IMG/VR virus record: IMGVR_UViG_3300025642_000006
Location: 1-52,125 of that record
Source: a virus
Lineage: Duplodnaviria; Caudoviricetes
Direction: 5' to 3' (one strand)
DNA length: 52,125 nucleotides
In this document: piece by piece, positions 1 to 52,125 of the stretch
Numbering within the stretch: position 1 is the first letter of the stretch
How the letters are laid out: each line of letters starts with the position of its first letter
Notes under the pieces: model-generated
Seen by the model: only the letters and a program-made list of their open reading frames with translations
What the model was told of the DNA's origin: nothing
Databases searched by the model: none
Program-made: the position numbers and the translations under genes

Positions 1-121
1 TGGGCGAAATGAACATTGCCGGGATGGTTCCGTCTCCATTCGCCGAGCCATCGAGGTGCCCGCGTATGAGTGATCTGTTGCTATGGTCGAGAGATCGGAA
101 GTTCGGATTGTCTCTGAATGA
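1..121. repeat. Terminal direct repeat (identical to 52005-52125); circular-assembly overlap
   Basis: tgggcgaaatgaacattgcc...tctctgaatga is present at both ends, 121 bp; an ORF reads continuously across the join. Confidence 0.95.
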
Positions 122-560
122 GACCATTCTGCTGGAGGGACTAAAGGAATGCACGGATTCCGGTTCCGAAGAAACTGGCGGCATACTTGTCGGCTATTAC
201 ACGCCCGCGCACGATTGCGCCGTTGTCACCGCACTCGGCGGACCGCCGGAGGACTCCATCCGTGGGCCGAGGCTCTTTGAACGAGGGACAAAAGGCATCC
301 AACGCTGGATTTCCCGTCTGTGGCGGGAACAGAGGCACTTCTATCTTGGTGAATGGCATTACCACCCAGGAGGAACGCCTGTTCCCAGTCCGGACGATAG
401 AGAGCAGATGCAGAAATTGAGTAAGGACAGAAACCTGAAATGCCCAGAGCCCATATTGCTGATCATTGGCGGAAACCCAAGAGGAGCGTGGATAGCGAAA
501 GCGTATGTTTTTCCTGTGGATAAAGAATATGTCGCACTGACGGCAATGGGGCGGAGGTGA
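66..560 (+). CDS. JAB/JAMM (Mov34/MPN) metallo-isopeptidase, CBASS Cap3-like; can also be read from ATG 51971 across the circular join
   Basis: EETGGILVG ... YLGEWHYHPGGTPVPSPDD is an intact E...HxHx7Sx2D JAMM motif; GAGGTG RBS at 53-58 precedes ATG 66. Confidence 0.9.
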   Translation: MSDLLLWSRDRKFGLSLNETILLEGLKECTDSGSEETGGILVGYYTPAHDCAVVTALGGPPEDSIRGPRLFERGTKGIQRWISRLWREQRHFYLGEWHYHPGGTPVPSPDDREQMQKLSKDRNLKCPEPILLIIGGNPRGAWIAKAYVFPVDKEYVALTAMGRR

Positions 561-652
561 TTATGCAGGCCATCCCGTACACGGATTTTCCCCTTGAGGA
601 GATGAAAATATGGGTACAGAATGGCGTGATGATGCTGCCGTCTGAGTACTAA
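536..652 (+). pseudogene. C-terminal fragment of a DUF6876-like protein (could be re-initiated at ATG 563 as a 29-aa peptide)
   Basis: Frame reads TDGNGAEVIMQAIPYTDFPLEEMKIWVQNGVMMLPSEY*, matching the DGNG...QxIPYTDFPL...LPSEY C-terminus I recall for DUF6876; GGAGG at 553-557. Confidence 0.7.
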
Positions 653-678
653 ACCAAAACGACACGAAAGGGAATCCG

Positions 679-1059
679 ATGAAAATCAGCATAACGACAG
701 ATGAAACGAGAGTCTCCGAACTTGTGAAGAGCGGTGGGTGGGCATACACCCACCGCTACAACCAGACGCAGTGCGGATGTGATGCTATTGAACACATGTT
801 GGTAGAGGCTATAAACAGGCCGGCGATCATTGCAAGTATTCTAGCAGCGTCTTACGACCAGAACCCGGAATACGTGAAGGCAGCCCGCGCCGCCCTGGGC
901 ATGACGCAGGCCGAGCTTGCCGAATCGCTGGGCGTGGCGACCGATACAGTATCCTCGTGGGAGCAGGGGGAGCGGAACCCCTCCGCACCTGCCAAGAAGC
1001 TCATTGACATGATGACTAAGCGAACGAAGAAGAACCGACCAGCATCCACCAGTACATGA
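679..1059 (+). CDS. XRE/Cro-family helix-turn-helix regulator (C-terminal HTH)
   Basis: VKAARAALGMTQAELAESLGVATDTVSSWEQGERNPS is a canonical HTH_3 pattern; AAAGGGA RBS. Confidence 0.88.
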   Translation: MKISITTDETRVSELVKSGGWAYTHRYNQTQCGCDAIEHMLVEAINRPAIIASILAASYDQNPEYVKAARAALGMTQAELAESLGVATDTVSSWEQGERNPSAPAKKLIDMMTKRTKKNRPASTST

Positions 1060-1097
1060 AAGCGTACTGGTACTGAAAAGCGTACTGGTTCCCCCAG

Positions 1098-1133
1098 ACG
1101 GCCCGTGTTTAACCGCACGGGCCGTTTTCTTTC
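1098..1133 (+). terminator. Rho-independent terminator of the JAB-XRE module
   Basis: acggcccgtg / cacgggccgt 10-bp stem followed by tttctttc. Confidence 0.75.
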
Positions 1134-1155
1134 CCATTTCCAACCGGGCACGGAT

Positions 1156-1460
1156 GGAACGGAATAATTACCCGCGATATATTCCGTTTCTCGAATGACA
1201 ATAAAAACCGCACAAACACGGCATAGGATTGCATTTCACAAACGGAACGGAATAATTACATTCCTATTTCTCCGATGGCCGCCACCCGATATTGGCTTAT
1301 CCCACCAAAGCGGAAAACCCCCACTGTACTGTGCAAGGTGTGCGCCTAACTGTGCATGGTGTGCAGCAAACTGTGCAAATTGCACGCTTGCCCGAGGTTT
1401 TGCCGCTCTTTGTTCCCTAGTTTGCGCTCTGTGTGCCTTAGTGTGTGCCTAACTTGTGTC
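1156..1460. repeat. Non-coding repeat tract: 2x GGAACGGAATAATTAC and phased TGTGC motifs
   Basis: 16-mer at 1156-1171 and 1244-1259; ~21-bp units actgtgca(a/t)ggtgtgc.. from ~1328. Confidence 0.7.
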
Positions 1461-1792
1461 TATTCGTGTGCTACATATCCACCCTGCCTCATAATCCAAT
1501 CAGCTTCATTAGCATAGCGCACATCAGTGAACGCTATATCCCCTGCTGGCAAGGGCTGAACAGCCTTAATCCAGTAGTCGGGGTCTTCAAGCCTGCGCGA
1601 CCTTCCAAGCGAAACCATTAGATGCCTATACTCCTCCTTTTTTGCCTGTAGTTCATCAATAGTAATCATTAGTGTGTCGGCCAATTCTCGCTTTAATGGA
1701 TCAGCGAATGCTACCCTAGTAAAGGTAGATGGAAGAGCATCAAATGCTGTATCCTTACCAACCTTGCTATATCCTGCGAATCCTATAATCAT
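1460..1792 (-). CDS. Deoxynucleoside monophosphate kinase (T4 gp1-like), apparently C-terminally truncated
   Basis: IIGFAGYSKVGKDT P-loop, FADPLK, DPDYWIK, FTDVRYANEADWI..GG; ends at only 110 aa. Confidence 0.8.
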   Translation of the reverse strand: MIIGFAGYSKVGKDTAFDALPSTFTRVAFADPLKRELADTLMITIDELQAKKEEYRHLMVSLGRSRRLEDPDYWIKAVQPLPAGDIAFTDVRYANEADWIMRQGGYVAHE

Positions 1793-2052
1793 GTTCTATT
1801 CCTTAACTTTGCACATTTATACAGTTCCTCAGCACCCATAAAATCAAAGATTTTCTCCATAACATCCTTTCGGTATAACGCTGGAATCCCCTCTATAAAA
1901 GTGCCTTTCCACTCTTCAGGAATATCAGCATACTCTCTAGCCATTCGTGCGATGTATTTGCATGAATAGTCCGGGTCGGTCCTGTCAACTTTTACACGGT
2001 CTATGGTAGTTCGTTTTATTCCTAACTGCGCCCTTCCGTTCATTTTCTGCAC
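1789..2052 (-). CDS. Hypothetical protein
   Basis: Overlaps neighbours in the leftward operon; AAGGAG RBS. Confidence 0.6.
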   Translation of the reverse strand: MQKMNGRAQLGIKRTTIDRVKVDRTDPDYSCKYIARMAREYADIPEEWKGTFIEGIPALYRKDVMEKIFDFMGAEELYKCAKLRNRT

Positions 2053-2249
2053 TCCTTAATCATTCGGTTTATTGCCTCCCTAAGTACCGGCCATTCAGCG
2101 GAATCTACTCGAATCTTGTTTTCAAGTTGTGAAACCTCGACGAACTCTCCACACGCTTCGTCAACAATAGTCACGGTGAACATCGCTTCATCGAATACTG
2201 CCATTCCCTCTGGTCCTACTATTACTTGCGTAGTTCTGATTTCGATCAT
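2040..2249 (-). CDS. Hypothetical phage protein (MIEIRTTQVIVGPEG...)
   Basis: AAGGAG RBS, coupled to neighbours. Confidence 0.65.
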   Translation of the reverse strand: MIEIRTTQVIVGPEGMAVFDEAMFTVTIVDEACGEFVEVSQLENKIRVDSAEWPVLREAINRMIKECRK

Positions 2250-2458
2250 GCCAGACACTCCTTTGTTTTGCCGCCGCTCAAATTGGCGTCTGCCATATAC
2301 TTTGCGTACATACACCAGCATTCCGCCTCGCAATCAATCCTGCACATTACGCCGCACCCGCCGGGGTGTTCCCATCCTTCGGAGTCCGCCGGACACGAGC
2401 CGGTCTTGTCTGCCAGCAGCCTTCCGGCAGCCAATAAAGCATCTTTGTATATCGTCAT
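2246..2458 (-). CDS. Small Cys-rich hypothetical protein
   Basis: ATG 2458 abuts upstream stop; CP...C...C...C..CW pattern. Confidence 0.55.
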   Translation of the reverse strand: MTIYKDALLAAGRLLADKTGSCPADSEGWEHPGGCGVMCRIDCEAECWCMYAKYMADANLSGGKTKECLA

Positions 2459-2646
2459 TATTCTGTGCTCCCTTCTCGCTCCTTTTTTTTGCGCCCCTCC
2501 CTCATCTTGGCTACCCAAAACGGGGTCGGCTCTTCCGTGTGTTCTTTAAGCAGCGCACCGCTTGCGTTGGGCGGCAACACCAGCTTCGAGCCGACATCAT
2601 CCCACCAGCGCAACGCTTCTGTCATCATCTCGTTTGCTTGTTTCAT
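2458..2646 (-). CDS. Hypothetical protein
   Basis: GAGGAAGAAGGG upstream; operon packing. Confidence 0.5.
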   Translation of the reverse strand: MKQANEMMTEALRWWDDVGSKLVLPPNASGALLKEHTEEPTPFWVAKMREGRKKKEREGSTE

Positions 2647-2681
2647 ATCTTCCCTTCTTCCCTCGAATTGGCTACATGGCC

Positions 2682-2936
2682 CTAACTGGCGTTGGGTGCG
2701 AGTGAGATGATGAGTGAAAATAGCGAATCTGCACCCATGTTCCCACTATCGCCAGACTCGTTAAACAAATGCCACTTTCGATCCTGCCACCCAATTTTCC
2801 CGCCAAGTGTAACTTCGCGCTCAATCTCAAGGCAACCATCCTTTAAGCAGCAAACCAGATTCGTCGAGTCTACGGCGCGCCGCGTCTTGTTGAGGCGATG
2901 TAAATCTTCTCGCTGATCATAAATCTTTTCAGTCAT
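2682..2936 (-). CDS. Hypothetical protein
   Basis: AAGGAG RBS; operon packing. Confidence 0.55.
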   Translation of the reverse strand: MTEKIYDQREDLHRLNKTRRAVDSTNLVCCLKDGCLEIEREVTLGGKIGWQDRKWHLFNESGDSGNMGADSLFSLIISLAPNAS

Positions 2937-2937
2937 T

Positions 2938-3189
2938 TCATACTCCTTCTGAGTCGCCGAGACTCACAATGTCGTTAGCCTGCTCAATGATTTTTATGAT
3001 TTGATCGAGGTCTTTTGTCATCTGACGGTAATCCTCTTGATACGTTCGGCGGGGTTCGTCTTCCCACCAATCACGCAAGGCTCGTAAATCCTCGCAGTGA
3101 TCGCGCAAGCTTTCAGCCAAGCCCAGCGGCAGGCTAACCAGCCCATCGAGGCTGCGGGGTGCTCCGGTCGTTTTATCTTTGTCGCTCAT
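2938..3189 (-). CDS. Hypothetical protein
   Basis: AAGGTG RBS; overlaps upstream stop. Confidence 0.6.
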   Translation of the reverse strand: MSDKDKTTGAPRSLDGLVSLPLGLAESLRDHCEDLRALRDWWEDEPRRTYQEDYRQMTKDLDQIIKIIEQANDIVSLGDSEGV

Positions 3190-3494
3190 AATTCACCTTT
3201 CGTTTTGTTCCGAGCCTCATCGGTGTCGTTCGGAAACATCTCAAAAATATCCACCACGGCTTGCTGAGCCACTATATTCGCTTTGTCTTTATACTTGCCA
3301 TCGCACGGGGCATTTAAAGCACCGGATCGAATTGCCCACCATACATCATTCTGCGCTTGGCCAATTAGGTGCTTCATTTTCGGATCCGCCTTAAACATCG
3401 CGAGGCGTTTCTTTGCCAGTCGTTCTTTTTCCTTGAATGATTTTAGACGAACAGCTTTCTTCTCTTCGGTGTAAGGGTTGTATTCCTTGCTCAT
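3186..3494 (-). CDS. Hypothetical protein
   Basis: AAGGAAGG RBS; operon packing. Confidence 0.6.
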   Translation of the reverse strand: MSKEYNPYTEEKKAVRLKSFKEKERLAKKRLAMFKADPKMKHLIGQAQNDVWWAIRSGALNAPCDGKYKDKANIVAQQAVVDIFEMFPNDTDEARNKTKGEL

Positions 3495-3890
3495 TTAGCC
3501 TTCCTTTCGTTCGTCGATAAGGTTGCACTTTGGGCAGTAGCAAAGGACCCTGCCCATTTCGCTCATGCCGTAACGATTAGGCGGGAAGGTAAATTCTGAA
3601 CCGCAAGCAGGACAAAGCTGTTTAGAGGAACGCGCCTTCGGCAGCCGCGCATCGCCACCCTTTGCCTCCCACTTATCGCAGTTCGCTTTCCACGCCTGAC
3701 GCGTGCTTCCCGTTCCATTGCACTCGAATGTTCTTCTGTGGTACGACGGGATTAGGAAATGTGTGCACGTCGCGCATGTTCTCGTTTCCGGGTTCATAGG
3801 GCACCAAGCTTCATGCTTCACAGATGCGGCTCTCGTTGCGTAAGGCGCACCATGCTGACAATAAGCACAAGTATATGATTCCGTTGGCAT
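3495..3890 (-). CDS. Multi-zinc-finger hypothetical protein
   Basis: CAYC...HEAWC, CATC, CPAC...CPKC motifs. Confidence 0.65.
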   Translation of the reverse strand: MPTESYTCAYCQHGAPYATRAASVKHEAWCPMNPETRTCATCTHFLIPSYHRRTFECNGTGSTRQAWKANCDKWEAKGGDARLPKARSSKQLCPACGSEFTFPPNRYGMSEMGRVLCYCPKCNLIDERKEG

Positions 3891-4225
3891 TACTGAACCT
3901 CTCCTGTCCTGTGATGGTACGCATCAACCCAGTCGATAAACCCTGCGTCTTTGGCCAGCTTGTCGGCTCCGCGTTTGACTTCTGCCTCGCTGTTTTCGCT
4001 TGCTGGCCACGGGTCCGAAACCATAATCAACTCGCACAGGGCAAAGAGGAACGGATTGCTTTCTGCCCGCTTCTTATACGCTCCGCACCAGTCGTTTTTA
4101 GAAAACCACGCTTTATTCTTCCGACAGTCACCCCAGTCGTCATCCTCATGTACTCGATCGAAATACCTGCACGACTCGCAATTTCCCGCATAGTCTTTTT
4201 TACTAGTCTTCATGTTTACCTTCAC
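3890..4225 (-). CDS. Cys-motif hypothetical protein
   Basis: CESCRYF...GDCR...DWCG pattern common in phage small proteins. Confidence 0.6.
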   Translation of the reverse strand: MKVNMKTSKKDYAGNCESCRYFDRVHEDDDWGDCRKNKAWFSKNDWCGAYKKRAESNPFLFALCELIMVSDPWPASENSEAEVKRGADKLAKDAGFIDWVDAYHHRTGEVQ

Positions 4226-4234
4226 TTTCTTCCA

Positions 4235-5131
4235 TTAACTATATTTCAATAACGTGTGGCCGCTATTTGTATTTTCAAAGATGCTTCTCACCTTCGATAC
4301 GCCTAAAAGCATCTTGAAGAACTCAACCTCATGATTTGTTATTCTCCTCTTGATGCGTTTGAGCTTTCTAATAGCCGCTGCCTTTACAATGGCAGAACGC
4401 TTAGAAACCTTCTTGCCTATACCTAATGCGTCGGCCACCATGCGTCCATACTCAGGGCCATAACGTGCATTTAACCATTTGATACGCTCTATATCGGAAT
4501 AGACAATGGGGTCCTTTTCGTAAAAACAAGGTGTGTGAAGAGGAAATCTTTCTCTCATGGCAGAAGATAACCTAGTTAGTTTCTCCTCTTTGCACGATTC
4601 ACAGCGGCGATATTGAACATTCTTATATCCAGAGCCTCCCTTTATCCACCGATCGTAATTCTCATCTAATATGTCTCCTACTCCCTTATCATGCAGATAC
4701 AGAGAATGATCATATACATCCCATGTTATATCAAGGAGTGCACTCTCTTCATCAGGATATTCGATTTCGAGTCGTCCGCATATAGGACACCTAAATAACT
4801 TATCTGCGAATATAACCGTTAATATGTCGCTTGGTTGTTTAGGCGTCCTATTCCAGCGTGTTTCATAGGTATTAGGTGTGTCCGTATATTTAGGCCATTC
4901 AATCTCCATTCCATAGTGGTTACCGTGATAATAATCGTGATCGCGATAATCCGACCGGTTGCCGTTTATTACATTTTCATGTCCTCCTACAAACAACCCA
5001 TTGATTCCACAGGTTGTGCAATAGCTATTTATTCGATAGCGAGAACCTTCCTTACATGCCTTAAATATCCTTTGATTCACATAGAGATGACCGTACATCC
5101 TACTAATTATGATAATTCCATTAGGCTTCAT
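4235..5131 (-). CDS. Hypothetical protein with CxxC pairs
   Basis: 298-aa ORF; CTTC, CPIC, CESC. Confidence 0.65.
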   Translation of the reverse strand: MKPNGIIIISRMYGHLYVNQRIFKACKEGSRYRINSYCTTCGINGLFVGGHENVINGNRSDYRDHDYYHGNHYGMEIEWPKYTDTPNTYETRWNRTPKQPSDILTVIFADKLFRCPICGRLEIEYPDEESALLDITWDVYDHSLYLHDKGVGDILDENYDRWIKGGSGYKNVQYRRCESCKEEKLTRLSSAMRERFPLHTPCFYEKDPIVYSDIERIKWLNARYGPEYGRMVADALGIGKKVSKRSAIVKAAAIRKLKRIKRRITNHEVEFFKMLLGVSKVRSIFENTNSGHTLLKYS

Positions 5132-5132
5132 G

Positions 5133-5759
5133 TTACATCCTTAGAAGTATGTCTTTCAGTTCGCGCTCGGTTAGTGATAATCCACGCCGAAACATAACTG
5201 TCTTACCAGTTATTCTGTATCCAAGCGGCTCGGCATCAAAGCTGCGTTTAGCAGCCTCAGCTTGTATAATAGACTTCTCCGACTCTAGCCACGCCTTTTG
5301 CTCAGAATCGCCTCTAACGTGATCCTTAGCGAAGGTCTGCCTAGATTGCTCTGGGGTTAATTCCTTTACATTGACTAGCAACTTATCTCCACTAGCTAAA
5401 AGCAGTGATATAGGCTCGGATAGATATTTCTCTTGCTGATGATATGGACATTACGCTAGCCGCTTAATTCCGGGAGCCGAGCTACATAGCATAAGCGGAT
5501 GAATCCCTCGTTTGCCTAGCGAATAGAATCGCATGATTATATGCTCATCAAGTCCAGTTTTATCAATAATCATTCCGATTGAATTAGGGTCGTCATCCAA
5601 TATGGTTGCAATAATCGTTCCTGCTTCAACCCAACTTTCTATTCCGCTAGTTATCAACGCACCGATTTGTTCGATTAGCCCTTCTTTATATTTTGGGTCT
5701 ATTCTCATTTTCTCAATCATGGATTCGCCTGCATCTAAGGATTCTATAACTTTATTCAT
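5133..5759 (-). pseudogene. Single ~208-codon gene split by an in-frame TAA (5451-5453)
   Basis: ORFs 5451-5792 and 5133-5381 share a frame; the gap reads *CPYHQQEKYLSEPISLLLASGDK with no further stop. Confidence 0.7.
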
Positions 5760-5760
5760 T

Positions 5761-6012
5761 TCATTCTCCTGCTTGTTTACTGTCCATTCCATACGTTAAC
5801 AAGTCAACCCCTTCATGTATGGATGAATGGGCGTATACGCACTCTCTCACCGGCTTCATATCTCCATTAGCAGTTAGCACTATTCGCGTGTTGTCTAACT
5901 TCCCGTGCTTATTTATGCACGGCCTTACGACTGTAACTTTATCTCCATAATCACGAACTATTATATGCTCGTATTGGTCCTGAAACTTACATGGGATAGC
6001 TGTTATTTTCAT
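5761..6012 (-). CDS. Hypothetical protein
   Basis: GGAG RBS before ATG 6012. Confidence 0.55.
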   Translation of the reverse strand: MKITAIPCKFQDQYEHIIVRDYGDKVTVVRPCINKHGKLDNTRIVLTANGDMKPVRECVYAHSSIHEGVDLLTYGMDSKQAGE

Positions 6013-6026
6013 TTCATCTCCATCGT

Positions 6027-7325
6027 TTATAATACAATGCTCTCGGCCAGCGTGTAGGCTCCTGTAATGTAATCCCAATGGAATACTACCTTACCTATAG
6101 AGCCTATATTCTTATCCCTCACCTTGGTTATGTGTACTTCGGTTTGTCCGTCGTTTGTTTGGTATGATCTCCAGATGCTAATTCCTACATCCGCCTTGTT
6201 GCGGAAGTTCGCGGACCCAGATATATCATAAAGAGTTGGCACCCTATAGTCCCCATTATCTAGCGGAATCATCTTGGTAGGATGGGCTACTAGAATCATT
6301 TCTATATTATGCAGCCTTCCAAAGTTTCTCAGCTTAGATAGAAACTCGGATATATATTCCGTCTCGCTCATCTTGGGTGATCGTTTATGTTCCAGTTCAT
6401 TATATGGATCAATGATGCAGGAATCGCAGCCATACTTTTTCTTAATTAGCCGTATTTTATTTAGCAACCTATCCAGCGTCATCCCCGACTCTTCGGGTGT
6501 AATGATGGAGATATGCTCTGAAAGGTGTTTTAAGGCACCGTCACGCTCTTTCTGGCTCATAGGTGGATAATGATTGCGCTCAAACATTGGCTTGCCTACA
6601 AACTTCTCTGCTAGCTTCTGGAAGTGATTCTGCAAAGGATAGTTCTCAGGCGAGAATATTGCATACTTCCATTTATGATCTCGTATGGCATTGATAACGA
6701 TCTGATCTAACCACTCGCTCTTCCCACTCGAAGGTATTCCGGTAACTATTACCAATGTTCCATGCCTATGTTTCCAGTGGGCATCCATACGCTTCCAGCC
6801 TGTAGTAATACCTGCTGATAGTTCTGGATTTTTTATGTAGTCATTGATTGCGCTGGAATAGTCCGAGAACTTAGCGACCCGTGAGGACTCATATCCAGAA
6901 GCAGTCGTCATATCGGAAAGCCTGCCCATGATGTACTCGGATAGTTCGCCAGAGTTTTCCTCCTTAGAGCGTGAACACATTTCTACGCCTAGCTTAATCA
7001 TCTTGCGCTTAGTGGTACACTCTTGCAACTCCTTCACATAGTGGCTGATATTATCCGGCACAGCGTAGGAATCCAATATATCATCAAACGTAAGTGGATC
7101 AACAGAATCCAGCGATACATACTTCGCTCTAACGGTTGATATGTCTATGGGTTCATCATTCGCTATTAGCTCGTTAATACATTGCCAGCACAAGATATGT
7201 GATGGAACAATAAAGTCATCGCCGGATATGCCCGAACCCAAGACTTTATCATTAACCGAGGAATACTCGGTCATTACGCAAACAAGCACGTTTCTCTCTA
7301 TCTCGTTTTGTCCTAACTCGCTCAT
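6027..7325 (-). CDS. Replicative SF4 helicase (DnaB-like N-domain + T7 gp4/Twinkle-type motor)
   Basis: Walker A TGIPSSGKSE, FSPEN, IIDPYNEL, LVAHPTK, LYDISGSANFRNKAD; N-terminal DnaB-like F..PSH..W..I..L....PID. Confidence 0.9.
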   Translation of the reverse strand: MSELGQNEIERNVLVCVMTEYSSVNDKVLGSGISGDDFIVPSHILCWQCINELIANDEPIDISTVRAKYVSLDSVDPLTFDDILDSYAVPDNISHYVKELQECTTKRKMIKLGVEMCSRSKEENSGELSEYIMGRLSDMTTASGYESSRVAKFSDYSSAINDYIKNPELSAGITTGWKRMDAHWKHRHGTLVIVTGIPSSGKSEWLDQIVINAIRDHKWKYAIFSPENYPLQNHFQKLAEKFVGKPMFERNHYPPMSQKERDGALKHLSEHISIITPEESGMTLDRLLNKIRLIKKKYGCDSCIIDPYNELEHKRSPKMSETEYISEFLSKLRNFGRLHNIEMILVAHPTKMIPLDNGDYRVPTLYDISGSANFRNKADVGISIWRSYQTNDGQTEVHITKVRDKNIGSIGKVVFHWDYITGAYTLAESIVL

Positions 7326-7337
7326 TATTCCTCAATT

Positions 7338-7715
7338 CTACGGTTCGCATTTGAATTTGTAGATTTTAAGATCACCTACGGTTAATGCGTTTAGCATCTT
7401 CACATCCTCTCCAGTGATGATGAAGGTATAATCCGTCACAAGAGAGCCAAGATACTCCCTAGTTTTAGCTAAGAGCTTCTCGTAATGTGCAAGCGCTGCC
7501 GCCTCATCTCTCGATGCAGAGATATATTCTTCCTTTGTTTGGGATGTATCGAACAGGGCATCTGAAGAAGCATCCAATAGCTCCTGCCATGAAGTATACG
7601 CATTCGATAACTCAACTACTTTAGACTCCTTTCCTTCTAGGAACCTAATTAGTGCTACACTTCTGCAAGCTGTATCAGAGCGTATAAGTGAATCAATAAT
7701 TCTATCCGCATTCAT
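7338..7715 (-). CDS. Hypothetical protein
   Basis: AAGGGAG RBS; 125 aa. Confidence 0.6.
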   Translation of the reverse strand: MNADRIIDSLIRSDTACRSVALIRFLEGKESKVVELSNAYTSWQELLDASSDALFDTSQTKEEYISASRDEAAALAHYEKLLAKTREYLGSLVTDYTFIITGEDVKMLNALTVGDLKIYKFKCEP

Positions 7716-7724
7716 ATTTCTCCC

Positions 7725-8426
7725 TTATTTTGAGTAGGTGACAGACCATAGGTAGATGTCTCTGCGTGATTCAGCAGGAACATCATTTAGACACTTATGG
7801 CCGTGCTGCTTCATAGCTTCCTCAATAGTTCCTTCTTTCTTCTCTTCCAACACCATCATGGATGATTTGAAGCGTTCGAGCTTATCTTCGTCTTGGTCTG
7901 CAACTGGAGTCAGTGCCGACGCTTTCTTGATGGGGACTTTAGGGACAGCCTTCACCATAGGCTCAGGGAGGCTATTAGGAGCCTCCTCAGAGTATTTGCT
8001 ACCCTTGAACCAGTAAACATCCGCTCCAAGCCCCAACACCTTCATAGCGACGCTTAGGGCATCCGTAAGGGCCATCTTGTACGCCTCGTCTGAATGGTAT
8101 AGTCCGTTCTTCTCGCTGGCTACTAGCATGGACCCGCCTACTCCATCAATTCCGGCACTCCATTCTCCATCCACCTTTACCCATAGACGTACATGAACAT
8201 GTGATGCTCGTGTTTTCACTGAATCCTTCACATCCGCTTCATCCGTCCAGAAACGGATTACCTCGAACTTCCATCCGAACCCAACTGGTCCGAAAGTCTC
8301 TGTCATTTGGCGATATCTCCATAATGGAGATATGTCAGTCATTCCAGACAGGCGTCCGCCTTTGATTTCTTTTTTCGCTTCATTAGGCACTGATTGAAGC
8401 TGTTTCCAAACAGTTAAATTACTCAT
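7725..8426 (-). CDS. Rad52/Rad22 (Sak)-like single-strand annealing protein
   Basis: TDISPLWR..MTETFGPVGFGW...GVGGS...DEAYKMALTDALSVAMKVLGLGADVY; AAGGAG RBS before ATG 8426. Confidence 0.8.
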   Translation of the reverse strand: MSNLTVWKQLQSVPNEAKKEIKGGRLSGMTDISPLWRYRQMTETFGPVGFGWKFEVIRFWTDEADVKDSVKTRASHVHVRLWVKVDGEWSAGIDGVGGSMLVASEKNGLYHSDEAYKMALTDALSVAMKVLGLGADVYWFKGSKYSEEAPNSLPEPMVKAVPKVPIKKASALTPVADQDEDKLERFKSSMMVLEEKKEGTIEEAMKQHGHKCLNDVPAESRRDIYLWSVTYSK

Positions 8427-8526
8427 TGCATTCTCCTTTGTTTTAGGGAGTAATGCGCCCGGCACGACAACCACGGCGCACCTCCAAGATAATTATTCAT
8501 CCTCTATTTGCTGAACTTTTACAAGT

Positions 8527-8970
8527 CTATACTACGAACTTGCCGCCCTGCACGGGCTTTCCTCCTTGGGTTTTGCTGTTATGTCTTGTCTTCCAAGTTC
8601 TAACAGCGGCCTTCCAATCCGCCATTACTTTATCTTTTATTTTCCACCCTCGTGTTTGATAGTAGTCAACGAACTTGTTTCCATCTATTTCGAAGCCTAT
8701 TGTAGCTCCGTATGCAGTTACTTCTTCTGGTACTGGCGGTTTAAACCTGCGCTTGTGATCAACATCTAATTGGTGAAGTGGACATCCGATCATTGCGCGT
8801 GGATACAATCCATTAACCTTGTCAATGGAAGTAGCTCTACAAAAGGCGAAGAACTCACCCTTGAAACTAATTGTAGATAGAAGCTCGCACCGCCCAGACG
8901 AATAGGAACACATAGGTATTCCTCCTTCATCGAAGAAGCGCTCATATTCACGGAACACTGAATCCTTCAT
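8527..8970 (-). CDS. Phage replisome-organiser/initiator-like protein
   Basis: C-terminal FKPP..EEV..Y.......F.DYY..RGW......M.DWKAAVRTW motif. Confidence 0.7.
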   Translation of the reverse strand: MKDSVFREYERFFDEGGIPMCSYSSGRCELLSTISFKGEFFAFCRATSIDKVNGLYPRAMIGCPLHQLDVDHKRRFKPPVPEEVTAYGATIGFEIDGNKFVDYYQTRGWKIKDKVMADWKAAVRTWKTRHNSKTQGGKPVQGGKFVV

Positions 8971-8971
8971 A

Positions 8972-9716
8972 TTATGCCTTCTGAATAGTTTTCCACGAAT
9001 TGTTCAACTCAGCGATACGGTACGCATAGGAGAAATACTCCCATCCATATTTTAGTTCCTGCTCCGACCACTCCTTGAATAGAAGCATCTCTCCAGACTC
9101 CCTTGAGAAGTATACGTTTGCACACTTCGCATTAGGGAATTTAGTCCCTAGCCGATAAGCGGCTAGCTGCGCCACTTCCCTCAATTTTGGGATCACGCCC
9201 ACCTTCACCAACTGTTTTCCAGTCGAGCAGCCATGTTGGAGATGCAATGTCCGGCGTACCACCAAAGGCATAGTGAACACCTTCAACCTCGCCTTTGAAT
9301 ACGAAACACGCTTCCGAATCGTATGCAGACAAGTGCCTATCCAATAGGATTCCTGCTGCCGCCTTACACGCATTAGCTAATGCAGGATCACCAGGAAGCG
9401 TTCCAGTCTTTAGCGTCATCTCTATAGCACCATGATATTCTGTGCCCCTGTTAGCAGCCTCTTCCCGTCTAGCTGCACATAGCGCCATTCCCGCCTGTAC
9501 GTTCCCGGCTTCTACTCCGGCCTCTACGGCCAGCTTAGCCACCCACTGGAGCAATCCCCCTATCTCAGACGCTTGATCCAAGATAGTGTTGACGCTTTCA
9601 ACAGCTCCATCAACTACGGCCTTTGCTCTAAGCACACGCTTAGACTCTTCGCCGTTCTTTTTAAGTTGAATATAACGCTTCGCCCCGCTAACGGTCTGAA
9701 CATACCAATGACTCAT
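8972..9716 (-). pseudogene. PD-(D/E)XK exonuclease-like gene interrupted by a +1 frameshift near 9185
   Basis: SVNTIL, RGTEYHGAIE, GGTPD..LLDWKT in one frame; EVAQLAAYR...CANVYF in the next frame. Confidence 0.75.
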
Positions 9717-10111
9717 GCTTCCTCCTCTTCTTGCCCACAAACAGGGCAGGGTTTTAGTTCATACTTACCGGCTTCTTCCGCCGCACCTTCGATAGAATCA
9801 TACGCTTTGCGCAGATTCCCTATCCACACACTGACATACCCCTTCCCATCACACTCGTGACATACAGCAATGCTACAGGTACGCACCTTGCGATTAGTAA
9901 CGTGATCAACTACCGATTGCCGTTCTTCCAGAATGCCATCAGCGATCATTTCCGTAATACGTGGTCGGACATAATTCATATCACTCATGCCGAGCCTATT
10001 ACAGACTTGCCGATCAGTGAGAGTCGCCGATCCATAGGCTTCATATATTACTTTCTTTCTAGCTGATGGCTTTAGCTCGTCCCATGCAGCGAGGCTGTTT
10101 TCATGTATCAT
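9713..10111 (-). CDS. Winged-HTH DNA-binding protein with C-terminal Zn-finger
   Basis: LTDRQVCNRLGMSDMNYVRPRITEM; CHEC...CPVC. Confidence 0.65.
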   Translation of the reverse strand: MIHENSLAAWDELKPSARKKVIYEAYGSATLTDRQVCNRLGMSDMNYVRPRITEMIADGILEERQSVVDHVTNRKVRTCSIAVCHECDGKGYVSVWIGNLRKAYDSIEGAAEEAGKYELKPCPVCGQEEEEA

Positions 10112-10120
10112 GGCTCTCCT

Positions 10121-10396
10121 TTATATTTTAATTATCAGCGCATATATTGCATTCTTCAATGCCTGCTCTAAATGCTGATTCATATCCGATATAGCATAGT
10201 CTTTTCCAAGTCCTGTTTCCCCGGCGATAGCGCACATCGTATAATAAACATACGCATAATGGGGAAACTTCTCTGTGGTATATGGCTCAAGAAGCGACGC
10301 TGCGATCCGCTCATCCAACCCTTTCCTCAATGAGGACAAGCGTTGAATCATATCCGTTTGACGCTCTAGTTCTTGAATCTGCTTTTCTTTATCCAT
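10121..10396 (-). CDS. Hypothetical protein
   Basis: AAGGAG RBS. Confidence 0.6.
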   Translation of the reverse strand: MDKEKQIQELERQTDMIQRLSSLRKGLDERIAASLLEPYTTEKFPHYAYVYYTMCAIAGETGLGKDYAISDMNQHLEQALKNAIYALIIKI

Positions 10397-10878
10397 TACC
10401 TACTCCTTTGTTTTGCTTCATTGCTCGTTCACATCTTTCTACCCAGACAATGAAAGATAGTTCGTCTAGTTGCTTGTCCGTGTAATATGAGATAACGGCT
10501 TCTATCTCCGGTACACTTGGCACATTTGGTTTATTCATTATGCTCCTTTACTAATTACTATTGTTTCTCCAACGATTCGGACTTCCAGCCTGTCCCCTAT
10601 AGAGAACAATTCTTTAAGCCAACGTCCTCGCAAACGGAGTAATGGACACTTTTCAGAGCTAAGCCATCCTAATGTGATTTTAGTCCTCATTAGCCTCTCC
10701 TTTGTTTATATCAGCTCGAACAGATAATCCGGCTCTAAGCCGAAATACTCCTCGCAGAAGTATTCCGTATCTTGACCTTCTTCTATTCCCTGCCTCAGCT
10801 CCCGCGAAGCTGCTGCAATTTCCTTGTCTGCTTCCTCTTCCGACATCCCATCACGGTCCATCAAAACCTGCTTTAAAC

Positions 10879-11406
10879 TCATGACTTCTCCTCTTCCCGT
10901 TTTTTAAGACACGCTGCACACATTTCGCCTTTCCCATATTGGATAAGTGCATCGACGTACTTCCCGCACCGGGAACACCATATCTTAATGCTCGGAATCC
11001 TTTCATAGAGCGAGTCAATACACGCCTTGGCCTCAGCGGCCACAAACTCCTCGGTGTATTCCCTTCCTTCGTCCCAAATGTGCTGGTAGTCGCACCCGAT
11101 TTTTACGCATTGTTTTTCTCCGTCGAATCCAGTTACTTTTGAGTACCGCGTCATTCCACTATGCCAGTCTAAGTTAGACATAAGCGGCTCGGAGTAGTAA
11201 TCATAATGGATAAAAGACAGATTCGATTCCTTCGGATCCAACCAGAAACGCTCTCTAATATCTTCTGGGAGCGAGTCTATGAGAATGAAAAGATAGAACG
11301 TCCAGCACGCCTTGTCGAACCGTGTAAAACGTTGTATCTCGAACGAAATGCCTTTATATTTTCCAGCCCATACGGTTTTTTCTTCCATGTCTTGTGTCAA
11401 ACTCAT
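10879..11406 (-). CDS. Hypothetical phage protein with C-terminal Zn-ribbon
   Basis: WHSGMT.Y...IGCDYQHIWD motif; CSRC..CAAC; AAGGAG RBS. Confidence 0.7.
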   Translation of the reverse strand: MSLTQDMEEKTVWAGKYKGISFEIQRFTRFDKACWTFYLFILIDSLPEDIRERFWLDPKESNLSFIHYDYYSEPLMSNLDWHSGMTRYSKVTGFDGEKQCVKIGCDYQHIWDEGREYTEEFVAAEAKACIDSLYERIPSIKIWCSRCGKYVDALIQYGKGEMCAACLKKREEEKS

Positions 11407-11603
11407 GACTTCTCCTTTCATGGTGTACTTCTTGTTCATAATGCTCCCTTCGCTGTTTTTGCAGGCCCATGACTTTCAGTCCCGTTCCAATCCCTGCCAT
11501 AATAGCCAGGGTGATTATGAAGGCCGTATAAGCCTTCCCGGTCAGCTTTATCAGCCATATAGTAAAGTCTTCAATCATATCTTACCCTCCTCATGTTATG
11601 CCA

Positions 11604-11697
11604 TAGAACACGTTTTAAGGTGTCTAGGAGCGATTATTGCACTAAAGGCATATATAGACCTGCCTAATAGCGCCAAACCCCTTCTAGGTGCCTCTAT
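11604..11697 (+). repeat. Dispersed ~93-bp hairpin element, copy A
   Basis: Similar to 51208-51300 (same strand) and 12777-12869 (inverted). Confidence 0.65.
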
Positions 11698-12289
11698 GCA
11701 CGATTGCAGCCATTAGCCGAAAGAAGCGTAATTGCTTACTTGCTCTCAAGGCATCCTGCGGCATCGAGCGCCTCCCAGTCAGACGGATGTGGGCAACCGA
11801 TGGCAACGACGATTAGAGCTCCGTGTTTCTGTTTCAGTTTCATGTTCATCTCATTTCCTCCAACTGGTGTTTCCGTCATTCGTGGTTATCCAGTACCACG
11901 CCTGCATTCTCTCTTTTAGCAATCTCTCCACAGTGGAGAGGTGCCAGAAAGAACGTATTTACAGGGATTGAGATACATTCTTTCTGTATTCATGGTCTTA
12001 TTCTCCTTTGCGGCATTGCCGCTGGTTAGTGTACAGGCGCGTTGTGCGCGTGAGATTGTCTATTATGCGTTCAGCATCTTCAAATGCCATACCTATTGGT
12101 TCAGTACTGTAACGACAGAACGGATACGCGCTCTCAATCGCAAGTTGCGTATATGATAGCAAGTAGTTGCCTTGGCGATTGTTGTCTTTGCTGTTTTCAT
12201 GGTATTCATCCCTTCTAGGCTATTGTTAATACTATATAGTGCCTCATAAATACACACCCCTCCGGACACCACCACCCCCCCTAAATATT

Positions 12290-12403
12290 TGCACACCCAA
12301 CCGCAGCACGTATTTAGCGACGCCCTCATCTGCGAGAGCCGCTCCCAGGACGTGAGCCTTGCTATAACTTGGCAGGCCGAAGGTAAGCTGCACACCCAAC
12401 CGC
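12290..12403. repeat. 15-bp direct repeat TGCACACCCAACCGC x2
   Basis: Copies at 12290-12304 and 12389-12403 in the divergent non-coding region. Confidence 0.75.
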
Positions 12404-12776
12404 TTGCACCGCAACAGCATGGATGTTCGCCGACGGGAGAGGCAGTGTCAGTGCTAACGTCACCGCCGGGGTGCCACGGGGTCCCCTTGCCCCCTCCGGC
12501 CATTAGGGGTGTTAGTAGGGAAACATCGCCGTACACTATGAGAATCGCCCTAAACCTGGGATGGCTAGTGGGTTGATATTATTGGGAAAGACTAAGCTAA
12601 GGGCGGTATTATTGAGATTGTGTTAGCTTGATTTTAGCTTGGTGGGTTTGTGTTGATTGAGTTGAGTGGGGTTTATTGGCATTGATGTGATGAAGTAGTA
12701 CTTTAGTATCACCTTGGGGAGATTATTTGGGTGGGTTAGTACAACGTCGCATAACACGAAAGATCGGGAAGGGGTA

Positions 12777-12869
12777 TTAGATGTGCGTAGAAGGGGGAGG
12801 AAGATTGAGCTAGGTCTTTATATGGGTAAATGCACAGAACGTCTTCTATGGGGCTTAGAACGTGTTTTA
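12777..12869 (-). repeat. Dispersed ~93-bp hairpin element, copy C (inverted relative to A)
   Basis: Shares tagaagggg, aggtct(a/t)tatatg, tgca, tta(a/g)aacgtgtt(c/t)ta with the reverse complement of copy A. Confidence 0.65.
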
Positions 12870-13274
12870 GAGGCACTGTAGGGGAGGGGGGTGTACGGGG
12901 GTGTAGATTAGCGGAGGGGTAGTGTGGGAAGTGGAGGATAGGTGGTAGAAATGCGGAAGTACAGAATCCGGCTATATATATAGTACAGTTGGTTAAGATA
13001 TAACACAGGGTAGATAATATATAAACACAGGGTATAGATAGTACATAGAGAGTGAGAAAAGAAACCCATCTTCCTATAACAAGAAAGAAAAATATAAAAG
13101 AAAGAATAAAAGGGTTTCTTCCCTTACGAGATGGGCAGTTAAAACACACTTTCGAGATGAGAGCTTGCCGAAGGTTCAAGCGGTCCATCGAGTGGGGGAA
13201 CCGTCGAGACGCTCGGCCAGCCTCGCTAAAGTTGTTGGTATGAATCTTGTGGAGAGATTGTGGAGAGATTTATG

Positions 13275-13303
13275 TTGACAGTATTTTGGGAAAAGCATAT
13301 AGG
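13275..13303 (+). promoter_or_regulatory. Putative sigma70-type promoter of the rightward operon
   Basis: TTGACA-17 bp-TATAGG upstream of ORF 13393. Confidence 0.5.
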
Positions 13304-13392
13304 CATAGGGTGTTGAAGGTGAATTAGGGAGCTTAGTTTTTATACGCTCGCAGTCAGGCAAGGACTTACGCTGATTAAGGCAGGAGGTTGTT

Positions 13393-13578
13393 ATGGTAGT
13401 GAAGACCAAACAAATGCGATTGATCCAATACGAGTTGACGTTAATGCGCCGAGAAGTAGACTATCTAAAGGGTTTGATGGACGGGATAGGTAGAGCTACG
13501 CCATTTGGTTATCGACTTGATTGCAGCAGAAGCGACTGCACCGTAAGGGATGACAATGAAGCGAAGGGTTGTCCATGA
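13393..13578 (+). CDS. Hypothetical protein
   Basis: AGGAGG RBS. Confidence 0.55.
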   Translation: MVVKTKQMRLIQYELTLMRREVDYLKGLMDGIGRATPFGYRLDCSRSDCTVRDDNEAKGCP

Positions 13579-13901
13579 CGCGAAGTAAGGTCAAGAAGCT
13601 ATCGGTAAGGGATGTCAAGATACCGGACAGCATAGAGGCATTCTTTACGACGGAAAGCGTCAATGCTCGAACCATGTTCATGAGTGCCCAGATTGATGCA
13701 GTTTGCATGAAGGTATTGGAATCGGTTACAGTGCAGAACTTGTTGGACCTATCGCCTATTCAGCGGTTGAGAATAGCGAAGGACTTGATTACGATGCGTA
13801 AGGAGCTTTTAGTGAACAATGTCATATCCGATAGGGATGTGGATAGTGCGCTAGAAGGGTTGAAGAAAACAAAGAACAAACCTCAAGAAGAGGAAGAGTG
13901 A
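13575..13901 (+). CDS. Hypothetical protein, possible terminase small subunit
   Basis: Small helical protein at the head of the late operon; assignment by position only. Confidence 0.4.
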   Translation: MTRSKVKKLSVRDVKIPDSIEAFFTTESVNARTMFMSAQIDAVCMKVLESVTVQNLLDLSPIQRLRIAKDLITMRKELLVNNVISDRDVDSALEGLKKTKNKPQEEEE

Positions 13902-13911
13902 AGGGAGTAAT

Positions 13912-14178
13912 ATGAGCGAAGACAAAGTAGCATATGGGAAGAAAACGAGAGTAACGCGTGAGATAGCTATATTTCAGATGAAGTCTACAGATAAGGGTGT
14001 TGTAATTACGCTGGCTGATACACGACCGCCCGTTGGCATGACAAAAACGGCTCAGGTGAAGGCGTGGATGCTAGAGAACCTTAGCGGAGAGAAAGACGTA
14101 ACATTCGTAGCAGCTAGGGTATTGATTAGCGGAGTAATTGAGGAGAAGCCGGGCAAGCCCATCCGCCGGTTCGTATAA
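13912..14178 (+). CDS. Hypothetical protein
   Basis: AAGGGAG RBS. Confidence 0.6.
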   Translation: MSEDKVAYGKKTRVTREIAIFQMKSTDKGVVITLADTRPPVGMTKTAQVKAWMLENLSGEKDVTFVAARVLISGVIEEKPGKPIRRFV

Positions 14179-14202
14179 TAAAACAAAAAAAAGGAGTATG
14201 TT

Positions 14203-14433
14203 ATGGCTTATGAAGAACGTGATTTGAGCGGGGTATTATTCAAGAACAATAAAAAGACTAGCGAGAGGGCTCCAGACTATACTGGAAAATGCCTTATTGG
14301 CGGGGAGAGTCTGCGTATTGCTGCATGGATTAACGAAGGAAAGTCAGGGATTAAGTTCATGTCGTTGAAGTTCGAGGATGAATCGAATCAGGCGGCAGCT
14401 TCCGAAACGGTAAGTGATGACGTTCCCTTTTAG
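14203..14433 (+). CDS. Small SSB-like OB-fold protein
   Basis: SGVLFKN..K....PDYTG...I.G....IAAW......KFMSL with acidic DDVPF tail. Confidence 0.7.
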   Translation: MAYEERDLSGVLFKNNKKTSERAPDYTGKCLIGGESLRIAAWINEGKSGIKFMSLKFEDESNQAAASETVSDDVPF

Positions 14434-14439
14434 GCAATT

Positions 14440-15222
14440 ATGATCATTCCGCAAGAAGCTAAAGCCCTTGATCCTACAAAGAACATAACTGTTCTTCCGT
14501 ATGGTGTTATAGTTAACCCAAAGGTTCTCTATGACGAGTATATGGAGAAGTTCAAGGAGTTTAACCTAATTGCTCAATTATCGCGTAGCCATCTGACATG
14601 GTGGCTAGGCGATATGATCATTGCTGGAGAGAAGTTCTTTCCGAACAAGTACGAGCAGGCTGTAGATTTAACTGGATACAGCCTACAGTATTTAACCAAC
14701 TGCGTCTGGTTAGCTACGAAGTATAAGTTATCCGAGAGGAAGTATAGCAATCTAAGCCCATTTCACTATAGGGCTGTAGCTTCATTGCAGCCAGAAGATA
14801 GGGGAGCTATCCTGGAGTTGGCAGATGCAGAGGGATGGACCGTAAGGACAGTCGAGGCGAAGGTTCGTGGCGAAGACCCAGTATATACTCCCATCTCAGT
14901 TGAAGATATAAAAATACCAGACAGGCCGCCGGTTCACTTAAAGACAGCAAGGGTAGATAGACGGTTGATCTTTAGCCTAGAATTATTCAATTCATGGTGG
15001 AGGACGTATCCTACCAAGGCTCTTACTGCTAAGCGTGAAGCATTGGATAAGCGCATTGCAAAGGATGCGTGGGAGATGTGCAGGCACTTTTTCAACAAGG
15101 GAGTATTTGATGATAAGAGCAAAAAAGAAACCAGTAAAAAACAAGAAGCCGGTAAAGAAGTCCACGGGGAAGTTGAGGAAGGACGCACTAGCATTAGCGT
15201 CCGAGATAGCCAAGAAACGTGA
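14440..15222 (+). CDS. LmbU-like DNA-binding protein
   Basis: WWLGD....GE.....Y.QA...TGYS.QYL.N..W.A......R....LS..HY..VA.L..E....L..A..EGWTVR. Confidence 0.65.
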   Translation: MIIPQEAKALDPTKNITVLPYGVIVNPKVLYDEYMEKFKEFNLIAQLSRSHLTWWLGDMIIAGEKFFPNKYEQAVDLTGYSLQYLTNCVWLATKYKLSERKYSNLSPFHYRAVASLQPEDRGAILELADAEGWTVRTVEAKVRGEDPVYTPISVEDIKIPDRPPVHLKTARVDRRLIFSLELFNSWWRTYPTKALTAKREALDKRIAKDAWEMCRHFFNKGVFDDKSKKETSKKQEAGKEVHGEVEEGRTSISVRDSQET

Positions 15223-15592
15223 CTCTAATACATGCTGGATTTGTGGCAAGACGGTAAGTGGAAGTAACTGTCATGCGTCTCACATCATTCCTCGCAGCGC
15301 AGATGGACGACTAGCTCTACATCCATCGAATATAATGTGTAATTGCTATCACTGTCATATTAACATTTGGCACAAGAATCCGCTGGAGATGGGAATATGG
15401 TTTAGAAAGCATCATCCAGAAATGGAGTCATGGTTAGTAAGACAGAAAATCTACAACAAATGTATGGGCACAATCTCTAGGACGTGGGTAGAAGGGTGGT
15501 TAGAGGAGCTACAGCGCGTCGCAGCACTAAATACGGAGGAGATCACGTTATGGAACCAGTCCGCTATTACGAGTGTCGTATGGGTAGATTAA
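15110..15592 (+). CDS. NinG/Rap-like HNH endonuclease
   Basis: RD..TCWICG...HASHIIPR......N....CYHCH. Confidence 0.75.
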   Translation: MIRAKKKPVKNKKPVKKSTGKLRKDALALASEIAKKRDSNTCWICGKTVSGSNCHASHIIPRSADGRLALHPSNIMCNCYHCHINIWHKNPLEMGIWFRKHHPEMESWLVRQKIYNKCMGTISRTWVEGWLEELQRVAALNTEEITLWNQSAITSVVWVD

Positions 15593-15720
15593 GCAAAGAG
15601 GAGATCATAGCCCTTATTAACGCTAAAAAGCAGGATAAGAAATATGGGTGGGAACTGGACTGCTTAGAGCTTGGCAGACAACTAGAGAGACTAAAGAAAG
15701 CAGAAGAAGATAATGATTAG
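15580..15720 (+). CDS. Small hypothetical protein
   Basis: Bridges the NinG-like gene and TerL with overlapping ends. Confidence 0.45.
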   Translation: MGRLSKEEIIALINAKKQDKKYGWELDCLELGRQLERLKKAEEDND

Positions 15721-17563
15721 TTGGAAAGGCCCGAGCGACTGGACTTACTTCTTCTTCACAGAGGATGGGTGTCAGGAGCTTACATACACACAGTACCTTG
15801 GAGATTTTCCAGAAACGGGTGAGGAGTCGTATCTAATGAGATACGTCAAGGACAGGGTTAATAGAGAAACCTTGTTCTTGGGAAGAACCATACTAAGTTA
15901 TGCGAAGTCATGGTTGAAGAATAATAGGGCTATGCGTGAGCATTTTGTTACGCTAAAGAAAGAGCAGGAAGAGAATCCGCTACAGTTCTATTGTCCTAAT
16001 GGAAAAGGCCAGCTAGCGTTTCTGAATGATAAGAACTATACCATAAGCGGCATGGTAGCCCCGAATCGTACTGGGAAAAGTACTTGTGCGTGGATAGACC
16101 TGTTACTTGATATTATACCATGCGATCCTACGTGGAAACTCTTTACAGAACATGGGGTAAAGTTTAGGCCATTTGCTCCGCCATCAGATGGATACGTTAC
16201 AGCTGTAGCTACCTATGAGCTTGTAAACTTAAAGAGTACGATATGGCCTCAGATCATTCGCAAGTGGACTCCAGTAAAGTATCTGGAAGAATATGGTATA
16301 AGGGGTAAGGGCGGAAGGCCGATCAACTGGAAGGATAGCCCTAGAATACAAACCAAACATCTTAATTTATGGATGATGTACTACAGCATGAGCCAGACGC
16401 CGTATGAATCGCAGGCCATTGATAGGTTCATGTGGGATGAGCAACCGGAAGAGGCTAAGTTTGATGGAGCAGATGAGCGGTTAAGAACTCGTAATGGAAG
16501 GCATGTATTCAGTTTAACTCCTCATAAGGTAGAAGGACGCGCAGAGACCGGAGCCGGGACGTTTGTGCATGATATGGCACTAGGCAATACTACAAAGGGT
16601 CATTCGATCGAGTTCTACAACTGTTCGCTACTGGACGACGTTCCAGATTGGATTTATCCAGAAATACAGAAGAAGGCCGCATTTAGGAAGTGGGTAGAAG
16701 AACCGATTAAGAACCATGACGAGAAGTCACGCAAAGAAGGTCGAGCCAGGTTATACGGAGAATGGCATGAAACCGGTGGGTTGGTATATGATGAGTGGGA
16801 TAGGGCTATACACCTTGTGGACCCATTCGACATACCGCCTAACTGGACTAGATATAGAAGCATGGATTGGGGAAGAGTAAACCCTACTGCGTGTCTATAC
16901 TATGCAGTGAATGAAATAGGAGATGTATATTTCTATGATATGTATTATAGGCATAACGCCCTAGTATCGGAGAGTGCGTTAGATATAATTACGAAGTCAG
17001 GGAATGTTAGACAACGTAATGGACGAATATCAGACACTAGGAATAGTGAAATAGTCGAGTGCTACGAAGAGGTGCAGAAAACGAAGTTCGTTAAGACTGT
17101 ATTAGATAGCAGGACATTCGCCAGCAAGCAGCCTAATTCATCACTGACTATAGGGCGACTATATCAGCTTAATGGACTATATGTTCGGCCTGCATCTGGG
17201 GAAACAACAGAGGCTACAATTCCTATCGTGAAGGAATGGCTAAAGCCCGACTTTAATAAGATACATCCACATACCGGCAAACCCGGAAAGCCGAGGATTT
17301 TCTTTTTTAGAACGCTATCAGTATTTATTAAGCATATAGAGCATTATATTAACACTCCGGTAGTGCGTAAGGGTAAGGACGGGGGAACACGGTTAGCAGA
17401 GCGTCCTAGAGCGGTAGATGACCACGATATGGACGCCTTTAGGTATGCCATTATAGATCGTCCGCGATATATCGATGGATATAATTATGTTGACAGTTTA
17501 GACGAAGAGAGTAATACGCAAAATAATAAGAGGCCATTATATGACAAATACACCGGCTATTAA
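15713..17563 (+). CDS. terL: Terminase large subunit
   Basis: Walker A APNRTGKST, Walker B FMWDEQP, nuclease motifs MDWGRVNPTAC and DDHDMDAFRY. Confidence 0.93.
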   Translation: MISWKGPSDWTYFFFTEDGCQELTYTQYLGDFPETGEESYLMRYVKDRVNRETLFLGRTILSYAKSWLKNNRAMREHFVTLKKEQEENPLQFYCPNGKGQLAFLNDKNYTISGMVAPNRTGKSTCAWIDLLLDIIPCDPTWKLFTEHGVKFRPFAPPSDGYVTAVATYELVNLKSTIWPQIIRKWTPVKYLEEYGIRGKGGRPINWKDSPRIQTKHLNLWMMYYSMSQTPYESQAIDRFMWDEQPEEAKFDGADERLRTRNGRHVFSLTPHKVEGRAETGAGTFVHDMALGNTTKGHSIEFYNCSLLDDVPDWIYPEIQKKAAFRKWVEEPIKNHDEKSRKEGRARLYGEWHETGGLVYDEWDRAIHLVDPFDIPPNWTRYRSMDWGRVNPTACLYYAVNEIGDVYFYDMYYRHNALVSESALDIITKSGNVRQRNGRISDTRNSEIVECYEEVQKTKFVKTVLDSRTFASKQPNSSLTIGRLYQLNGLYVRPASGETTEATIPIVKEWLKPDFNKIHPHTGKPGKPRIFFFRTLSVFIKHIEHYINTPVVRKGKDGGTRLAERPRAVDDHDMDAFRYAIIDRPRYIDGYNYVDSLDEESNTQNNKRPLYDKYTGY

Positions 17564-17888
17564 GGAAATGCTGCCGCTTGGTAACTACGTTCTTGTAAAC
17601 AAGGCTATAACAGACCATCTGCGCGGAGCTAATGATGAGATATTGCTTTATATGCCAGAATCAGCAGTTCAAACTACAAGCTGGTGTGAAGTACTAGATG
17701 TAGGCCCGAAGTGTAAGTATATACGAAAAGAACATTGCGACGGGAAAACATTCGTCATTGTTCCTGAGTTAGATAATCGGATGGAAGTTGTTCGTATTGG
17801 AGATGGAAACGAATACCGCTTCGTTAAGGAAGATGTATTCTTAGACAAAGGCCCAAACCGAGGGTTTATTTATAGGAAGGAAGATTGA
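17541..17888 (+). CDS. GroES/Cpn10-like co-chaperonin
   Basis: MLPLGNYVLV...LLYMPESA.....EVLDVGP resembles the GroES PL.DRVLV...I.LP....G.V.AVG pattern. Confidence 0.65.
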   Translation: MTNTPAIKEMLPLGNYVLVNKAITDHLRGANDEILLYMPESAVQTTSWCEVLDVGPKCKYIRKEHCDGKTFVIVPELDNRMEVVRIGDGNEYRFVKEDVFLDKGPNRGFIYRKED

Positions 17889-20002
17889 TGAAGAAACAAA
17901 AAAGCAGCATTCAAAATCTGGCAATCAATAAAGACATTGTAACCAAGTTCGTTGATTCAGCAAATTCTGAATATAATCGTGTAAAATCTCTCCGAGAGCA
18001 GTTCGAGGACTCGTGGGAAGTTGCAGATTATATGTATAAGGCTGCACAAAATAGAACCATCAATGCCGCCGAGGTGTCTAAGGGCATGAATCTTAAAGAC
18101 GATCCTAGAGCAAATCTTGGTTCTCCCATGTTCTGGCGTCAAATATCCCAAATTGCTTCCGAGGGTGTGGCAGTAGAGAATAGCCGCGATGTTCCATTTA
18201 AGTTCAATCCTATCGTAAACCAGAACGTACAGTATTCGAGCGATCAGGGGCAGGCGGAGTCAGACCAGCTAAACTCGCTTGTTCGCTATACGATGAAGCA
18301 TGATAAGTACAAGGAGAAATCTACGTGCTTCTGGACCAGTTTGGCGAAGTATGGAAACATTCCGTATATGATTAACTGGGCATTAGAAGTTCGGACGATT
18401 GACGTTGAAGAGCCGGTCTATGAGGTCATAACCGATGAAGCAGGCAACGAAGTAACCAAAATGACCGGAAGAAAGCGCGTGTCTAAAGAGGTTGTCGTAA
18501 AGGCGCACCCCGAACAGCGCATGTTGAATATCTTTGATATATTCGCCGATCCATACATTGGCGACCTTCAAAGCCAGTCCTGTGTAATTGTTCCTTCTAT
18601 TGTTAATAAATCGGCCATTTATAACGAAGTACGAAAAGGAATCTATGACGAAGACGCTTACGATCTACTCAGCGATGACGATGCTTGGGATGGACAAGAA
18701 GGTGTTGCATTCCGTCAACGGTTGCTAGAAAACAATGATAAGACGTGGGAAGAGAGTAAAGGCATAGACCAATATCTAAAATGGGATATATGGTTTCGCG
18801 CACCTATTGAGAATGGCAAGTGGGATGAAAAAGCAGTGCCAGTGTTGTATTTTGCAACAATCATAGGGAATACACTCGATGGCGGCAAGGTGATGACCAT
18901 CATTCGGAATCCAGACCCAGATGATGAAATACCCATTCGTATGATTCATCTATACCCAGATGATGCCGACCTTCTTTATCATGTAGCACCGGCTGATATT
19001 ATGCGCTCTAATTACAGCGCAGAATGCTCCTTGAAGTGTCTTACCATAGATAACATGGCCTTAGCCTGTAGACCTCCTACAACGATTCTAGAGGGAGAAA
19101 TGTACGTTAAGCCGGATGATCTTAAATGGGATGCCTCTGGCCGGGTATGGACAATAATAAGAGAAGGCGCCATACAGCAGATGGCTATTAGGGATAATAC
19201 GCAGCAAACGGTTGGATTGCTGGAATACTTCAAGGCTGAATCTCAGTCCGCGCTTGGTACGGATAAGAATCGGCTTGGAGAGAGCTTTGGAGCTAGAACT
19301 AGCGCATTGGAAGCAAATAACATCTTCCAGCTATCCTCTCAGCCTTCATTGGCTTGGATTAACTACGTTCTACAGCAGAAAATAGGATTCTTTGCCCAAA
19401 AGACTAAAAGTCTTTGGAGAGCGTATGGAACACCTTCTGTAATCAATGCTATTACGGACATGCCATTGCTGCCCAATGTAAGCCCAACGGATATGATGGG
19501 CGACTTTGACACACAGATTGATATTGTGGATGAATATATCAATGATATGCAAGCGCAACAGATGCTTATGGGATTGGTAAGAATGGTTGCACAGGCTCCA
19601 CAGCTTCTTAAATCAGATACCCACGAAATAGATATTGGCGCATTGATGAAGGATATATTCTCTAAATCTGGTCTGAATGGAGATAAATACATTCGCGCAA
19701 GACAGGATGGAGATGCAGCTAGATGGGCAGAGATGGAAAATGTAGCCATGACGCAGAATGGACAGGCTACAGTGGTTAACGTAGATGATAACGATTATAT
19801 CCACCTTCGTATCCATAAGAGCTACAGGATGCGTTATAACGGCTTTGAGGAGCAATTCCCGAACCTATCCTACCTTGATGCTCATATTCTTGAACACGAG
19901 GCTATTATTCAGTCTGAATCAGGCGATGCAGCCGCGCAAGCCCCTAACGGAGAAGTTCCAGTTGGTGGGGAAATGGCAGGCGCTATGTCGGTGGCACAAT
20001 GA
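17888..20002 (+). CDS. Portal protein
   Basis: ~700 aa directly after TerL; P22/T7-like portal features (KYGN, DNM.LA..P, RTSA.E); C-terminal DN..IH...H motif. Confidence 0.85.
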   Translation: MKKQKSSIQNLAINKDIVTKFVDSANSEYNRVKSLREQFEDSWEVADYMYKAAQNRTINAAEVSKGMNLKDDPRANLGSPMFWRQISQIASEGVAVENSRDVPFKFNPIVNQNVQYSSDQGQAESDQLNSLVRYTMKHDKYKEKSTCFWTSLAKYGNIPYMINWALEVRTIDVEEPVYEVITDEAGNEVTKMTGRKRVSKEVVVKAHPEQRMLNIFDIFADPYIGDLQSQSCVIVPSIVNKSAIYNEVRKGIYDEDAYDLLSDDDAWDGQEGVAFRQRLLENNDKTWEESKGIDQYLKWDIWFRAPIENGKWDEKAVPVLYFATIIGNTLDGGKVMTIIRNPDPDDEIPIRMIHLYPDDADLLYHVAPADIMRSNYSAECSLKCLTIDNMALACRPPTTILEGEMYVKPDDLKWDASGRVWTIIREGAIQQMAIRDNTQQTVGLLEYFKAESQSALGTDKNRLGESFGARTSALEANNIFQLSSQPSLAWINYVLQQKIGFFAQKTKSLWRAYGTPSVINAITDMPLLPNVSPTDMMGDFDTQIDIVDEYINDMQAQQMLMGLVRMVAQAPQLLKSDTHEIDIGALMKDIFSKSGLNGDKYIRARQDGDAARWAEMENVAMTQNGQATVVNVDDNDYIHLRIHKSYRMRYNGFEEQFPNLSYLDAHILEHEAIIQSESGDAAAQAPNGEVPVGGEMAGAMSVAQ

Positions 20003-20226
20003 AGAACATGGAAGAACTATATCGAATCGTAACATCTAAAGAGTGGGAAGTATATATGATCCCACTTCTTGAAGAGAGACGTGATTCACAGATAAACATT
20101 CTTCTAGCATCAGAAGATGATAGGGCTAGAACCAAGATCAAAGTGTATAACGAAATTATCACCTTGCCCGAGTATATCCTTGCTCAAGTGAACAAAGATA
20201 GAAAAGGTGTTGACAGAATAGAATAA
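19999..20226 (+). CDS. Small conserved post-portal protein
   Basis: Position; ATGA overlap. Confidence 0.6.
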   Translation: MKNMEELYRIVTSKEWEVYMIPLLEERRDSQINILLASEDDRARTKIKVYNEIITLPEYILAQVNKDRKGVDRIE

Positions 20227-20247
20227 AATAACTAAGGAGAACGACAG

Positions 20248-20910
20248 ATGGACAAGGACACTCTTGACGCTGAATCCGTCGATACGGACACTCAAGCCGA
20301 AGAATCCCAAGATGGCGCTAAAGGAAGCAACTGGGAATCTAGGTATAAAGACATACAAAGGCACGATACTAAAGTTTCTCAGAAGTGCAAAGCTCTGGAA
20401 GAGCAACTAGGAACAGCACAGTCGTTGATTACGGCACTACAGACGCAACGCGTACCTGAAAAGGCCAATCAAAACGAACCAGACTGGCTTTCCGAAACCA
20501 AAGGGGTTGATCTGCTGGATGAACCCGACAAGATCATAGAAGTGCTAAAACGGTTCAGGAGTGATGAGCGAAAACAGCTCAGTGAACTTCTTCAACTACG
20601 CGATTCTGCGTTTGATGAGAAGATCAACACTATATCACCACGAACAATACAAGCGCGTGAACTCGTCGAGACGCACAGAGAAGACATTCAGCGGATTAAA
20701 GAAGATGACCCAGATATGGCGGATGTCCCGGACCTAGCGATTGCTAAGTTATTGGCAAAACAGCGTGGCCGAGATGATGATGGCGCACCCATGCTGCCAA
20801 GTATCGGAGGAAAACGGGTTGCCTCGAAAGGCAAGGCCAGTGTAGACCGAGAGATGGAAGCAATGATGCAAAAGCTATACCCCAAAGAACTTGGTTTCAA
20901 TAGAGACTAG
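20248..20910 (+). CDS. Capsid scaffolding protein (putative)
   Basis: Acidic N-terminus, WESRYKDIQ coiled coil, between portal and capsid genes. Confidence 0.7.
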   Translation: MDKDTLDAESVDTDTQAEESQDGAKGSNWESRYKDIQRHDTKVSQKCKALEEQLGTAQSLITALQTQRVPEKANQNEPDWLSETKGVDLLDEPDKIIEVLKRFRSDERKQLSELLQLRDSAFDEKINTISPRTIQARELVETHREDIQRIKEDDPDMADVPDLAIAKLLAKQRGRDDDGAPMLPSIGGKRVASKGKASVDREMEAMMQKLYPKELGFNRD

Positions 20911-20936
20911 CTCAAACAGAAAAAGGAGATATTTCA

Positions 20937-21314
20937 ATGGCAAACATTACAGAAGTAGAACGAAAACCAGCGCCAAGTGTGTCCGTCGATATTACCATGC
21001 TGGATCAACGTAGGGCAATCGAGGATGCGCATCAAACTGCGAATCCAGATTACTCTTATGCCTATCAGCGCCCTAACATCACCAATGGTGAGTTGGAGCA
21101 GTTGGGGTGGCAAAAGGTTACAGATGGCAAAGGCGAGTGCGTTCATCATGGCGGCGATCCATTGGTTCGTAAACCAAAGGCTAAACGCGATCAAGAGCGC
21201 AAGCGGGAAGACGATATTAGTTATAACATGGTTAAACATAAACTAGACCGGGCTGACAGAGAAGGAAAACTGACTCAAGTAGCATCCAAGAAATCAGCCA
21301 TTGGCAAAAAATAA
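20937..21314 (+). CDS. Hypothetical head-module protein
   Basis: AAGGAG RBS; position. Confidence 0.6.
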   Translation: MANITEVERKPAPSVSVDITMLDQRRAIEDAHQTANPDYSYAYQRPNITNGELEQLGWQKVTDGKGECVHHGGDPLVRKPKAKRDQERKREDDISYNMVKHKLDRADREGKLTQVASKKSAIGKK

Positions 21315-21323
21315 GGAGACGAA

Positions 21324-21863
21324 ATGGCGTCTATTGCATTTACTATTAACCCGCGCATTGTTCGCAATGGTGGGCCTATCACGAGTGATGTATATAAATC
21401 ACACGCAACGACGTTGTGGCTTAAAGGCACGTTGTTGAAGTTCGCTTCCGGGCTGTTGACCCCGGTGGTGGATACTAAAAGCGGTGCGGCAGAGATTGAT
21501 ACCGACGATACGGGTACTGCGGTGCAGTTGTTCGTAGCTCTTGAGGATCATATTGTTGCTGGCACAGACTTCGTAGCAGTTCAGGAAATCCTGTCTGATA
21601 CGGTTCTGGAAATGCAGCTTTGTGCATCTAGCACGACCAGTCCGGCAACGGCGGCTGTTACTGCTGGAACGTCCTACGCTGGATATCAGTTGCAGAATGC
21701 CAGTTACGAAGGATCCGGCCTTGTGGCGCTGGATGTGGATGATACTACGACTCCTGTATTCCGGGTGGTTGAAGTTTCGTCTAATTACAAACCGTTTACC
21801 AACACCACGACGAAAGAATACGCGAAGGTACTTGTGAAAGTTCTTCCGACTATCGTTGCATAA
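21324..21863 (+). CDS. Capsid decoration/cement protein (putative)
   Basis: 179-aa beta-rich protein immediately before the MCP. Confidence 0.55.
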   Translation: MASIAFTINPRIVRNGGPITSDVYKSHATTLWLKGTLLKFASGLLTPVVDTKSGAAEIDTDDTGTAVQLFVALEDHIVAGTDFVAVQEILSDTVLEMQLCASSTTSPATAAVTAGTSYAGYQLQNASYEGSGLVALDVDDTTTPVFRVVEVSSNYKPFTNTTTKEYAKVLVKVLPTIVA

Positions 21864-21878
21864 TAAAGGGAGATTAAG

Positions 21879-22859
21879 ATGGCTGATTTTTCTATGACGG
21901 CAAGCGCCAAGAGCGCTATTCAATATAGTGGAGCAGATACCCATACTCGTGAACTGTTCGTTGAGTCTTTGGCTCGCGGACTGGACATGGTATGGAAACG
22001 TGACTTCACGGACAAACCGAAACAAGGTATGCTTTATATGTCCGAAGGGACTGTGAAACAACCTACGGCTAAGTTCCAGACCTTCCGCACGATTGGCGGA
22101 GTTGTGGGGCAGAACCGTGATACGGATGATATGGACTTTGTGACCCGTGCCGATGGCTTTGGGTTTGAAGTTGTTACCTATCCGTACCGTCAGGGTATCA
22201 AGATCGAACGCGAGCTTGAGGAAACGGACGATGTTGGCGTTATTCGCGGAATGCAGTCTGATCTGGCCGAGAACGCGCTTATGACGCAGGAATATGCAGT
22301 TGCCGATGTATTCAATCGTTCAATTGCACCTACGTCTGCGCCATTGCTGGCTGATGATGGAATGTATCTGATTGATTCAGATCGTCCTAACGCTAATCCA
22401 GAAGCCGGAACGTGGTCGAATGAGGAATCTACCTCTGCGATTACGCCGACCTCCTTGGCTACTGCTCAACTCAACGCTCGTAATACGACTGATGAGAACG
22501 GGTTCCCATATCCTCGGAATATCGTTAAGCTCCTCATTCACAAGAATGACGAGAAAACGGTTGAAGAGATTATGAAGTCGGATAAGAATCCGTTGAATGC
22601 GAACAATACATACAACACTATGTATAATCGCTTCAAATGGGAAGTCTACGACTACCTGACGACTCGGAGTATCTTCTATATTATGGACGATCCCAAGTCG
22701 GAGAAGAACGAATTGCGCTTCTACTGGCGCAAAAAGCCTGAGTTCAAAACCTGGGTTGGCGACAATCCTGATGTTACGAGTCAGCGCGTTCGTTTCATCT
22801 TTGGTATTGGCTGTGGCTCGCCTCGCAAGGTATGGCGTGGTGGTCTCGTTACGGCGTAA
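21879..22859 (+). CDS. Major capsid protein (HK97 fold)
   Basis: 326 aa; Y.QGI.I.REL.E.DD, E...ADVFN, C-terminal RF.FG.G...WRG pattern; strong RBS. Confidence 0.85.
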   Translation: MADFSMTASAKSAIQYSGADTHTRELFVESLARGLDMVWKRDFTDKPKQGMLYMSEGTVKQPTAKFQTFRTIGGVVGQNRDTDDMDFVTRADGFGFEVVTYPYRQGIKIERELEETDDVGVIRGMQSDLAENALMTQEYAVADVFNRSIAPTSAPLLADDGMYLIDSDRPNANPEAGTWSNEESTSAITPTSLATAQLNARNTTDENGFPYPRNIVKLLIHKNDEKTVEEIMKSDKNPLNANNTYNTMYNRFKWEVYDYLTTRSIFYIMDDPKSEKNELRFYWRKKPEFKTWVGDNPDVTSQRVRFIFGIGCGSPRKVWRGGLVTA

Positions 22860-22873
22860 CTAATGGTATAAAT

Positions 22874-22939
22874 GGCTCCCGTGGTTCGTTCCTGCTGCAA
22901 CCCTTCACCGGCAACACGACCACACGGATCACGGGAGCC
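22874..22939 (+). promoter_or_regulatory. Long stem-loop after the MCP gene (processing or stability element)
   Basis: ggctcccgtggttcgt pairs with acggatcacgggagcc (16 bp, 2 G-U), 34-nt loop, no U-tract. Confidence 0.6.
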
Positions 22940-22967
22940 GCCCATTAAAATACTAAAGGAGTATGAA

Positions 22968-23645
22968 ATGCGAAACTTGATATACATTGGAATGCTTTGC
23001 ATTATTGGTACGGCAATGGCCGCTACTGATGCAACAGTGTTTACTAGCGTACAAATAGATGACTTGTTAATAGATGACTCGTTGATCATTCCGGTATCTA
23101 CGTCAGCTCCGGCAAGCTCTGTATCTGCTACAGGTACTGTGACTGCTGCTGCTGCCGTTGCATTGGCAAGTGGAGAGACGGTTACGATTAACGACCAAAC
23201 CTATACGTTTACGACTAATACGCTGAGCGCTGCGAATCAAATTAAAATAGTCTCAGCTCCAGTAGGGGCTGCAGGCCACACTAACTCGGTTGCTATGACG
23301 AACTTGTTTCTAGCAGTAACCGTTGGTGGTACTAATAATCCTACCCTGTATTATAGTACGACGGTAAAGCCAGCTAATGTTGCGATTACAAAGGAAAGTG
23401 TAAGCGTCATTAAGGTTGCCTCCTCGTCCGGCTATCATGGTACGATTGGTAATGCGTTGCCACTTCTAGCGACACCAGTTGCTATAGAAGATGGAACGAA
23501 TCTGACTGTTAGCGGTTCTGGAACCTTGATTAGTGGAACCGATGGAACGGTTGGCGATGCTGGAACGATAGTACTGTATAGCACGGGCTTGTACTTTACT
23601 ATTCAGGACTCTACTGCTGGCGACGCAGTATGGACTACTAAATAG
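22968..23645 (+). CDS. Signal-peptide-bearing virion-module protein (head fibre/decoration-like)
   Basis: MRNLIYIGMLCIIGTAMA-A signal peptide; ATGTVT...GETVTINDQTYTF beta domain. Confidence 0.7.
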   Translation: MRNLIYIGMLCIIGTAMAATDATVFTSVQIDDLLIDDSLIIPVSTSAPASSVSATGTVTAAAAVALASGETVTINDQTYTFTTNTLSAANQIKIVSAPVGAAGHTNSVAMTNLFLAVTVGGTNNPTLYYSTTVKPANVAITKESVSVIKVASSSGYHGTIGNALPLLATPVAIEDGTNLTVSGSGTLISGTDGTVGDAGTIVLYSTGLYFTIQDSTAGDAVWTTK

Positions 23646-23654
23646 GATGTAATT

Positions 23655-24008
23655 GTGATTCATACATATAAGTTGTATGAAAGGGTTCGAAGGGAGTTCG
23701 GCACACAGGCCGACTCCCAACCCTTTAGTGATGCCTTTTTCTCGGCACTATTAAGCATCTCGAATGATTTGGATAACAAAGCATTTGTTGAGATGGTTGC
23801 TCCAGAAACAATGGAAGTAAACATAGATATAGACGAGAAGTATTACAGCGCGATTTATAGAGGCTTAAAGTACTATATCAATAATGGGCCTCAGTGGAAT
23901 GTAGAGCAGAAGGGCGATTTGAGGGCTGAATACTTTATGGAACTGCACAGAGCGCAGTCTATGTATTACGCTGATAATGCACCCTCTCCTTATGATCTAT
24001 CTGATTAA
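23655..24008 (+). CDS. Head-tail adaptor-like protein
   Basis: 117-aa helical protein at the adaptor position. Confidence 0.5.
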   Translation: MIHTYKLYERVRREFGTQADSQPFSDAFFSALLSISNDLDNKAFVEMVAPETMEVNIDIDEKYYSAIYRGLKYYINNGPQWNVEQKGDLRAEYFMELHRAQSMYYADNAPSPYDLSD

Positions 24009-24027
24009 CCCATGTTAGGGGCATGAA

Positions 24028-26532
24028 ATGGCTGATCGCTTTGACGATAGACTTGACTTGGATACGCTTAGCATTTCTCGCGCTAAATTCGTAGAACACA
24101 AACTATCCGGGTATAGTGACGATGCTGACGCTGTCATTCTATTCTCTGTTGCGGAGTCGCTTTCGGAAGAAGCTCTTGCGTATCTGAAACAAAACCATTT
24201 CTCCTACACGGACGAAACGCTTGATTTCAGAAAACTTATCGGCACGTATTACACCAAAGAACTAAAATACGACCGCAAACTTGGCGGAGTTATTCAGGCC
24301 TTAGTCCGCAACTACGATCGTTCCAGAACGTATAAGTCTGTAGACGCCTACGGAAGCAACAAGTGGACCTACTCAGTAAACGGAGCGCTGATAGAGCCTA
24401 CCATTGACGTTGGCAAGGCTATACTTGAGGCAGCATTCCCTGAAATCGTAGATGCGAACGTAACACAGAGCGAGACAAGGTATGAACAGAAAATAGATGG
24501 TCTTTGGTATGGAGAGGTAAATCTTGTAGAGGTCGCTCAGGCCGTTGTTGATTACGAGTTCGTAACGGACTATGACCAGATAAAGATTAGCGCATCCGCA
24601 GGGTATGACACAACGACCTATTCATCCGGAACTGGACACACCCATACAAGCAGCTCAGGAAGAAGCACCAGTCGCAGCGCCAGCACCTCCAGCTCTTCCG
24701 GCACCAGCGAGGTAAACTCTGAGTCCAGTGGAACTGGTTCTTCGCAAGCATCAACGACGGGAACGTCAATATCTACCTCAAGCTCGTCCGGACATTCGTC
24801 AGAGTCCTCAAGCTCGTCGGGTCTCTCTTCGTCTGTATCAAGTTCAAGTGGAGTAACTAGCTCAACGTCTAGCGCATCGGGAAGGTCTTCGTCAGCGTAT
24901 CGTTCAAGCGGGACAAGCGCGTCAGACACAAGCAGCACCGGAACCACAAACTCAGACTCATCCTCAACCGGAACGTCCCAGACCAACACCTCTACATCCG
25001 GAACGTCAAGCTCTAGGTCCAGCTTCAGCGGAACAAATAATTCAAACGCAAGTTCAAACGGAACCACAATATCGAACTCCAGCTCAAGCGGGGAGTCTTC
25101 TTCGAGATCAAGCTCAAGCGGGGAGTCTACTAGATTTTCGCACTCTGCGTATAGCAGAAACGGTGCTTCAACAAGCTCAAGTACCGGAACGTCGGACGTC
25201 GATTCTACTTCTAGCGCAAACTCTTCTTCTACTGGAGAGAGCAGTTCAAGCAGCACCGACAATTCTACAGGAGCATCTTCCACAACCTCAAATTCTACTG
25301 GGACCAGCTCTAGCGCCTCCCAATCAGACGCAAGTACTGAGGGCACAAGCACTAGAAGCGACAACCCAAAATCTGTAAGAATCGTAACGAAAACTTATAG
25401 CTCTTCAGGAAGCTCGACGTCGCACAACATCTTCAGGAGTAAAGTCCCAGACTCTAGCAAAAGCGGTTCTTCTTCTTCTTCTTCGACTAAGTCATCCAAA
25501 AGCAAAAGCACATCGACAGAATCAATAGCCGGAACTTTCAGTTCGCATGAGACTGGCTCTACTCACGCCCGTAGAACGTCTTCGTCTACTGGGGCAAGTA
25601 CTGGAATAAGAAGTAGCACAAGTTATGGAAACGGAACAAGAAGTTCCACAAGAAATACAACTGGGTCAAGCACTTCTAGTACATCAAGAACAGGAGCATC
25701 TACTAGTTCTGGTACCAGAAGTACAACGTCGTCGTCAGCCGGCTCGTCAACTATATCAAATAGTGGAACGTCTTCGTCTAATTCCAGACGGTCGCAGAGT
25801 AGCGATGGAATGTCGCATAGATCTTCTAGTCAGACTGGAACAAGCTCAAGGACGGCCAGTTCATCCGGCACTGGATCAAGGACATCGAGTCAGTCCGGAA
25901 AGACGTCTAGCAAGTCAAGTAGGATGGGGTCGAGTTCATCTACTACGACGCAGAGTGGAGAGGGCTCAAGAAGTTCTGTACAGTCGGGGACCGGAGCTAG
26001 GAGATCTTCCGAGTCGGGAACCTCAAGCAGGAACACGAGCCAGACTGGAACATCAAATAGAAACTCTAGCCAGACCGGAACAAGTAATAGAAACTCAAGT
26101 CGTTCTGGAACCAATCATAGCGTCTCAAGTTCAACTGGTCATAGCACAAGAATCTCAAGCGAGACAGGGAGAAGTTATAGGAGCTCCAGCCAGACAGGTA
26201 CTAGCAATGTAAACTCCAGTAGAAGCGGAAGCAGTACAAGCGTAACAAACGCAGATACAACTAATACCGGAGGAGTTAGACATACTCTAAGCACCAGCAA
26301 AAACATCACGATCACAACAATTACTTGGAGGCTGTTTGTAAAGCACCACCTAACGTATGAAGCCGCAATGATAGAGGCATACGGAAGTGGCGGAGTTCAG
26401 GCCAGCGTTCAAGAGGTGACATTTGGGGTTGCAAAAATCTACAGGTCGTCTTATGCTAAGCTATACAAGGTTCATGCCAATAGGCAGACCTCTGATTACT
26501 TGAATCCGACTCTGGAGTCGCTTCCTGAATAA
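24028..26532 (+). CDS. Tail-position protein with a ~560-aa Ser/Thr/Gly tract (10-aa periodic)
   Basis: Globular N- and C-termini flank periodic xxxxxxxx(S/T)G units. Confidence 0.85.
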   Translation: MADRFDDRLDLDTLSISRAKFVEHKLSGYSDDADAVILFSVAESLSEEALAYLKQNHFSYTDETLDFRKLIGTYYTKELKYDRKLGGVIQALVRNYDRSRTYKSVDAYGSNKWTYSVNGALIEPTIDVGKAILEAAFPEIVDANVTQSETRYEQKIDGLWYGEVNLVEVAQAVVDYEFVTDYDQIKISASAGYDTTTYSSGTGHTHTSSSGRSTSRSASTSSSSGTSEVNSESSGTGSSQASTTGTSISTSSSSGHSSESSSSSGLSSSVSSSSGVTSSTSSASGRSSSAYRSSGTSASDTSSTGTTNSDSSSTGTSQTNTSTSGTSSSRSSFSGTNNSNASSNGTTISNSSSSGESSSRSSSSGESTRFSHSAYSRNGASTSSSTGTSDVDSTSSANSSSTGESSSSSTDNSTGASSTTSNSTGTSSSASQSDASTEGTSTRSDNPKSVRIVTKTYSSSGSSTSHNIFRSKVPDSSKSGSSSSSSTKSSKSKSTSTESIAGTFSSHETGSTHARRTSSSTGASTGIRSSTSYGNGTRSSTRNTTGSSTSSTSRTGASTSSGTRSTTSSSAGSSTISNSGTSSSNSRRSQSSDGMSHRSSSQTGTSSRTASSSGTGSRTSSQSGKTSSKSSRMGSSSSTTTQSGEGSRSSVQSGTGARRSSESGTSSRNTSQTGTSNRNSSQTGTSNRNSSRSGTNHSVSSSTGHSTRISSETGRSYRSSSQTGTSNVNSSRSGSSTSVTNADTTNTGGVRHTLSTSKNITITTITWRLFVKHHLTYEAAMIEAYGSGGVQASVQEVTFGVAKIYRSSYAKLYKVHANRQTSDYLNPTLESLPE

Positions 26533-26553
26533 CAACAAACAAGGGAGAACGGG

Positions 26554-27312
26554 ATGGATGTATTATACGTCGTAAGGAAATCCGACTGGAATCAGGAGTT
26601 GAAATACTCACTTAGAAGTGTTTGTGAGAACCTAAGTGGTACTGATAAGGTTGTTATTTGCGGACACCTTCCAAGATATATAGACCCTAGCATGGTTAAT
26701 CACATAGAGTGGATATTCCCGGAATACGACCCATCTAAAGAGAATGAACTGCTTATCAAGAAGCTGGTCTATGCAGTTAAAAACGGAGAACTTTCAGAAG
26801 ACTTCGTTTATATGTGTGATGATTTTTTGTTTATCAAAGAGGTTGAGCAGCAGGACATAAAGCCACTCGTGCTTGAGGACATGAACAAGATTTACCGTGG
26901 AAATGGCGATGGCAACAACTGGATCAAGATGCTTTGGAAGACATTTGACTGGGTGAAGGCTACCGGTGGATACGGATGGAACTGCGAGTCTCATACTCCA
27001 AAGATATTCAACAGAGACAAGTTCTTAGAGATGATGGAGCGTTATCGTCCTGCTTGGGAAAACTCAGTTCACATGTGCGATGCGATTTGTTATGAGACGG
27101 CCTATTTCAACTATGTTGGAATAGATAAGCAAGATGTTAGATATGGATACGGAGATCGGGTCGGTATACTTGAGTGGCATGCAGAGGAAGAGATAGTTAA
27201 TTCGTTAGCCGAACACGCAACCTATATGTATTACAACGATGCAGGGCTTTCAACAGCACTAAAGAACTGGATAGAACATAGATTTCCAAACAAGAGTAAA
27301 TATGAGTTATGA
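26554..27312 (+). CDS. Stealth-family-like (hexose-1-phosphate transferase/GT-A) protein
   Basis: MDVLYV, ELKYSLRSV..N, G..P..I, SEDFVYMCDDFLF, HTPK resemble Stealth CR1-CR3. Confidence 0.7.
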   Translation: MDVLYVVRKSDWNQELKYSLRSVCENLSGTDKVVICGHLPRYIDPSMVNHIEWIFPEYDPSKENELLIKKLVYAVKNGELSEDFVYMCDDFLFIKEVEQQDIKPLVLEDMNKIYRGNGDGNNWIKMLWKTFDWVKATGGYGWNCESHTPKIFNRDKFLEMMERYRPAWENSVHMCDAICYETAYFNYVGIDKQDVRYGYGDRVGILEWHAEEEIVNSLAEHATYMYYNDAGLSTALKNWIEHRFPNKSKYEL

Positions 27313-28232
27313 GTGATTCTGGATTTCAGTCAACTGGGCAAGACCTAAGCATTCCTTGGAGAGGGGATTCTGAGGAGGACTTGTCGATTCCAGAGCCTTC
27401 TATCAGTAACATTGTTATTGAAGAGGTAGGTCCAAGCGCATCTCGCCAAGAGCCAGAACCAGATGTTGATGATTCAATACTGCTAGAACGCAGAGATGAC
27501 TCAGAGAACGACGATGGTTCTTATCTAGATCAGGGCTATGAGGCTCCATACGAGATCATGGGCGTAGATGACTACGATATGGAAGACGAATACTTCTCGA
27601 TGCCTGACGAGCTTCCAGACGAAGAAGACGATATACTGGTTGATGATATAGATGCTCCAGATGCAGAAGAAGTTGTTGTTGACGATGCAGAGATGTTTGA
27701 GCCTGATGATGCTGAAGCAGCCCCGCCGGGAGCAGTTGTTCCAGAAGAAGACGACGAGCCATCTATGGATGATGAAGAGTCCGACTACGAGGATTTTCCG
27801 ATAGAGCCCGAAGAGATTGATAACGAAGTGGACGTAGAATCCGTAGAGAGCCCTACAGAAGACGAGGCCGTTGTTGTTTCGGACTCAGAACCTGCTGAAG
27901 AAGTAGACGAGGAAGATGATGCAGATATAGAGACCGTAGAGGGAGAGGATTACTCTGCCATAGACATTGAGCATAGACGCAGGGATCAGGATGTTACCGG
28001 AGTTCAGGATGAGCTTCCAGAAGAAGATGCGGAGGGCTCGTCGTTCAGCGGGGTTTATTGGTTCAAGGGGACGCGGTATGAGCTTTCTGGGACGGCCAAG
28101 GCGTATTGGTATCACAGCGAGGCAGCCAACGCTGGCTACTGGAGCGACGGCCCGATGCCTAGCCCGATGCCGGACATGCAATACTGGAGGGCAACGGCAG
28201 AATGCAACGCTGTAGAATATATTTCGTGCTGA
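27309..28232 (+). CDS. Hyper-acidic disordered protein with a small aromatic C-terminal domain
   Basis: ~240 aa dominated by D/E/P/V, then GVYWFKGTRY...YWYH...YWSDGP. Confidence 0.75.
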   Translation: MSDSGFQSTGQDLSIPWRGDSEEDLSIPEPSISNIVIEEVGPSASRQEPEPDVDDSILLERRDDSENDDGSYLDQGYEAPYEIMGVDDYDMEDEYFSMPDELPDEEDDILVDDIDAPDAEEVVVDDAEMFEPDDAEAAPPGAVVPEEDDEPSMDDEESDYEDFPIEPEEIDNEVDVESVESPTEDEAVVVSDSEPAEEVDEEDDADIETVEGEDYSAIDIEHRRRDQDVTGVQDELPEEDAEGSSFSGVYWFKGTRYELSGTAKAYWYHSEAANAGYWSDGPMPSPMPDMQYWRATAECNAVEYISC

Positions 28233-30118
28233 TTGCGCTGGCCCTGCTTCCAACGCTGGCAAGCGCCGAGGGCTGGACGGCTGCGGCGTGGGATTTCGAG
28301 CATACTTGGTTCGCAAGCAACGCGCTTGTTACAAGGCCGATGTACGGGTACAGCGTTGAGGACGTAATCACCCAGACAAGTTTCACGAACTCAATCCCCA
28401 GGCTCGTGACGAAGGGCTATACGTTTCGGGGATGGTCGCAATCAGAAATGGACCCGACGACGAGCGGCGTTGTCTCGGTGTGTTACACGAATGTTTACAC
28501 GAACAACCTGCACCCGTTCGATTGCAGGATTACGACCCGCGCCTATTCAACAAACTTTATTTACGCAACAAACGCTTATGTGTTCGGGTCGGTCACGGGA
28601 GGCGTGATTACCGTGCTGCACCGAACTGAAACCGGGATGTACGCAACGAACATCCTGATGCAGCTTGACACGCTTCGGGATTATGAAATGTACATGGCTA
28701 TCTGGGAGCGAGCAAGGGCCACAAAGAACCAGTCGGTTATAAATGCAGCGCTCTATCTAAAGTGGTCAAGTGGGCTATACAGGCTGAGAAAGGTAATGAG
28801 TTGGATCGGGTATTATTGTGCTTACTTCCTAGATGCAAGCTGGTCGTCGTCGACAGCATCTAACAATTTTGATTTTAGCTCATATTTCGCGAGCGAAACA
28901 AACTTCCCAATCTATGGCGGCGAATATGTCGGGTATAATTATGATATTCCAGCATGGAATACGACTAACCTTGCCGTTTCTATTGGCGCACCGTCGAATC
29001 TTTATGGGTCAATATGGATTTATTCGGCAAATGTTAATAAGCACAAAGCGCCGTCCGGGGAGGAGTACGGAAGAGCGGTCACGTCTGAGGTAAATATAAT
29101 CAAATATCCGGGAGTTGTTTATTTAAACGATCCGAATTTAATTATCACAAACATTGCCTACAGGTACGACGGGACAACGACAAACGTTTCTGGAACAAAC
29201 GGCCAGCTTGTGTCCTTTATTACGGCAAACACAAACTATATCATAGAGGGGTTTACCGAGTGGGACTATGGCTACAGGTATGTCACGTCAACACTGAGTA
29301 GGATGGTGCTTGTGAAGGATACCCCTGCGTGGAGTACGAACGGGACGCTTAAAAATTACGAATACAGCGAAGGCCCGCCGGACTCACAATATGACAGCTT
29401 CAAAAGTTTATTTGACGAGTCGGACCACGGGAACACATCGTACTGGGGCTCGTCATCGTCGGTAGGCACCTATGATGTATATTGTAAGAAGGATGTTTAT
29501 CCACATCATGATGACTTTTTCGGAAGTACGCCGTTTGGTGCATGCGCCCGCGCACTGGTTACGGAAAATAAAATAATTCATACGTCGTCGTATTCCCTAA
29601 CGAATAGCACGTTCGTGGGGTATGATGTAGACTTTTATATAGCCATGAAAATGCCAAGATATGTAACCAGCTCAGTGTCGTGTTTTATAACGACCGAGGC
29701 CACGCCGACCGGTCTTAGCTATGCCACCATTTCAAGCCTTCCCCTTCCTATCTCTGCTGAGCAGGCGGTCTACGAAACGGAAGCATATCGAGGATTTATA
29801 GGATCAAGCTCGGTTCTGGCAACAGGGACGGTGGCCTATTCCGAAATGATATATGGGATAAACATATTATCAACGCTGGTGTCAGACGGAGATATAAGCA
29901 TGTCAATGATGGTCGGGTATAATCCCTACCAAACAAACGACATTGATATAACAAAGTTTTCATACGAGGCGCTCCCGTCTGGTACAAAATCGCCATACAC
30001 GGATAATGCCGGAGACATCGGGCCGTGGTGGTGGGCTATATTCGGAAGAACGCGCCCGGAGTACACCCCTTACGTCATCCGCAACTACGCAGTAACCAAC
30101 GGATTCAAGTATTATTAA
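28202..30118 (+). CDS. Signal-peptide-bearing tail-module protein, Tyr/Thr/Asn-rich
   Basis: MQRCRIYFVLIALALLPTLASA-E signal peptide; 638 aa. Confidence 0.75.
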   Translation: MQRCRIYFVLIALALLPTLASAEGWTAAAWDFEHTWFASNALVTRPMYGYSVEDVITQTSFTNSIPRLVTKGYTFRGWSQSEMDPTTSGVVSVCYTNVYTNNLHPFDCRITTRAYSTNFIYATNAYVFGSVTGGVITVLHRTETGMYATNILMQLDTLRDYEMYMAIWERARATKNQSVINAALYLKWSSGLYRLRKVMSWIGYYCAYFLDASWSSSTASNNFDFSSYFASETNFPIYGGEYVGYNYDIPAWNTTNLAVSIGAPSNLYGSIWIYSANVNKHKAPSGEEYGRAVTSEVNIIKYPGVVYLNDPNLIITNIAYRYDGTTTNVSGTNGQLVSFITANTNYIIEGFTEWDYGYRYVTSTLSRMVLVKDTPAWSTNGTLKNYEYSEGPPDSQYDSFKSLFDESDHGNTSYWGSSSSVGTYDVYCKKDVYPHHDDFFGSTPFGACARALVTENKIIHTSSYSLTNSTFVGYDVDFYIAMKMPRYVTSSVSCFITTEATPTGLSYATISSLPLPISAEQAVYETEAYRGFIGSSSVLATGTVAYSEMIYGINILSTLVSDGDISMSMMVGYNPYQTNDIDITKFSYEALPSGTKSPYTDNAGDIGPWWWAIFGRTRPEYTPYVIRNYAVTNGFKYY

Positions 30119-30198
30119 GCATATATAATATAGGCTGCAATTCGGGCTTGTAGGGGCATAACCAATATAGTAATGGACAAATAAAGAAGAGGTGAGAT

Positions 30199-31743
30199 AT
30201 GGCTACTAAGTACATGGATCAGGAAGTATGGGCTAATGGCAAAAGCATGACCCGTGGAGAAGCCCTTCGTAGTGGCATGTTCTATTCTTCCAAAGGAGGA
30301 GACAAGAGAGATGCCGTGCAAGACAAGGCATTTTTAGACTCTCTTCCAGCAGATCAACAAGTATTACAGAATAGCGCCGGAATAGATGAACCACAAAAGA
30401 TGCAATGGAATCCAAGTCCTTTTGGTGGGCCTTCCGAAGCTCAGCCTCAACAGCGTAGAAATCCTGCTACATATATTGGCGATGTGGTTGGTGCGGCAGG
30501 TACGGCAGTAGATATATATAACAAATTTCGTGGTAGGTTGGTAGATAAGCCAACTATGCCACAGCAAGCACAGGCAGCAACCATTCCTAGCGAATACAAG
30601 ATAACTCCTCAGCCTGCTCCGCCTATGGGACCAATGCAACAAGCTCCGCAACCTCTTGGTTCAATACAAGCTCCCCCCTACGCTCAGCCTATGGGGCCAC
30701 AAGCGCAGGCTCCCTCTTTTATCAAAGAATACCAAGATGCGCTAAATAAGACTAAAGACAGCCTATTCCCATCTACGATAAACAAATCGGATAGATCGTT
30801 CCCCGACGGCGGAGGCACTGGTACTCTTCCGGGAAGGCAAGGAGCCATTGCTACACAAGACGGCCAGTATCTTGGTGGTCAAGTTGGAAGCATTCCTAGA
30901 GGTGGCACCGAGATTCTTCCTAGATCAGCCCAAACAATTTATGATGATGCACAGGATCGCTATGCTGGAATGTCACCAGAAGGTCGTGCGGTGGCTATGT
31001 CGGGAGATATTAGAATACAGAACCGCATGATAGATGATGCAGCAAAACCTGGTGCCGATCCCTCGCTTAGCGCAGGACAGCGTTATGATGCGGCTAGGCG
31101 TGGTTTAGCCGCCCCAATGGGTGAGTTCCTCGCTAAAGCACCCGAAAGCCCTTCTGAGCGCATTAAAACGCTTGCTGGGATGCGTCAGGCGAATAAGGGT
31201 AATGTGCAGGCAGAGAGAGAAGCTAGTATAGAAGCGAATAGATCAGCCGAACGAATTGAGCAGCAAAGAATAGGCATTCAAAATGCTAGCGATATTGAAG
31301 AAAAGAAGCATAGCAATGCTCTAGAACTTCAACGCGATAATCAAAAAGCGGATATTGCGAAAACAGTATTTGAAGGATCACAAAAAATTGCATCCGACGA
31401 ACGGAATGCTCTTGTTAAGCTAGTAGAATCGCAGTTCGAAACATCGACCGCGCAAAACGATACTGAACGAAAAGCAGCACAAGAAAAGAACGATGCTGCA
31501 TTTTCAGTTGTATATCAAATGACCTTCAAGCCTTATGAAAAGGATTCCGGCGTAGACACGAAGACTATGATGGAAATACTTGGAAAAATGACTCCATTTG
31601 AGCAGAGTACGTTTAGTACATATTTTGCTGGTATAGATAAGGGTAAGAAGGCTGAAAAGATGGCAGAAATGGCTACGATGCGGACAGAAGATATATTGCG
31701 CGAAATGGCTAGAAAAGGTAGTCCGGCAGCAGCGACTAAATAG
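30199..31743 (+). CDS. Putative internal virion/ejection protein
   Basis: Pro/Gln-rich N-half, coiled-coil C-half, precedes the giant ORF. Confidence 0.6.
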   Translation: MATKYMDQEVWANGKSMTRGEALRSGMFYSSKGGDKRDAVQDKAFLDSLPADQQVLQNSAGIDEPQKMQWNPSPFGGPSEAQPQQRRNPATYIGDVVGAAGTAVDIYNKFRGRLVDKPTMPQQAQAATIPSEYKITPQPAPPMGPMQQAPQPLGSIQAPPYAQPMGPQAQAPSFIKEYQDALNKTKDSLFPSTINKSDRSFPDGGGTGTLPGRQGAIATQDGQYLGGQVGSIPRGGTEILPRSAQTIYDDAQDRYAGMSPEGRAVAMSGDIRIQNRMIDDAAKPGADPSLSAGQRYDAARRGLAAPMGEFLAKAPESPSERIKTLAGMRQANKGNVQAEREASIEANRSAERIEQQRIGIQNASDIEEKKHSNALELQRDNQKADIAKTVFEGSQKIASDERNALVKLVESQFETSTAQNDTERKAAQEKNDAAFSVVYQMTFKPYEKDSGVDTKTMMEILGKMTPFEQSTFSTYFAGIDKGKKAEKMAEMATMRTEDILREMARKGSPAAATK

Positions 31744-31758
31744 GAACGGAGAACGGGC

Positions 31759-34700
31759 ATGGCTGAGTCTTTGTATAGCGTAAATAAGCGCATCGAAGAA
31801 TACGATCCTTCCTTGTTAAGCCTTGGAGAAAGGCTTGCGCTAAACGATCCACAACTACGTCAAAGCGTTCAGGATACTGCTACTAGACAACAAGAGAAGC
31901 AGCAATACGAAGCCAAGAAGGATCAGTTCAGGGTAAAGGCTACGGGCGCATTCGATCCTCCAGAACCCACTACAGGGGATGTTATAGGCGATGTATTATC
32001 CGACTATAAAGACGGATTGGACTATGTACTAGGCAGTCCTACTAGAGACACCATTAAGGGTGCGCTAACTCTCTTTGGCGGTGATATAGACCGCAACAAG
32101 CCTATTGAAGAGTGGACCACACGCGATTACATGATTCAGGACATGGACGACCAGAATGCTCGTGCTAATGAATGGGCGCAGGGCAGTCGTAAACTAATCA
32201 TGGATGAATATGGTACAGGCGCAGGCGTAGCATGGGGTACTACGATGGCTGGATACCAGACAGCCGCCGCCATTGTAGGCACAATCTATGGTTCTAAAGC
32301 AATTCCTACAGGCGCAGCATTTACAGCACTTGGAGCAACAGGAAAGACTGGTGCAGCTTTAGCGAACATGACGCGAATTGGCGCATACAAGTTTGTTACT
32401 ACTCCGGGAACGATGGAAGAACGTGCTACGCAAGCGGCAAGATACGTCCTGTATGCTTTAACTCCATTTCTAAGCGGTCCGGCAGCTGGAAAGATCGCAG
32501 AACTAATCGGGTCTACAGCAAAGCAAGCCGATTATATGGCTAAGTTTATAGACTTTTTCGATAATACTGCTATTTCAGCAGGATTAGGTTTATATAGCGA
32601 AGTCGAATCTCAGGCGAAGCAAACAGCGCAGCAAGACGGCAAGCAATGGGAAAACCTCTCCACTGTGGAGAAGTTTTACTATAGGCTAGAAAAGATTACT
32701 CCAATTGCTCTTACAGACCTTATTTTCTCCTTATCCACAAAGGCGCAAAAACCACTATCACAAATTAAGGCCGAACTATCAGCCGATCCTGTTGGTGCGG
32801 AGTTAATCAAAGGCATAGACCTTAGCAAAGGTTCAGAGAAGCAGTTCCTTAAAGTCTTTCGTGGGGACTATGATTCCAAATCAGAAGTAGAATCCAAGAA
32901 GATACTAGCAGAGAACTTGGTACAGAAAAGCGGCGACACACTCAAAGCCGACGCTATGAACATTACTGGTGTTCTATCAGGGATCAAAGAGCTAGACACT
33001 CCTGACAAGCTCAGAACAGCCCTTGTTACGCTTCGCAACCTTGGTTTATCACAGGGAACAGCGCAAGAAGCATTAACCAAGAATGGCGATACACCTAGAG
33101 AAGGTGGAATTACAGACCGTGAGCGGTTCGTCATTGGAACCTTAATGCCAGAACGCATGGAAGCATTCGACAAGGATATTGAGAATAACAAGCGAGCCAA
33201 GCAGGAATATGAGCAGGATGAGGTTCTTACCGCTAGTGTGATGAAAGACCTAACGGCTGGTGGCACGATAGGCATGGAGAATGGACTATCCACACCAGAA
33301 GTAATGGCGAACATTGGCAAGCGAACAGGCGAAACTCCATCCGAAACATTGGCTAGGTCCAGCAAGTCTTTAGAGAGTGTAGCTCAAAGGGTATTAGAGA
33401 ACCGTCTGCTAGCGGCAAAACAAAATGGAATTGTATATACTTCTCAAGAAGCAGCGAAGGATATTGAAGTACTATTTAAAGAACTGGGATATGATGATGC
33501 CGATATTAAGGCATGGAAGAAAGACCCCGGCGACTTATTTAAAGTTGAAGCAGAACCAGCAAAGAGCATTTTCGATCAGCGCATAGCAGAAGCACAGGGA
33601 AAGGCCGAGTGGGGAAAATACGAGCAAGTCTTGCAGCAGAAGATTCTAGCCATTGAGGATATGGGCGAGAACGCTGACATGAAGGTTGCCATAGACGAGA
33701 CTAGGGACGACCTCTATCCTAGTGCTACAGAGGCCGAGAGAGCATCATTAGACCAATGGCACAAAGACGCTCAACGCATGGTACCTGTACAGGGTAAAGA
33801 AGGAATCGAACAGCGAGCCGTTAGGCTTAGTGATGAGCAAAAAGACTTCAATACCAAGGCGGATCAGGCATTTGACGAAGCGTGGGGAAATCTGGTCAGC
33901 AAGGGTGCGGCAGAAAAAGCAACGATGGGCGAAGTTGCCGACGAAGTCATTGAACGTATGGGAAGTAAATACGATCCTAGCGTAGTCCAACAGTGGCGCA
34001 ATGCTAACGTCCCTGTAGAAGGCCAGCAATCAGGATATGACAAGCGTATCCAGTCTGGTGAAAGAACGCAGAACATCCAGCAAGCCTATACGAAGTCTAT
34101 TCAAGATGGAACAATCCCGCTTACACGCGACGAGCGAATCAGTTTCATTGCAGACAAACTAGGCATTTCAAAGCAAGAAGCTACGCAAGCAGTATCAGAA
34201 TCAGAGCCTAAGCCGGAAGTGATTACGCCTAAAGAAGCGGACTATGCTAAGACATATACAGCAGAGCAGGCAAAGAATGCAGCAACAGCTAGAGCATTAG
34301 AACTATATTCAGAGCATATTAACGGAGCATTCAAGGATGAATCCGGTCCTAATCGAACAGATATTCTAGCGTCTATCATTGCAGAAGAGATGAAGGCTAA
34401 TCATCCTAATTTCAGCAAAGCAGACATAAAGGCCGCTATTACTGAAAAGATGCCGTGGAAGAGTTTTAAGCAATCTCCCGAGATGAAGCTATTGAAGATA
34501 ATGGAACAGAAGGAAGTTGCGCTAGAAGACGCAGAACGTAACGCAGCAACAGCGGAAGCCAAGGCTAAGGCTACTCAGGACAAGGCGGACTTTGAACTGG
34601 CAAGAGAATCACAGCGAATTATCTATTCAAAGCAGGCCACAAAAGAAGCTATTGCAATGGCCAATGAGAGATGGCCGTCCGCCTTCAACAATACAAAGAG

Positions 34701-37700
34701 AGCTGCCGCACTAGAGTATCTTGGCAAGATGTCGGAAGATTATGGGGCGAAACTTACTCCAAACAAAGAGGTTTTAGATAGTGCGTTTGCTGAAAAGAAA
34801 CTAACAGCCGCAGAAAAGGCCGATGCAGAGAATCGGGCCAATCAATTATATCAGAAGGCAGAAGAAACGTATGGACTTGCTAAGAAGGCTATGGAGGGTC
34901 AGGAAGATGCAGACAATCCAATAGCTATTGCAAGGAACGCAGTTATCGCAGCAAACAGGATAGATTATCCAAAAGGCAAGAAGGCCGATCTCATTGACTA
35001 TATTCGGGCCAAGAGCATAGACGAGATGTATAAGGCCGGAGATAATGTCATAGAAGCCGATTTTGGAGCAGCAGGAGGCGTTAAGCCATCCGAACCGGGT
35101 CTTAGGGTGGTTGGAGAACCCGACGCCGCACAGACGCTTAAAACGACTCCTAGCCCCACTACGGCAAAGGTAGATGCGAATGATAAAGCAAAGGTAGATG
35201 CGGCGGCAGCTAAGATAGCAGAAGAAGCAAAGACTTTGCCTAATGGTGGCACTTTGGCAGAGCTACGGGATAGACTCAAGAAGGCTGGAAGAACGAATGG
35301 CGAAAGCATAGGGGAAGCCAAAACGATTCAGGATAATGCAAGGAAGTCTCAGATAGATAAGGCGAAGGCCAACATTGATCCAGCATCTAAGCCTACTACA
35401 GCAATATGGAGAACTGGCAAGGGATATGGATATGAAGTAACCATTAAGTCGATTGAAAACGGAGTGGCTACGCTAGACAATGGCGCAAAGGTCAATGTAA
35501 GTGAGTTGTATAATAAGACACACGCGAATAGATCAATACCCAAATCTACAACCGGAATAGATAAGGATTTGATCGTAACTGGTAAGATTGAATACGCCCT
35601 TGACGTACTAGCCGATAAGATTGCAACATCCAAGAATCAGGGCGAAGCAGAAAAGGCCATCCTACGAAACGACGTTTTAGGCAAGATTGTTTATGGTAAG
35701 GCATACGATCTAAAGGTCGAGTTGTTGAAGCAGGAATTAAACGACTTCCTGAAAAACGATAAAGCAATTACAGACCCAAATAGAAACTCTATTGATTCCT
35801 ACAATAAGAACGACAATGCCGAGAGAGCAGAACTATCTAGGGCCATAGATCAGGTATTTGCTAATAAATTAACTGATCTTGCAAGAAAACGTCTTCCGTT
35901 GGAGGCAGAAGTAAGCACGCGCGAAACGATTCTATATTCTATATTTGGCAAAAGCTATATGCCCAGAAATGGCGACGAATTTAGCGAAAACCGCTCTCGT
36001 GAGTGGTATAATAAAAGAACCTTTGGTGGAAGCATGGGAACTAGGGTCGATACCGATCCGTCTTTAGCTCAAGCTCCAAAAATAGTCGAAGATGTTCAGA
36101 AAGAACTCATCCGGTTAATGAAGGGCGATAAAAACCTAATAGCCTTATTAAATACGTCCAAAAACGAAAAAGAGTTTATTGCTTCTGTAAATGAATATGT
36201 TGAGAAGAATCAAGTGGCACCCGGAGCGAAGGAAGCTAAGAACAAGGATGCGGTAGCACTAAAAGCATCAGTACAAAGCGCAGCGAAATTTCTAGAGGAG
36301 GTCGGCTCTGACAGGTTTCTTGAGATATTGATTGCTGCAAGAGATAATTATAATGCCAAGGGAGAGGTAGGCAAAGGCGACATTACTGCATCAGGTCTTA
36401 AAGAGCTTATTGGAGATAATCCTTTAGGCGTCAAGATTACCAATGCCCCAGAGAGTGCAGACAAAGACACCCTAGCATCCTATAGCAAAGACGGAATAGT
36501 CATCTACGCTGACCGCATGACTAGTCTAGCTCAAGCATGGCGTATCATGCTAGATGAAGTGAAGCATCGCGGGGTAGAGATATTGGGACGTGAAGGAAAG
36601 GGAAGCTGGCTCGATCGGATTATGAGCGGCTATGGCAAAGAACGGTGGACCGGGAAGCTGGAAGAAACGCTTCGTAAATACACCGACTGGGATGGTAAGC
36701 AGGATGCCAAAGAATATTTTGAGACTCTAAAAGAAGACAAGGGGCGGGTATTCGAGGAAATGGTAGTACATGCCAAGACGGAAATGCCTACAGCCTACCG
36801 TAAGATTATGTCCGACCTAAAACTTAGGGCAAGCAAGTTATTCCCCGGAGTGAAACTATCGGACAAAGACCTTCAAGCGCAGCTATGGAAAGCATTAGAA
36901 GCAGGCGTAAAGGATGAGGCATTTGAAGCAGCAGAAGGCATTCGTAGCGAAAAGGGGGCGTATGAGAAGAAGGAGCGTATCTTTGAAACAGCTACAACCA
37001 AATTTGGCAGCGTAAGCAAGGCCATTGAAGCCCGTGATGCAGCAGGCTACAAAGGTACTTGGATGAAGTTCGTAGCAGAGAATGCGCCAGCTAGGAATGC
37101 TCCTACTACCGAACAGCAAGGAAACCGCCTGTCGGACGTACTATTTAAAGACGTTATGACTCATAAACCACTAGCCGATTCAACGATTGACTCTATTCCG
37201 GGTCTACGTCAGGCAAGAGATGTTTTACATAGAGCTACAGGCGCAGGCGAAACACTTCCATCAGCCTTATCCCGAATGGGCAAGAAGATTAGCCAACGTG
37301 CAGCAGAAGACTTTAGCGCAGTAATTGGCGAGAACGCGCGTATTTATATGGGAGTGCAGAAGGTAAAGAACTCGAACCGTAAGTTGACCAAAAGCATAGG
37401 CTTGGACCGTATGGACAAGAATCTAGGCAAGGATGCGTCAGGACAGGTCATTAGAGGCACCAAGGCGATGAGATTGACGCTATCAGCCTATTCTCGCATG
37501 GGAAGGCTTAGCGAGGTCGTTAGAGCCTATCAGAACGCTTCTGGAGGCATAGACGCAAAAACCAAGGCAGCTAATGATGCTATAGCCAAGATTTCTACTC
37601 AAGAGGGAATCTCGGAAGCCCAATTAAAGAAGACTGTATATGCCTTCATGGGCAAGAAGGATACCGTAGATGGAAAGAGCGTCCTTCGCTATGACACCAA

Positions 37701-39354
37701 CCTAGCTCGTGAGTTTACCACCGATGAAGTAGGATCACTTAGAACCTATAAACTTCGTGCAACAGATGTATTACGCATAGCCAATGGAACCACCGCAGCA
37801 GAAAGACAGTGGTTGGATCGTGAATATGGCGGGATTACTAAACTATTGGGACCACAGTTAGAGGCATCCTACAATGCGCAGAATGAAGGCAAGAAACTAG
37901 AGATGATCGGTGGTTTCTATGCCACACTGTTAAGGGACTTTAAACCAAATACGCCTGAACAACGTATGGAGCGGCAACAGAACCCTCAATTTATATCCGA
38001 AGACTACAGAGAAGGCATTATTGCGCTCGATGTTGACAATACTCCTGCTACAAAGGCTAGGACGTTTAGTGATGCTCCGATCAAATGGATTGGCGCAGAT
38101 CGTATGTTAGAGAAGCATATTGCAGATGTAGCTAAGTACGTTAGCGGTAATCAGACGTGGAACGCATGGAAAGCCGGACTTCAAGACAACAAGAATGATA
38201 TAATCAAACGCTTTGGGGAATCCTACTACAGGAATATAATTTCAAATATAGAGAAGCAAGAAGGGGTTATTGATACCAGAAACGAGCAGGGAGAGCGTTT
38301 CGCAAACTGGGCACTAGGACGATTTACAAAGGTTATCTTGCAGAATCCGGTTACATGGGCAAAGCAAGTAGCTTCATTCCCAAGTTTTGCCGTTCCATTC
38401 GATTTCAAAGCATTAGGTTATGCGACTGCAAATCGAGCGACTGGTGAAGGTCGATCAATCATTAGAAAGATTCGAGAACAGTCACATACAGCACAGTGGA
38501 GATTAGAGAACGTCCGTGTAGAAACTGACTATTTGGGCGGATCTTCACAGTGGAGAGAAAAGTATAAAGCGTCAACAAAGTCTAAGTCATTGCTTGGGAA
38601 TATAGCCATGACTGGCAAGCTATCAGATATGGTTAGCAAGGTTACAGGTCGTGTAGACGCATGGACTATCAATGGTGGAATGCTTGCATCTTATGATTAT
38701 GTAAGGCGTACTACTAGTTTAAGGGGCGATGCCTTAATCAAAGAGGCTGCAAAGCAGTTTGATATAGCGCTAAATACTACTCAGGTAAGCGGAGAAATTG
38801 CATTCATGTCGCCATTGCGCTTATCCAGAGGCCCAATAGCCAGAACCTTCTCTTTCATGTCAGGAGCGACCTCAGCGGCATGGAATCATACGGCAACAGA
38901 TTTTCATAATTGGAGCAATAATAAAAGTGCAGCCAATACCGGACAGCTTATGAAGTCATTAACCGCAATTACAATGCAAGTAGCCATAGTAACGGCGATT
39001 AGCTATCAGATGAAGAAGCTCACATCAGATAACGATGAAGATGCAACAGATATTGCGTATAATGCGGCAAACAATGCTATAGCCATGACTCCTGCCGGTG
39101 GAGTTACTGGACCGGCTCTATTGTCGGCACTGGCTAAATATCTTGGCGATAATGCGCGAGCTTCTAAGCTGTCCTTTAGAGGCCGTGAAATGCCTCATCA
39201 AAAGCCATTCTCTCTGTTTAGGGACGCATTCGATGCAATACAGTCAGGGGATTCAGCAAAGGGTGCAAAGGCGATGCAGAAGCTGGCAGACTTCTTGTTA
39301 GGTCTCAATACGGAATACCCAACAAAGATATTACAAACCGCAAACGAGAATTGA
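31759..39354 (+). CDS. Giant (2531 aa) internal virion/DNA-ejection (polyvalent-type) protein
   Basis: Ala/Lys/Glu-rich helical; G/A-rich hydrophobic segments near both ends; degenerate zincin motif LDEVKHRG...EEM. Confidence 0.7.
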   Translation: MAESLYSVNKRIEEYDPSLLSLGERLALNDPQLRQSVQDTATRQQEKQQYEAKKDQFRVKATGAFDPPEPTTGDVIGDVLSDYKDGLDYVLGSPTRDTIKGALTLFGGDIDRNKPIEEWTTRDYMIQDMDDQNARANEWAQGSRKLIMDEYGTGAGVAWGTTMAGYQTAAAIVGTIYGSKAIPTGAAFTALGATGKTGAALANMTRIGAYKFVTTPGTMEERATQAARYVLYALTPFLSGPAAGKIAELIGSTAKQADYMAKFIDFFDNTAISAGLGLYSEVESQAKQTAQQDGKQWENLSTVEKFYYRLEKITPIALTDLIFSLSTKAQKPLSQIKAELSADPVGAELIKGIDLSKGSEKQFLKVFRGDYDSKSEVESKKILAENLVQKSGDTLKADAMNITGVLSGIKELDTPDKLRTALVTLRNLGLSQGTAQEALTKNGDTPREGGITDRERFVIGTLMPERMEAFDKDIENNKRAKQEYEQDEVLTASVMKDLTAGGTIGMENGLSTPEVMANIGKRTGETPSETLARSSKSLESVAQRVLENRLLAAKQNGIVYTSQEAAKDIEVLFKELGYDDADIKAWKKDPGDLFKVEAEPAKSIFDQRIAEAQGKAEWGKYEQVLQQKILAIEDMGENADMKVAIDETRDDLYPSATEAERASLDQWHKDAQRMVPVQGKEGIEQRAVRLSDEQKDFNTKADQAFDEAWGNLVSKGAAEKATMGEVADEVIERMGSKYDPSVVQQWRNANVPVEGQQSGYDKRIQSGERTQNIQQAYTKSIQDGTIPLTRDERISFIADKLGISKQEATQAVSESEPKPEVITPKEADYAKTYTAEQAKNAATARALELYSEHINGAFKDESGPNRTDILASIIAEEMKANHPNFSKADIKAAITEKMPWKSFKQSPEMKLLKIMEQKEVALEDAERNAATAEAKAKATQDKADFELARESQRIIYSKQATKEAIAMANERWPSAFNNTKRAAALEYLGKMSEDYGAKLTPNKEVLDSAFAEKKLTAAEKADAENRANQLYQKAEETYGLAKKAMEGQEDADNPIAIARNAVIAANRIDYPKGKKADLIDYIRAKSIDEMYKAGDNVIEADFGAAGGVKPSEPGLRVVGEPDAAQTLKTTPSPTTAKVDANDKAKVDAAAAKIAEEAKTLPNGGTLAELRDRLKKAGRTNGESIGEAKTIQDNARKSQIDKAKANIDPASKPTTAIWRTGKGYGYEVTIKSIENGVATLDNGAKVNVSELYNKTHANRSIPKSTTGIDKDLIVTGKIEYALDVLADKIATSKNQGEAEKAILRNDVLGKIVYGKAYDLKVELLKQELNDFLKNDKAITDPNRNSIDSYNKNDNAERAELSRAIDQVFANKLTDLARKRLPLEAEVSTRETILYSIFGKSYMPRNGDEFSENRSREWYNKRTFGGSMGTRVDTDPSLAQAPKIVEDVQKELIRLMKGDKNLIALLNTSKNEKEFIASVNEYVEKNQVAPGAKEAKNKDAVALKASVQSAAKFLEEVGSDRFLEILIAARDNYNAKGEVGKGDITASGLKELIGDNPLGVKITNAPESADKDTLASYSKDGIVIYADRMTSLAQAWRIMLDEVKHRGVEILGREGKGSWLDRIMSGYGKERWTGKLEETLRKYTDWDGKQDAKEYFETLKEDKGRVFEEMVVHAKTEMPTAYRKIMSDLKLRASKLFPGVKLSDKDLQAQLWKALEAGVKDEAFEAAEGIRSEKGAYEKKERIFETATTKFGSVSKAIEARDAAGYKGTWMKFVAENAPARNAPTTEQQGNRLSDVLFKDVMTHKPLADSTIDSIPGLRQARDVLHRATGAGETLPSALSRMGKKISQRAAEDFSAVIGENARIYMGVQKVKNSNRKLTKSIGLDRMDKNLGKDASGQVIRGTKAMRLTLSAYSRMGRLSEVVRAYQNASGGIDAKTKAANDAIAKISTQEGISEAQLKKTVYAFMGKKDTVDGKSVLRYDTNLAREFTTDEVGSLRTYKLRATDVLRIANGTTAAERQWLDREYGGITKLLGPQLEASYNAQNEGKKLEMIGGFYATLLRDFKPNTPEQRMERQQNPQFISEDYREGIIALDVDNTPATKARTFSDAPIKWIGADRMLEKHIADVAKYVSGNQTWNAWKAGLQDNKNDIIKRFGESYYRNIISNIEKQEGVIDTRNEQGERFANWALGRFTKVILQNPVTWAKQVASFPSFAVPFDFKALGYATANRATGEGRSIIRKIREQSHTAQWRLENVRVETDYLGGSSQWREKYKASTKSKSLLGNIAMTGKLSDMVSKVTGRVDAWTINGGMLASYDYVRRTTSLRGDALIKEAAKQFDIALNTTQVSGEIAFMSPLRLSRGPIARTFSFMSGATSAAWNHTATDFHNWSNNKSAANTGQLMKSLTAITMQVAIVTAISYQMKKLTSDNDEDATDIAYNAANNAIAMTPAGGVTGPALLSALAKYLGDNARASKLSFRGREMPHQKPFSLFRDAFDAIQSGDSAKGAKAMQKLADFLLGLNTEYPTKILQTANEN

Positions 39355-39386
39355 CAGCCATATACATAGTTGTTAAAGGGGATTTT

Positions 39387-42300
39387 ATGAGGAAGATAAT
39401 CAGCATAGCACTCTTTCTGATACTTGGAGCAATGGCACAGGGCTTTGTACCAAGCACCAGCACGGGAACATTCAGCCCAAGTACATCAGTAGGAGATTGG
39501 GATGCCTTTGCATGGGATTGGTCAGGTTATGACGACCAGCAAATAGAGGCAACCTTCGTTGCCGCATACACCTCAACAGGCCAGGTGACCTTTCGGCTGT
39601 CATATCCACTTCGCGGAGAGTGGTACCTTACCGTTAACAATAGTATCCTGAGTGCCGCATCCTTAAATAGCTTCCTTTCAGTAATGAACGTAGCTAGAAC
39701 AAACATACCTCCAGTAAAGAACTACTATGCAGAGTTTCTATATACCGAAGATGGAGAGACTAGAACCCTAGCAAAGGGACGTGTTAACGTATCATGGAGC
39801 TTATATCAGGGTACCAATGAAGCATCCTTCGTTCCGGCAAGCATTACTTATTCAATTACCAATAGTTATACCATATTAGGCATATCGAACTATGTGGCAA
39901 AAGTCGGGGATGAAATGACCGGCAATCTGATTATGTCCAATAATGCTGCCATAGTCTTTCGCAATGGTGGCAGAATTGAAGGTATTGGATACAGCGGGGC
40001 AGGCACAACAAACGTAATTATTGATGCTGACGGAAACGTAGGTATTAAAACAACGTCTCTCACAAAGGAACTCACCGTAAATGGTGATGTAATCGCTAAT
40101 TCTTATTATGGAAATGCTGCAACTCTTACTAACTATACCGAATCAGATGCAATATTTGTGGAATCAGTGGCGGGTGGTATTACCACGAACGATACGGCAA
40201 ACTGGGATACAGCCTATGGGTGGGAAAATCATGCTACATCAGGATATGCAAGCGTAAGCTATGCTGACGGCCTCGCTAGCGGCCTTTCGGTAGTAGATGT
40301 GGCTATCTATGCGGCGGCAAGCAATGCGGCCTCTACAGGGGCTTTAAACGCTGTTGCGGCGACTGTTGGAGTGGCATCAAACACTCTTAATACTAGAATC
40401 GCTAGTTTGAGTAATGGGCTAATATCCGCGAATGCTCAAATTACCTCTACCTCAGGAACCGTTTATACACTAGGCATTCAACTAGCTGCAGCCAGTAATA
40501 AGGCTAATACGGCCTATGGATGGGGAAATCCTGCCACGAATACCTATACTGCAAAGTCCTATGTAGACGGAATATCAAACGGATTGCACACTATAGACCT
40601 ATCTCTACAGTCACAAATAAACACCCTGTCAGGCACCGGAGATGTAGCGGAACTAGATAGTAGAATATATATTCTTGAGGGACGCACTTCTACCTATAAC
40701 AAAGCCTCTACAGATGCTATCGCCGCTACGAACTGGATTGGAACCAATAGCGCAAGAATTACAACTATTGAAGTATTAGGATCGAATACAGCATCTTCCC
40801 TTACTGCGTATAAGACCATTGCGCTAACCAACAACCAAACAAACATCACGCTAAAGGGAACCTTTGTTGGGAATGGTGCTGGATTAACCAATATCCCATT
40901 TGCGTCAGCAACAAATGTTGCAACGTGGTCTACCTTCCCTGCTACTGCTAATATAAATGCAGGAGAAAACCACCTTACGAATGTAGACAGTATAGCAGCA
41001 TCCGGCCTTATTACCGCTAGCTCTATGCATATATCTACCGCTACCATTGAGGAGTTCAGCGGAGATGACATAAACTTTAATGGCGGTGTTCTATATGATC
41101 TTATCGTAAGCAATGCTACTTACTATGGGAATGGCGCAGGGATTACCAACATACCCATTCAGACATCCGTTAGTGTGGGATACGGGTTAGAAGGTACTGG
41201 ATCAACAGGTGACCTTCTTAGGATAGATAGTGATGCCGTAGTAACGAACGAGCTAGACCCTGTGTTTAGCACATGGATCGGCACAAATACATACGTTCAG
41301 TCTGAAACGGACCCCTATGCGTTATACCTTAATGGAACGAAATCCATGACAGGAAACATTCTTCTTGGAACCAATTATGGCGCAGCTCCATCAGTAGCCT
41401 TTTCAAGAGGAGCGGGAGTATTGGCAAGAGATTATCTAAGTTCTACGGGAAGTGTTCTTCGATATAATGGCGTAGCAATCGTTAGCAATGGTGGAATAGT
41501 AGTGCCACTCGTTGGAGATGTAACCGGAACGAGTGCATCAAATGTACTTGGGTATTCTGTGGTAAAATTGAGCAATGTTGATGTGGATAGCCTTTCGTCG
41601 GAGTTCATGCGCTCAGGCTCTATCAATAGATTCGATAAGTTGTTAGTGGCAGATGAAGCAGCACTAGGTAGCGAGATCGTTAGCAATGGAACATTCGCTA
41701 GCGGAGAAGCATATTGGGCATTTAGTGGCGACGCCTACATTGCCGGCAGTCGTGCGCAAGTCGTAGATGGCCTTAGCGGAGTGATTGTATATACCAATTA
41801 TACCATAGTATCTAATGCTTACTACAAACTCAGCTTTGAAAAGGGTGGCACAAATGGAAGCCTCACGGCCTATCTTGGCACAGATAGTTATACTCCTAGC
41901 AGCAGTTCTTATGGAACTATGGTTAAATACTTTGAAAGTGATGGAGTTGGAAGTCAGCTAACCTTTGCTATTAGCGCAAATGCAGGAGTAACAGCATACC
42001 AATATGTAGATAGTGTTTCATTGAAGCGCGTAACAAACGGAGAGCTACGGGTAGTCGGGAATCTCTTTATTGATGGAAAACTACATGGAGATGGGAGTAG
42101 TCTGACTGGCATTTCGGTAGCAAATAGCATAACCAACAATCAAACCGGCGTCACCCTGAGCGGCACATTTGCGGGAACGCACACGGGCAGCGGTTCAGGT
42201 CTTACTTCTCTCCCGGCCTCTGTAGTCACTAACAACGCGCCAAGCGTCACCCTTGGTGGAACCTTTGCTGGCACTCATACCGGTAGCGGATCGGGGCTTA

Positions 42301-42869
42301 CGTCGGTTCCTTCCTTTGTAGTAACAAACGGCCAGACTAACGTCACGCTTGGCGGCAACTTCTCGGGGACATATACAGGAACTTATAATGGAGCCGTAGG
42401 AATATCAATGTACGGAAATGCGCTTCCGACAAACGACACCGCAGCTCAAAATTACGCGTTCTCCGATACTGCTCCGTTTATAAACTTAAACCCATTGTGC
42501 AAGCCAGTGTGGACTAATCGAACAATTGTCTTCACCAACAGTACTGACCCGGTCCTATTATTTACAAGCATTCCAATCGTTTCAGGAAATTCATATCGGG
42601 TGTCTGGAGTTGTTACTGGATCAACTCTTTATTTTAGCCAAATGAGCATTGGAGGAATAACAAACTATCTATCAGGAAATAATACGAATTACACCGGACT
42701 TTATGCAGCAATCAATACGAACTCTCTGCGCATGGTATTCTATATTGCTGCCGATCCTCTGGCATTTCCACCGGCTTATCTTACAAACCTATCGTTTTCG
42801 AGCTATTCATCGAATGACATAGGTCGTCTATGGAACGATCACGGAACCATGAAGTTGATGGGCTATTAA
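39387..42869 (+). CDS. Tail fibre-like protein with signal peptide
   Basis: MRKIISIALFLILGAMA-Q; YVAKVGDEMTGNL, GNVGI, GNGAGLTNI fibre motifs; CBM-like EIVSNGTF...VDSVSLK; ~32-aa repeats near 42090-42390. Confidence 0.8.
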   Translation: MRKIISIALFLILGAMAQGFVPSTSTGTFSPSTSVGDWDAFAWDWSGYDDQQIEATFVAAYTSTGQVTFRLSYPLRGEWYLTVNNSILSAASLNSFLSVMNVARTNIPPVKNYYAEFLYTEDGETRTLAKGRVNVSWSLYQGTNEASFVPASITYSITNSYTILGISNYVAKVGDEMTGNLIMSNNAAIVFRNGGRIEGIGYSGAGTTNVIIDADGNVGIKTTSLTKELTVNGDVIANSYYGNAATLTNYTESDAIFVESVAGGITTNDTANWDTAYGWENHATSGYASVSYADGLASGLSVVDVAIYAAASNAASTGALNAVAATVGVASNTLNTRIASLSNGLISANAQITSTSGTVYTLGIQLAAASNKANTAYGWGNPATNTYTAKSYVDGISNGLHTIDLSLQSQINTLSGTGDVAELDSRIYILEGRTSTYNKASTDAIAATNWIGTNSARITTIEVLGSNTASSLTAYKTIALTNNQTNITLKGTFVGNGAGLTNIPFASATNVATWSTFPATANINAGENHLTNVDSIAASGLITASSMHISTATIEEFSGDDINFNGGVLYDLIVSNATYYGNGAGITNIPIQTSVSVGYGLEGTGSTGDLLRIDSDAVVTNELDPVFSTWIGTNTYVQSETDPYALYLNGTKSMTGNILLGTNYGAAPSVAFSRGAGVLARDYLSSTGSVLRYNGVAIVSNGGIVVPLVGDVTGTSASNVLGYSVVKLSNVDVDSLSSEFMRSGSINRFDKLLVADEAALGSEIVSNGTFASGEAYWAFSGDAYIAGSRAQVVDGLSGVIVYTNYTIVSNAYYKLSFEKGGTNGSLTAYLGTDSYTPSSSSYGTMVKYFESDGVGSQLTFAISANAGVTAYQYVDSVSLKRVTNGELRVVGNLFIDGKLHGDGSSLTGISVANSITNNQTGVTLSGTFAGTHTGSGSGLTSLPASVVTNNAPSVTLGGTFAGTHTGSGSGLTSVPSFVVTNGQTNVTLGGNFSGTYTGTYNGAVGISMYGNALPTNDTAAQNYAFSDTAPFINLNPLCKPVWTNRTIVFTNSTDPVLLFTSIPIVSGNSYRVSGVVTGSTLYFSQMSIGGITNYLSGNNTNYTGLYAAINTNSLRMVFYIAADPLAFPPAYLTNLSFSSYSSNDIGRLWNDHGTMKLMGY

Positions 42870-42881
42870 AGGAGATTTAAG

Positions 42882-44462
42882 ATGCGTAGCATAGTTCTAA
42901 TAGCATTATTTATAACAGCCTCAGCACTAGCTCAGGACACCGTGCTAAACAACGTCTCAATCATAGGCGGTTCAGGGGTAGAATCCGATCCCATATTCAG
43001 CGCGTGGGTAGAAACAGGCTCAGTAACCGCTGTAGAGTCCGACCCGGTATTCACTAACTGGCTAGACGATACCTTCCCCGCTACCCTCCTTGCCGCCACC
43101 TCGCTGCTCACCAGCAACCTCACCTCCGAGGCATCCGCCCGGATCGAAGCAGATGCCGCAATAACCGGTCGCATTGACGTGGTCGAGACGACCGCGCTGA
43201 CCTCCGTGAGGTGCTCCGGCGGCTGGTACAACCCGGACTGGTTCACATTGGCCATGCGCCCGTATCCTTACACGGTAATCAGCGAGGGCGAGACCAACGC
43301 GGTCTACAGCGTGTACGTGTCCAGCGTGGTGGTGGATACCGCCGCAGGGCAACTGCTGGAGCCGTCAATCTTGCGCATGAGTACTTTCACTGGGGCCGTT
43401 GAATATGCGGCGCTTAGCAACTGCACGATTGCCACCGTGACCGTGACAAATTACCTGTGGGGCGAGGAGCAGGTTACGGATTATGACGCCGTGATATTTG
43501 ACGAAGACCTTGAAGCGGGCACCGTGGCAGAAATCACAGCCACGCTCAACAGCTTCGCCCGATCCACCAGCCTGACCTACGCCGTGAGCAACCTCTACAC
43601 CTACAATCAATATCAGGGCGATGTGCCCGGATCACTCCGCGCCTACATCAACACGTCCTTGCAGGCTCGCGCAAGTGTGAGCAATCGCACGATGAACCTC
43701 TATGAGGACGGCTGGCCCACGACATGGACCCGCAATACGAACCTTTGGTGCGCTGGTGTGGATTTGACGTGCGCCTCGCCCTATAATTCGTTTGGGAACC
43801 CCGCCGAAAAGGGCGGAGTGGCCATCACCCGGCAGCATATCGCCTTTGCGGCTCATTATCCAATCACCAACGGGGCATCGTTGCTGTTTGTGGACGGGAC
43901 CAACGGCCTGTATTGGCGAGCGATGACGGACAGCCGGACCATCCCCGGCACGGATTGCCGAATCGGCCTGCTGGCCTCTGCGCTACCTGCAACCATCACC
44001 CCCGCGCAGCTCATGCAGGCATCCGACAACGGGCGGTTTCTTGGGGCGCTCAACATGGACGGCGGTATAGGAATCCGCTCAATCCACCTCAAGGCGGTAG
44101 AGAGCAACGACCCCAAAACCTTTGCAAAGTGGGCCTGCTCCGCCCGCATCACCGAGGCCGATACGACAGGCGGCATGATGGGACGCGACATTGCCGCCAT
44201 CGGCAGGACGGCGGACAGCCCTTATTCAGCCGCAGTCATTGTTGGTGATTCGGGGCAACCAACCTTTGTTGTGATCGGAACGAACACGGTGCTCTATTCG
44301 ACGTTTCATAGCTCGGGCGGAGGCCCAAATATCGGCGTACTTGCCCCGCAGATCGAAACGGCCATTGCCGCAATGGGAAACACTATCTACACCAATCTGA
44401 ACTATATCAATCTGGATTCCTGGCGTGATTACAACATGCCGCCCGTGATGGGAGGAGAATAA
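42882..44462 (+). CDS. Signal-peptide fibre-associated protein with a trypsin-like serine protease domain
   Basis: MRSIVLIALFITASALA-Q; ESDP repeats; GVAITRQHIAFAAHY, TDCRIG, GDSGQP give an H-D-S triad. Confidence 0.78.
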   Translation: MRSIVLIALFITASALAQDTVLNNVSIIGGSGVESDPIFSAWVETGSVTAVESDPVFTNWLDDTFPATLLAATSLLTSNLTSEASARIEADAAITGRIDVVETTALTSVRCSGGWYNPDWFTLAMRPYPYTVISEGETNAVYSVYVSSVVVDTAAGQLLEPSILRMSTFTGAVEYAALSNCTIATVTVTNYLWGEEQVTDYDAVIFDEDLEAGTVAEITATLNSFARSTSLTYAVSNLYTYNQYQGDVPGSLRAYINTSLQARASVSNRTMNLYEDGWPTTWTRNTNLWCAGVDLTCASPYNSFGNPAEKGGVAITRQHIAFAAHYPITNGASLLFVDGTNGLYWRAMTDSRTIPGTDCRIGLLASALPATITPAQLMQASDNGRFLGALNMDGGIGIRSIHLKAVESNDPKTFAKWACSARITEADTTGGMMGRDIAAIGRTADSPYSAAVIVGDSGQPTFVVIGTNTVLYSTFHSSGGGPNIGVLAPQIETAIAAMGNTIYTNLNYINLDSWRDYNMPPVMGGE

Positions 44463-44463
44463 C

Positions 44464-47400
44464 ATGACCCGTATCATATCCGCACTGTTGATCCTCCTCG
44501 CGGCATCCGCCCACGCGCAAGTGATCGGCGTCCTATCCAACCTGCTCGCCACGGCGGCCACCCCCGCTGAACTCACCGAGACGGTGCTGGAACTCAACTC
44601 CATTGTTATCAACGCTGGCGATATGCACGACCTGCGCGTCGGCGACGGAGTGACCCCTGGTGGCGTCCGAGTGTGGAACACCGACGCGCTTACCGAGCCG
44701 CCTCGCTCCTACCCGCACGGATTCGCGATGAACGGAAACACGATCTCGCTGAATGGGTCCTACACCATCGGCGCGGAAGGCCCACTTTGGTATCTCCGGT
44801 GCAATGGGTCGAACGTAATGTCCGTGCTGGCTAACTCCGGCTCGCTGGGCACGACCATCAGCGAGACCTACGCGGGGAGCAACATTCTGCGCGTGGTGGT
44901 GGCTGTCGAAGACGAGGCGCTTGATCCTCTCGTTGAATACTCGCAAAGCCTCATCACCCCGGCATGGACCGATTGCGTGTATACCGTGACCCGCCCGACC
45001 ACCAACCTTGTTCAGATCGACATTGAGATTCCAGAGGACGCCACCAACGGATATTTCAGGATCACCGCGCTCTCCGGATTCCGCGTGCGCTTTGGCATCC
45101 CGCTGGAAGCCCCAAGCGCGAGCGTAAGCGGTGGGCTGACCCTTGGTGGCACAACGAACGTCATCACCGACGATGGGACCAACCTAACCCGTAACGGCGT
45201 ACTGATTGCAGGCACAGGCGGAACAGGCAGCGGCTTCCCGGCCACCAACCACATGAACGCGGCTGGATACAACCTGACCAATCTCAACATCGCACAGGGC
45301 ACCACGGCCAACTTTGGGACGCTAAACGCGACCACGGTCAACGGGACGATCTTCAACGGGCGTGATATGACCTTGTCGGGCAACCTGAATATTGCCAGCA
45401 ATCTGAATTATACCATCAACCAGCAAACGACGGTCTACCTTGGGACCAACTACATCACCAACATCAACGTAACGGCACGGTGGACCACAAACAACACGTA
45501 CCTCTACACTAACGTCGTCGAGACGCATACGGCGTGGTACACCAACTACGTCACCTATGACACCTACATCAACAACGGAGGGTATTTCAACGCCTCAAAC
45601 GCGAATTGGGTAGCCTTCCCCGGCCTGTATATCGAGGGGACGAACACCGCGGCATCCGGCGTATGGGATTTCACTGACGCGATCGTATTGGGGCTAGGCG
45701 CAGGCACCGTCACCAACGCAGGGTACGGCCTCATAATGACCAACAACGTGATCGCCATTGATACAAGCATCGTCGCCACCGGCACACCGCTCTACGTCTA
45801 CAGCGAGACGGACCCAGCATTTGCTGCATCATCTAACTTGTTCTTACAGGCTGAAACTGATCCAGCCTTCACGAATTGGCTCGGTACCAACACCTACATC
45901 AAAACCGAATCCGACCCCGTCTGGGCATCCGAAAAGTCAAGCTATGCCACCGGCACCCCGCTCTACGTCTACAGCGAGACGGACCCGGCATTCACCAACT
46001 GGGTTGAGACGACCTTCACCAATGCCGTGACCAGCTTAGTCGCACAGGTGTCCGTTGCAGGCGTGTCCAGCGTAGAGGGGATCACAGGCGCGGTGCTAAT
46101 CAGCGGCGCCACCAACTCGGGCCAGACCATCTATCTGCCTGCATCGAGCGGCGCAACACAGACCAACACCATCACAGACACCATGACACAGCCGCTAAGG
46201 CTCTCTGGTGGGTTCTACGTTGGGACTGACACCAACCTAATCACCAACGTGGTTGAAGGTGCTGAGGGCTCAGGCACCCTAACAAACATCGTAATCAACG
46301 GGACCATGGGAACGACTACAGGTGCTCTGGCTTATGTTACCGTTGCGGGGGGAGGTGGCGGAATATCTGGGATAATAACTGATGCTACCTACACAAACGA
46401 CATGAGCGTTATGCAGACCGTAACGAATACGTACACTCTCACACCTGTGATCGAAAAAATTGTTTTGCGTGCAGAAACAACCAACCGCCCATTTAGCAAA
46501 TCAGTTATTGTTGATCTTTTTCACGGTGCAACGATAGCACCGGAGGCCCGTCAGCTCCGCGAGTCGTTTACATTCGAGGCTGTTGATTTGCAAACAAACG
46601 TAACATCTGGAGACTCAGAAATTGGCATTATACAGGCTCAGCAGTTGTATGACGACGATTTGTGCTATCTATCTGATAATGCGTCAACATCGGAGTATGT
46701 GCGGATTTTGTCGTCGGTTGATAGTGGGAGCTGGAATACGGACTATGATAGCACCGAAGCAGACATCTATTCCCTAGCTGTCTACGATGGCAAACTGTAT
46801 GCTGGTAGTGCTACTGGCGGCAAGGTTTTTGTGTATGATGGAACAACATGGTCAGAGTCTTATGATAGCACAGAAGAACGCATCTATTCCCTAGCTGTCT
46901 ACGATGGCAAACTGTATGCTGGTAGTGGTCCTGGCGGCAAGGTTTTTGTGTATGATGGAACAACATGGTCAGAGTCTTATGATAGCACAGAAGGATTTAT
47001 TCGTTCCCTAGCTGTATACGGTGGCAAACTGTATGCTGGTAGTGCTACTGGCGGCAAGGTTTATGTGTATGATGGAACAACATGGTCAGAGTCTTATGAT
47101 AGCACAGAAGAACGCATCTATTCCCTAGCTGTCTACGATGGCAAACTGTATGCGGGTAGTGGTACTGGCGGCAAGGTTTTTGTGTATGATGGAACAACAT
47201 GGTCAGAGTCTTATGATAGCACAGAAGGATACATCTATTCCCTAGCTGTCTACGGTGGCAAACTGTATGCGGGTAGTGGTACTGGCGGCAAGGTTTTTGT
47301 GTATGATGGCTCAACATGGTCAGAGTCTTATGATAGCACAGAAGGATACATCTTGTCCCTAGCTGTCTACGATGGCAAACTGTATGCTGGTAGTGGTACT

Positions 47401-47721
47401 GGCGGCAAGGTTTATGTGTATGATGGAACAACATGGTCAGAGTCTTATGATAGCACAGAAGAACGCATCTATTCCCTAGCTGTCTACGGTGGCAAACTGT
47501 ATGCGGGTAGTGGTGCTGGCGGAATAATCTTTAGATACACCTCAACAGGGCTCACGACCCTAGTCAATCCGTTAGCAAACTCATACGCGGCAGGATCAAC
47601 CATGTACCGATGCGCCGAGATGGGAGGATGGGTAGCCACGACGAACTGCACGCTTAGGGTCCAGACCGTTTCTGAGACATTAGACTATGATGTGATATCA
47701 ATATTTAAGGAGGTTCAATGA
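44464..47721 (+). CDS. Tail fibre/receptor-binding protein with signal peptide, ETDP repeats and a 7-bladed beta-propeller
   Basis: MTRIISALLILLAASAHA-Q; LRVGDGVT motif; 7x39-aa repeats. Confidence 0.82.
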   Translation: MTRIISALLILLAASAHAQVIGVLSNLLATAATPAELTETVLELNSIVINAGDMHDLRVGDGVTPGGVRVWNTDALTEPPRSYPHGFAMNGNTISLNGSYTIGAEGPLWYLRCNGSNVMSVLANSGSLGTTISETYAGSNILRVVVAVEDEALDPLVEYSQSLITPAWTDCVYTVTRPTTNLVQIDIEIPEDATNGYFRITALSGFRVRFGIPLEAPSASVSGGLTLGGTTNVITDDGTNLTRNGVLIAGTGGTGSGFPATNHMNAAGYNLTNLNIAQGTTANFGTLNATTVNGTIFNGRDMTLSGNLNIASNLNYTINQQTTVYLGTNYITNINVTARWTTNNTYLYTNVVETHTAWYTNYVTYDTYINNGGYFNASNANWVAFPGLYIEGTNTAASGVWDFTDAIVLGLGAGTVTNAGYGLIMTNNVIAIDTSIVATGTPLYVYSETDPAFAASSNLFLQAETDPAFTNWLGTNTYIKTESDPVWASEKSSYATGTPLYVYSETDPAFTNWVETTFTNAVTSLVAQVSVAGVSSVEGITGAVLISGATNSGQTIYLPASSGATQTNTITDTMTQPLRLSGGFYVGTDTNLITNVVEGAEGSGTLTNIVINGTMGTTTGALAYVTVAGGGGGISGIITDATYTNDMSVMQTVTNTYTLTPVIEKIVLRAETTNRPFSKSVIVDLFHGATIAPEARQLRESFTFEAVDLQTNVTSGDSEIGIIQAQQLYDDDLCYLSDNASTSEYVRILSSVDSGSWNTDYDSTEADIYSLAVYDGKLYAGSATGGKVFVYDGTTWSESYDSTEERIYSLAVYDGKLYAGSGPGGKVFVYDGTTWSESYDSTEGFIRSLAVYGGKLYAGSATGGKVYVYDGTTWSESYDSTEERIYSLAVYDGKLYAGSGTGGKVFVYDGTTWSESYDSTEGYIYSLAVYGGKLYAGSGTGGKVFVYDGSTWSESYDSTEGYILSLAVYDGKLYAGSGTGGKVYVYDGTTWSESYDSTEERIYSLAVYGGKLYAGSGAGGIIFRYTSTGLTTLVNPLANSYAAGSTMYRCAEMGGWVATTNCTLRVQTVSETLDYDVISIFKEVQ
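45775..45995 (+). repeat. Intragenic ETDP-type repeats
   Basis: ATGTPLYVYSETDPAF occurs twice (near-identical DNA), with QAETDPAF and KTESDPVW between. Confidence 0.8.
46732..47540 (+). repeat. Seven tandem 117-bp (39-aa) repeats
   Basis: tatgatagca recurs at 46744, 46861, 46978, 47095, 47212, 47329, 47446. Confidence 0.95.
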
Positions 47722-48512
47722 TGCGAAAACTATTATTATATGCAATTTGTTTAATGTGCTCAACGGCCATTTATGCTGGTTACTACTATACACAGGATGA
47801 GGAGGGTAATGTCACGCGCACAAAAGGCGACACCCCCTACCCGGAAGGGGCTATATGGCAGACCGATGTGAACTACCAGACCCCCGTTGACGATATCAAG
47901 GTTGATGATGGTAAAATCGTGAGGCGATCAGCGGAGGAAATAAAGAAACGGTTGCAATACGAAGTACTTTTCCGAGTTGATGGGAAACTGCATACAGAGT
48001 TGCTCGCGAAGAAGTCGCTTGATCCGCTTTTGGAATACGAGGTCATACTGGGTGGCAAGCGGAAATACCATATCGAGTTACCAACCGAACAGACCGGAAC
48101 GACTACCGATCCGGAAACCGGCGAAGAGTTGCCCGTAATGTCCGAAGTGCCAATTAAATACTGCAAACTGGTTGACGGCGAACTGGTAGCCATGACAGAG
48201 GCTGAGCGTACGGCGCGGGATGAGTACGATGCGCAGGTTGCAGAGGCAGCGCGTCTAGCCAGCCCCGTGCCCGACGTGACACCGTTACAGTTTCGCTTGA
48301 TCCTGTTATCGCAGGGGATCACCGAGGCGCAGATTGACGCGTTGCTTGAGACCATCGAAGACCCAACAGAAAAGGCAGTTGCCAAATTAACATGGAGCAA
48401 AGCCAGCGTGTTCAAACGGTCGCATCCGATGATTGCTTCAATGGGCGCGACGATGGGTTTCACCGCCTTGCAAATGGACGAGCTATTCAGAGCCGCAGCG
48501 GAGATTGAATAA
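47718..48512 (+). CDS. Fibre-associated/assembly chaperone-like protein with signal peptide
   Basis: MMRKLLLYAICLMCSTAIYA-G; C-terminal VTPLQFRL.L...W..A..F.R.HP.I..MG..MG....QMDELFRAA motif typical of genes after fibres. Confidence 0.7.
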   Translation: MMRKLLLYAICLMCSTAIYAGYYYTQDEEGNVTRTKGDTPYPEGAIWQTDVNYQTPVDDIKVDDGKIVRRSAEEIKKRLQYEVLFRVDGKLHTELLAKKSLDPLLEYEVILGGKRKYHIELPTEQTGTTTDPETGEELPVMSEVPIKYCKLVDGELVAMTEAERTARDEYDAQVAEAARLASPVPDVTPLQFRLILLSQGITEAQIDALLETIEDPTEKAVAKLTWSKASVFKRSHPMIASMGATMGFTALQMDELFRAAAEIE

Positions 48513-48763
48513 TGAGCGACGTGGGAGTAGTAGCGGGGTTGTTACAGTCCATTCTGGACGCATTTTCAAGGTGGTCAAAATATAGGGGGATAAAACGTGC
48601 AGCTAAAAATCTTAGTGACAAAGAAACGCGTGATGCAATGGACAATGTGCTTGGTGATGGTGGCGCTCATAACATGGGCGAGCGGTTGCGCAAGTACAAG
48701 TCCCGAGGACAGAGCAGCGGATACGATAGCAACAGTGCTGACACTGGAAGAAAGGTAGAATGA
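48512..48763 (+). CDS. Hypothetical protein
   Basis: TAATG coupling; amphipathic N-terminus. Confidence 0.55.
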   Translation: MSDVGVVAGLLQSILDAFSRWSKYRGIKRAAKNLSDKETRDAMDNVLGDGGAHNMGERLRKYKSRGQSSGYDSNSADTGRKVE

Positions 48764-48766
48764 CAT

Positions 48767-49156
48767 ATGAGCGACGCAATAGACAGATCGGTGATTCAGA
48801 CAATGATTGAACAGGCGGCGTCTATCGCGGCAACTCAAGCTCTGCAAAGCATCAAGCGCCCGACTCCCGAGTGCATCAATTCTTTCAGCGGACAATTTCA
48901 TGCTATTTCACTCACGCTTGCAGACATTACCAACACGCTAAAAAATATAGGCAAGACCCTTGAGGAGATCGGCGCACGTCAGGCTGGGTTCGGAGCGCGA
49001 CTCGATGCGACGGAAGATGCGATTGAGGATTTGCAGCGCTGGAAAAAGGGACAATGGAAAGTGTTTGCGTGGCTATGGAGTTGCGTTGCCGGGACGGGAG
49101 CATTCGTGTTCATCCGCTCGCTCGATAAACTGTTGACTAACTGGTTCGGGGACTAA
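48767..49156 (+). CDS. Coiled-coil protein with C-terminal TM helix (holin/XhlA-like)
   Basis: Heptad region then VFAWLWSCVAGTGAFVFI. Confidence 0.55.
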   Translation: MSDAIDRSVIQTMIEQAASIAATQALQSIKRPTPECINSFSGQFHAISLTLADITNTLKNIGKTLEEIGARQAGFGARLDATEDAIEDLQRWKKGQWKVFAWLWSCVAGTGAFVFIRSLDKLLTNWFGD

Positions 49157-49160
49157 TGCA

Positions 49161-49559
49161 ATGACGCAGGACGATCTATACGCCATCATCAAGGAGCAGG
49201 TAGGATACGGACGGCTGCGCCCCCTTAAAGACGTGACCTATCACGATGGTATATCCTACCGGCAAATCGAACAATGGCGCAAAGGCTGGTGGCGCGGTGC
49301 ATGGTTCGGGCTAATCAACCCGGTGCCTGATTACACGCCAGAGAGTTTCGACTGTGACGACATCGCGGCTGACTTCGTGGCCTATTGCAGGCGGCAGAAT
49401 GCTTACAGCCGTAAGGCGCTCCCGATGTGTGTTGCATTCGTTCAGGGTCACGCACTGGTTCTGTTCGTAGATGATTCCGGCGTCAGGTTCTTCGACCCGA
49501 ATGAGGGCGAATCACCTCTGGTGGACGAAGGATCAATACTATATCTGGAGGGGCTATGA
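49161..49559 (+). CDS. Papain/transglutaminase-like cysteine hydrolase
   Basis: Y..ESFDCDDIA ... GHAL ... FFDP gives a Cys-His-Asp triad. Confidence 0.65.
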   Translation: MTQDDLYAIIKEQVGYGRLRPLKDVTYHDGISYRQIEQWRKGWWRGAWFGLINPVPDYTPESFDCDDIAADFVAYCRRQNAYSRKALPMCVAFVQGHALVLFVDDSGVRFFDPNEGESPLVDEGSILYLEGL

Positions 49560-49981
49560 AAACAACCCTACGTGACCTGATTGAGTGTGCCGTTATTATA
49601 TGCGGCACCATCACAATCATCCTTGCCGTATCCTGCATCTCCCTGACCGAAGAGCAGCGCACCGACATTGAGAAAATCATTTCAGCCGTTCCTATTGCTA
49701 CGGCTACCCCATTGCCCCAACCGACACCCGTAACAATAACTAATACAGTTCCTGTAAAACACCCGGATGTTTCTGTTGGGGCATCCCTTGCCGGAGTTGC
49801 GCCGTTCGCGGAGGCGCACGGGATACCCGTTGCGTCTACTGGACGTGGCGACATGCTAGACATGCGCGGCATGTCTAATGCCGACGCACTCATTGCCGAG
49901 TGGTGCGAGCTTTCAGGTGGTGCGGCGTGTCCTGCACTAACCGACGCAGAGCCAGATGGGATATTTCACCAATGCCATTAA
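49556..49981 (+). CDS. Putative lipoprotein
   Basis: Hydrophobic N-terminus ending LAVS-C, then a Pro/Thr-rich linker. Confidence 0.5.
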   Translation: MKTTLRDLIECAVIICGTITIILAVSCISLTEEQRTDIEKIISAVPIATATPLPQPTPVTITNTVPVKHPDVSVGASLAGVAPFAEAHGIPVASTGRGDMLDMRGMSNADALIAEWCELSGGAACPALTDAEPDGIFHQCH

Positions 49982-50241
49982 CGCCACTACAGTTCGAGTT
50001 CAACTGTGTCAACGGACACGCTGATCGTCTCAGGCGTGAGCTTGATAGTGTGGAGCATTCACTGCTGCATATCAAGGCGCAGTTGGCAGTGGAGGGGATG
50101 AGAGCAACCGATATTCTGGAGGTGCATAATGTGGCGACTGATATTTGCAATGTGGAGAATACGACTGAGACACCCGATCAGGTGGCTACGGATGAGAAAG
50201 TTATGGCGGGAGATACGGGTAGAGTCGAGGCCGAATTATGA
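49972..50241 (+). CDS. Hypothetical protein
   Basis: Overlapping ends with both neighbours. Confidence 0.5.
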   Translation: MPLTPLQFEFNCVNGHADRLRRELDSVEHSLLHIKAQLAVEGMRATDILEVHNVATDICNVENTTETPDQVATDEKVMAGDTGRVEAEL

Positions 50242-50771
50242 CCGCAATGTGGACAGGTAGCGGATACTCTAAGGCAATGACCAATGAGGAGCAACGCGCT
50301 CTTGGGTTGCCAACGTACAAGCGATTTTACCTGTTCAAGCACGAGCCAGATAATCGTGAGACGCTCTGTTACGACGGGGCTATGTTCCGTGTTCCTGATA
50401 ATTGCATTCACGATTTCGGATCAGGTCTTGAGTACACGCAGGGCATTCCGATTCTACGCCGGTGGTTCAGTAGAGACTCATATCCTCGCTCGGTTGTTTT
50501 GCATGACGCAGCATACAGCGGCACGTCAAATGACGAACTTTACGATATGGCGCCAAACCTTGCACAAGTTGGGACTCGGCATCAGTTGTGGATAAGCGTA
50601 GACAACGGCGACACATGGGCGGCCACTCCTGTATCAAGAGAGTTGGCTGACGAGTTGCTTCGTATCGGCATCCTAGCAGAGGGTGGACCCCGTTGGGTGG
50701 CATGGACGTACCATAAAGCTGTAAGATTATTTGGTAGATTTGTTTGGGATGATGGGATAGTAGAAGACTAG
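50238..50771 (+). CDS. DUF1353-family protein
   Basis: VP.N...DFGS, VVLHDAAY, SRELADELL, AVRLFG motifs. Confidence 0.72.
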   Translation: MTAMWTGSGYSKAMTNEEQRALGLPTYKRFYLFKHEPDNRETLCYDGAMFRVPDNCIHDFGSGLEYTQGIPILRRWFSRDSYPRSVVLHDAAYSGTSNDELYDMAPNLAQVGTRHQLWISVDNGDTWAATPVSRELADELLRIGILAEGGPRWVAWTYHKAVRLFGRFVWDDGIVED

Positions 50772-50794
50772 GCGAAAGCCTGAAAGGAGTAGAG

Positions 50795-51151
50795 ATGAAA
50801 AAGATTATTGCTGGATTGTTTGGGGTGATTATTGCTGTTTCTGTATACGCCGCTCAAGATGGTGGACTGTATAATAAAGCAGTAGGTTATCCGGGGTCAT
50901 TGCTGACTACCAAGGTAGGGGAATGGGGCGCTAAGAGCCTTACCGTAATCAATAGTGGCACTAATGTAGTATACTGCAATGTAAATGGGACGGTTGCAGA
51001 AGTTGCTGTGAACGCTGTTTCTGGCACCGGATCAGTAGCGATTGCGGTTTCTGGTAGCTATACATGGGAAGGCAACAACATTGGTAGCATCGCCATTGGG
51101 TGTGTGACTGGGTATGCGTCTACCGTGACGCTTCAATTCCATACGATGTAA
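50795..51151 (+). CDS. Small signal-peptide beta-sandwich protein
   Basis: MKKIIAGLFGVIIAVSVYA-A; L.VINSGTNVVY motif; AAGGAG RBS. Confidence 0.7.
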   Translation: MKKIIAGLFGVIIAVSVYAAQDGGLYNKAVGYPGSLLTTKVGEWGAKSLTVINSGTNVVYCNVNGTVAEVAVNAVSGTGSVAIAVSGSYTWEGNNIGSIAIGCVTGYASTVTLQFHTM

Positions 51152-51165
51152 GACTAGATTAGAGC

Positions 51166-51201
51166 AAAAAGAAGGGCCGGGAATAACCCCGGCCTTTTCT
51201 T
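51166..51201. terminator. Bidirectional rho-independent terminator at the end of the late operon
   Basis: aaaaagaagggccggg-aataac-cccggccttttctt. Confidence 0.85.
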
Positions 51202-51207
51202 ATGCCC

Positions 51208-51300
51208 TAGAAGGCCGCTTAGAGGCTCTAGGATTGATTTTGCTGTCTAAGCTAGGTGTGGATATGGCTTGCTATGCTAAACCCCGCCTACGCGCCCTAT
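51208..51300 (+). repeat. Dispersed ~93-bp hairpin element, copy B
   Basis: Gapless match of the anchors tagaa, tta, tctagga, gatt, aaacccc, cta.g.gcc to copy A. Confidence 0.6.
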
Positions 51301-51443
51301 TCGGCTAGTAGCGCAAATGCACTCGTAACCATAAAAGCCAAAGCAATTATAAAATATAGCATTGCGAATACGGCATTAGTATCTACATGGCCGAGGATGT
51401 TGAATAGCAGGCTAAACATCAAAGTCCTTTCAAACTTACTCAT
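51297..51443 (-). CDS. 48-aa small membrane protein (not in the ORF track)
   Basis: MSKFERTLMFSLLFNILGHVDTNAVFAMLYFIIALAFMVTSAFALLAE*; AAGGAG upstream. Confidence 0.6.
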   Translation of the reverse strand: MSKFERTLMFSLLFNILGHVDTNAVFAMLYFIIALAFMVTSAFALLAE

Positions 51444-51645
51444 ATTTCCCTTCTCCTTTTAATAGACAACAATTATCTGCTATGCCAGAATCTACGCTAG
51501 GCTGCGGCATGATTGAGAGGGCTTTGATAGCTTTTTCTGATAGGCAGATGGGCTCGCCGGACGTGATTGCATTTCCTTCCGGCAGCGTCCCTTCCGTTCT
51601 GGATTTTGTGGTCGGGCGTCACATGGCTTTCGTGTATGGGGTAAA

Positions 51646-51663
51646 ACTTGCGTGTGCGCAAGT
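51646..51663. promoter_or_regulatory. Inverted repeat, possible operator
   Basis: ACTTGCG-tgtg-CGCAAGT about 75 bp upstream of the promoter. Confidence 0.45.
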
Positions 51664-51736
51664 CTTTTTCTTTGTTTTGTTGTGTTTGTGTTCCGTTGGT
51701 TTGGAGAAAATAGTTTTAAAAAAGTGTAATTACCGG

Positions 51737-51765
51737 TTGACAAGGGCGGTACAATGTCCTATATA
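51737..51765 (+). promoter_or_regulatory. Sigma70-type promoter for the JAB-XRE module
   Basis: TTGACA-17 bp-TATATA with an A/T-rich UP-like region upstream. Confidence 0.7.
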
Positions 51766-51970
51766 TTATATTGACGATAAGTTATTCCAGATTGTGAATG
51801 GAACCATTAAGTGTGTTTAGGGTGTCCGCCGTCCGCCGTCCGGGGGTATTACATACCCCCCCGGACAGGACGGACAACGTACGAGAACACCAGACCGGAC
51901 AGAAAACGGACGTTGACCGGACGAGATGGAATAGGAATGGGAAAGCAACAAAACGAAAGGGAAAAAGAAC

Positions 51971-52125
51971 ATGAACGGAACAATCGCAGAGAAGACTGAC
52001 GGTGTGGGCGAAATGAACATTGCCGGGATGGTTCCGTCTCCATTCGCCGAGCCATCGAGGTGCCCGCGTATGAGTGATCTGTTGCTATGGTCGAGAGATC
52101 GGAAGTTCGGATTGTCTCTGAATGA
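51971..52125 (+). CDS. 5' leader ORF (MNGTIAEKTDGVGE...) fused in frame to the JAB gene across the circular join
   Basis: GAAAGGG RBS; ATG 51971 lies 14 codons upstream of, and in frame with, ATG 52013 (= position 9). Confidence 0.65.
   Translation, partial: MNGTIAEKTDGVGEMNIAGMVPSPFAEPSRCPRMSDLLLWSRDRKFGLSLN
52005..52125. repeat. Terminal direct repeat (copy of 1-121)
   Basis: Exact identity with the window start. Confidence 0.95.

Follow-up and report, generated by a model that had tools for sequence, protein, structure and literature searches.

A phage-borne cap3 gene cut from a bacterial cap2-cap3 operon, a candidate anti-CBASS factor in a mobile cassette

Why does a phage carry one gene of a bacterial CBASS operon without the rest of the system, and how did it come by that gene? 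We address this question for a short ORF near the start of a 52,125-nt window, i.e. the whole stretch of DNA analysed here (IMG/VR record IMGVR_UViG_3300025642_000006, Caudoviricetes). With its 121-nt terminal repeat, the window is circular, and it represents a phage genome of 52 kb that is rated 100% complete; no PF00589 integrase was found in it. The cyclase, the effector and a full Cap2 are absent from this complete genome. When the host effector, CD-NTase and Cap2 were compared to the whole window with tblastn, only a 16-residue stub of Cap2 was detected, and the next best match had an E-value of 0.37 or worse. The initial annotation had described a stand-alone gene far from the tail module. 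The gene does stand alone, whereas the distance does not hold, as the circular window places cap3 only about 900 nt past the last ORF of the rightward late arm (50795–51151). A blastn search for distant matches of window positions 1–1100 among GenBank phages gave no match. We also looked for a relative of the phage that lacks the locus: a scan with the HTH protein encoded after cap3 yielded 68 loci, all of them generic HTH matches of short extent (68 of 126 residues at most), two exact DNA patterns matched a sibling contig only, and a helicase scan matched three fragments of the same phage only.

The ORF had been read as a Cap3-like JAB isopeptidase with an intact JAMM motif, and both parts of this reading agree with our searches. 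The PADLOC JAB model PDLC00890 matches with an E-value of 5.9e-48 over model positions 3–151 of 157, and Pfam Prok-JAB scores 39 bits against a cut-off of 25. The residues of the motif E...HxH...S..D (E36, H98, H100, S108 and D111) all fall in invariant columns when 30 family members are aligned. Among 827 scored candidates, 786 matched at an E-value of 1e-3 or better; 29 of the 120 listed carry a name given by their source, which is TIGR02256 in 27 cases. The AF2 model of the protein has a pLDDT of 91.7, and its top match in the PDB is 9ILD chain A, entitled 'Complex structure of Cap3 and CD-NTase' (TM 0.76/0.81), followed by Rpn11-type enzymes with the JAB/MPN fold. The NCBIfam equivalogs score the phage protein below their cut-offs (NF050170, 47.7 versus 200 bits; TIGR02256, 57.9 versus 127.6 bits); the native host cap3 is expected to score much alike, because the two genes are identical over the parts compared.

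JAB domains are also found in tail assembly proteins of the lambda K type, where the domain is joined to an NlpC/P60 domain and the gene lies inside the tail module. We ruled out such a protein, as no NlpC/P60 domain was found, the match to a PHROG tail family is short (E-value 5.3e-4, restricted to the 34 residues 104–137), and the gene forms a unit of its own behind a hairpin and a promoter-like site. RadC (PF04002) stays below the Pfam cut-off in a 183-aa reading of the frame (E-value 0.13, 12.7 versus 22.1 bits), which otherwise matches Prok-JAB only. The closest relatives are CBASS Cap3 proteins, and not the lambda K-like tail proteins that the initial annotation had named among the findings that would speak against its proposal. 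Judged by family, the ORF is a CBASS Cap3-type protein, without being part of any CBASS system.

The origin of the gene can be traced in the bases around it. A second frame just upstream reads ...DGSVSIRRAIEVPAYE* and overlaps the cap3 start (ATGAGTGA); both features are present, and the suspicion that this frame is the stub of a coupled upstream gene was borne out by tblastn (Table 1). The frame follows a stop at 51997–51999, extends over just 23 codons and contains no start codon. A co-occurring native operon is found on the metagenome contig L101, which encodes a SAVED-nuclease effector, a CD-NTase, Cap2 and the start of cap3, and which matches window positions 23–142 in 120 of 120 bases. 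Contig L100 matches positions 422–541, again in 120 of 120 bases, and then diverges into the native cap3 tail; together, these native operon contigs are letter-identical to the phage over the 240 nt compared. In the cellular loci L001, L002 and L101, the gene order is effector, cyclase, Cap2, Cap3, with cap2 and cap3 overlapping by 8 nt. Homology of the phage to such type II CBASS operons begins within cap2, 44 nt from its 3' end, and ends just before the cap3 stop. The stub agrees with the MAG locus L001 in 43 of 44 bases, and no DNA match to either of the two MAGs was obtained for the remainder of the phage. On the strength of these alignments, we conclude that the phage gene is a Cap3 gene cut from a cap2-cap3 operon.

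The flanks of L101 and L100 had no match in the MAG loci. Among named hits, a histidine kinase encoded near the donor operon finds its best matches in Spartobacteria (56%), Opitutae (51%) and Lentisphaerae (48%), which is a weak taxonomic pointer. From co-occurrence and identity only, we infer that the donor bacterium is the host of this phage.

The captured DNA is embedded in a compact unit (Table 1). Its left part contains a terminator-like hairpin (51646–51663) with a T run, followed by promoter-like hexamers: TTGACA at 51737–51742 and TATATA at 51760–51765, separated by a 17-nt spacer. A near-consensus sigma70 promoter had been proposed at 51737; hexamers and spacing are there when read from the sequence, whereas a consensus scan, which did report the hairpin at 51646–51663, did not list the site. 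Similarly, the hairpin after the HTH gene was not listed by a consensus terminator scan. Between the promoter-like site and the ribosome-binding site lies a 151-nt segment that is absent from L004/L081, L082 and L083 and is carried by a 365-nt contig of run X18; the RNA fold predicted for the 5' region did not reach significance (z -1.71). Use of the in-frame ATG at 51971 would add 32 residues and result in a Cap3 of 196 aa. At the other end, the phage gene is native up to base 541 and is cut 31 nt before the native gene end. The last nine native codons (the native protein ends ..TDDGNFMQCQ) are replaced, and the phage gene closes with five new codons (AMGRR) and a new stop. The 30-nt joint at this end is absent from L083 and L100, and in the assembly graphs of runs X3 and X12 the joint region is a 90-nt piece of its own.

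Table 1. Features of the cap3 locus, given as positions in the window.
Feature	Position	Strand	Details
Left part of shared cassette	51595..51779	+	98.9% identity to L083 2691-2875, flanks unrelated
151-nt segment unique to this variant, between promoter-like site and ribosome-binding site	51780..51930	+	G+C-rich hairpin
Mobile-element leader	51971..52026	+	ATG in frame with cap3, 18 codons ahead of captured DNA; leader joined to cap3 also in L083
Relic of cap2 3' end (last 16 codons + stop), not a gene	23..70	+	Frame 2, no start codon; 100% identity to host Cap2 residues 597-612
cap3, putative JAB/JAMM isopeptidase, 164 aa	66..560	+	ATG 66, TGA 558-560; GAGGTG 7 nt ahead of ATG
30-nt joint specific to this arrangement	542..571	+	cap3 stop, GGAGGTG ribosome-binding site, ATG of next small ORF
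29-aa ORF, C-terminal end of DUF6876	563..652	+	PF21781, E 1e-10, profile positions 90-117/117
126-aa XRE-type HTH protein, candidate cassette regulator	679..1059	+	HTH_3, E 4.4e-11; phrog_2104, E 1.1e-16
Perfect 10-bp inverted repeat followed by TTTCTTTCC, likely terminator of unit	1098..1135	+	Inverted-repeat search; tail read from the sequence

This unit is not confined to the phage. The segment consisting of promoter, leader, stub and cap3 recurs with 615 of 615 identical bases in the integrase-bearing element L083/L099. L083 and the window have only four blastn segments in common; the remainder is unrelated and includes an integrase-like gene and a gene for a 1711-aa RadC-JAB protein. An HTH coding sequence follows cap3 in both settings. 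Window positions 572–1038, a range that covers most of the HTH gene of the phage, are 99.1% identical to L083 1927–2393. The L083 cap3 ORF (2913–3818, with the leader joined) runs on into an HTH region. L082 presents a third arrangement of the cassette. The occurrence of the unit in an otherwise unrelated element therefore argues that the cassette moves between mobile elements. From the compared sequences, we conclude that it is a mobile unit built on a stolen host gene, in which the final 44 nt of cap2 and almost the whole of cap3 were placed behind a mobile-element promoter and leader, and that at least two unrelated mobile elements within one community carry it, i.e. the 52-kb integrase-less phage and the integrase-bearing element.

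We considered that the phage arrangement arose by insertion into a 46-aa DUF6876-like gene with an 8-bp duplication, ACTGACGG, of which copies are present at 51995–52002 and 536–543. This model was rejected, as L083 keeps 23 more native bases and differs downstream. Moreover, of the eight bases in the right copy, six belong to native cap3 in the host contig L100, and the DUF6876 tail lies upstream of the cassette in L083. From the native bases in L100, the extra native bases in L083 and the position of DUF6876 in L083, it follows that the 3' joint of the phage is a secondary event. The alignments thus identify the phage cassette as the derived form, in which cap3 was trimmed and given a new stop. 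Since the ready-made cassette is shared with an element that keeps more of the native gene, the phage copy is probably second-hand. The initial annotation had proposed that the phage took only the negative regulator from a host cap2-cap3 operon; this is correct regarding the origin of the gene, whereas the route into the phage was probably less direct, given that the cassette is common to another element.

What could the phage gain from such a gene? In bacteria, Cap3 reverses the priming step of CBASS immunity. The initial annotation had inferred that the phage expresses the gene early to switch immunity off. The most likely role, in which we place moderate confidence, is counter-defence by deconjugation of the host cyclase. 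During infection, the cassette would make extra Cap3, a zinc JAMM isopeptidase, which would bind the C-terminal tail of the host CD-NTase and cut the CD-NTase from Cap2-made conjugates. Removal of the primed cyclase pool would result in less second messenger, the SAVED-nuclease effector would stay silent, and the phage would complete its cycle. The substrate specificity would be ready-made, because the gene is the host's own. The downstream HTH protein may regulate the cassette, similar to the regulators in anti-CRISPR operons. The wider proposition, that an anti-CBASS cassette of promoter, host Cap3 and HTH regulator circulates among unrelated elements and disarms type II CBASS by stripping Cap2-made conjugates, is one that we regard as evenly balanced.

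This role is consistent with published experiments. The accessible part of one study reports that overexpression of Cap3 abolished CBASS defence (the CBASS used is not given there), that cyclase conjugates disappeared and cGAMP synthesis dropped more than 200-fold, and that cleavage is specific for the C-terminus of the cognate cyclase (10.1101/2022.03.31.486616). In addition, we modelled the phage Cap3 in complex with the host CD-NTase. The complex scored 0.86, compared to 0.01 for the best of three controls; the score mark applied is reached by 58 of 80 solved complexes and by 2 of 110 mismatched pairs. Three runs agreed in at least 97% of contacts, with a partner pLDDT of at least 87. In the model, the C-terminal residues 349–367 of the CD-NTase touch Cap3 residues 36, 98 and 108–111, i.e. 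the predicted active site, and Cap3 residues 11–13 are part of the interface as well. The replaced C-terminal tail is predicted to lie outside the interface, because no contact is listed past Cap3 residue 150. The passing score may reflect likeness to the solved complex 9ILD only, and it would then speak for likeness and not for activity. We note that Cap3 is altered at both ends, by a possible N-terminal extension and by the replaced tail, which counts against the functional reading, as do the hairpin-bearing 151-nt segment ahead of the gene in this variant, the absence of the promoter-like site from the consensus scan and the NCBIfam scores below cut-off.

An alternative that we regard as unlikely, yet worth weighing in detail, is that cap3 is a neutral passenger, i.e. 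host DNA that an accessory region prone to recombination acquired through an illegitimate exchange, and that is carried along with HTH genes without benefit. Both ends of the captured DNA are ragged, with remains of cap2, a fusion to the leader and loss of the native stop; several arrangements of the locus occur in the assembly graphs, and the continuation of the L083 ORF into an HTH region is what an unselected fusion might look like. The letter-identity to the host copy furthermore indicates a very recent event that left no time for decay, and the gene is thus too young to reveal selection. The dN/dS of the phage cap3 is 0.22 versus L001 and 0.13 versus L002 (L001 versus L002, 0.136), where the value of 0.22 mostly reflects cellular history and is uninformative on selection after the capture. 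Against a passenger stands the finding that two unrelated backbones share the junction and the leader, which recur in three arrangements with the reading frame intact throughout, and that the phage variant has gained its own stop as well as a ribosome-binding site for the next ORF. Lone Cap3-like genes also recur in other phages (L009 and MW202482.1). Finally, the stretch has persisted: 18 of the 23 listed runs contain at least half of the sampled words, and all 18 are labelled salt lake metagenome and span 2017–2019; the RNA-labelled runs X19 and X20 contain 0.08 of the sampled words.

It is also conceivable, though in our view improbable, that extra Cap3 acts as a modulator and not as an off-switch: by releasing or recycling the cyclase, it would raise or retune CBASS and thus exclude rival phages or avoid self-triggering. 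The effect of Cap3 depends on the CBASS system, and published work disagrees on whether it damps or supports defence. For a B. cereus system, the available part of one report proposes that PspA conjugation keeps the cyclase inactive and that release by Cap3 primes it (PMC11153139); for an E. coli CdnG system, the part of another report at hand describes a loss of defence when Cap3 is inactive (PMC12991175), and a review states that Cap3 is required against some phages. The carrier L083, having an integrase-like gene, could reside in a host. The window phage, in contrast, is complete and integrase-less, and a role in protecting the host therefore does not fit it. In addition, the donor operon is of the SAVED-nuclease type and its cyclase ends in FA, which resembles the E. 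cloacae cyclase, whose C-terminus (C-terminal peptide Phe-Ala) is the site of cleavage by its Cap3 according to the accessible text (10.1101/2022.03.31.486616).

Much less probable still is a broad deconjugase directed against another ubiquitin-like defence, for instance Bil-type tagging of virion proteins, instead of the CBASS cyclase. JAB enzymes do work in several bacterial ubiquitin-like systems, as far as the source portions at hand describe them, and the lone JAB genes of L009 and MW202482.1 are located in head modules; however, the phage gene equals CBASS cap3 at every comparable base, the cleavage specificity for the cognate cyclase tail reported above is high, and the complex model places that tail in the active site. 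Lastly, a chimera of host reads misjoined into the phage contig has a negligible probability. Host, phage and second element do have about 520 nt of identical sequence in common, which tangles the assembly graphs. In the four runs examined, none of them flagged as a possible source, independent contigs nevertheless span the 5' junction in three (X3, X12 and X16) and the 3' junction in two (X16 and X18), and a second viral contig and several metagenome contigs contain the same joints (the parts of L004 that lack cover in runs X16 and X18 were left out of this evidence).

We return to counter-defence as the preferred reading. The phage cap3 is a strong candidate for a new way to switch CBASS immunity off, as suggested by its sequence and origin. 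If true, it would represent a new mechanistic class of anti-CBASS factor, namely enzymatic de-priming by a stolen regulator, and the cyclase C-termini and the specificity of Cap3 would be under arms-race pressure. Overexpression of Cap3 showed that the ubiquitin-like priming step is a weak point, and the locus suggests that mobile elements exploit this weak point in nature. The record is unusually clean, since one community contains the donor operon, the two joints of the capture, a form that looks ancestral and one that has been trimmed. The sequences of all parts for a reconstitution are available (L101 supplies effector, cyclase and Cap2, and the phage and L100 supply Cap3), and the reconstituted donor system could help to decide whether Cap3 damps or supports CBASS in SAVED-nuclease systems. 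The locus is furthermore a reason to search phage genomes for regulators of defence systems that stand alone. No phage Cap3 was found in the literature searched, and surveys in supplementary files may list lone Cap3 genes.

When comparing the phage gene to known systems, the nearest are the Cap3 proteins of type II CBASS (V. cholerae VC0181/TIGR02256, E. cloacae Cap3 and 9ILD), with which it shares family, fold and JAMM residues. In L101, L001 and L002, cap3 directly follows Cap2 in the operon, whereas the phage gene is alone, has a mobile-element promoter and leader, lacks the native C-terminal codons and is followed by an HTH gene. Its architecture may correspond to that of acr-aca-type anti-defence operons, in which a promoter, a small anti-defence gene and an HTH regulator gene form one unit; the order of promoter-like site, cap3, HTH gene and hairpin is present here, with a putative promoter and terminator that the consensus scans did not list, and the comparison concerns architecture only. 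The known anti-CBASS factors comprise the nuclease Acb1, the sponge Acb2, the CD-NTase inhibitor Acb3 and the effector inhibitor Gp15; as described in the available part of the source, these target the nucleotide signal, the cyclase or the effector, and none is directed at the ubiquitin-like priming step (10.1101/2025.07.23.666291). Like them, the phage Cap3 is phage-borne and expected to block CBASS signalling; in contrast to them, it is proposed to act upstream of nucleotide synthesis, using a regulator of the host to strip the Cap2-made priming conjugate enzymatically. Viral copies of host off-switches exist in other defences, such as the viral ring nuclease AcrIII-1 and phage antitoxin mimics like pseudo-ToxI. 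The logic is the same, in that the invader expresses the negative regulator of the defence system itself, whereas the defence and the chemistry differ, and for the phage cap3 both the donor operon and the joints of the capture can be seen directly. The JAB genes of MW202482.1 and L009 likewise stand alone; these are 34–38% identical, have no visible donor and lie among terminase, portal or head genes, whereas the phage cap3 is a fresh capture in a self-contained promoter-HTH cassette.

The novelty of this locus is that the capture of a cap3 gene and the spread of the resulting cassette can both be read directly from sequence. The captured gene encodes a protein of 164 aa (window 66–560) that scores 39 bits against the Pfam Prok-JAB profile (cut-off 25) and matches the PADLOC JAB model PDLC00890 at 5.9e-48 (model positions 3–151 of 157), in support of the Cap3-like identity proposed in the initial annotation. 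The PADLOC models of E1-E2-JAB fusions align to it with their JAB end; its scores against the narrow NCBIfam equivalogs NF050170 (47.7 of 200 bits) and TIGR02256 (57.9 of 127.6 bits) are below cut-off. In a family search, 786 of 827 scored candidates reached E 1e-3 or better; among the 120 candidates listed, 29 were named by their source, 27 of them as TIGR02256, to which V. cholerae VC0181 belongs. The JAMM motif is intact as claimed, with E36, H98, H100, S108 and D111 all in invariant columns of an alignment of 30 sequences, whose C-terminal tails past the last strand vary in length. Among solved structures, the AF2 model (pLDDT 91.7, pTM 0.88) is most similar to 9ILD chain A, 'Complex structure of Cap3 and CD-NTase' (TM 0.76/0.81); Rpn11-type deubiquitinases rank next. 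Tail JAB proteins, the relatives that would have spoken against a defence-related origin, are not the closest homologues, because the PHROG tail match is marginal (E 5.3e-4, 34 residues only).

The two best genome loci for cap3 lie in a Hydrogenedentota MAG (L001, 85% amino acid identity) and a Desulfocapsaceae MAG (L002, 79%). In both, cap3 sits 3' of Cap2 in a full CBASS operon, in the order SAVED-endonuclease effector (510–524 aa), CD-NTase, Cap2 (611–612 aa) and cap3, with an overlap of 8 nt between cap2 and cap3. The DNA homology of the phage to these operons starts 44 nt inside cap2 (window 22/23) and ends at about 539–541, and the 44-nt cap2 relic is identical to L001 at 43 positions. 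The frame-2 stub has no start codon and is preceded by a stop at 51997–51999; since the homology starts inside cap2, it is the Cap2 C-terminus, as the suspected remnant of a coupled upstream gene. The phage encodes no effector, CD-NTase or full Cap2, and its remaining 51.5 kb has no DNA match to the two MAGs. With joints inside cap2 and near the cap3 end, the phage gene is a cap3 excised from a cap2-cap3 operon.

A metagenome scan detected a native operon on contig L101 (effector, cyclase and Cap2), whose proteins are 92–94% identical to those of L001 and whose Cap2 ends in ...DGSVSIRRAIEVPAYE. L101 stops 120 nt into the shared stretch (120/120 identical to window 23–142); contig L100, whose name has a common prefix with that of L101, begins 120 nt before window 541 (120/120 identical) and goes on into the native end of cap3 with its stop, beyond which lie bacterial genes. 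This identity covers the two 120-nt ends, the 279 nt between them being outside the host-context contigs; that both contigs break off 120 nt into the shared stretch presumably reflects the behaviour of assemblers at repeats. The nearest full-length cellular cap3 copies have 89–92.5% DNA identity to the phage. In L101 1–2511 and L100 160–7133, the flanks of the donor operon are unrelated to those of the 93–95% identical operons of L001 and of a further operon-bearing locus (L088), so that the donor operon is a mobile island itself. A nearby histidine kinase gives a weak hint of a Verrucomicrobia-like bacterium.

We searched sequencing runs with sampled words of window 1–1100. At least half of the words occurred in 18 of the 23 runs listed, all 18 labelled salt lake metagenome (2017–2019). 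Two of the 18 are possible sources of the record, and junction contigs were checked in four other runs against the sibling contig of the phage (L004, where position 8001 is window 66). The 5' joint is bridged by contigs in runs X3, X12 and X16, and contigs of X16 and X18 bridge the 3' joint. Since these runs are not among the possible sources, we exclude an assembly chimera. Assembly graphs branch exactly at window 541, where one branch is a native-like tail (5333-nt contig, depth 9.5, the phage path having 11.3 in X12). A second branch point, at window 572, leads to a different upstream sequence (3595-nt contig, depth 11.1), and a third lies near window 51598.

The cassette also occurs in a second mobile element, L083, which is extended by L099 (overlap identical at 7136/7136). 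L083 has only four segments in common with the window, the leader-stub-cap3 block counting as two overlapping ones. Its cap3 retains 23 more native bases than that of the phage and ends 8 nt before the native stop; because the capture removed this stop, leader, Cap3 and a second, XRE-type HTH region form one in-frame 301-aa ORF (L083 2913–3818), which may represent a genuine fusion of Cap3 with an HTH domain or a scar left over from the capture. In the phage, cap3 is cut at 541, and the 30 new bases that follow provide its stop codon together with a GGAGGTG ribosome-binding site and the start codon (ATG) for a 29-aa ORF. The 5' joint and leader are common to both forms and L083 has more contiguous native sequence; we thus conclude that the L083 form is ancestral-like and the phage form derived. 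Contig L082 carries a third arrangement. These findings contradict a simple duplication-flanked insertion. On its minus strand (3891–10473), L083 also encodes an integrase-like protein with an Arm DNA-binding domain and a protein of 1711 aa that has a RadC-like JAB domain and looks similar to polyvalent proteins, a type that conjugative elements and phages carry.

Coordinates of cassette segments, repeats and lone Cap3-type genes
Feature	Position	Location	Remarks
Promoter region	window 51595–51779	left cassette edge 51595	common to L083, 98.9%
151-nt segment with G+C-rich hairpin	window 51780–51930	between promoter-like site and cap3 leader	in this record and one X18 contig
Leader-stub-cap3 block	window 51931–541		common to L083, 615/615
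DUF6876 tail and HTH gene	window 572–1038	upstream of cassette in L083	common to L083, 99.1%
Direct-repeat families	window 1052–1087, 1149–1259, 1328–1390, 1441–1454	right after HTH gene	units 18 nt, 23 nt, 3 x 21 nt, and 14-nt family
Lone Cap3-type JAB	L009 (IMG/VR locus) 5929–6381	phage head module	adjoins portal-like gene; no adjacent Cap2
Lone Cap3-type JAB	MW202482.1 (GenBank phage) 41275–41721	phage head module	between carboxypeptidase and hypothetical genes; close to portal and Mu F-like genes; no adjacent Cap2

In the phage, the unit runs from a hairpin with a T run through TTGACA-17-TATATA, leader, cap3, a small ORF and the HTH gene to a hairpin. Judged by sequence, it looks self-contained, and its layout may parallel that of anti-CRISPR operons, which include HTH regulator genes. 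The near-consensus sigma70 promoter of the initial annotation stands as a pair of hexamers upstream of cap3; consensus scans list neither this promoter-like site nor the hairpin after the HTH gene. The sibling contig, L082 and L083 all lack the 151-nt segment, for which a small insertion element and a regulatory leader are both conceivable; its hairpin fold has a z-score of only -1.71. The short repeats after the HTH gene look similar to iterons or operator arrays; a replication origin or a region bound by a regulator could lie here.

The phage record is complete (52,125 bases; CheckV completeness 100%), with a direct terminal repeat of 121 nt (window 1–121 = 52005–52125). Its genes lie in a leftward arm (about 1460–13400), a long rightward arm (about 13400–51151) and a small rightward unit across the origin. 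They encode a terminase large subunit, a DnaB-like helicase, exonucleases and a dNMP kinase; the major-head match is weak, and no PF00589 integrase was found in the complete genome. The dNMP kinase ORF (1460–1792, minus) has 110 aa only, and its end coincides with the start of the repeat tract. Within a 1085-aa ORF (44464–47721), seven tandem 117-nt units (39 aa) occupy 46627–47628, with 65–93% identity to the reference copy.

Collections contain few lone Cap3-like genes. Among 50,697 GenBank phage records, only MW202482.1 has one (37.6% identity), and an IMG/VR search with the family alignment yielded four loci: the sibling contig, a full CBASS (L008), the lone gene of L009 and an E1-E2-JAB fusion (L010). 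The latter, 758 aa on a virus-classified contig (2906–6369), represents another kind of ubiquitin-like system, and the gene directly 5' of it encodes a weak match to LmuA. In the portions of the literature covered by our search, we found no report of a phage-encoded Cap3; the available text of one source names Acb1, Acb2, Acb3 and Gp15 as anti-CBASS factors (10.1101/2025.07.23.666291).

According to 10.1101/2022.03.31.486616, Cap3 cuts the cyclase out of the conjugates that Cap2 makes and is highly specific for the cognate C-terminus. When active Cap3 is overexpressed, CBASS defence is strongly counteracted, the conjugates disappear and cGAMP synthesis falls more than 200-fold. Our complex model of phage Cap3 with the donor cyclase scored 0.86 (best control 0.01), where the score mark is reached by 58 of 80 solved complexes vs 2 of 110 mismatched pairs. 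Contact agreement between runs was at least 97% and partner pLDDT at least 87. Cyclase residues 349–367 lie on Cap3 residues 36, 98 and 108–111, with no listed contact beyond Cap3 residue 150. Because 9ILD is already solved, the model is to be read as likeness and not as binding. We consider it rather probable that the cassette would flood the cell with cognate Cap3, and that this extra Cap3 would de-prime the host cyclase. Against this mechanism, work on a B. cereus system proposed that the cyclase is primed by deconjugation (PMC11153139), and inactive Cap3 loses defence in an E. coli CdnG system (PMC12991175). Also against it, the phage copy is so young that its conservation says nothing on selection, the protein may carry a 32-aa leader, the phage variant has a 151-nt insert ahead of cap3, and the consensus scans list neither the promoter nor the downstream hairpin. 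The main rival, that cap3 is a neutral passenger, seems unlikely to us. De-priming by cognate Cap3 remains our preferred reading, and the C-terminus of the donor cyclase (...GGRFA) is like the Phe-Ala end reported for the E. cloacae cyclase in 10.1101/2022.03.31.486616.

What the first reader, a model, noticed from the sequence alone, without database searches (positions are those of the whole stretch)
22968..51151. At least seven virion-module proteins, including all fibre-like proteins, carry Sec signal peptides
Seen: classical n-h-c signal peptides ending in AxA-like sites at 22968, 28202, 39387, 42882, 44464, 47718 and 50795 (plus a lipoprotein-like start at 49556). Portal, capsid, adaptor, hairpin and ejection proteins lack them. 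Known: tailed-phage fibres normally fold and attach in the cytoplasm without export. Inference: a two-compartment assembly pathway in which fibres and decorations are exported to the periplasm (for folding, host modification, or to mask receptors) and join particles only at inner-membrane breakdown or egress. I know of no characterised example.
Basis: partly seen in the sequence, partly recalled or inferred. Interest (0 to 1): 0.82.

Follow-up and report, generated by a model that had tools for sequence, protein, structure and literature searches.

The report
Phage tail fibres carrying export signals
An uncultured 52-kb short-tailed phage puts ordinary bacterial secretion signals on all of its fibre-type host-recognition proteins and on several small late proteins, which suggests that these parts mature outside the cytoplasm where the particle is built, a route not described for tailed phages.

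Summary
All seven named starts have a short basic tip, an uncharged hydrophobic core and a small-x-small cut site. Among 52 window genes they are the only ones whose hydrophobic core begins within the first 10 residues.

The leaders are conserved by character, not by sequence:
- 4 of 4 members of the 28202 family keep one.
- 128 of 141 representatives sharing the N-terminal domain of the 39387 protein keep one, and that domain starts right at the predicted cut.

That domain folds confidently. Its best structural matches are fibre-anchoring domains of phage baseplates and necks.

A second, unrelated virus (L006/L007) carries the same fibre module with a different N-terminus that has its own leader.

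So genuine export signals sit on virion-appendage-type proteins. Export itself, and whether the exported pool ends up on particles, are untested. No trained predictor was available, the host is unknown, and I found no reason for export (no sequon excess, no conserved cysteine pairs).

Five literature searches found no description of this. The scan has noted the same pattern before on other, unrelated phage DNA.

The parts
22968..23645 (+). 225-aa protein directly after the major capsid gene. Leader is about 18-19 aa (A-M-A cut site). Possible head decoration or fibre.
   Evidence: AGGAG lies upstream. Pfam gives only a weak CBM_5_12 match below cut-off. Two unrelated relatives (L001 6217 and 6617; L006 3860) also place leader-bearing small ORFs right after their capsid gene.
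28202..30118 (+). 638-aa conserved tail-module protein with a 22-aa leader (A-S-A|E). Fold unknown.
   Evidence: Homologues P0002, P0003 and the L002/L005 ORF (27-39% identity) all keep a hydrophobic N-terminus, a G/E-W-T/S-x-x-A-W start and an invariant C-terminal N-G-F-K-Y-Y. The AlphaFold model failed, with pLDDT 26.
39387..42869 (+). 1160-aa fibre-type protein with a 17-aa leader (A-M-A|Q).
   Evidence: Residues 226-298 are 48-58% identical to features annotated tail fiber or virion structural protein in 15 cyanophage/Limnohabitans phage records.
39444..39794 (+). N-terminal beta-sandwich domain of the 39387 protein (residues about 20-136). It is an anchor-type fold and starts at the predicted cut.
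   Evidence: AlphaFold on a 104-row alignment gave pLDDT 81, with strands from 23 to 136. The top 11 VIA-align rows are all phage virion parts, led by TP901-1 BppU N-domain at Z 11.7, rmsd 2.8 over 117 residues. Generic Ig folds begin at Z 7.7. Foldseek on PDB and BFVD agrees. The family has 141 representatives.
42882..44462 (+). 526-aa fibre-type protein with a 17-aa leader (A-L-A|Q) and E-S-D-P-x-F repeats. The C-terminal part is serine-protease-like.
   Evidence: The L006/L007 homologue is 92% identical from residue 80 on, but has a different first 44 residues with their own leader. The ESM Atlas places the C-terminal part beside serine-protease-named clusters at score 0.99, which is a lead only.
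44464..47721 (+). 1085-aa fibre-type protein with an 18-aa leader (A-H-A|Q), fibre repeats and a C-terminal run of about 39-aa blades.
   Evidence: Pfam Kelch_FKB95 matches below cut-off. The protein is about 98% identical at DNA level in L006/L007, which have fewer repeat units.
47718..48512 (+). 264-aa accessory protein overlapping the end of the fibre gene, with a 20-aa leader (I-Y-A|G).
   Evidence: The C-terminal 110 aa match phrog_6034 and phrog_14311, both of unknown function. They are also 35% identical to a leaderless 135-aa ORF directly after the T7-like tail fibre gene of Mesorhizobium phage Lo5R7ANS.
49556..49981 (+). 141-aa protein with an N-terminal hydrophobic segment ending A-V-S-C. 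Possible lipoprotein or spanin-like lysis protein.
   Evidence: It fails my charge test. No family hit in Pfam, PHROGs or NCBIfam. The lipobox rule is recalled, not tested by a tool.
50795..51151 (+). 118-aa beta-rich small protein with a 19-aa leader (V-Y-A|A).
   Evidence: No family hit. An identical N-terminus is present in L006.

Best explanation
The seven N-termini are genuine Sec-type, signal-peptidase-I-cleaved leaders on the phage's peripheral virion proteins. These are three large fibre or tailspike-type proteins (39387, 42882, 44464), a conserved tail-module protein (28202), a fibre-adjacent accessory protein (47718) and two small beta-rich proteins (22968 after the capsid gene, and 50795).

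What the sequence shows:
- the leader features
- their conservation across homologues
- a virion-anchor-type fold that starts at the cut site

Inferred: the proteins cross the inner membrane, lose the leader and fold or trimerise in the periplasm of a diderm host. Heads, portal, adaptor and ejection proteins assemble in the cytoplasm.

Further inferred: the two pools meet when the holin breaches the inner membrane. At that moment periplasmic fibres are still highly concentrated inside the outer membrane. My own order-of-magnitude estimate is tens of micromolar, enough for binding within about a second. The appendages then dock through their N-terminal anchor domains just before or at release.
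For: 1. Leader anatomy holds at 7 of 7 starts, and nothing comparable occurs at the other 45 listed genes.

2. The leaders are conserved by character. The 28202 family keeps one in 4 of 4 members at 27-39% identity. A full HMMER search with residues 1-200 of the 39387 protein gave 146 hits. Of these, 141 share the N-terminal domain, and 128 of the 141 pass the strict leader test. The other 13 are mostly truncated or marginal.

3. In the 104-row alignment the residue before the first domain residue is A in 51 rows, G in 26 and Q in 9. The median leader length is 19.5 aa. So the mature domain begins at a signal-peptidase-type site.

4. That domain is a virion anchor by fold. The model has pLDDT 81. 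The top 11 VIA-align rows are all phage baseplate, neck or connector parts with Z from 11.7 to 7.7. Non-phage Ig folds reach Z 7.7 at most. BFVD hits include BppU-domain, baseplate and tailspike proteins.

5. A constant N-terminus with a variable C-terminus (140-1600 aa) is the tail-fibre pattern.

6. L006/L007 carry a different capsid type (SU10_MCP). They share window 43212-52125 at about 98% identity. The join falls inside the 42882 homologue, whose own N-terminus again starts with a leader. This fits a particle-specific anchor with an exchangeable receptor part.

7. No leaderless fibre candidate is left in the window. The remaining large late proteins are a 45% Ser/Thr low-complexity protein, an acidic protein and two internal-type proteins.

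8. The accessory ORF after the fibre gene also has a leader, whereas its homologue after a T7-like fibre gene has none.

9. No internal starts backed by a Shine-Dalgarno site would make leaderless isoforms.
Against: - No trained signal-peptide predictor, proteomics or export assay was available. Export and cleavage are inferred from sequence only.
- No tailed phage is known to assemble this way. The time window between holin triggering and burst is short.
- I found no motive for export. Sequons are at composition level. Mature cysteine counts are 0, 6, 1, 6, 5, 1 and 2, and cysteines are not conserved in the 28202 family.
- The host is unknown, so a diderm envelope is assumed from the short leaders.
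- Some 28202-family leaders are weak. P0003 has a short core and the L002/L005 copy has a Glu in the core.
- The fold of the 28202 protein could not be predicted.
That they are phage genes rests on the window, on L006/L007 and on contig sizes of up to 54 kb.
- Later checks recorded by this scan on analogous cases gave low odds to the bold reading. These are AI notes.
Confidence: 0.4

Rival explanations
1. The leaders are real, but the proteins have two fates. The virion copies stay in the cytoplasm, because they escape Sec late in infection or remain uncleaved. The exported fraction works in the envelope of the infected cell. There it could bind or destroy the receptor from within, which would give superinfection exclusion and keep progeny from sticking to debris, or it could be released as free enzyme.
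For: The leader evidence is the same as above. One protein has a protease-like tip, and one family member matches a phage depolymerase C-domain (1 of 59). These are enzymes that could act on envelope polymers. This reading avoids the topological problem. Leader-bearing non-virion genes inside tail operons are known, for example lambda Lom (passage read in PMC12309495).
Against: No Shine-Dalgarno-backed internal starts exist for leaderless isoforms. A cytoplasmic, uncleaved pool would carry a hydrophobic helix directly in front of the anchor domain. All seven proteins, including the accessory and the small ones, would need the same leaky behaviour. The function is speculative.
Confidence: 0.22
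2. The N-terminal hydrophobic segments are not export signals. They would be structural or assembly elements. Examples are a helix buried in the tail hub, a tether that gathers fibres at the cytoplasmic face of the membrane, or a propeptide removed by a phage protease.
For: No predictor or experiment confirms export. The 28202 family shows some sequence conservation inside the segment (a Y-x-V-L-I-like run) and weak cores in two members. Capsid propeptides are sometimes mis-scored as signal peptides (passage in PMC10367356).
Against: A basic tip, an uncharged core and A or G at -1 immediately before a conserved domain are what Sec and signal peptidase need. A packing helix does not need them. 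Across 104 aligned family members the segment's sequence is free while these features hold. In the model the helix (residues 2-15) precedes the sandwich and is not part of it. The cell's SRP/Sec system would probably engage such N-termini anyway (inference).
Confidence: 0.15
3. The proteins are exported but are not virion parts. They would be fibre-like adhesins or enzymes displayed on or in the envelope of the infected cell, as Bdellovibrio displays its phage-fibre-like MAT proteins. The virion would use something else for adsorption.
For: The architecture is the same as MAT fibres: a signal peptide, a conserved domain of about 130 aa, then a variable fibre (passages read in PMC10769870). The family context could not be read outside the window and L006/L007.
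Against: The seven genes take 23% of a genome that has no integrase. They sit in the late operon where fibres belong. The N-domain's nearest folds are virion anchors. The MAT N-domain is reported to have no PDB homologue, so it probably differs. The particle-specific N-terminal swap in L006/L007 would be pointless for a cell-surface protein. No other fibre candidate exists.
Confidence: 0.13
4. The pattern is chance or a gene-calling artefact.
For: Hydrophobic N-termini are common among spurious ORFs in my loose scan.
Against: The seven are long ORFs with Shine-Dalgarno sites. Homologues keep the feature. The strict test picks them out of 52 genes.
Confidence: 0.02

Closest known systems
BppU-type N-terminal fibre-anchor domains of phage baseplates and necks (TP901-1 ORF48/BppU, 80alpha baseplate, Bas63 connector, Sf14 neck)
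   Same: The same beta-sandwich fold sits at the very N-terminus of a fibre or receptor-binding protein and is followed by variable distal parts. Matches: Z 11.7, 11.0, 10.5 and 10.4, and 3uh8 at Z 9.8.
   Different: Sequence identity is only 5-16%. The solved examples begin with the domain itself. Here a 17-aa Sec-type leader precedes it. That the solved ones lack leaders is my knowledge, apart from the chain ranges starting at residue 1.
Bdellovibrio bacteriovorus MAT fibres (Caulton et al. 2024, PMC10769870; passages read)
   Same: A signal peptide, then an invariant beta-rich domain of about 130 aa, then a trimeric phage-tail-fibre-like shaft with swappable tips. These proteins are exported and surface-located.
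   Different: MATs are chromosomal genes of a predatory bacterium and anchor to its own surface. 13 of 21 carry an S74 domain, whereas 0 of 59 scanned members here matched it. The MAT N-domain is reported to have no PDB homologue, while this one matches phage anchors. Homology between the two N-domains could not be tested, because no MAT N-domain sequence was at hand.
Leader-bearing non-virion genes in phage late operons (lambda Lom; signal-peptide genes of Porphyromonas gingivalis phages, Matrishin et al. 2023, PMC10367356; passages read)
   Same: Phage genes with host-type signal peptides lie among structural genes. In the Porphyromonas phages some expose an N-terminal Gln, as 3 of the 7 do here.
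   Different: Those are small proteins of unknown or outer-membrane function. They are not fibre-type proteins with an anchor domain, and the paper does not mention tail parts.
Filamentous phages (Inoviridae)
   Same: Virion proteins are exported through the host secretion machinery and the particle is assembled at the envelope. This comes from the abstract start of PMC4823517 seen in the listing; the rest is recalled.
   Different: Filamentous phages have no capsid, portal or terminase, and the whole particle is extruded. Here only the peripheral parts of a tailed phage carry leaders.

Membership tests
Sec / signal peptidase I (type I) signal peptide | Net positive n-region in the first few residues | tested here: met
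   7 of 7, with net +1 or +2.
Sec / signal peptidase I (type I) signal peptide | Uncharged hydrophobic h-region of about 7-15 residues starting near the N-terminus | tested here: met
   7 of 7. The core starts at residue 3-6 and the best 10-residue Kyte-Doolittle mean is 2.7-3.3.
Sec / signal peptidase I (type I) signal peptide | Small neutral residues at -1 and -3, and no Pro at +1 | tested here: met
   A at -1 in 7 of 7. At -3 the residue is A, V or I, and for 22968 it is A with the cut after residue 18. In the 39387 family, A or G precedes the domain in 77 of 104 rows.
Sec / signal peptidase I (type I) signal peptide | Positive call by a trained predictor (SignalP, DeepTMHMM) | not testable with these tools
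   No such predictor is offered here or installed in the script box.
Sec / signal peptidase I (type I) signal peptide | Export and cleavage shown experimentally | not testable with these tools
   Needs PhoA fusions or N-terminal proteomics.
Lipoprotein (signal peptidase II) signal, for 49556 | Lipobox ending in Cys after a hydrophobic stretch, with a basic n-region | tested here: inconclusive
   A-V-S-C occurs at residues 24-27 after an uncharged stretch, but the n-region net charge is 0. The lipobox rule is recalled.
Tailed-phage tail fibre or tailspike with an N-terminal particle-binding domain | N-terminal domain with a virion-anchor fold | tested here: met
   For 39387 only: model pLDDT 81, and the top 11 VIA rows are phage baseplate or neck parts, Z 11.7 to 7.7.
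Tailed-phage tail fibre or tailspike with an N-terminal particle-binding domain | Conserved N-terminus with variable distal part across relatives | tested here: met
   141 representatives of 85-1596 aa share only the first 150 or so residues. The N-terminal swap in L006/L007 shows the same for 42882.
Tailed-phage tail fibre or tailspike with an N-terminal particle-binding domain | Sequence similarity to annotated tail fibres | tested here: met
   A short motif only: residues 226-298 of 39387 match 15 records annotated tail fiber or virion structural protein. The 44464 body had no match.
Tailed-phage tail fibre or tailspike with an N-terminal particle-binding domain | Presence in purified particles | not testable with these tools
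   Uncultured phage. No proteome exists.
Tailed-phage tail fibre or tailspike with an N-terminal particle-binding domain | Cytoplasmic, leaderless synthesis, as in all characterised members | tested here: not met
   Leaders are present at all three fibre-type genes. This is the point of novelty. I therefore file it as a variant.
Bdellovibrio MAT fibre family | Signal peptide, then a conserved beta-rich N-domain of about 130 aa, then a variable fibre | tested here: met
   The architecture matches the description read in PMC10769870.
Bdellovibrio MAT fibre family | Homology of the N-domain to the MAT N-domain | not testable with these tools
   No MAT N-domain sequence or structure was available. 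The paper says it has no PDB homologue, whereas this domain has some.
Bdellovibrio MAT fibre family | Chromosomal gene of a predatory bacterium | tested here: not met
   The gene lies in a 52-kb circular virus record with terminase, portal and capsid genes.
Signal-peptide or SAR endolysins | A muralytic domain behind the leader | tested here: inconclusive
   None of the eight proteins matched a muralytic family in Pfam, PHROGs or NCBIfam. Remote homology is not excluded.

The most novel reading that the evidence does not exclude
A whole uncultured lineage of tailed phages, with at least 141 protein clusters sharing the leader-plus-anchor module, builds its particles in two compartments. Heads and tail cores form in the cytoplasm. 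The entire host-recognition apparatus is Sec-exported, cut by the host signal peptidase and pre-folded in the periplasm. That apparatus comprises fibres, a conserved hub-like protein, a fibre accessory protein and perhaps a head decoration. It snaps onto particles only when the holin opens the inner membrane. Until then the exported fibres could also mask or destroy receptors from inside.
Probability: 0.3. Interest if true: 0.9.

Novelty: new variant of a known kind. Interest (0 to 1): 0.62.

Why it matters
Textbook tailed-phage morphogenesis is entirely cytoplasmic. If fibres with a classical virion-anchor domain are routinely exported, three things follow. Particle completion would be coupled to lysis. 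Host Sec, signal peptidase and periplasmic folding factors would become phage dependency factors. And the infected cell's envelope would be exposed to receptor-binding proteins from within, which suggests a mechanism for exclusion and for avoiding debris.

Practically, annotation pipelines that treat 'signal peptide' as evidence against 'structural protein' would mis-sort such genes. Expressing these fibres for host-range work would need periplasmic routing.

The case is directly testable once a host is found. The leader-plus-anchor family also gives a sequence handle for finding cultivable examples.

Tried and rejected
N- or O-glycosylation as the motive for export. N-x-S/T, D/E-x-N-x-S/T and D-S/T-(A/I/L/V/M/T) counts equal composition-shuffled expectation in all seven proteins, with |z| up to 1.3 except in the Asn-poor 47718. 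Rejected.

Disulfide folding as the motive. Mature cysteine counts are mixed and cysteines are not conserved in the 28202 family. No support.

Leaderless isoforms from internal starts. None has a proper Shine-Dalgarno site.

28202 as an outer-membrane barrel or nozzle. The model was unusable, with pLDDT 26. The ESM Atlas gave only sub-threshold leads of 0.77. There were no PDB sequence hits. It is unrelated to the 39387 N-domain profile. Left open.

Sorting signals and known families. Pfam, PHROGs and NCBIfam gave nothing for T9SS, PEP-CTERM, S74, lysins or fibres. PDB sequence searches were empty.

Host identity.
- No tRNA genes and no integrase among the ten early proteins scanned.
- Two species-genome scans found nothing.
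- 3 of 7 cut sites expose Gln, as in the Bacteroidetes Q-rule (abstract of PMC5837995). But 37 of 49 starts have a Shine-Dalgarno-like piece (no shuffle control), which I recall Bacteroidota rarely use.
- The Atlas taxa hint at Verrucomicrobiota.
- Unresolved.

Context of the 141 family members. They were not retrievable. A profile word-search for longer relatives returned only the window's own protein.

Relatives in GenBank phages. None for the head module or the portal.

Complex prediction, the look-up of sequencing runs and read laying were not used. No pairing I could name would have changed my odds.

Supplementary files of the papers were closed. Supplementary Data 4 of PMC10367356, which lists the signal-peptide genes of the Porphyromonas phages, could bear on whether any is a tail part.
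Full report
WHAT THE WINDOW IS. The window is the whole record. A leftward arm holds replication-type genes, including a DnaB-like helicase, an HTH protein and a JAB protein. The rightward arm runs in this order:
- terminase large subunit (PHROG hits)
- portal (Pfam SU10_portal, E 7e-13)
- scaffold-like gene
- major capsid (weak Phage_capsid_4 and PHROG major-head hits)
- the region of the finding

No GenBank phage resembles the head module or the portal. Distant relatives exist only as metagenomic contigs: L001 at 38%, L002/L005 at 54%, L003 at 42% and L004 (portal identity).

THE OBSERVATION. Translations show that each of the seven named starts has the same anatomy. Each has one or two net positive charges in the first 2-5 residues and an uncharged hydrophobic run. 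Each then has a cut-site-like A-x-A, I-x-A or V-x-A, with leaders of 17-22 residues.

My loose heuristic over all 939 start candidates gives these seven scores of 5.2-6.4. The only other scores above 5 belong to short ORFs of 60-109 aa that lie inside or antisense to larger genes or in a non-coding gap.

A stricter test on 52 hand-listed genes passes 9. These are the seven plus two early ORFs whose hydrophobic stretch starts only at residue 19 or 26. 49556 has a hydrophobic segment ending A-V-S-C but a neutral tip. It is lipoprotein-like by a rule I recall, and it sits among small unannotated late genes that may be the lysis cassette.

The limit is that no trained predictor was available.

ARE THE LEADERS UNDER SELECTION? 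Three independent lines say yes.

First, the 28202 protein has three homologues at 27-39% identity: P0002, P0003 and the ORF in L002/L005. All begin with a hydrophobic N-terminus followed by the same G/E-W-T/S-x-x-A-W start, and all end in N-G-F-K-Y-Y. Two of these leaders are weak. One has a short core and one has a Glu in the core.

Second, a full HMMER search of 1.84 billion cluster representatives with residues 1-200 of the 39387 protein found 146 proteins at E of 1e-3 or better (55 at 1e-10 or better). I dropped five whose match was interior rather than N-terminal (P0094, P0110, P0131, P0139, P0145). Of the remaining 141, 128 pass the strict leader test. The 13 failures are N-terminally truncated calls, starts without a charged residue, or cores just under the threshold.

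In a 104-row alignment the leader sequences are essentially unalignable, yet the residue just before the first residue of the conserved domain is A in 51 rows, G in 26 and Q in 9. The median leader is 19.5 residues. A conserved domain that begins exactly at a signal-peptidase-type site, behind a segment conserved only in character, is the signature of a cleaved leader.

Third, two IMG/VR contigs from different samples (L006, L007) match window 43212-52125, continuing into 1-700, at about 98% identity. But their left 8 kb encodes a different virus with an SU10_MCP-type capsid. The junction falls inside the homologue of the 42882 gene. From residue 80 of the window protein (45 of theirs) the two are 92% identical. 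Before that they are unrelated, and each has its own leader.

ARE THEY VIRION PARTS? No proteome exists, so this is inference. The evidence for it:
- The proteins at 39387, 42882 and 44464 carry E-S/T-D-P-x-F and G-x-G-x-x-L-T repeats, which I recognise from tail fibres (recalled).
- Residues 226-298 of the 39387 protein are 48-58% identical to features annotated as tail fiber or virion structural protein in 15 cyanophage and Limnohabitans phage records.
- The 141-member family keeps only the first 150 or so residues, and its distal parts vary from nothing to about 1450 residues. Pfam recognises almost nothing in them: LRR_5 in 2, Collagen in 2 and Phage_depo_C in 1 of 59.
- AlphaFold on the 104-row alignment gives a confident model (pLDDT 81). 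It has a helix at 2-15, which is the leader, then a beta-sandwich from 23 to 136.
- With VIA-align the 11 best solved matches are all parts of phage particles. They are the TP901-1 baseplate protein BppU N-domain (Z 11.7, rmsd 2.8, 117 residues), Bas63 connector (11.0), 80alpha baseplate (10.5), NF5 baseplate (10.4, poor rmsd 9.5), Sf14 neck (10.4), TP901-1 ORF48 N-domain (9.8), then Douge, DT57C, T5, P74-26 and R4C parts. Unrelated Ig-like folds follow from Z 7.7 down.
- Foldseek against PDB and against predicted viral structures agrees. The latter hits include 'BppU domain protein', 'baseplate component' and 'tailspike protein'.
- The N-terminal swap in L006/L007 is what one expects if the N-terminus fits a particular particle and the rest recognises the shared host.
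- No leaderless fibre candidate remains. The other large late proteins are a 45% Ser/Thr low-complexity protein (24028), an acidic protein (27309) and two internal-type proteins with no cysteine at all (30199, 31759).
- In three unrelated head modules (window, L001, L006) the ORF right after the capsid gene also starts with such a segment. BLASTP finds no similarity among them.
- The 264-aa ORF that overlaps the end of the 44464 fibre gene has a leader too. Its C-terminal domain is 35% identical to a leaderless 135-aa ORF immediately after the T7-like tail fibre gene of Mesorhizobium phage Lo5R7ANS, whose fibre is also leaderless. Fibre and neighbour thus appear to have moved compartment together. 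The function of that neighbour family is unknown.

MECHANISM. Shown: leader-type N-termini conserved on fibre-type proteins, and an anchor-type fold that starts at the cut. Inferred: Sec export and cleavage, then periplasmic folding. Further inferred: docking onto cytoplasm-built particles when the inner membrane is breached. Tail fibres and tailspikes of classical phages can be added to particles in vitro (recalled). A few thousand trimers confined to the periplasm would be at tens of micromolar (my estimate), so docking within the seconds between holin triggering and burst is physically plausible. I give this chain 0.4.

Rivals:
- The exported pool has an envelope function while virion copies stay inside (0.22).
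- The segments are structural or assembly elements and not export signals (0.15).
- The proteins are exported but are not virion parts, like the MAT fibres of Bdellovibrio (0.13).
- Chance or artefact (0.02).

WHAT SPEAKS AGAINST IT, AND WHAT FAILED.
- I found no reason for export. The three sequon types tested are at composition level, which contradicts the companion note on this window. Cysteines are neither paired throughout nor conserved.
- No Shine-Dalgarno-backed internal start offers a leaderless isoform, which weakens the dual-fate rival but does not remove it.
- The 28202 fold could not be predicted.
- The host is unknown. Three of seven cut sites expose Gln, as in the Bacteroidetes Q-rule (abstract, PMC5837995). 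But most genes have Shine-Dalgarno-like sites (37 of 49, no control), which I recall that phylum rarely uses. Atlas neighbours of the protease-like tip hint at Verrucomicrobiota.

COMPARISON WITH WHAT IS KNOWN. By fold the anchor belongs with BppU-type N-domains. By architecture the closest described system is the Bdellovibrio MAT family: a signal peptide, an invariant beta-rich domain of about 130 aa, then a swappable fibre, located on the cell surface (passages read in PMC10769870). That family is chromosomal. Its N-domain is said to have no PDB homologue, and 13 of 21 members carry an S74 domain, which none of 59 scanned members here matched.

Signal-peptide genes in phage late regions are known for small non-virion proteins. 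Examples are lambda Lom (passage in PMC12309495) and five unknown genes of Porphyromonas phages that obey the Q-rule (passage in PMC10367356).

Five full-text searches, with passages read in PMC5723332, PMC3338817, PMC12309495 and PMC12633290, turned up no report of Sec leaders on tailed-phage fibres. Subscription-only papers and supplements were not searchable.

This scan has noted the same pattern on other phages, with eight follow-ups shown. None is a sequence relative of this window. Those are unchecked AI notes and I count them as leads only.

VERDICT. This is a new variant of a known kind: tail fibres with a classical anchor fold, but made as secretory precursors. Interest 0.62. The bold two-compartment reading gets 0.3 and would rate 0.9 if true.

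Noticed in passing
window 1-121 and 52005-52125: The two ends of the window are identical over exactly 121 bases, so the record is a circularly closed assembly of about 52,004 unique bases. L006 reads straight through the junction.
   Followed up: yes
L006 1-8076 and L007 1-8076 versus window 43212-52125: Two IMG/VR contigs carry the window's fibre-to-JAB module at about 98% identity, joined to an unrelated head module with an SU10_MCP-type capsid. This is a recent exchange of the host-recognition and late cassette between two different viruses.
   Followed up: partly
window 44464-47721 versus L006 9329-12181: The near-identical fibre gene in L006 is 135 codons shorter (950 versus 1085 aa). 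The difference lies in and just before the 117-bp blade repeats, so the repeat number varies between copies.
   Followed up: no
window 24028-26532: This 834-aa protein has a folded-looking N-terminus of about 200 aa. It is followed by about 560 residues of Ser/Thr/Gly/Arg low complexity (44.6% Ser+Thr overall) and a short C-terminal domain. The N-terminus is conserved in L002. The next gene matches Stealth_CR2 below Pfam's cut-off, at 35.5 versus 39.4 bits.
   Followed up: no
window 24028-26532, 30199-31743, 31759-39354: These three leaderless late proteins, 3,879 residues together, contain no cysteine at all. The leader-bearing proteins contain 21 in their mature parts.
   Followed up: no
window 48512-51820: Pfam, PHROGs and NCBIfam recognised no endolysin, holin or spanin anywhere in the late region. 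The only hits were a weak 'tail assembly chaperone' PHROG match for 50238 and a weak Peptidase_C58 match for 49161.
   Followed up: partly
window 43600-44462: The C-terminal part of the 42882 protein sits beside clusters named serine protease or trypsin-like in the ESM Atlas (score 0.99, 214 of 256 features). Their taxa are Uroviricota and Verrucomicrobiota. This is a lead only.
   Followed up: partly
window 30101-30118; P0002, P0003 and L005 9983-11881 C-termini: All four members of the 28202 family end in the same N-G-F-K-Y-Y, although the preceding 200 residues are barely alignable.
   Followed up: no
window 17541-17888; L001 970-1272; L002 482-808; L003 2311-2613: A conserved ORF of 100-115 aa sits between the terminase and portal genes in all four relatives. 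It matched no PHROG family.
   Followed up: no
window 39438, 42933, 44518: Three of the seven predicted cut sites expose an N-terminal Gln, and 9 of 104 aligned family members have Gln just before the domain start. This recalls the Bacteroidetes Q-rule, yet most genes here have Shine-Dalgarno-like sites.
   Followed up: partly

What the first reader, a model, noticed from the sequence alone, without database searches (positions are those of the whole stretch)
24600..26300. Mirror-symmetric glycine spacing predicts a giant beta-hairpin: a candidate self-measuring beta-barrel tail tube
Seen (hand count of periodic Gly-to-Gly distances): outbound 14,(10 x14),14,8,16,12+10; inbound 2+10+10,6+10,8,14,(10 x14),14. 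This is an exact mirror about a centre near KVPDSSKSG (~25441-25467). Every spacing is even except one central 19, so Gly stays on one face of a beta strand. The return arm has Arg at position 4 and Gln/Glu/Arg at position 8 of most decamers, on the Gly face. Known: phi29 gp11 builds its tail tube from beta-hairpins forming a 24-stranded barrel. Inference: ~270 residues per strand gives up to ~90 nm (less with strand tilt). An oligomer could form a very long tube or trans-envelope DNA conduit whose length is set by paired repeat number. This would explain why no tail-tube or tape-measure gene is recognisable.
Basis: partly seen in the sequence, partly recalled or inferred. Interest (0 to 1): 0.92.

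Follow-up and report, generated by a model that had tools for sequence, protein, structure and literature searches.

The report
Two-armed serine-rich phage stalk protein
A phage particle protein holds two equally long, serine-rich arms whose glycine spacing is a mirror image, which suggests one very long folded-back beta ribbon carrying a small tip, more likely an exposed stalk or fibre than a DNA tube.

Summary
ORF 24028-26532 (+, 834 aa) has 15 Gly at exact 10-residue spacing in each of two arms. Twenty Gly pairs obey i+j=959, and every Gly spacing from G201 to G748 is even except one central 19. The mirror beats a block-preserving shuffle (0.72% of 5000). It recurs more strongly in the 1071-aa homologue P0002 (0.04%). 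There its register equals the sum of conserved anchor residues in the N- and C-terminal domains. A third homologue, P0010, has no decamers but strict two-residue periodicity over both arms. All 3 full-length homologues carry a non-repetitive tip midway between the conserved end domains. This supports antiparallel beta arms on a base built from the N- and C-terminal domains. AlphaFold2 does not confirm it (pLDDT about 30). The tail-tube reading is unsupported:
- no tube or ring family matched;
- relatives with the same N-terminal anchor replace the whole middle with non-repetitive beta modules;
- strain variants change only arm residues;
- a Stealth-like sugar-phosphate transferase gene follows directly.
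My best reading is a long hairpin stalk or fibre, possibly decorated. The family is very rare: 3 relatives among 1.84 billion representatives.

The parts
24028..26532 (+). Whole gene, 834 aa plus stop: N-terminal anchor, domain X, arm 1, tip, arm 2, C-terminal domain
   Evidence: ORF list and translation. Homologues P0002, P0003 and P0010 share the same architecture.
24028..24318 (+). N-terminal anchor, aa 1-97. It is shared with a second class of long proteins (class B) that have a different middle.
   Evidence: 42% identity over 106 aligned positions (query residues 1-106) to L001:7734-, E 3e-24. HMMER hits P0004-P0009 cover query residues 1-101 at most.
24319..24606 (+). Domain X, aa 98-193: an alpha/beta domain that ends in a long strand leading into arm 1
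   Evidence: AlphaFold2 pLDDT 68-84 for aa 100-170, with strand 173-189. Present four times in P0002. Only weak fold matches, Z up to 5.2, some to phage neck proteins.
24607..25362 (+). Arm 1, aa 194-445: Ser/Thr/Gly-rich, with all 26 Gly of the tested stretch aa 196-461 at odd positions
   Evidence: Gly 26 of 26 on one parity over aa 196-461; Thr and Asn on the other.
24700..25122 (+). Arm 1 lattice: G225 to G365, 15 Gly at exact 10-residue spacing (consensus G-T-S-S-S-N-S-S-S-S)
25363..25464 (+). Tip, aa 446-479: the only stretch between the end domains that is not Ser/Thr/Gly/Asn-rich. It looks like a strand, Gly turn, strand mini-hairpin around G461.
   Evidence: Composition profile and reading of the sequence. 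The midpoint between the anchors is 480.
25465..26298 (+). Arm 2, aa 480-757: Ser/Thr/Gly/Arg-rich, 30 Lys+Arg against 7 Asp+Glu, Gly at even positions in 31 of 32
25807..26229 (+). Arm 2 lattice: G594 to G734, 15 Gly at exact 10-residue spacing (consensus G-T-S-S-R-N-S-S-Q-S/T)
26299..26529 (+). C-terminal domain, aa 758-834: long strand 760-776, helix 777-786, then a conserved Phe-Gly...Tyr-Arg stretch
   Evidence: Aligned with P0002 and P0010. AlphaFold2 secondary structure at low confidence.
23655..24008 (+). 117-aa gene always found directly upstream; a likely structural partner of the N-terminal anchor
   Evidence: Homologue directly upstream of the family gene in L001 (51% identity) and L005 (41%), so 3 of 3 loci.
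26554..27312 (+). Stealth-like putative hexose-1-phosphate transferase, 21 nt downstream; a candidate modifier of the Ser-rich arms
   Evidence: Pfam Stealth_CR2 E 1.2e-8, 35.5 bits, below the 39.4-bit cut-off; CR3 E 0.031. phrog_7999 E 1.6e-21. Weak alignment to the catalytic domain of GlcNAc-1-phosphotransferase. No homologue in L001 or L005.

Best explanation
The gene encodes a virion appendage protein of a divergent, probably short-tailed phage. Its N-terminal part (anchor plus domain X) and its C-terminal domain sit together as a base. Between them the chain runs out along arm 1 (about 250 residues), turns at a small tip, and runs back along arm 2 (about 280 residues). Both arms are extended beta strands paired antiparallel, with Gly opposite Gly. 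This gives a ribbon with two different polar faces. One face holds Gly, Ser and, in the return arm, Arg and Gln. The other holds Thr, Asn, Asp/Glu and Ser. The small-residue face probably packs against the same face of further copies, making a thin multi-stranded stalk that holds the tip some 60-90 nm from the base. Length is set by arm length, so the arms can only change in matched steps of two residues. The exposed serine-rich surface may be decorated by the neighbouring Stealth-like enzyme.

Shown: the mirror, the two-residue periodicity, the matched arms and central tip in homologues, the conserved end domains and the gene context.

Inferred: the pairing itself, oligomerisation, the position on the virion and any modification.
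For: 1. Mirror of Gly spacing in two homologues. Window protein: 20 pairs, 0.72% of 5000 shuffles. P0002: 18 pairs, next best 14, 0.04%. Direct-repeat counts are unexceptional (40% and 73%).
2. The mirror register is tied to conserved anchors. The last residue of the N-domain motif plus the Trp of the C-domain strand sum to 1444 in P0002, equal to the Gly mirror sum. In the window protein the sum is 960 against a Gly mirror sum of 959.
3. The tip is central in 3 of 3 full-length homologues. Midpoints between anchors are 480, 722 and 409. The low-Ser/Thr/Gly/Asn stretches lie at about 438-482, 674-752 and 368-450. Arm lengths differ between proteins, from about 160 to about 280 residues.
4. Two-residue periodicity.
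- All irregular Gly spacings are even.
- In P0010, which has no decamer lattice, Asn is at odd positions in 26 of 26 and 25 of 26 cases. Ser is at even positions in 46 of 60 and 58 of 69 cases, over about 165 residues per arm.
- Face bias in the window protein and P0002: Gly, Arg and Gln on one parity, Thr, Asn, Asp and Glu on the other.
5. The repeats are diverged at the DNA level, so the spacing is maintained rather than recently copied. Unit-by-unit identity shows no preferred direct register.
6. AlphaFold2 places a 17-residue strand just before arm 1 and another just after arm 2.
7. Topological precedents, read in passages. phi29 gp11 has its N- and C-terminal parts in one domain and a central pair of 180-A antiparallel strands (PMC6542822). 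T4 gp37 has a six-stranded antiparallel needle with the head domain at the far end (PMC9659904).
8. Signs of an exposed appendage.
- The N-terminal anchor is conserved while the middle is exchanged between classes.
- All 10 codon changes in strain variant L004 are non-synonymous, all lie in the arms and none is at Gly.
- The Stealth-like gene is adjacent.
Against: - AlphaFold2 on a 4-sequence alignment gives pLDDT about 30 and no secondary structure for residues 191-757. This is what a disordered low-complexity region would also give.
- Within the window protein alone, mirror (20) and direct (18) counts are close, and register 949 gives 19.
- The middle 110 residues are not mirrored, and the window protein needs a one-residue bulge to reconcile sums 959 and 960.
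- Inside the lattices, parity bias follows trivially from an even repeat length.
- Only three homologues exist, one of them a fragment, and they share ancestry, so the tests are not fully independent.
- Arg and Gln on the Gly face of the return arm fit poorly with a tightly packed core.
- No oligomer state, virion location or modification is shown.
- No significant similarity links the C-terminal domains of the two classes (hhalign E 0.31).
Confidence: 0.45

Rival explanations
1. Mucin-like disordered arms. The Ser/Thr-rich stretches are flexible, heavily (phospho)glycosylated linkers on either side of a small central module. They do not pair. The Gly lattice reflects the repeat unit or the recognition motif of the modifying enzyme.
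For: - Composition: 232 Ser and 99 Thr in 565 residues.
- AlphaFold2 pLDDT about 30 with no secondary structure.
- A Stealth-like transferase gene lies 21 nt downstream. It is absent from the two relatives that lack Ser-rich arms.
- Phage-encoded glycosylation of virion proteins is reported for mycobacteriophages. I saw only a passage in PMC11256854 that cites Freeman et al. 2023.
- All strain-level changes in the arms are non-synonymous.
Against: - A disordered linker gives no reason for mirrored irregular spacings in two homologues.
- It gives no reason for the mirror register to coincide with conserved anchors.
- It gives no reason for even-only spacings.
- It gives no reason for 160-residue runs of unbroken two-residue periodicity in P0010.
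- Gly positions are untouched by the strain variation.
- The Stealth assignment is below Pfam's cut-off, and the association rests on 1 locus with the gene against 2 without.
Confidence: 0.25
2. Twelve or six copies form a ring through the end domains, and their hairpins assemble into a very long beta-barrel. This serves as the tail tube or an envelope-spanning DNA conduit, with length set by the paired repeat number.
For: - The hairpin topology is supported (see best explanation).
- phi29 gp11 has the same plan. Its N- and C-terminal parts form one domain, and a central hairpin of two 180-A strands builds a 24-strand barrel (PMC6542822, abstract and section 13 passages).
- The gene sits after the capsid gene. 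From recall, many short-tailed phages encode the portal adaptor and nozzle there.
- Both faces of the arms are polar, as a water-filled, water-exposed barrel would need.
- Weak fold matches of domain X, and of residues 101-192 of class B, include phage neck and baseplate proteins (Z 4.1-6.1).
- The matched-arm test that could have refuted the tube did not.
Against: - No tail-tube, adaptor, nozzle or collar family matched by Pfam, PHROGs, NCBIfam or PDB sequences.
- The fold matches are within the noise range stated by the tool (Z under 8).
- Relatives with the same anchor and gene position (L001, L005, P0004-P0009) have a non-repetitive middle of about 900-1300 residues. An essential tube of fixed geometry would not be swapped like this.
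- The arms carry all the strain-level amino-acid variation.
- The Gly face of the return arm carries an Arg ladder. From recall, the lumens of known tail tubes are electronegative.
- One face is almost purely Ser and Gly in P0010. This suits tight packing better than a 3-nm lumen.
- A barrel of 60-90 nm would be 3 to 5 times longer than the 18-nm gp11 stem.
- Unrecognised tail genes are expected here, because 0 families were found for the 638-, 514-, 2531-, 1172- and 526-aa proteins.
Confidence: 0.08
3. Two independent beta-solenoid or beta-roll rods. Each decamer array coils on its own, for example two decamers per turn. The result is two rods in series separated by a middle module, and their equal length is a coincidence or a relic of duplication.
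For: - There are two arrays of exactly 14 decamers with identical flanks (14 | 14x10 | 14).
- The decamer consensus has the same orientation in both arms.
- Thr- and Ser-rich repeats are typical of some solenoid proteins (recalled).
Against: - P0010 has the same architecture without any 10- or 20-residue periodicity, only period 2.
- The irregular spacings (8, 16, 12, 22, 6, 4, 2) are all even and are mirrored, not repeated in the same order.
- There is no preferred direct register of unit identity and no DNA similarity between the arms beyond short matches.
- AlphaFold2, which usually recognises solenoids, predicts none.
Confidence: 0.1

Closest known systems
phi29 gp11 lower collar (stem of a 24-strand beta-barrel)
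   Same: The chain plan is the same. N- and C-terminal parts fold together as a base, and the middle of the chain is one long antiparallel beta-hairpin with a short loop at the far end (PMC6542822, passages). Both are virion proteins of phages with a short-tail type of portal or neck.
   Different: - gp11 strands are about 70 residues (180 A); here they are about 270.
- The gp11 base is all-alpha; here it is alpha/beta.
- No sequence match to any PDB chain, and gp11 is not among the listed fold matches.
- Ring formation and tube formation are untested here.
- The arms here are nearly pure Ser/Thr/Gly with a decamer lattice.
T4 gp37 long-tail-fibre tip (six-stranded antiparallel needle)
   Same: Each chain runs out and back, so the distal head domain lies in the middle of the segment. 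The needle is a thin, multi-chain antiparallel beta structure (PMC9659904 passage citing Bartual et al. 2010). This matches the central tip seen in 3 of 3 homologues here and a small-residue face suited to a narrow core.
   Different: - From recall, the gp37 needle is much shorter, on the order of 15-20 nm.
- From recall, it is held by a line of His-x-His iron sites. Here only one His-x-His occurs, at the base of arm 1.
- No sequence similarity.
- The trimer state is untested here.
Serine-rich repeat glycoproteins and glycosylated Ser/Thr tails of mycobacteriophage virion proteins
   Same: Very Ser/Thr-rich repeats in a surface protein, encoded next to a candidate sugar-transferring enzyme. 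Phage virion glycosylation exists (PMC11256854 passage).
   Different: From recall, those regions are regarded as disordered carriers of glycans. Here strict two-residue periodicity, mirrored spacing and matched arms point to an ordered pair of strands. The enzyme here is Stealth-like (sugar-phosphate transfer), not a classical glycosyltransferase, and no modification is shown.
Silk-type antiparallel sheets with one small-residue face (recalled)
   Same: Alternating residues put small side chains (Gly, Ser) on one face of extended strands, which allows very close face-to-face packing.
   Different: There is no Gly-Ala dipeptide repeat. This is a single hairpin with defined base and tip domains inside a virion protein. 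The comparison comes from recall only, with no test.

Membership tests
phi29 gp11-type lower collar / hairpin-barrel tube | N- and C-terminal parts form one base domain with a long central antiparallel hairpin | tested here: inconclusive
   Sequence symmetry, anchor register and a central tip support this plan. AlphaFold2 gives no confident structure for the arms.
phi29 gp11-type lower collar / hairpin-barrel tube | Sequence or fold similarity to gp11 | tested here: inconclusive
   No PDB chain matched the family profile at E up to 1. gp11 is not among the 50 listed fold matches, which does not exclude it.
phi29 gp11-type lower collar / hairpin-barrel tube | Twelve-fold ring on the portal, with hairpins forming a closed barrel | not testable with these tools
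   This needs EM of virions or multimer modelling of shortened hairpins. Joined sequences may not be submitted.
Known tail tube / tape measure families (Pfam, PHROGs) | Profile match to a tail-tube, tape-measure, adaptor or nozzle family | tested here: not met
   0 families for the 834-aa protein in PHROGs and Pfam at E up to 0.01. NCBIfam, run on the first 200 residues only, gave one chance-level row.
T4 gp37-type needle fibre | Distal head or tip domain located at the turn of an out-and-back chain | tested here: inconclusive
   A non-repetitive tip lies at the midpoint between the end domains in 3 of 3 full-length homologues. No structure is available.
T4 gp37-type needle fibre | Row of His-x-His metal sites along the needle (recalled feature) | tested here: not met
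   Only one His-x-His occurs, at residues 204-206. Residues 196-760 hold 11 His and no periodic His pattern.
Serine-rich repeat / mucin-like glycoproteins | Ser/Thr-rich low-complexity repeat region | tested here: met
   232 Ser, 99 Thr and 58 Gly in 565 residues.
Serine-rich repeat / mucin-like glycoproteins | Dedicated modifying enzyme and actual modification | tested here: inconclusive
   The adjacent gene matches Stealth_CR2 below the curated cut-off (35.5 against 39.4 bits) and CR3 weakly. The modification itself cannot be tested here.
Serine-rich repeat / mucin-like glycoproteins | Structural disorder of the repeat region | tested here: inconclusive
   Low pLDDT agrees with disorder. Period-2 order and mirrored spacing argue against it.

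The most novel reading that the evidence does not exclude
Copies of this protein form a ring through their end domains, and their 270-residue hairpins assemble into a single all-polar beta-barrel 60-90 nm long. This would be a tail tube or envelope-spanning conduit built only from hairpins. Its length would be written directly in the number of paired decamers, so no tape measure would be needed. It would be the longest beta-barrel known and a third way, besides stacked rings and tape measures, to build and size a phage tail.
Probability: 0.07. Interest if true: 0.92.

Novelty: new variant of a known kind. Interest (0 to 1): 0.6.

Why it matters
If the arms really pair, this would, to my knowledge, be by far the longest beta-hairpin described. 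It would have about 270 residues per strand, against about 70 in phi29 gp11, and would be built almost entirely of Ser, Thr and Gly with no hydrophobic core. That would bear on three questions:
- how purely polar 'serine-zipper' beta structures are stabilised;
- how phages set the length of an appendage through matched changes in two arms;
- whether such a surface is a platform for sugar-phosphate decoration by a phage-encoded Stealth-like enzyme.

It also shows that some low-complexity regions, which structure predictors and annotation pipelines dismiss as disordered, carry hidden long-range order. That order can be detected from spacing symmetry and two-residue periodicity alone. The family is very rare: 3 relatives among 1.84 billion representatives. 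No paper describing it turned up in one full-text search.

Tried and rejected
Homologue searches that found nothing:
- Word-indexed search with residues 1-200 and residues 745-834 of the window protein.
- The same search with residues 320-440 of P0002, which found only itself.
- IMG/VR scans with the N-terminal 200 aa and with the domain-X alignment.
- GTDB genome scan.
- The metagenome scan found only the same phage, L003 and L004.
- ESM Atlas: no usable hit for P0005 or for residues 1-200.
- Earlier scan notes by sequence and by words: nothing.

Structure:
- AlphaFold2 of the window protein and of class B protein P0005 (mean pLDDT 51.8) gave no usable model of the middle regions.
- Foldseek against the PDB found nothing at E up to 0.001.
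- VIA-align gave only Z up to 5.2 and Z up to 6.8, within the tool's stated noise. The recurrence of phage neck and baseplate chains is a lead only.

Complex prediction of domain X (residues 96-200) with the C-terminal domain (745-834) returned 'no answer' (score 0.02). It counts neither for nor against the base idea.

Profile comparison of the C-terminal domains of the two classes was not significant (E 0.31). I therefore do not claim that they are homologous.

Ideas rejected:
- A DNA-level palindrome. Only two short inverted repeats were found.
- Recent tandem amplification.
- A whole-arm direct duplication in register. There is no identity peak at offset 369.
- Diversity-generating retroelement targeting. 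The variant sites in L004 are not adenine-specific.

The search for Stealth homologues next to Ser-rich virion genes led nowhere. IMG/VR gave none. In GenBank phages the only hits were 31 mycobacteriophage records, to unannotated genes near the left genome end. I did not follow these up.

Supplementary files of papers were not consulted.
Full report
**What is there.** The finding lies inside one ORF, window 24028-26532 on the + strand, 834 aa. The window is a complete 52,125-bp virus record with direct terminal repeats. The gene sits in the late module in this order:
- large terminase (15713-17563; PHROG hits);
- portal (17885-20002; Pfam SU10_portal, E 7e-13);
- major capsid protein (21879-22859; weak capsid hits);
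- a 257-aa protein and a 117-aa protein;
- the target;
- a Stealth-like gene (26554-27312);
- an acidic 307-aa protein;
- large proteins of 638, 514, 2531, 1172, 526 and 1085 aa that match essentially nothing.

The protein has six parts:
- a non-repetitive N-terminal part, residues 1-193;
- arm 1, a Ser/Thr/Gly-rich stretch, 194-445;
- a short non-repetitive tip, 446-479;
- arm 2, a second Ser/Thr/Gly/Arg-rich stretch, 480-757;
- a C-terminal domain, 758-834.

**Check of the observation.**
- There are 15 Gly at exact 10-residue spacing in each arm (G225-G365 and G594-G734).
- Each array is flanked by a 14-residue step on both sides, followed inward by 8, 16 and 22.
- Twenty Gly pairs obey i+j=959.
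- All spacings from G201 to G748 are even except the central 19.
- In the return arm, Arg is at +4 in 10 of 14 decamers and Gln/Arg/Glu at +8 in 12 of 14.

The limits are these. Eighteen of the 58 Gly in the region are unpaired. The inner 110 residues are not mirrored. Register 949 gives 19 pairs. A direct offset of 369 gives 18 pairs, because '14 | 14x10 | 14' reads the same in both directions.

I ran a shuffle that keeps the decamer blocks and permutes the other spacings within each arm. It reaches 20 mirror pairs in 0.72% of 5000 trials. The direct count is reached in 40%.

The pattern is not a DNA artefact. The 30-nt units share only 48-49% identity, all six Ser codons are used, and no substantial tandem or inverted DNA repeat exists.

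**Relatives.** An exhaustive HMMER search with the first 200 residues against 1.84 billion representatives found 10 proteins.
- One is a fragment of the window's own protein.
- Three have the same build: P0002 (1071 aa), P0010 (678 aa) and the fragment P0003 (287 aa).
- Six, P0004-P0009 (1092-1573 aa), together with the syntenic genes in loci L001 and L005, form class B. They share only the first ~100 residues (42% identity over 106 aligned positions, E 3e-24). After that they carry a non-repetitive, all-beta middle.

The 117-aa upstream gene is conserved in 3 of 3 loci. The family is therefore an N-terminal anchor with an exchangeable long middle.

**Tests of the hairpin idea on relatives.**
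- In P0002 the best mirror sum (1444) gives 18 Gly pairs. The next best sum gives 14, and the best direct offset gives 12. Only 0.04% of shuffles reach 18.
- I took two residues conserved in the alignment: the last residue of the Ala-Gly-Tyr/Phe motif that ends the N-terminal part, and the Trp of the first C-domain strand. Their positions sum to 1444 in P0002, exactly the Gly mirror sum. They sum to 960 in the window protein, one off 959. A Gly-Gly pair at 748-749 is a plausible one-residue bulge (inference).
- The midpoints between these anchors are 480, 722 and 409. In all 3 full-length proteins they fall inside the only stretch that is not Ser/Thr/Gly/Asn-rich. Arm lengths range from about 160 residues (P0010) to about 280.
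- P0010 adds independent evidence. It has no decamer lattice, yet Asn occupies odd positions in 26 of 26 and 25 of 26 cases. Ser occupies even positions in 46 of 60 and 58 of 69 cases. This is unbroken two-residue periodicity over about 165 residues per arm, as expected for extended strands with two different faces.
- In the window protein and P0002, Gly, Arg and Gln share one parity and Thr, Asn, Asp and Glu the other. Inside the lattices this follows from the even repeat length. In the irregular parts it does not.

**What did not confirm it.**
- AlphaFold2 with the 4-sequence alignment gave mean pLDDT 36.4, with about 30 and no secondary structure over residues 191-757.
- Only domain X (residues 100-170, pLDDT 68-84) and two 17-residue strands that bracket the arms (173-189 and 760-776) were modelled.
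- Fold searches gave only weak matches.
- The paired-arm model therefore rests on sequence statistics in four related proteins.

**Tube or stalk.** phi29 gp11 is a true topological precedent. Its N-terminal 96 and C-terminal 32 residues form one domain. Residues 103-258 form two 180-A antiparallel strands, and twelve copies make a 24-strand barrel (PMC6542822, abstract and section 13 passages). At gp11's axial rise, 270 residues per strand would give roughly 60-70 nm. At the full strand rise of about 3.3 A per residue (established value) they would give about 90 nm.

Several points speak against a tube here:
- No tube, adaptor, nozzle or collar family matches.
- Class B proteins occupy the same gene position with the same anchor but a quite different middle.
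- In the near-identical phage copy L004, all 10 codon changes are non-synonymous, all lie in the arms and none is at Gly. The first 1 kb has no change.
- The Gly face of the return arm carries an Arg ladder. From recall, tail-tube lumens are electronegative.
- One face of P0010 is almost pure Ser and Gly, which suits tight face-to-face packing.

T4 gp37 shows that an out-and-back chain with the binding head at the turn can build a thin multi-chain needle (PMC9659904 passage). I therefore favour a long hairpin stalk or fibre with a small tip. Its place on the virion is unknown.

**The Stealth-like neighbour.** The 252-aa product of 26554-27312 matches Stealth_CR2 (E 1.2e-8, 35.5 bits, below the 39.4-bit cut-off) and CR3 weakly. 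It also matches phrog_7999. It aligns weakly with the catalytic domain of GlcNAc-1-phosphotransferase, including the conserved motifs. L001 and L005, which have class B proteins, contain no homologue. This is 1 locus with the gene against 2 without, so it is a lead that the Ser-rich surface is sugar-phosphate decorated and no more.

**Verdict.** The hairpin reading is plausible and better supported than before, at about 0.6 summed over all functional variants. The tail-tube reading is unlikely, at about 0.07-0.08. The protein is best described as a new, very rare variant of the out-and-back beta appendage plan. One full-text search found no paper describing such a serine-rich two-armed phage protein.

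Noticed in passing
window 28064-30087, compared with L003:4159-6233: L003 is 99.86% identical to the window over 23906-28063. The C-terminal half of the 307-aa protein is only 78% identical, and the following 638-aa protein only 23% identical. This looks like a swapped cassette, perhaps the host-range module, in otherwise identical phages.
   Followed up: partly
window 24901-25594, compared with L004: Twelve substitutions (10 codons) separate L004 from the window. All are non-synonymous and all lie inside the Ser-rich arms. There are none in the first 1 kb of the locus. L003 shares two of them.
   Followed up: yes
window 27309-28232: In the acidic 307-aa protein, only the last ~70 residues are conserved in L001 (67% identity). 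The long Asp/Glu-rich tract is specific to this phage, as are the Ser/Arg-rich arms and the Stealth-like gene.
   Followed up: partly
P0002 residues ~100-437: Homologue P0002 carries four tandem copies of domain X (window residues 98-198). Three of them are nearly identical, which indicates recent internal duplication of the base domain.
   Followed up: no
window 31759-39354: A 2531-aa ORF with no Pfam family at E up to 0.01. L005 has a long ORF (more than 972 aa, open at the contig end) in the corresponding position. It may be an internal or ejection protein.
   Followed up: no
window 26554-27312: The only GenBank phage matches to the Stealth-like protein are 31 mycobacteriophage records (24-32% identity). 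They hit unannotated genes near the left genome end.
   Followed up: no
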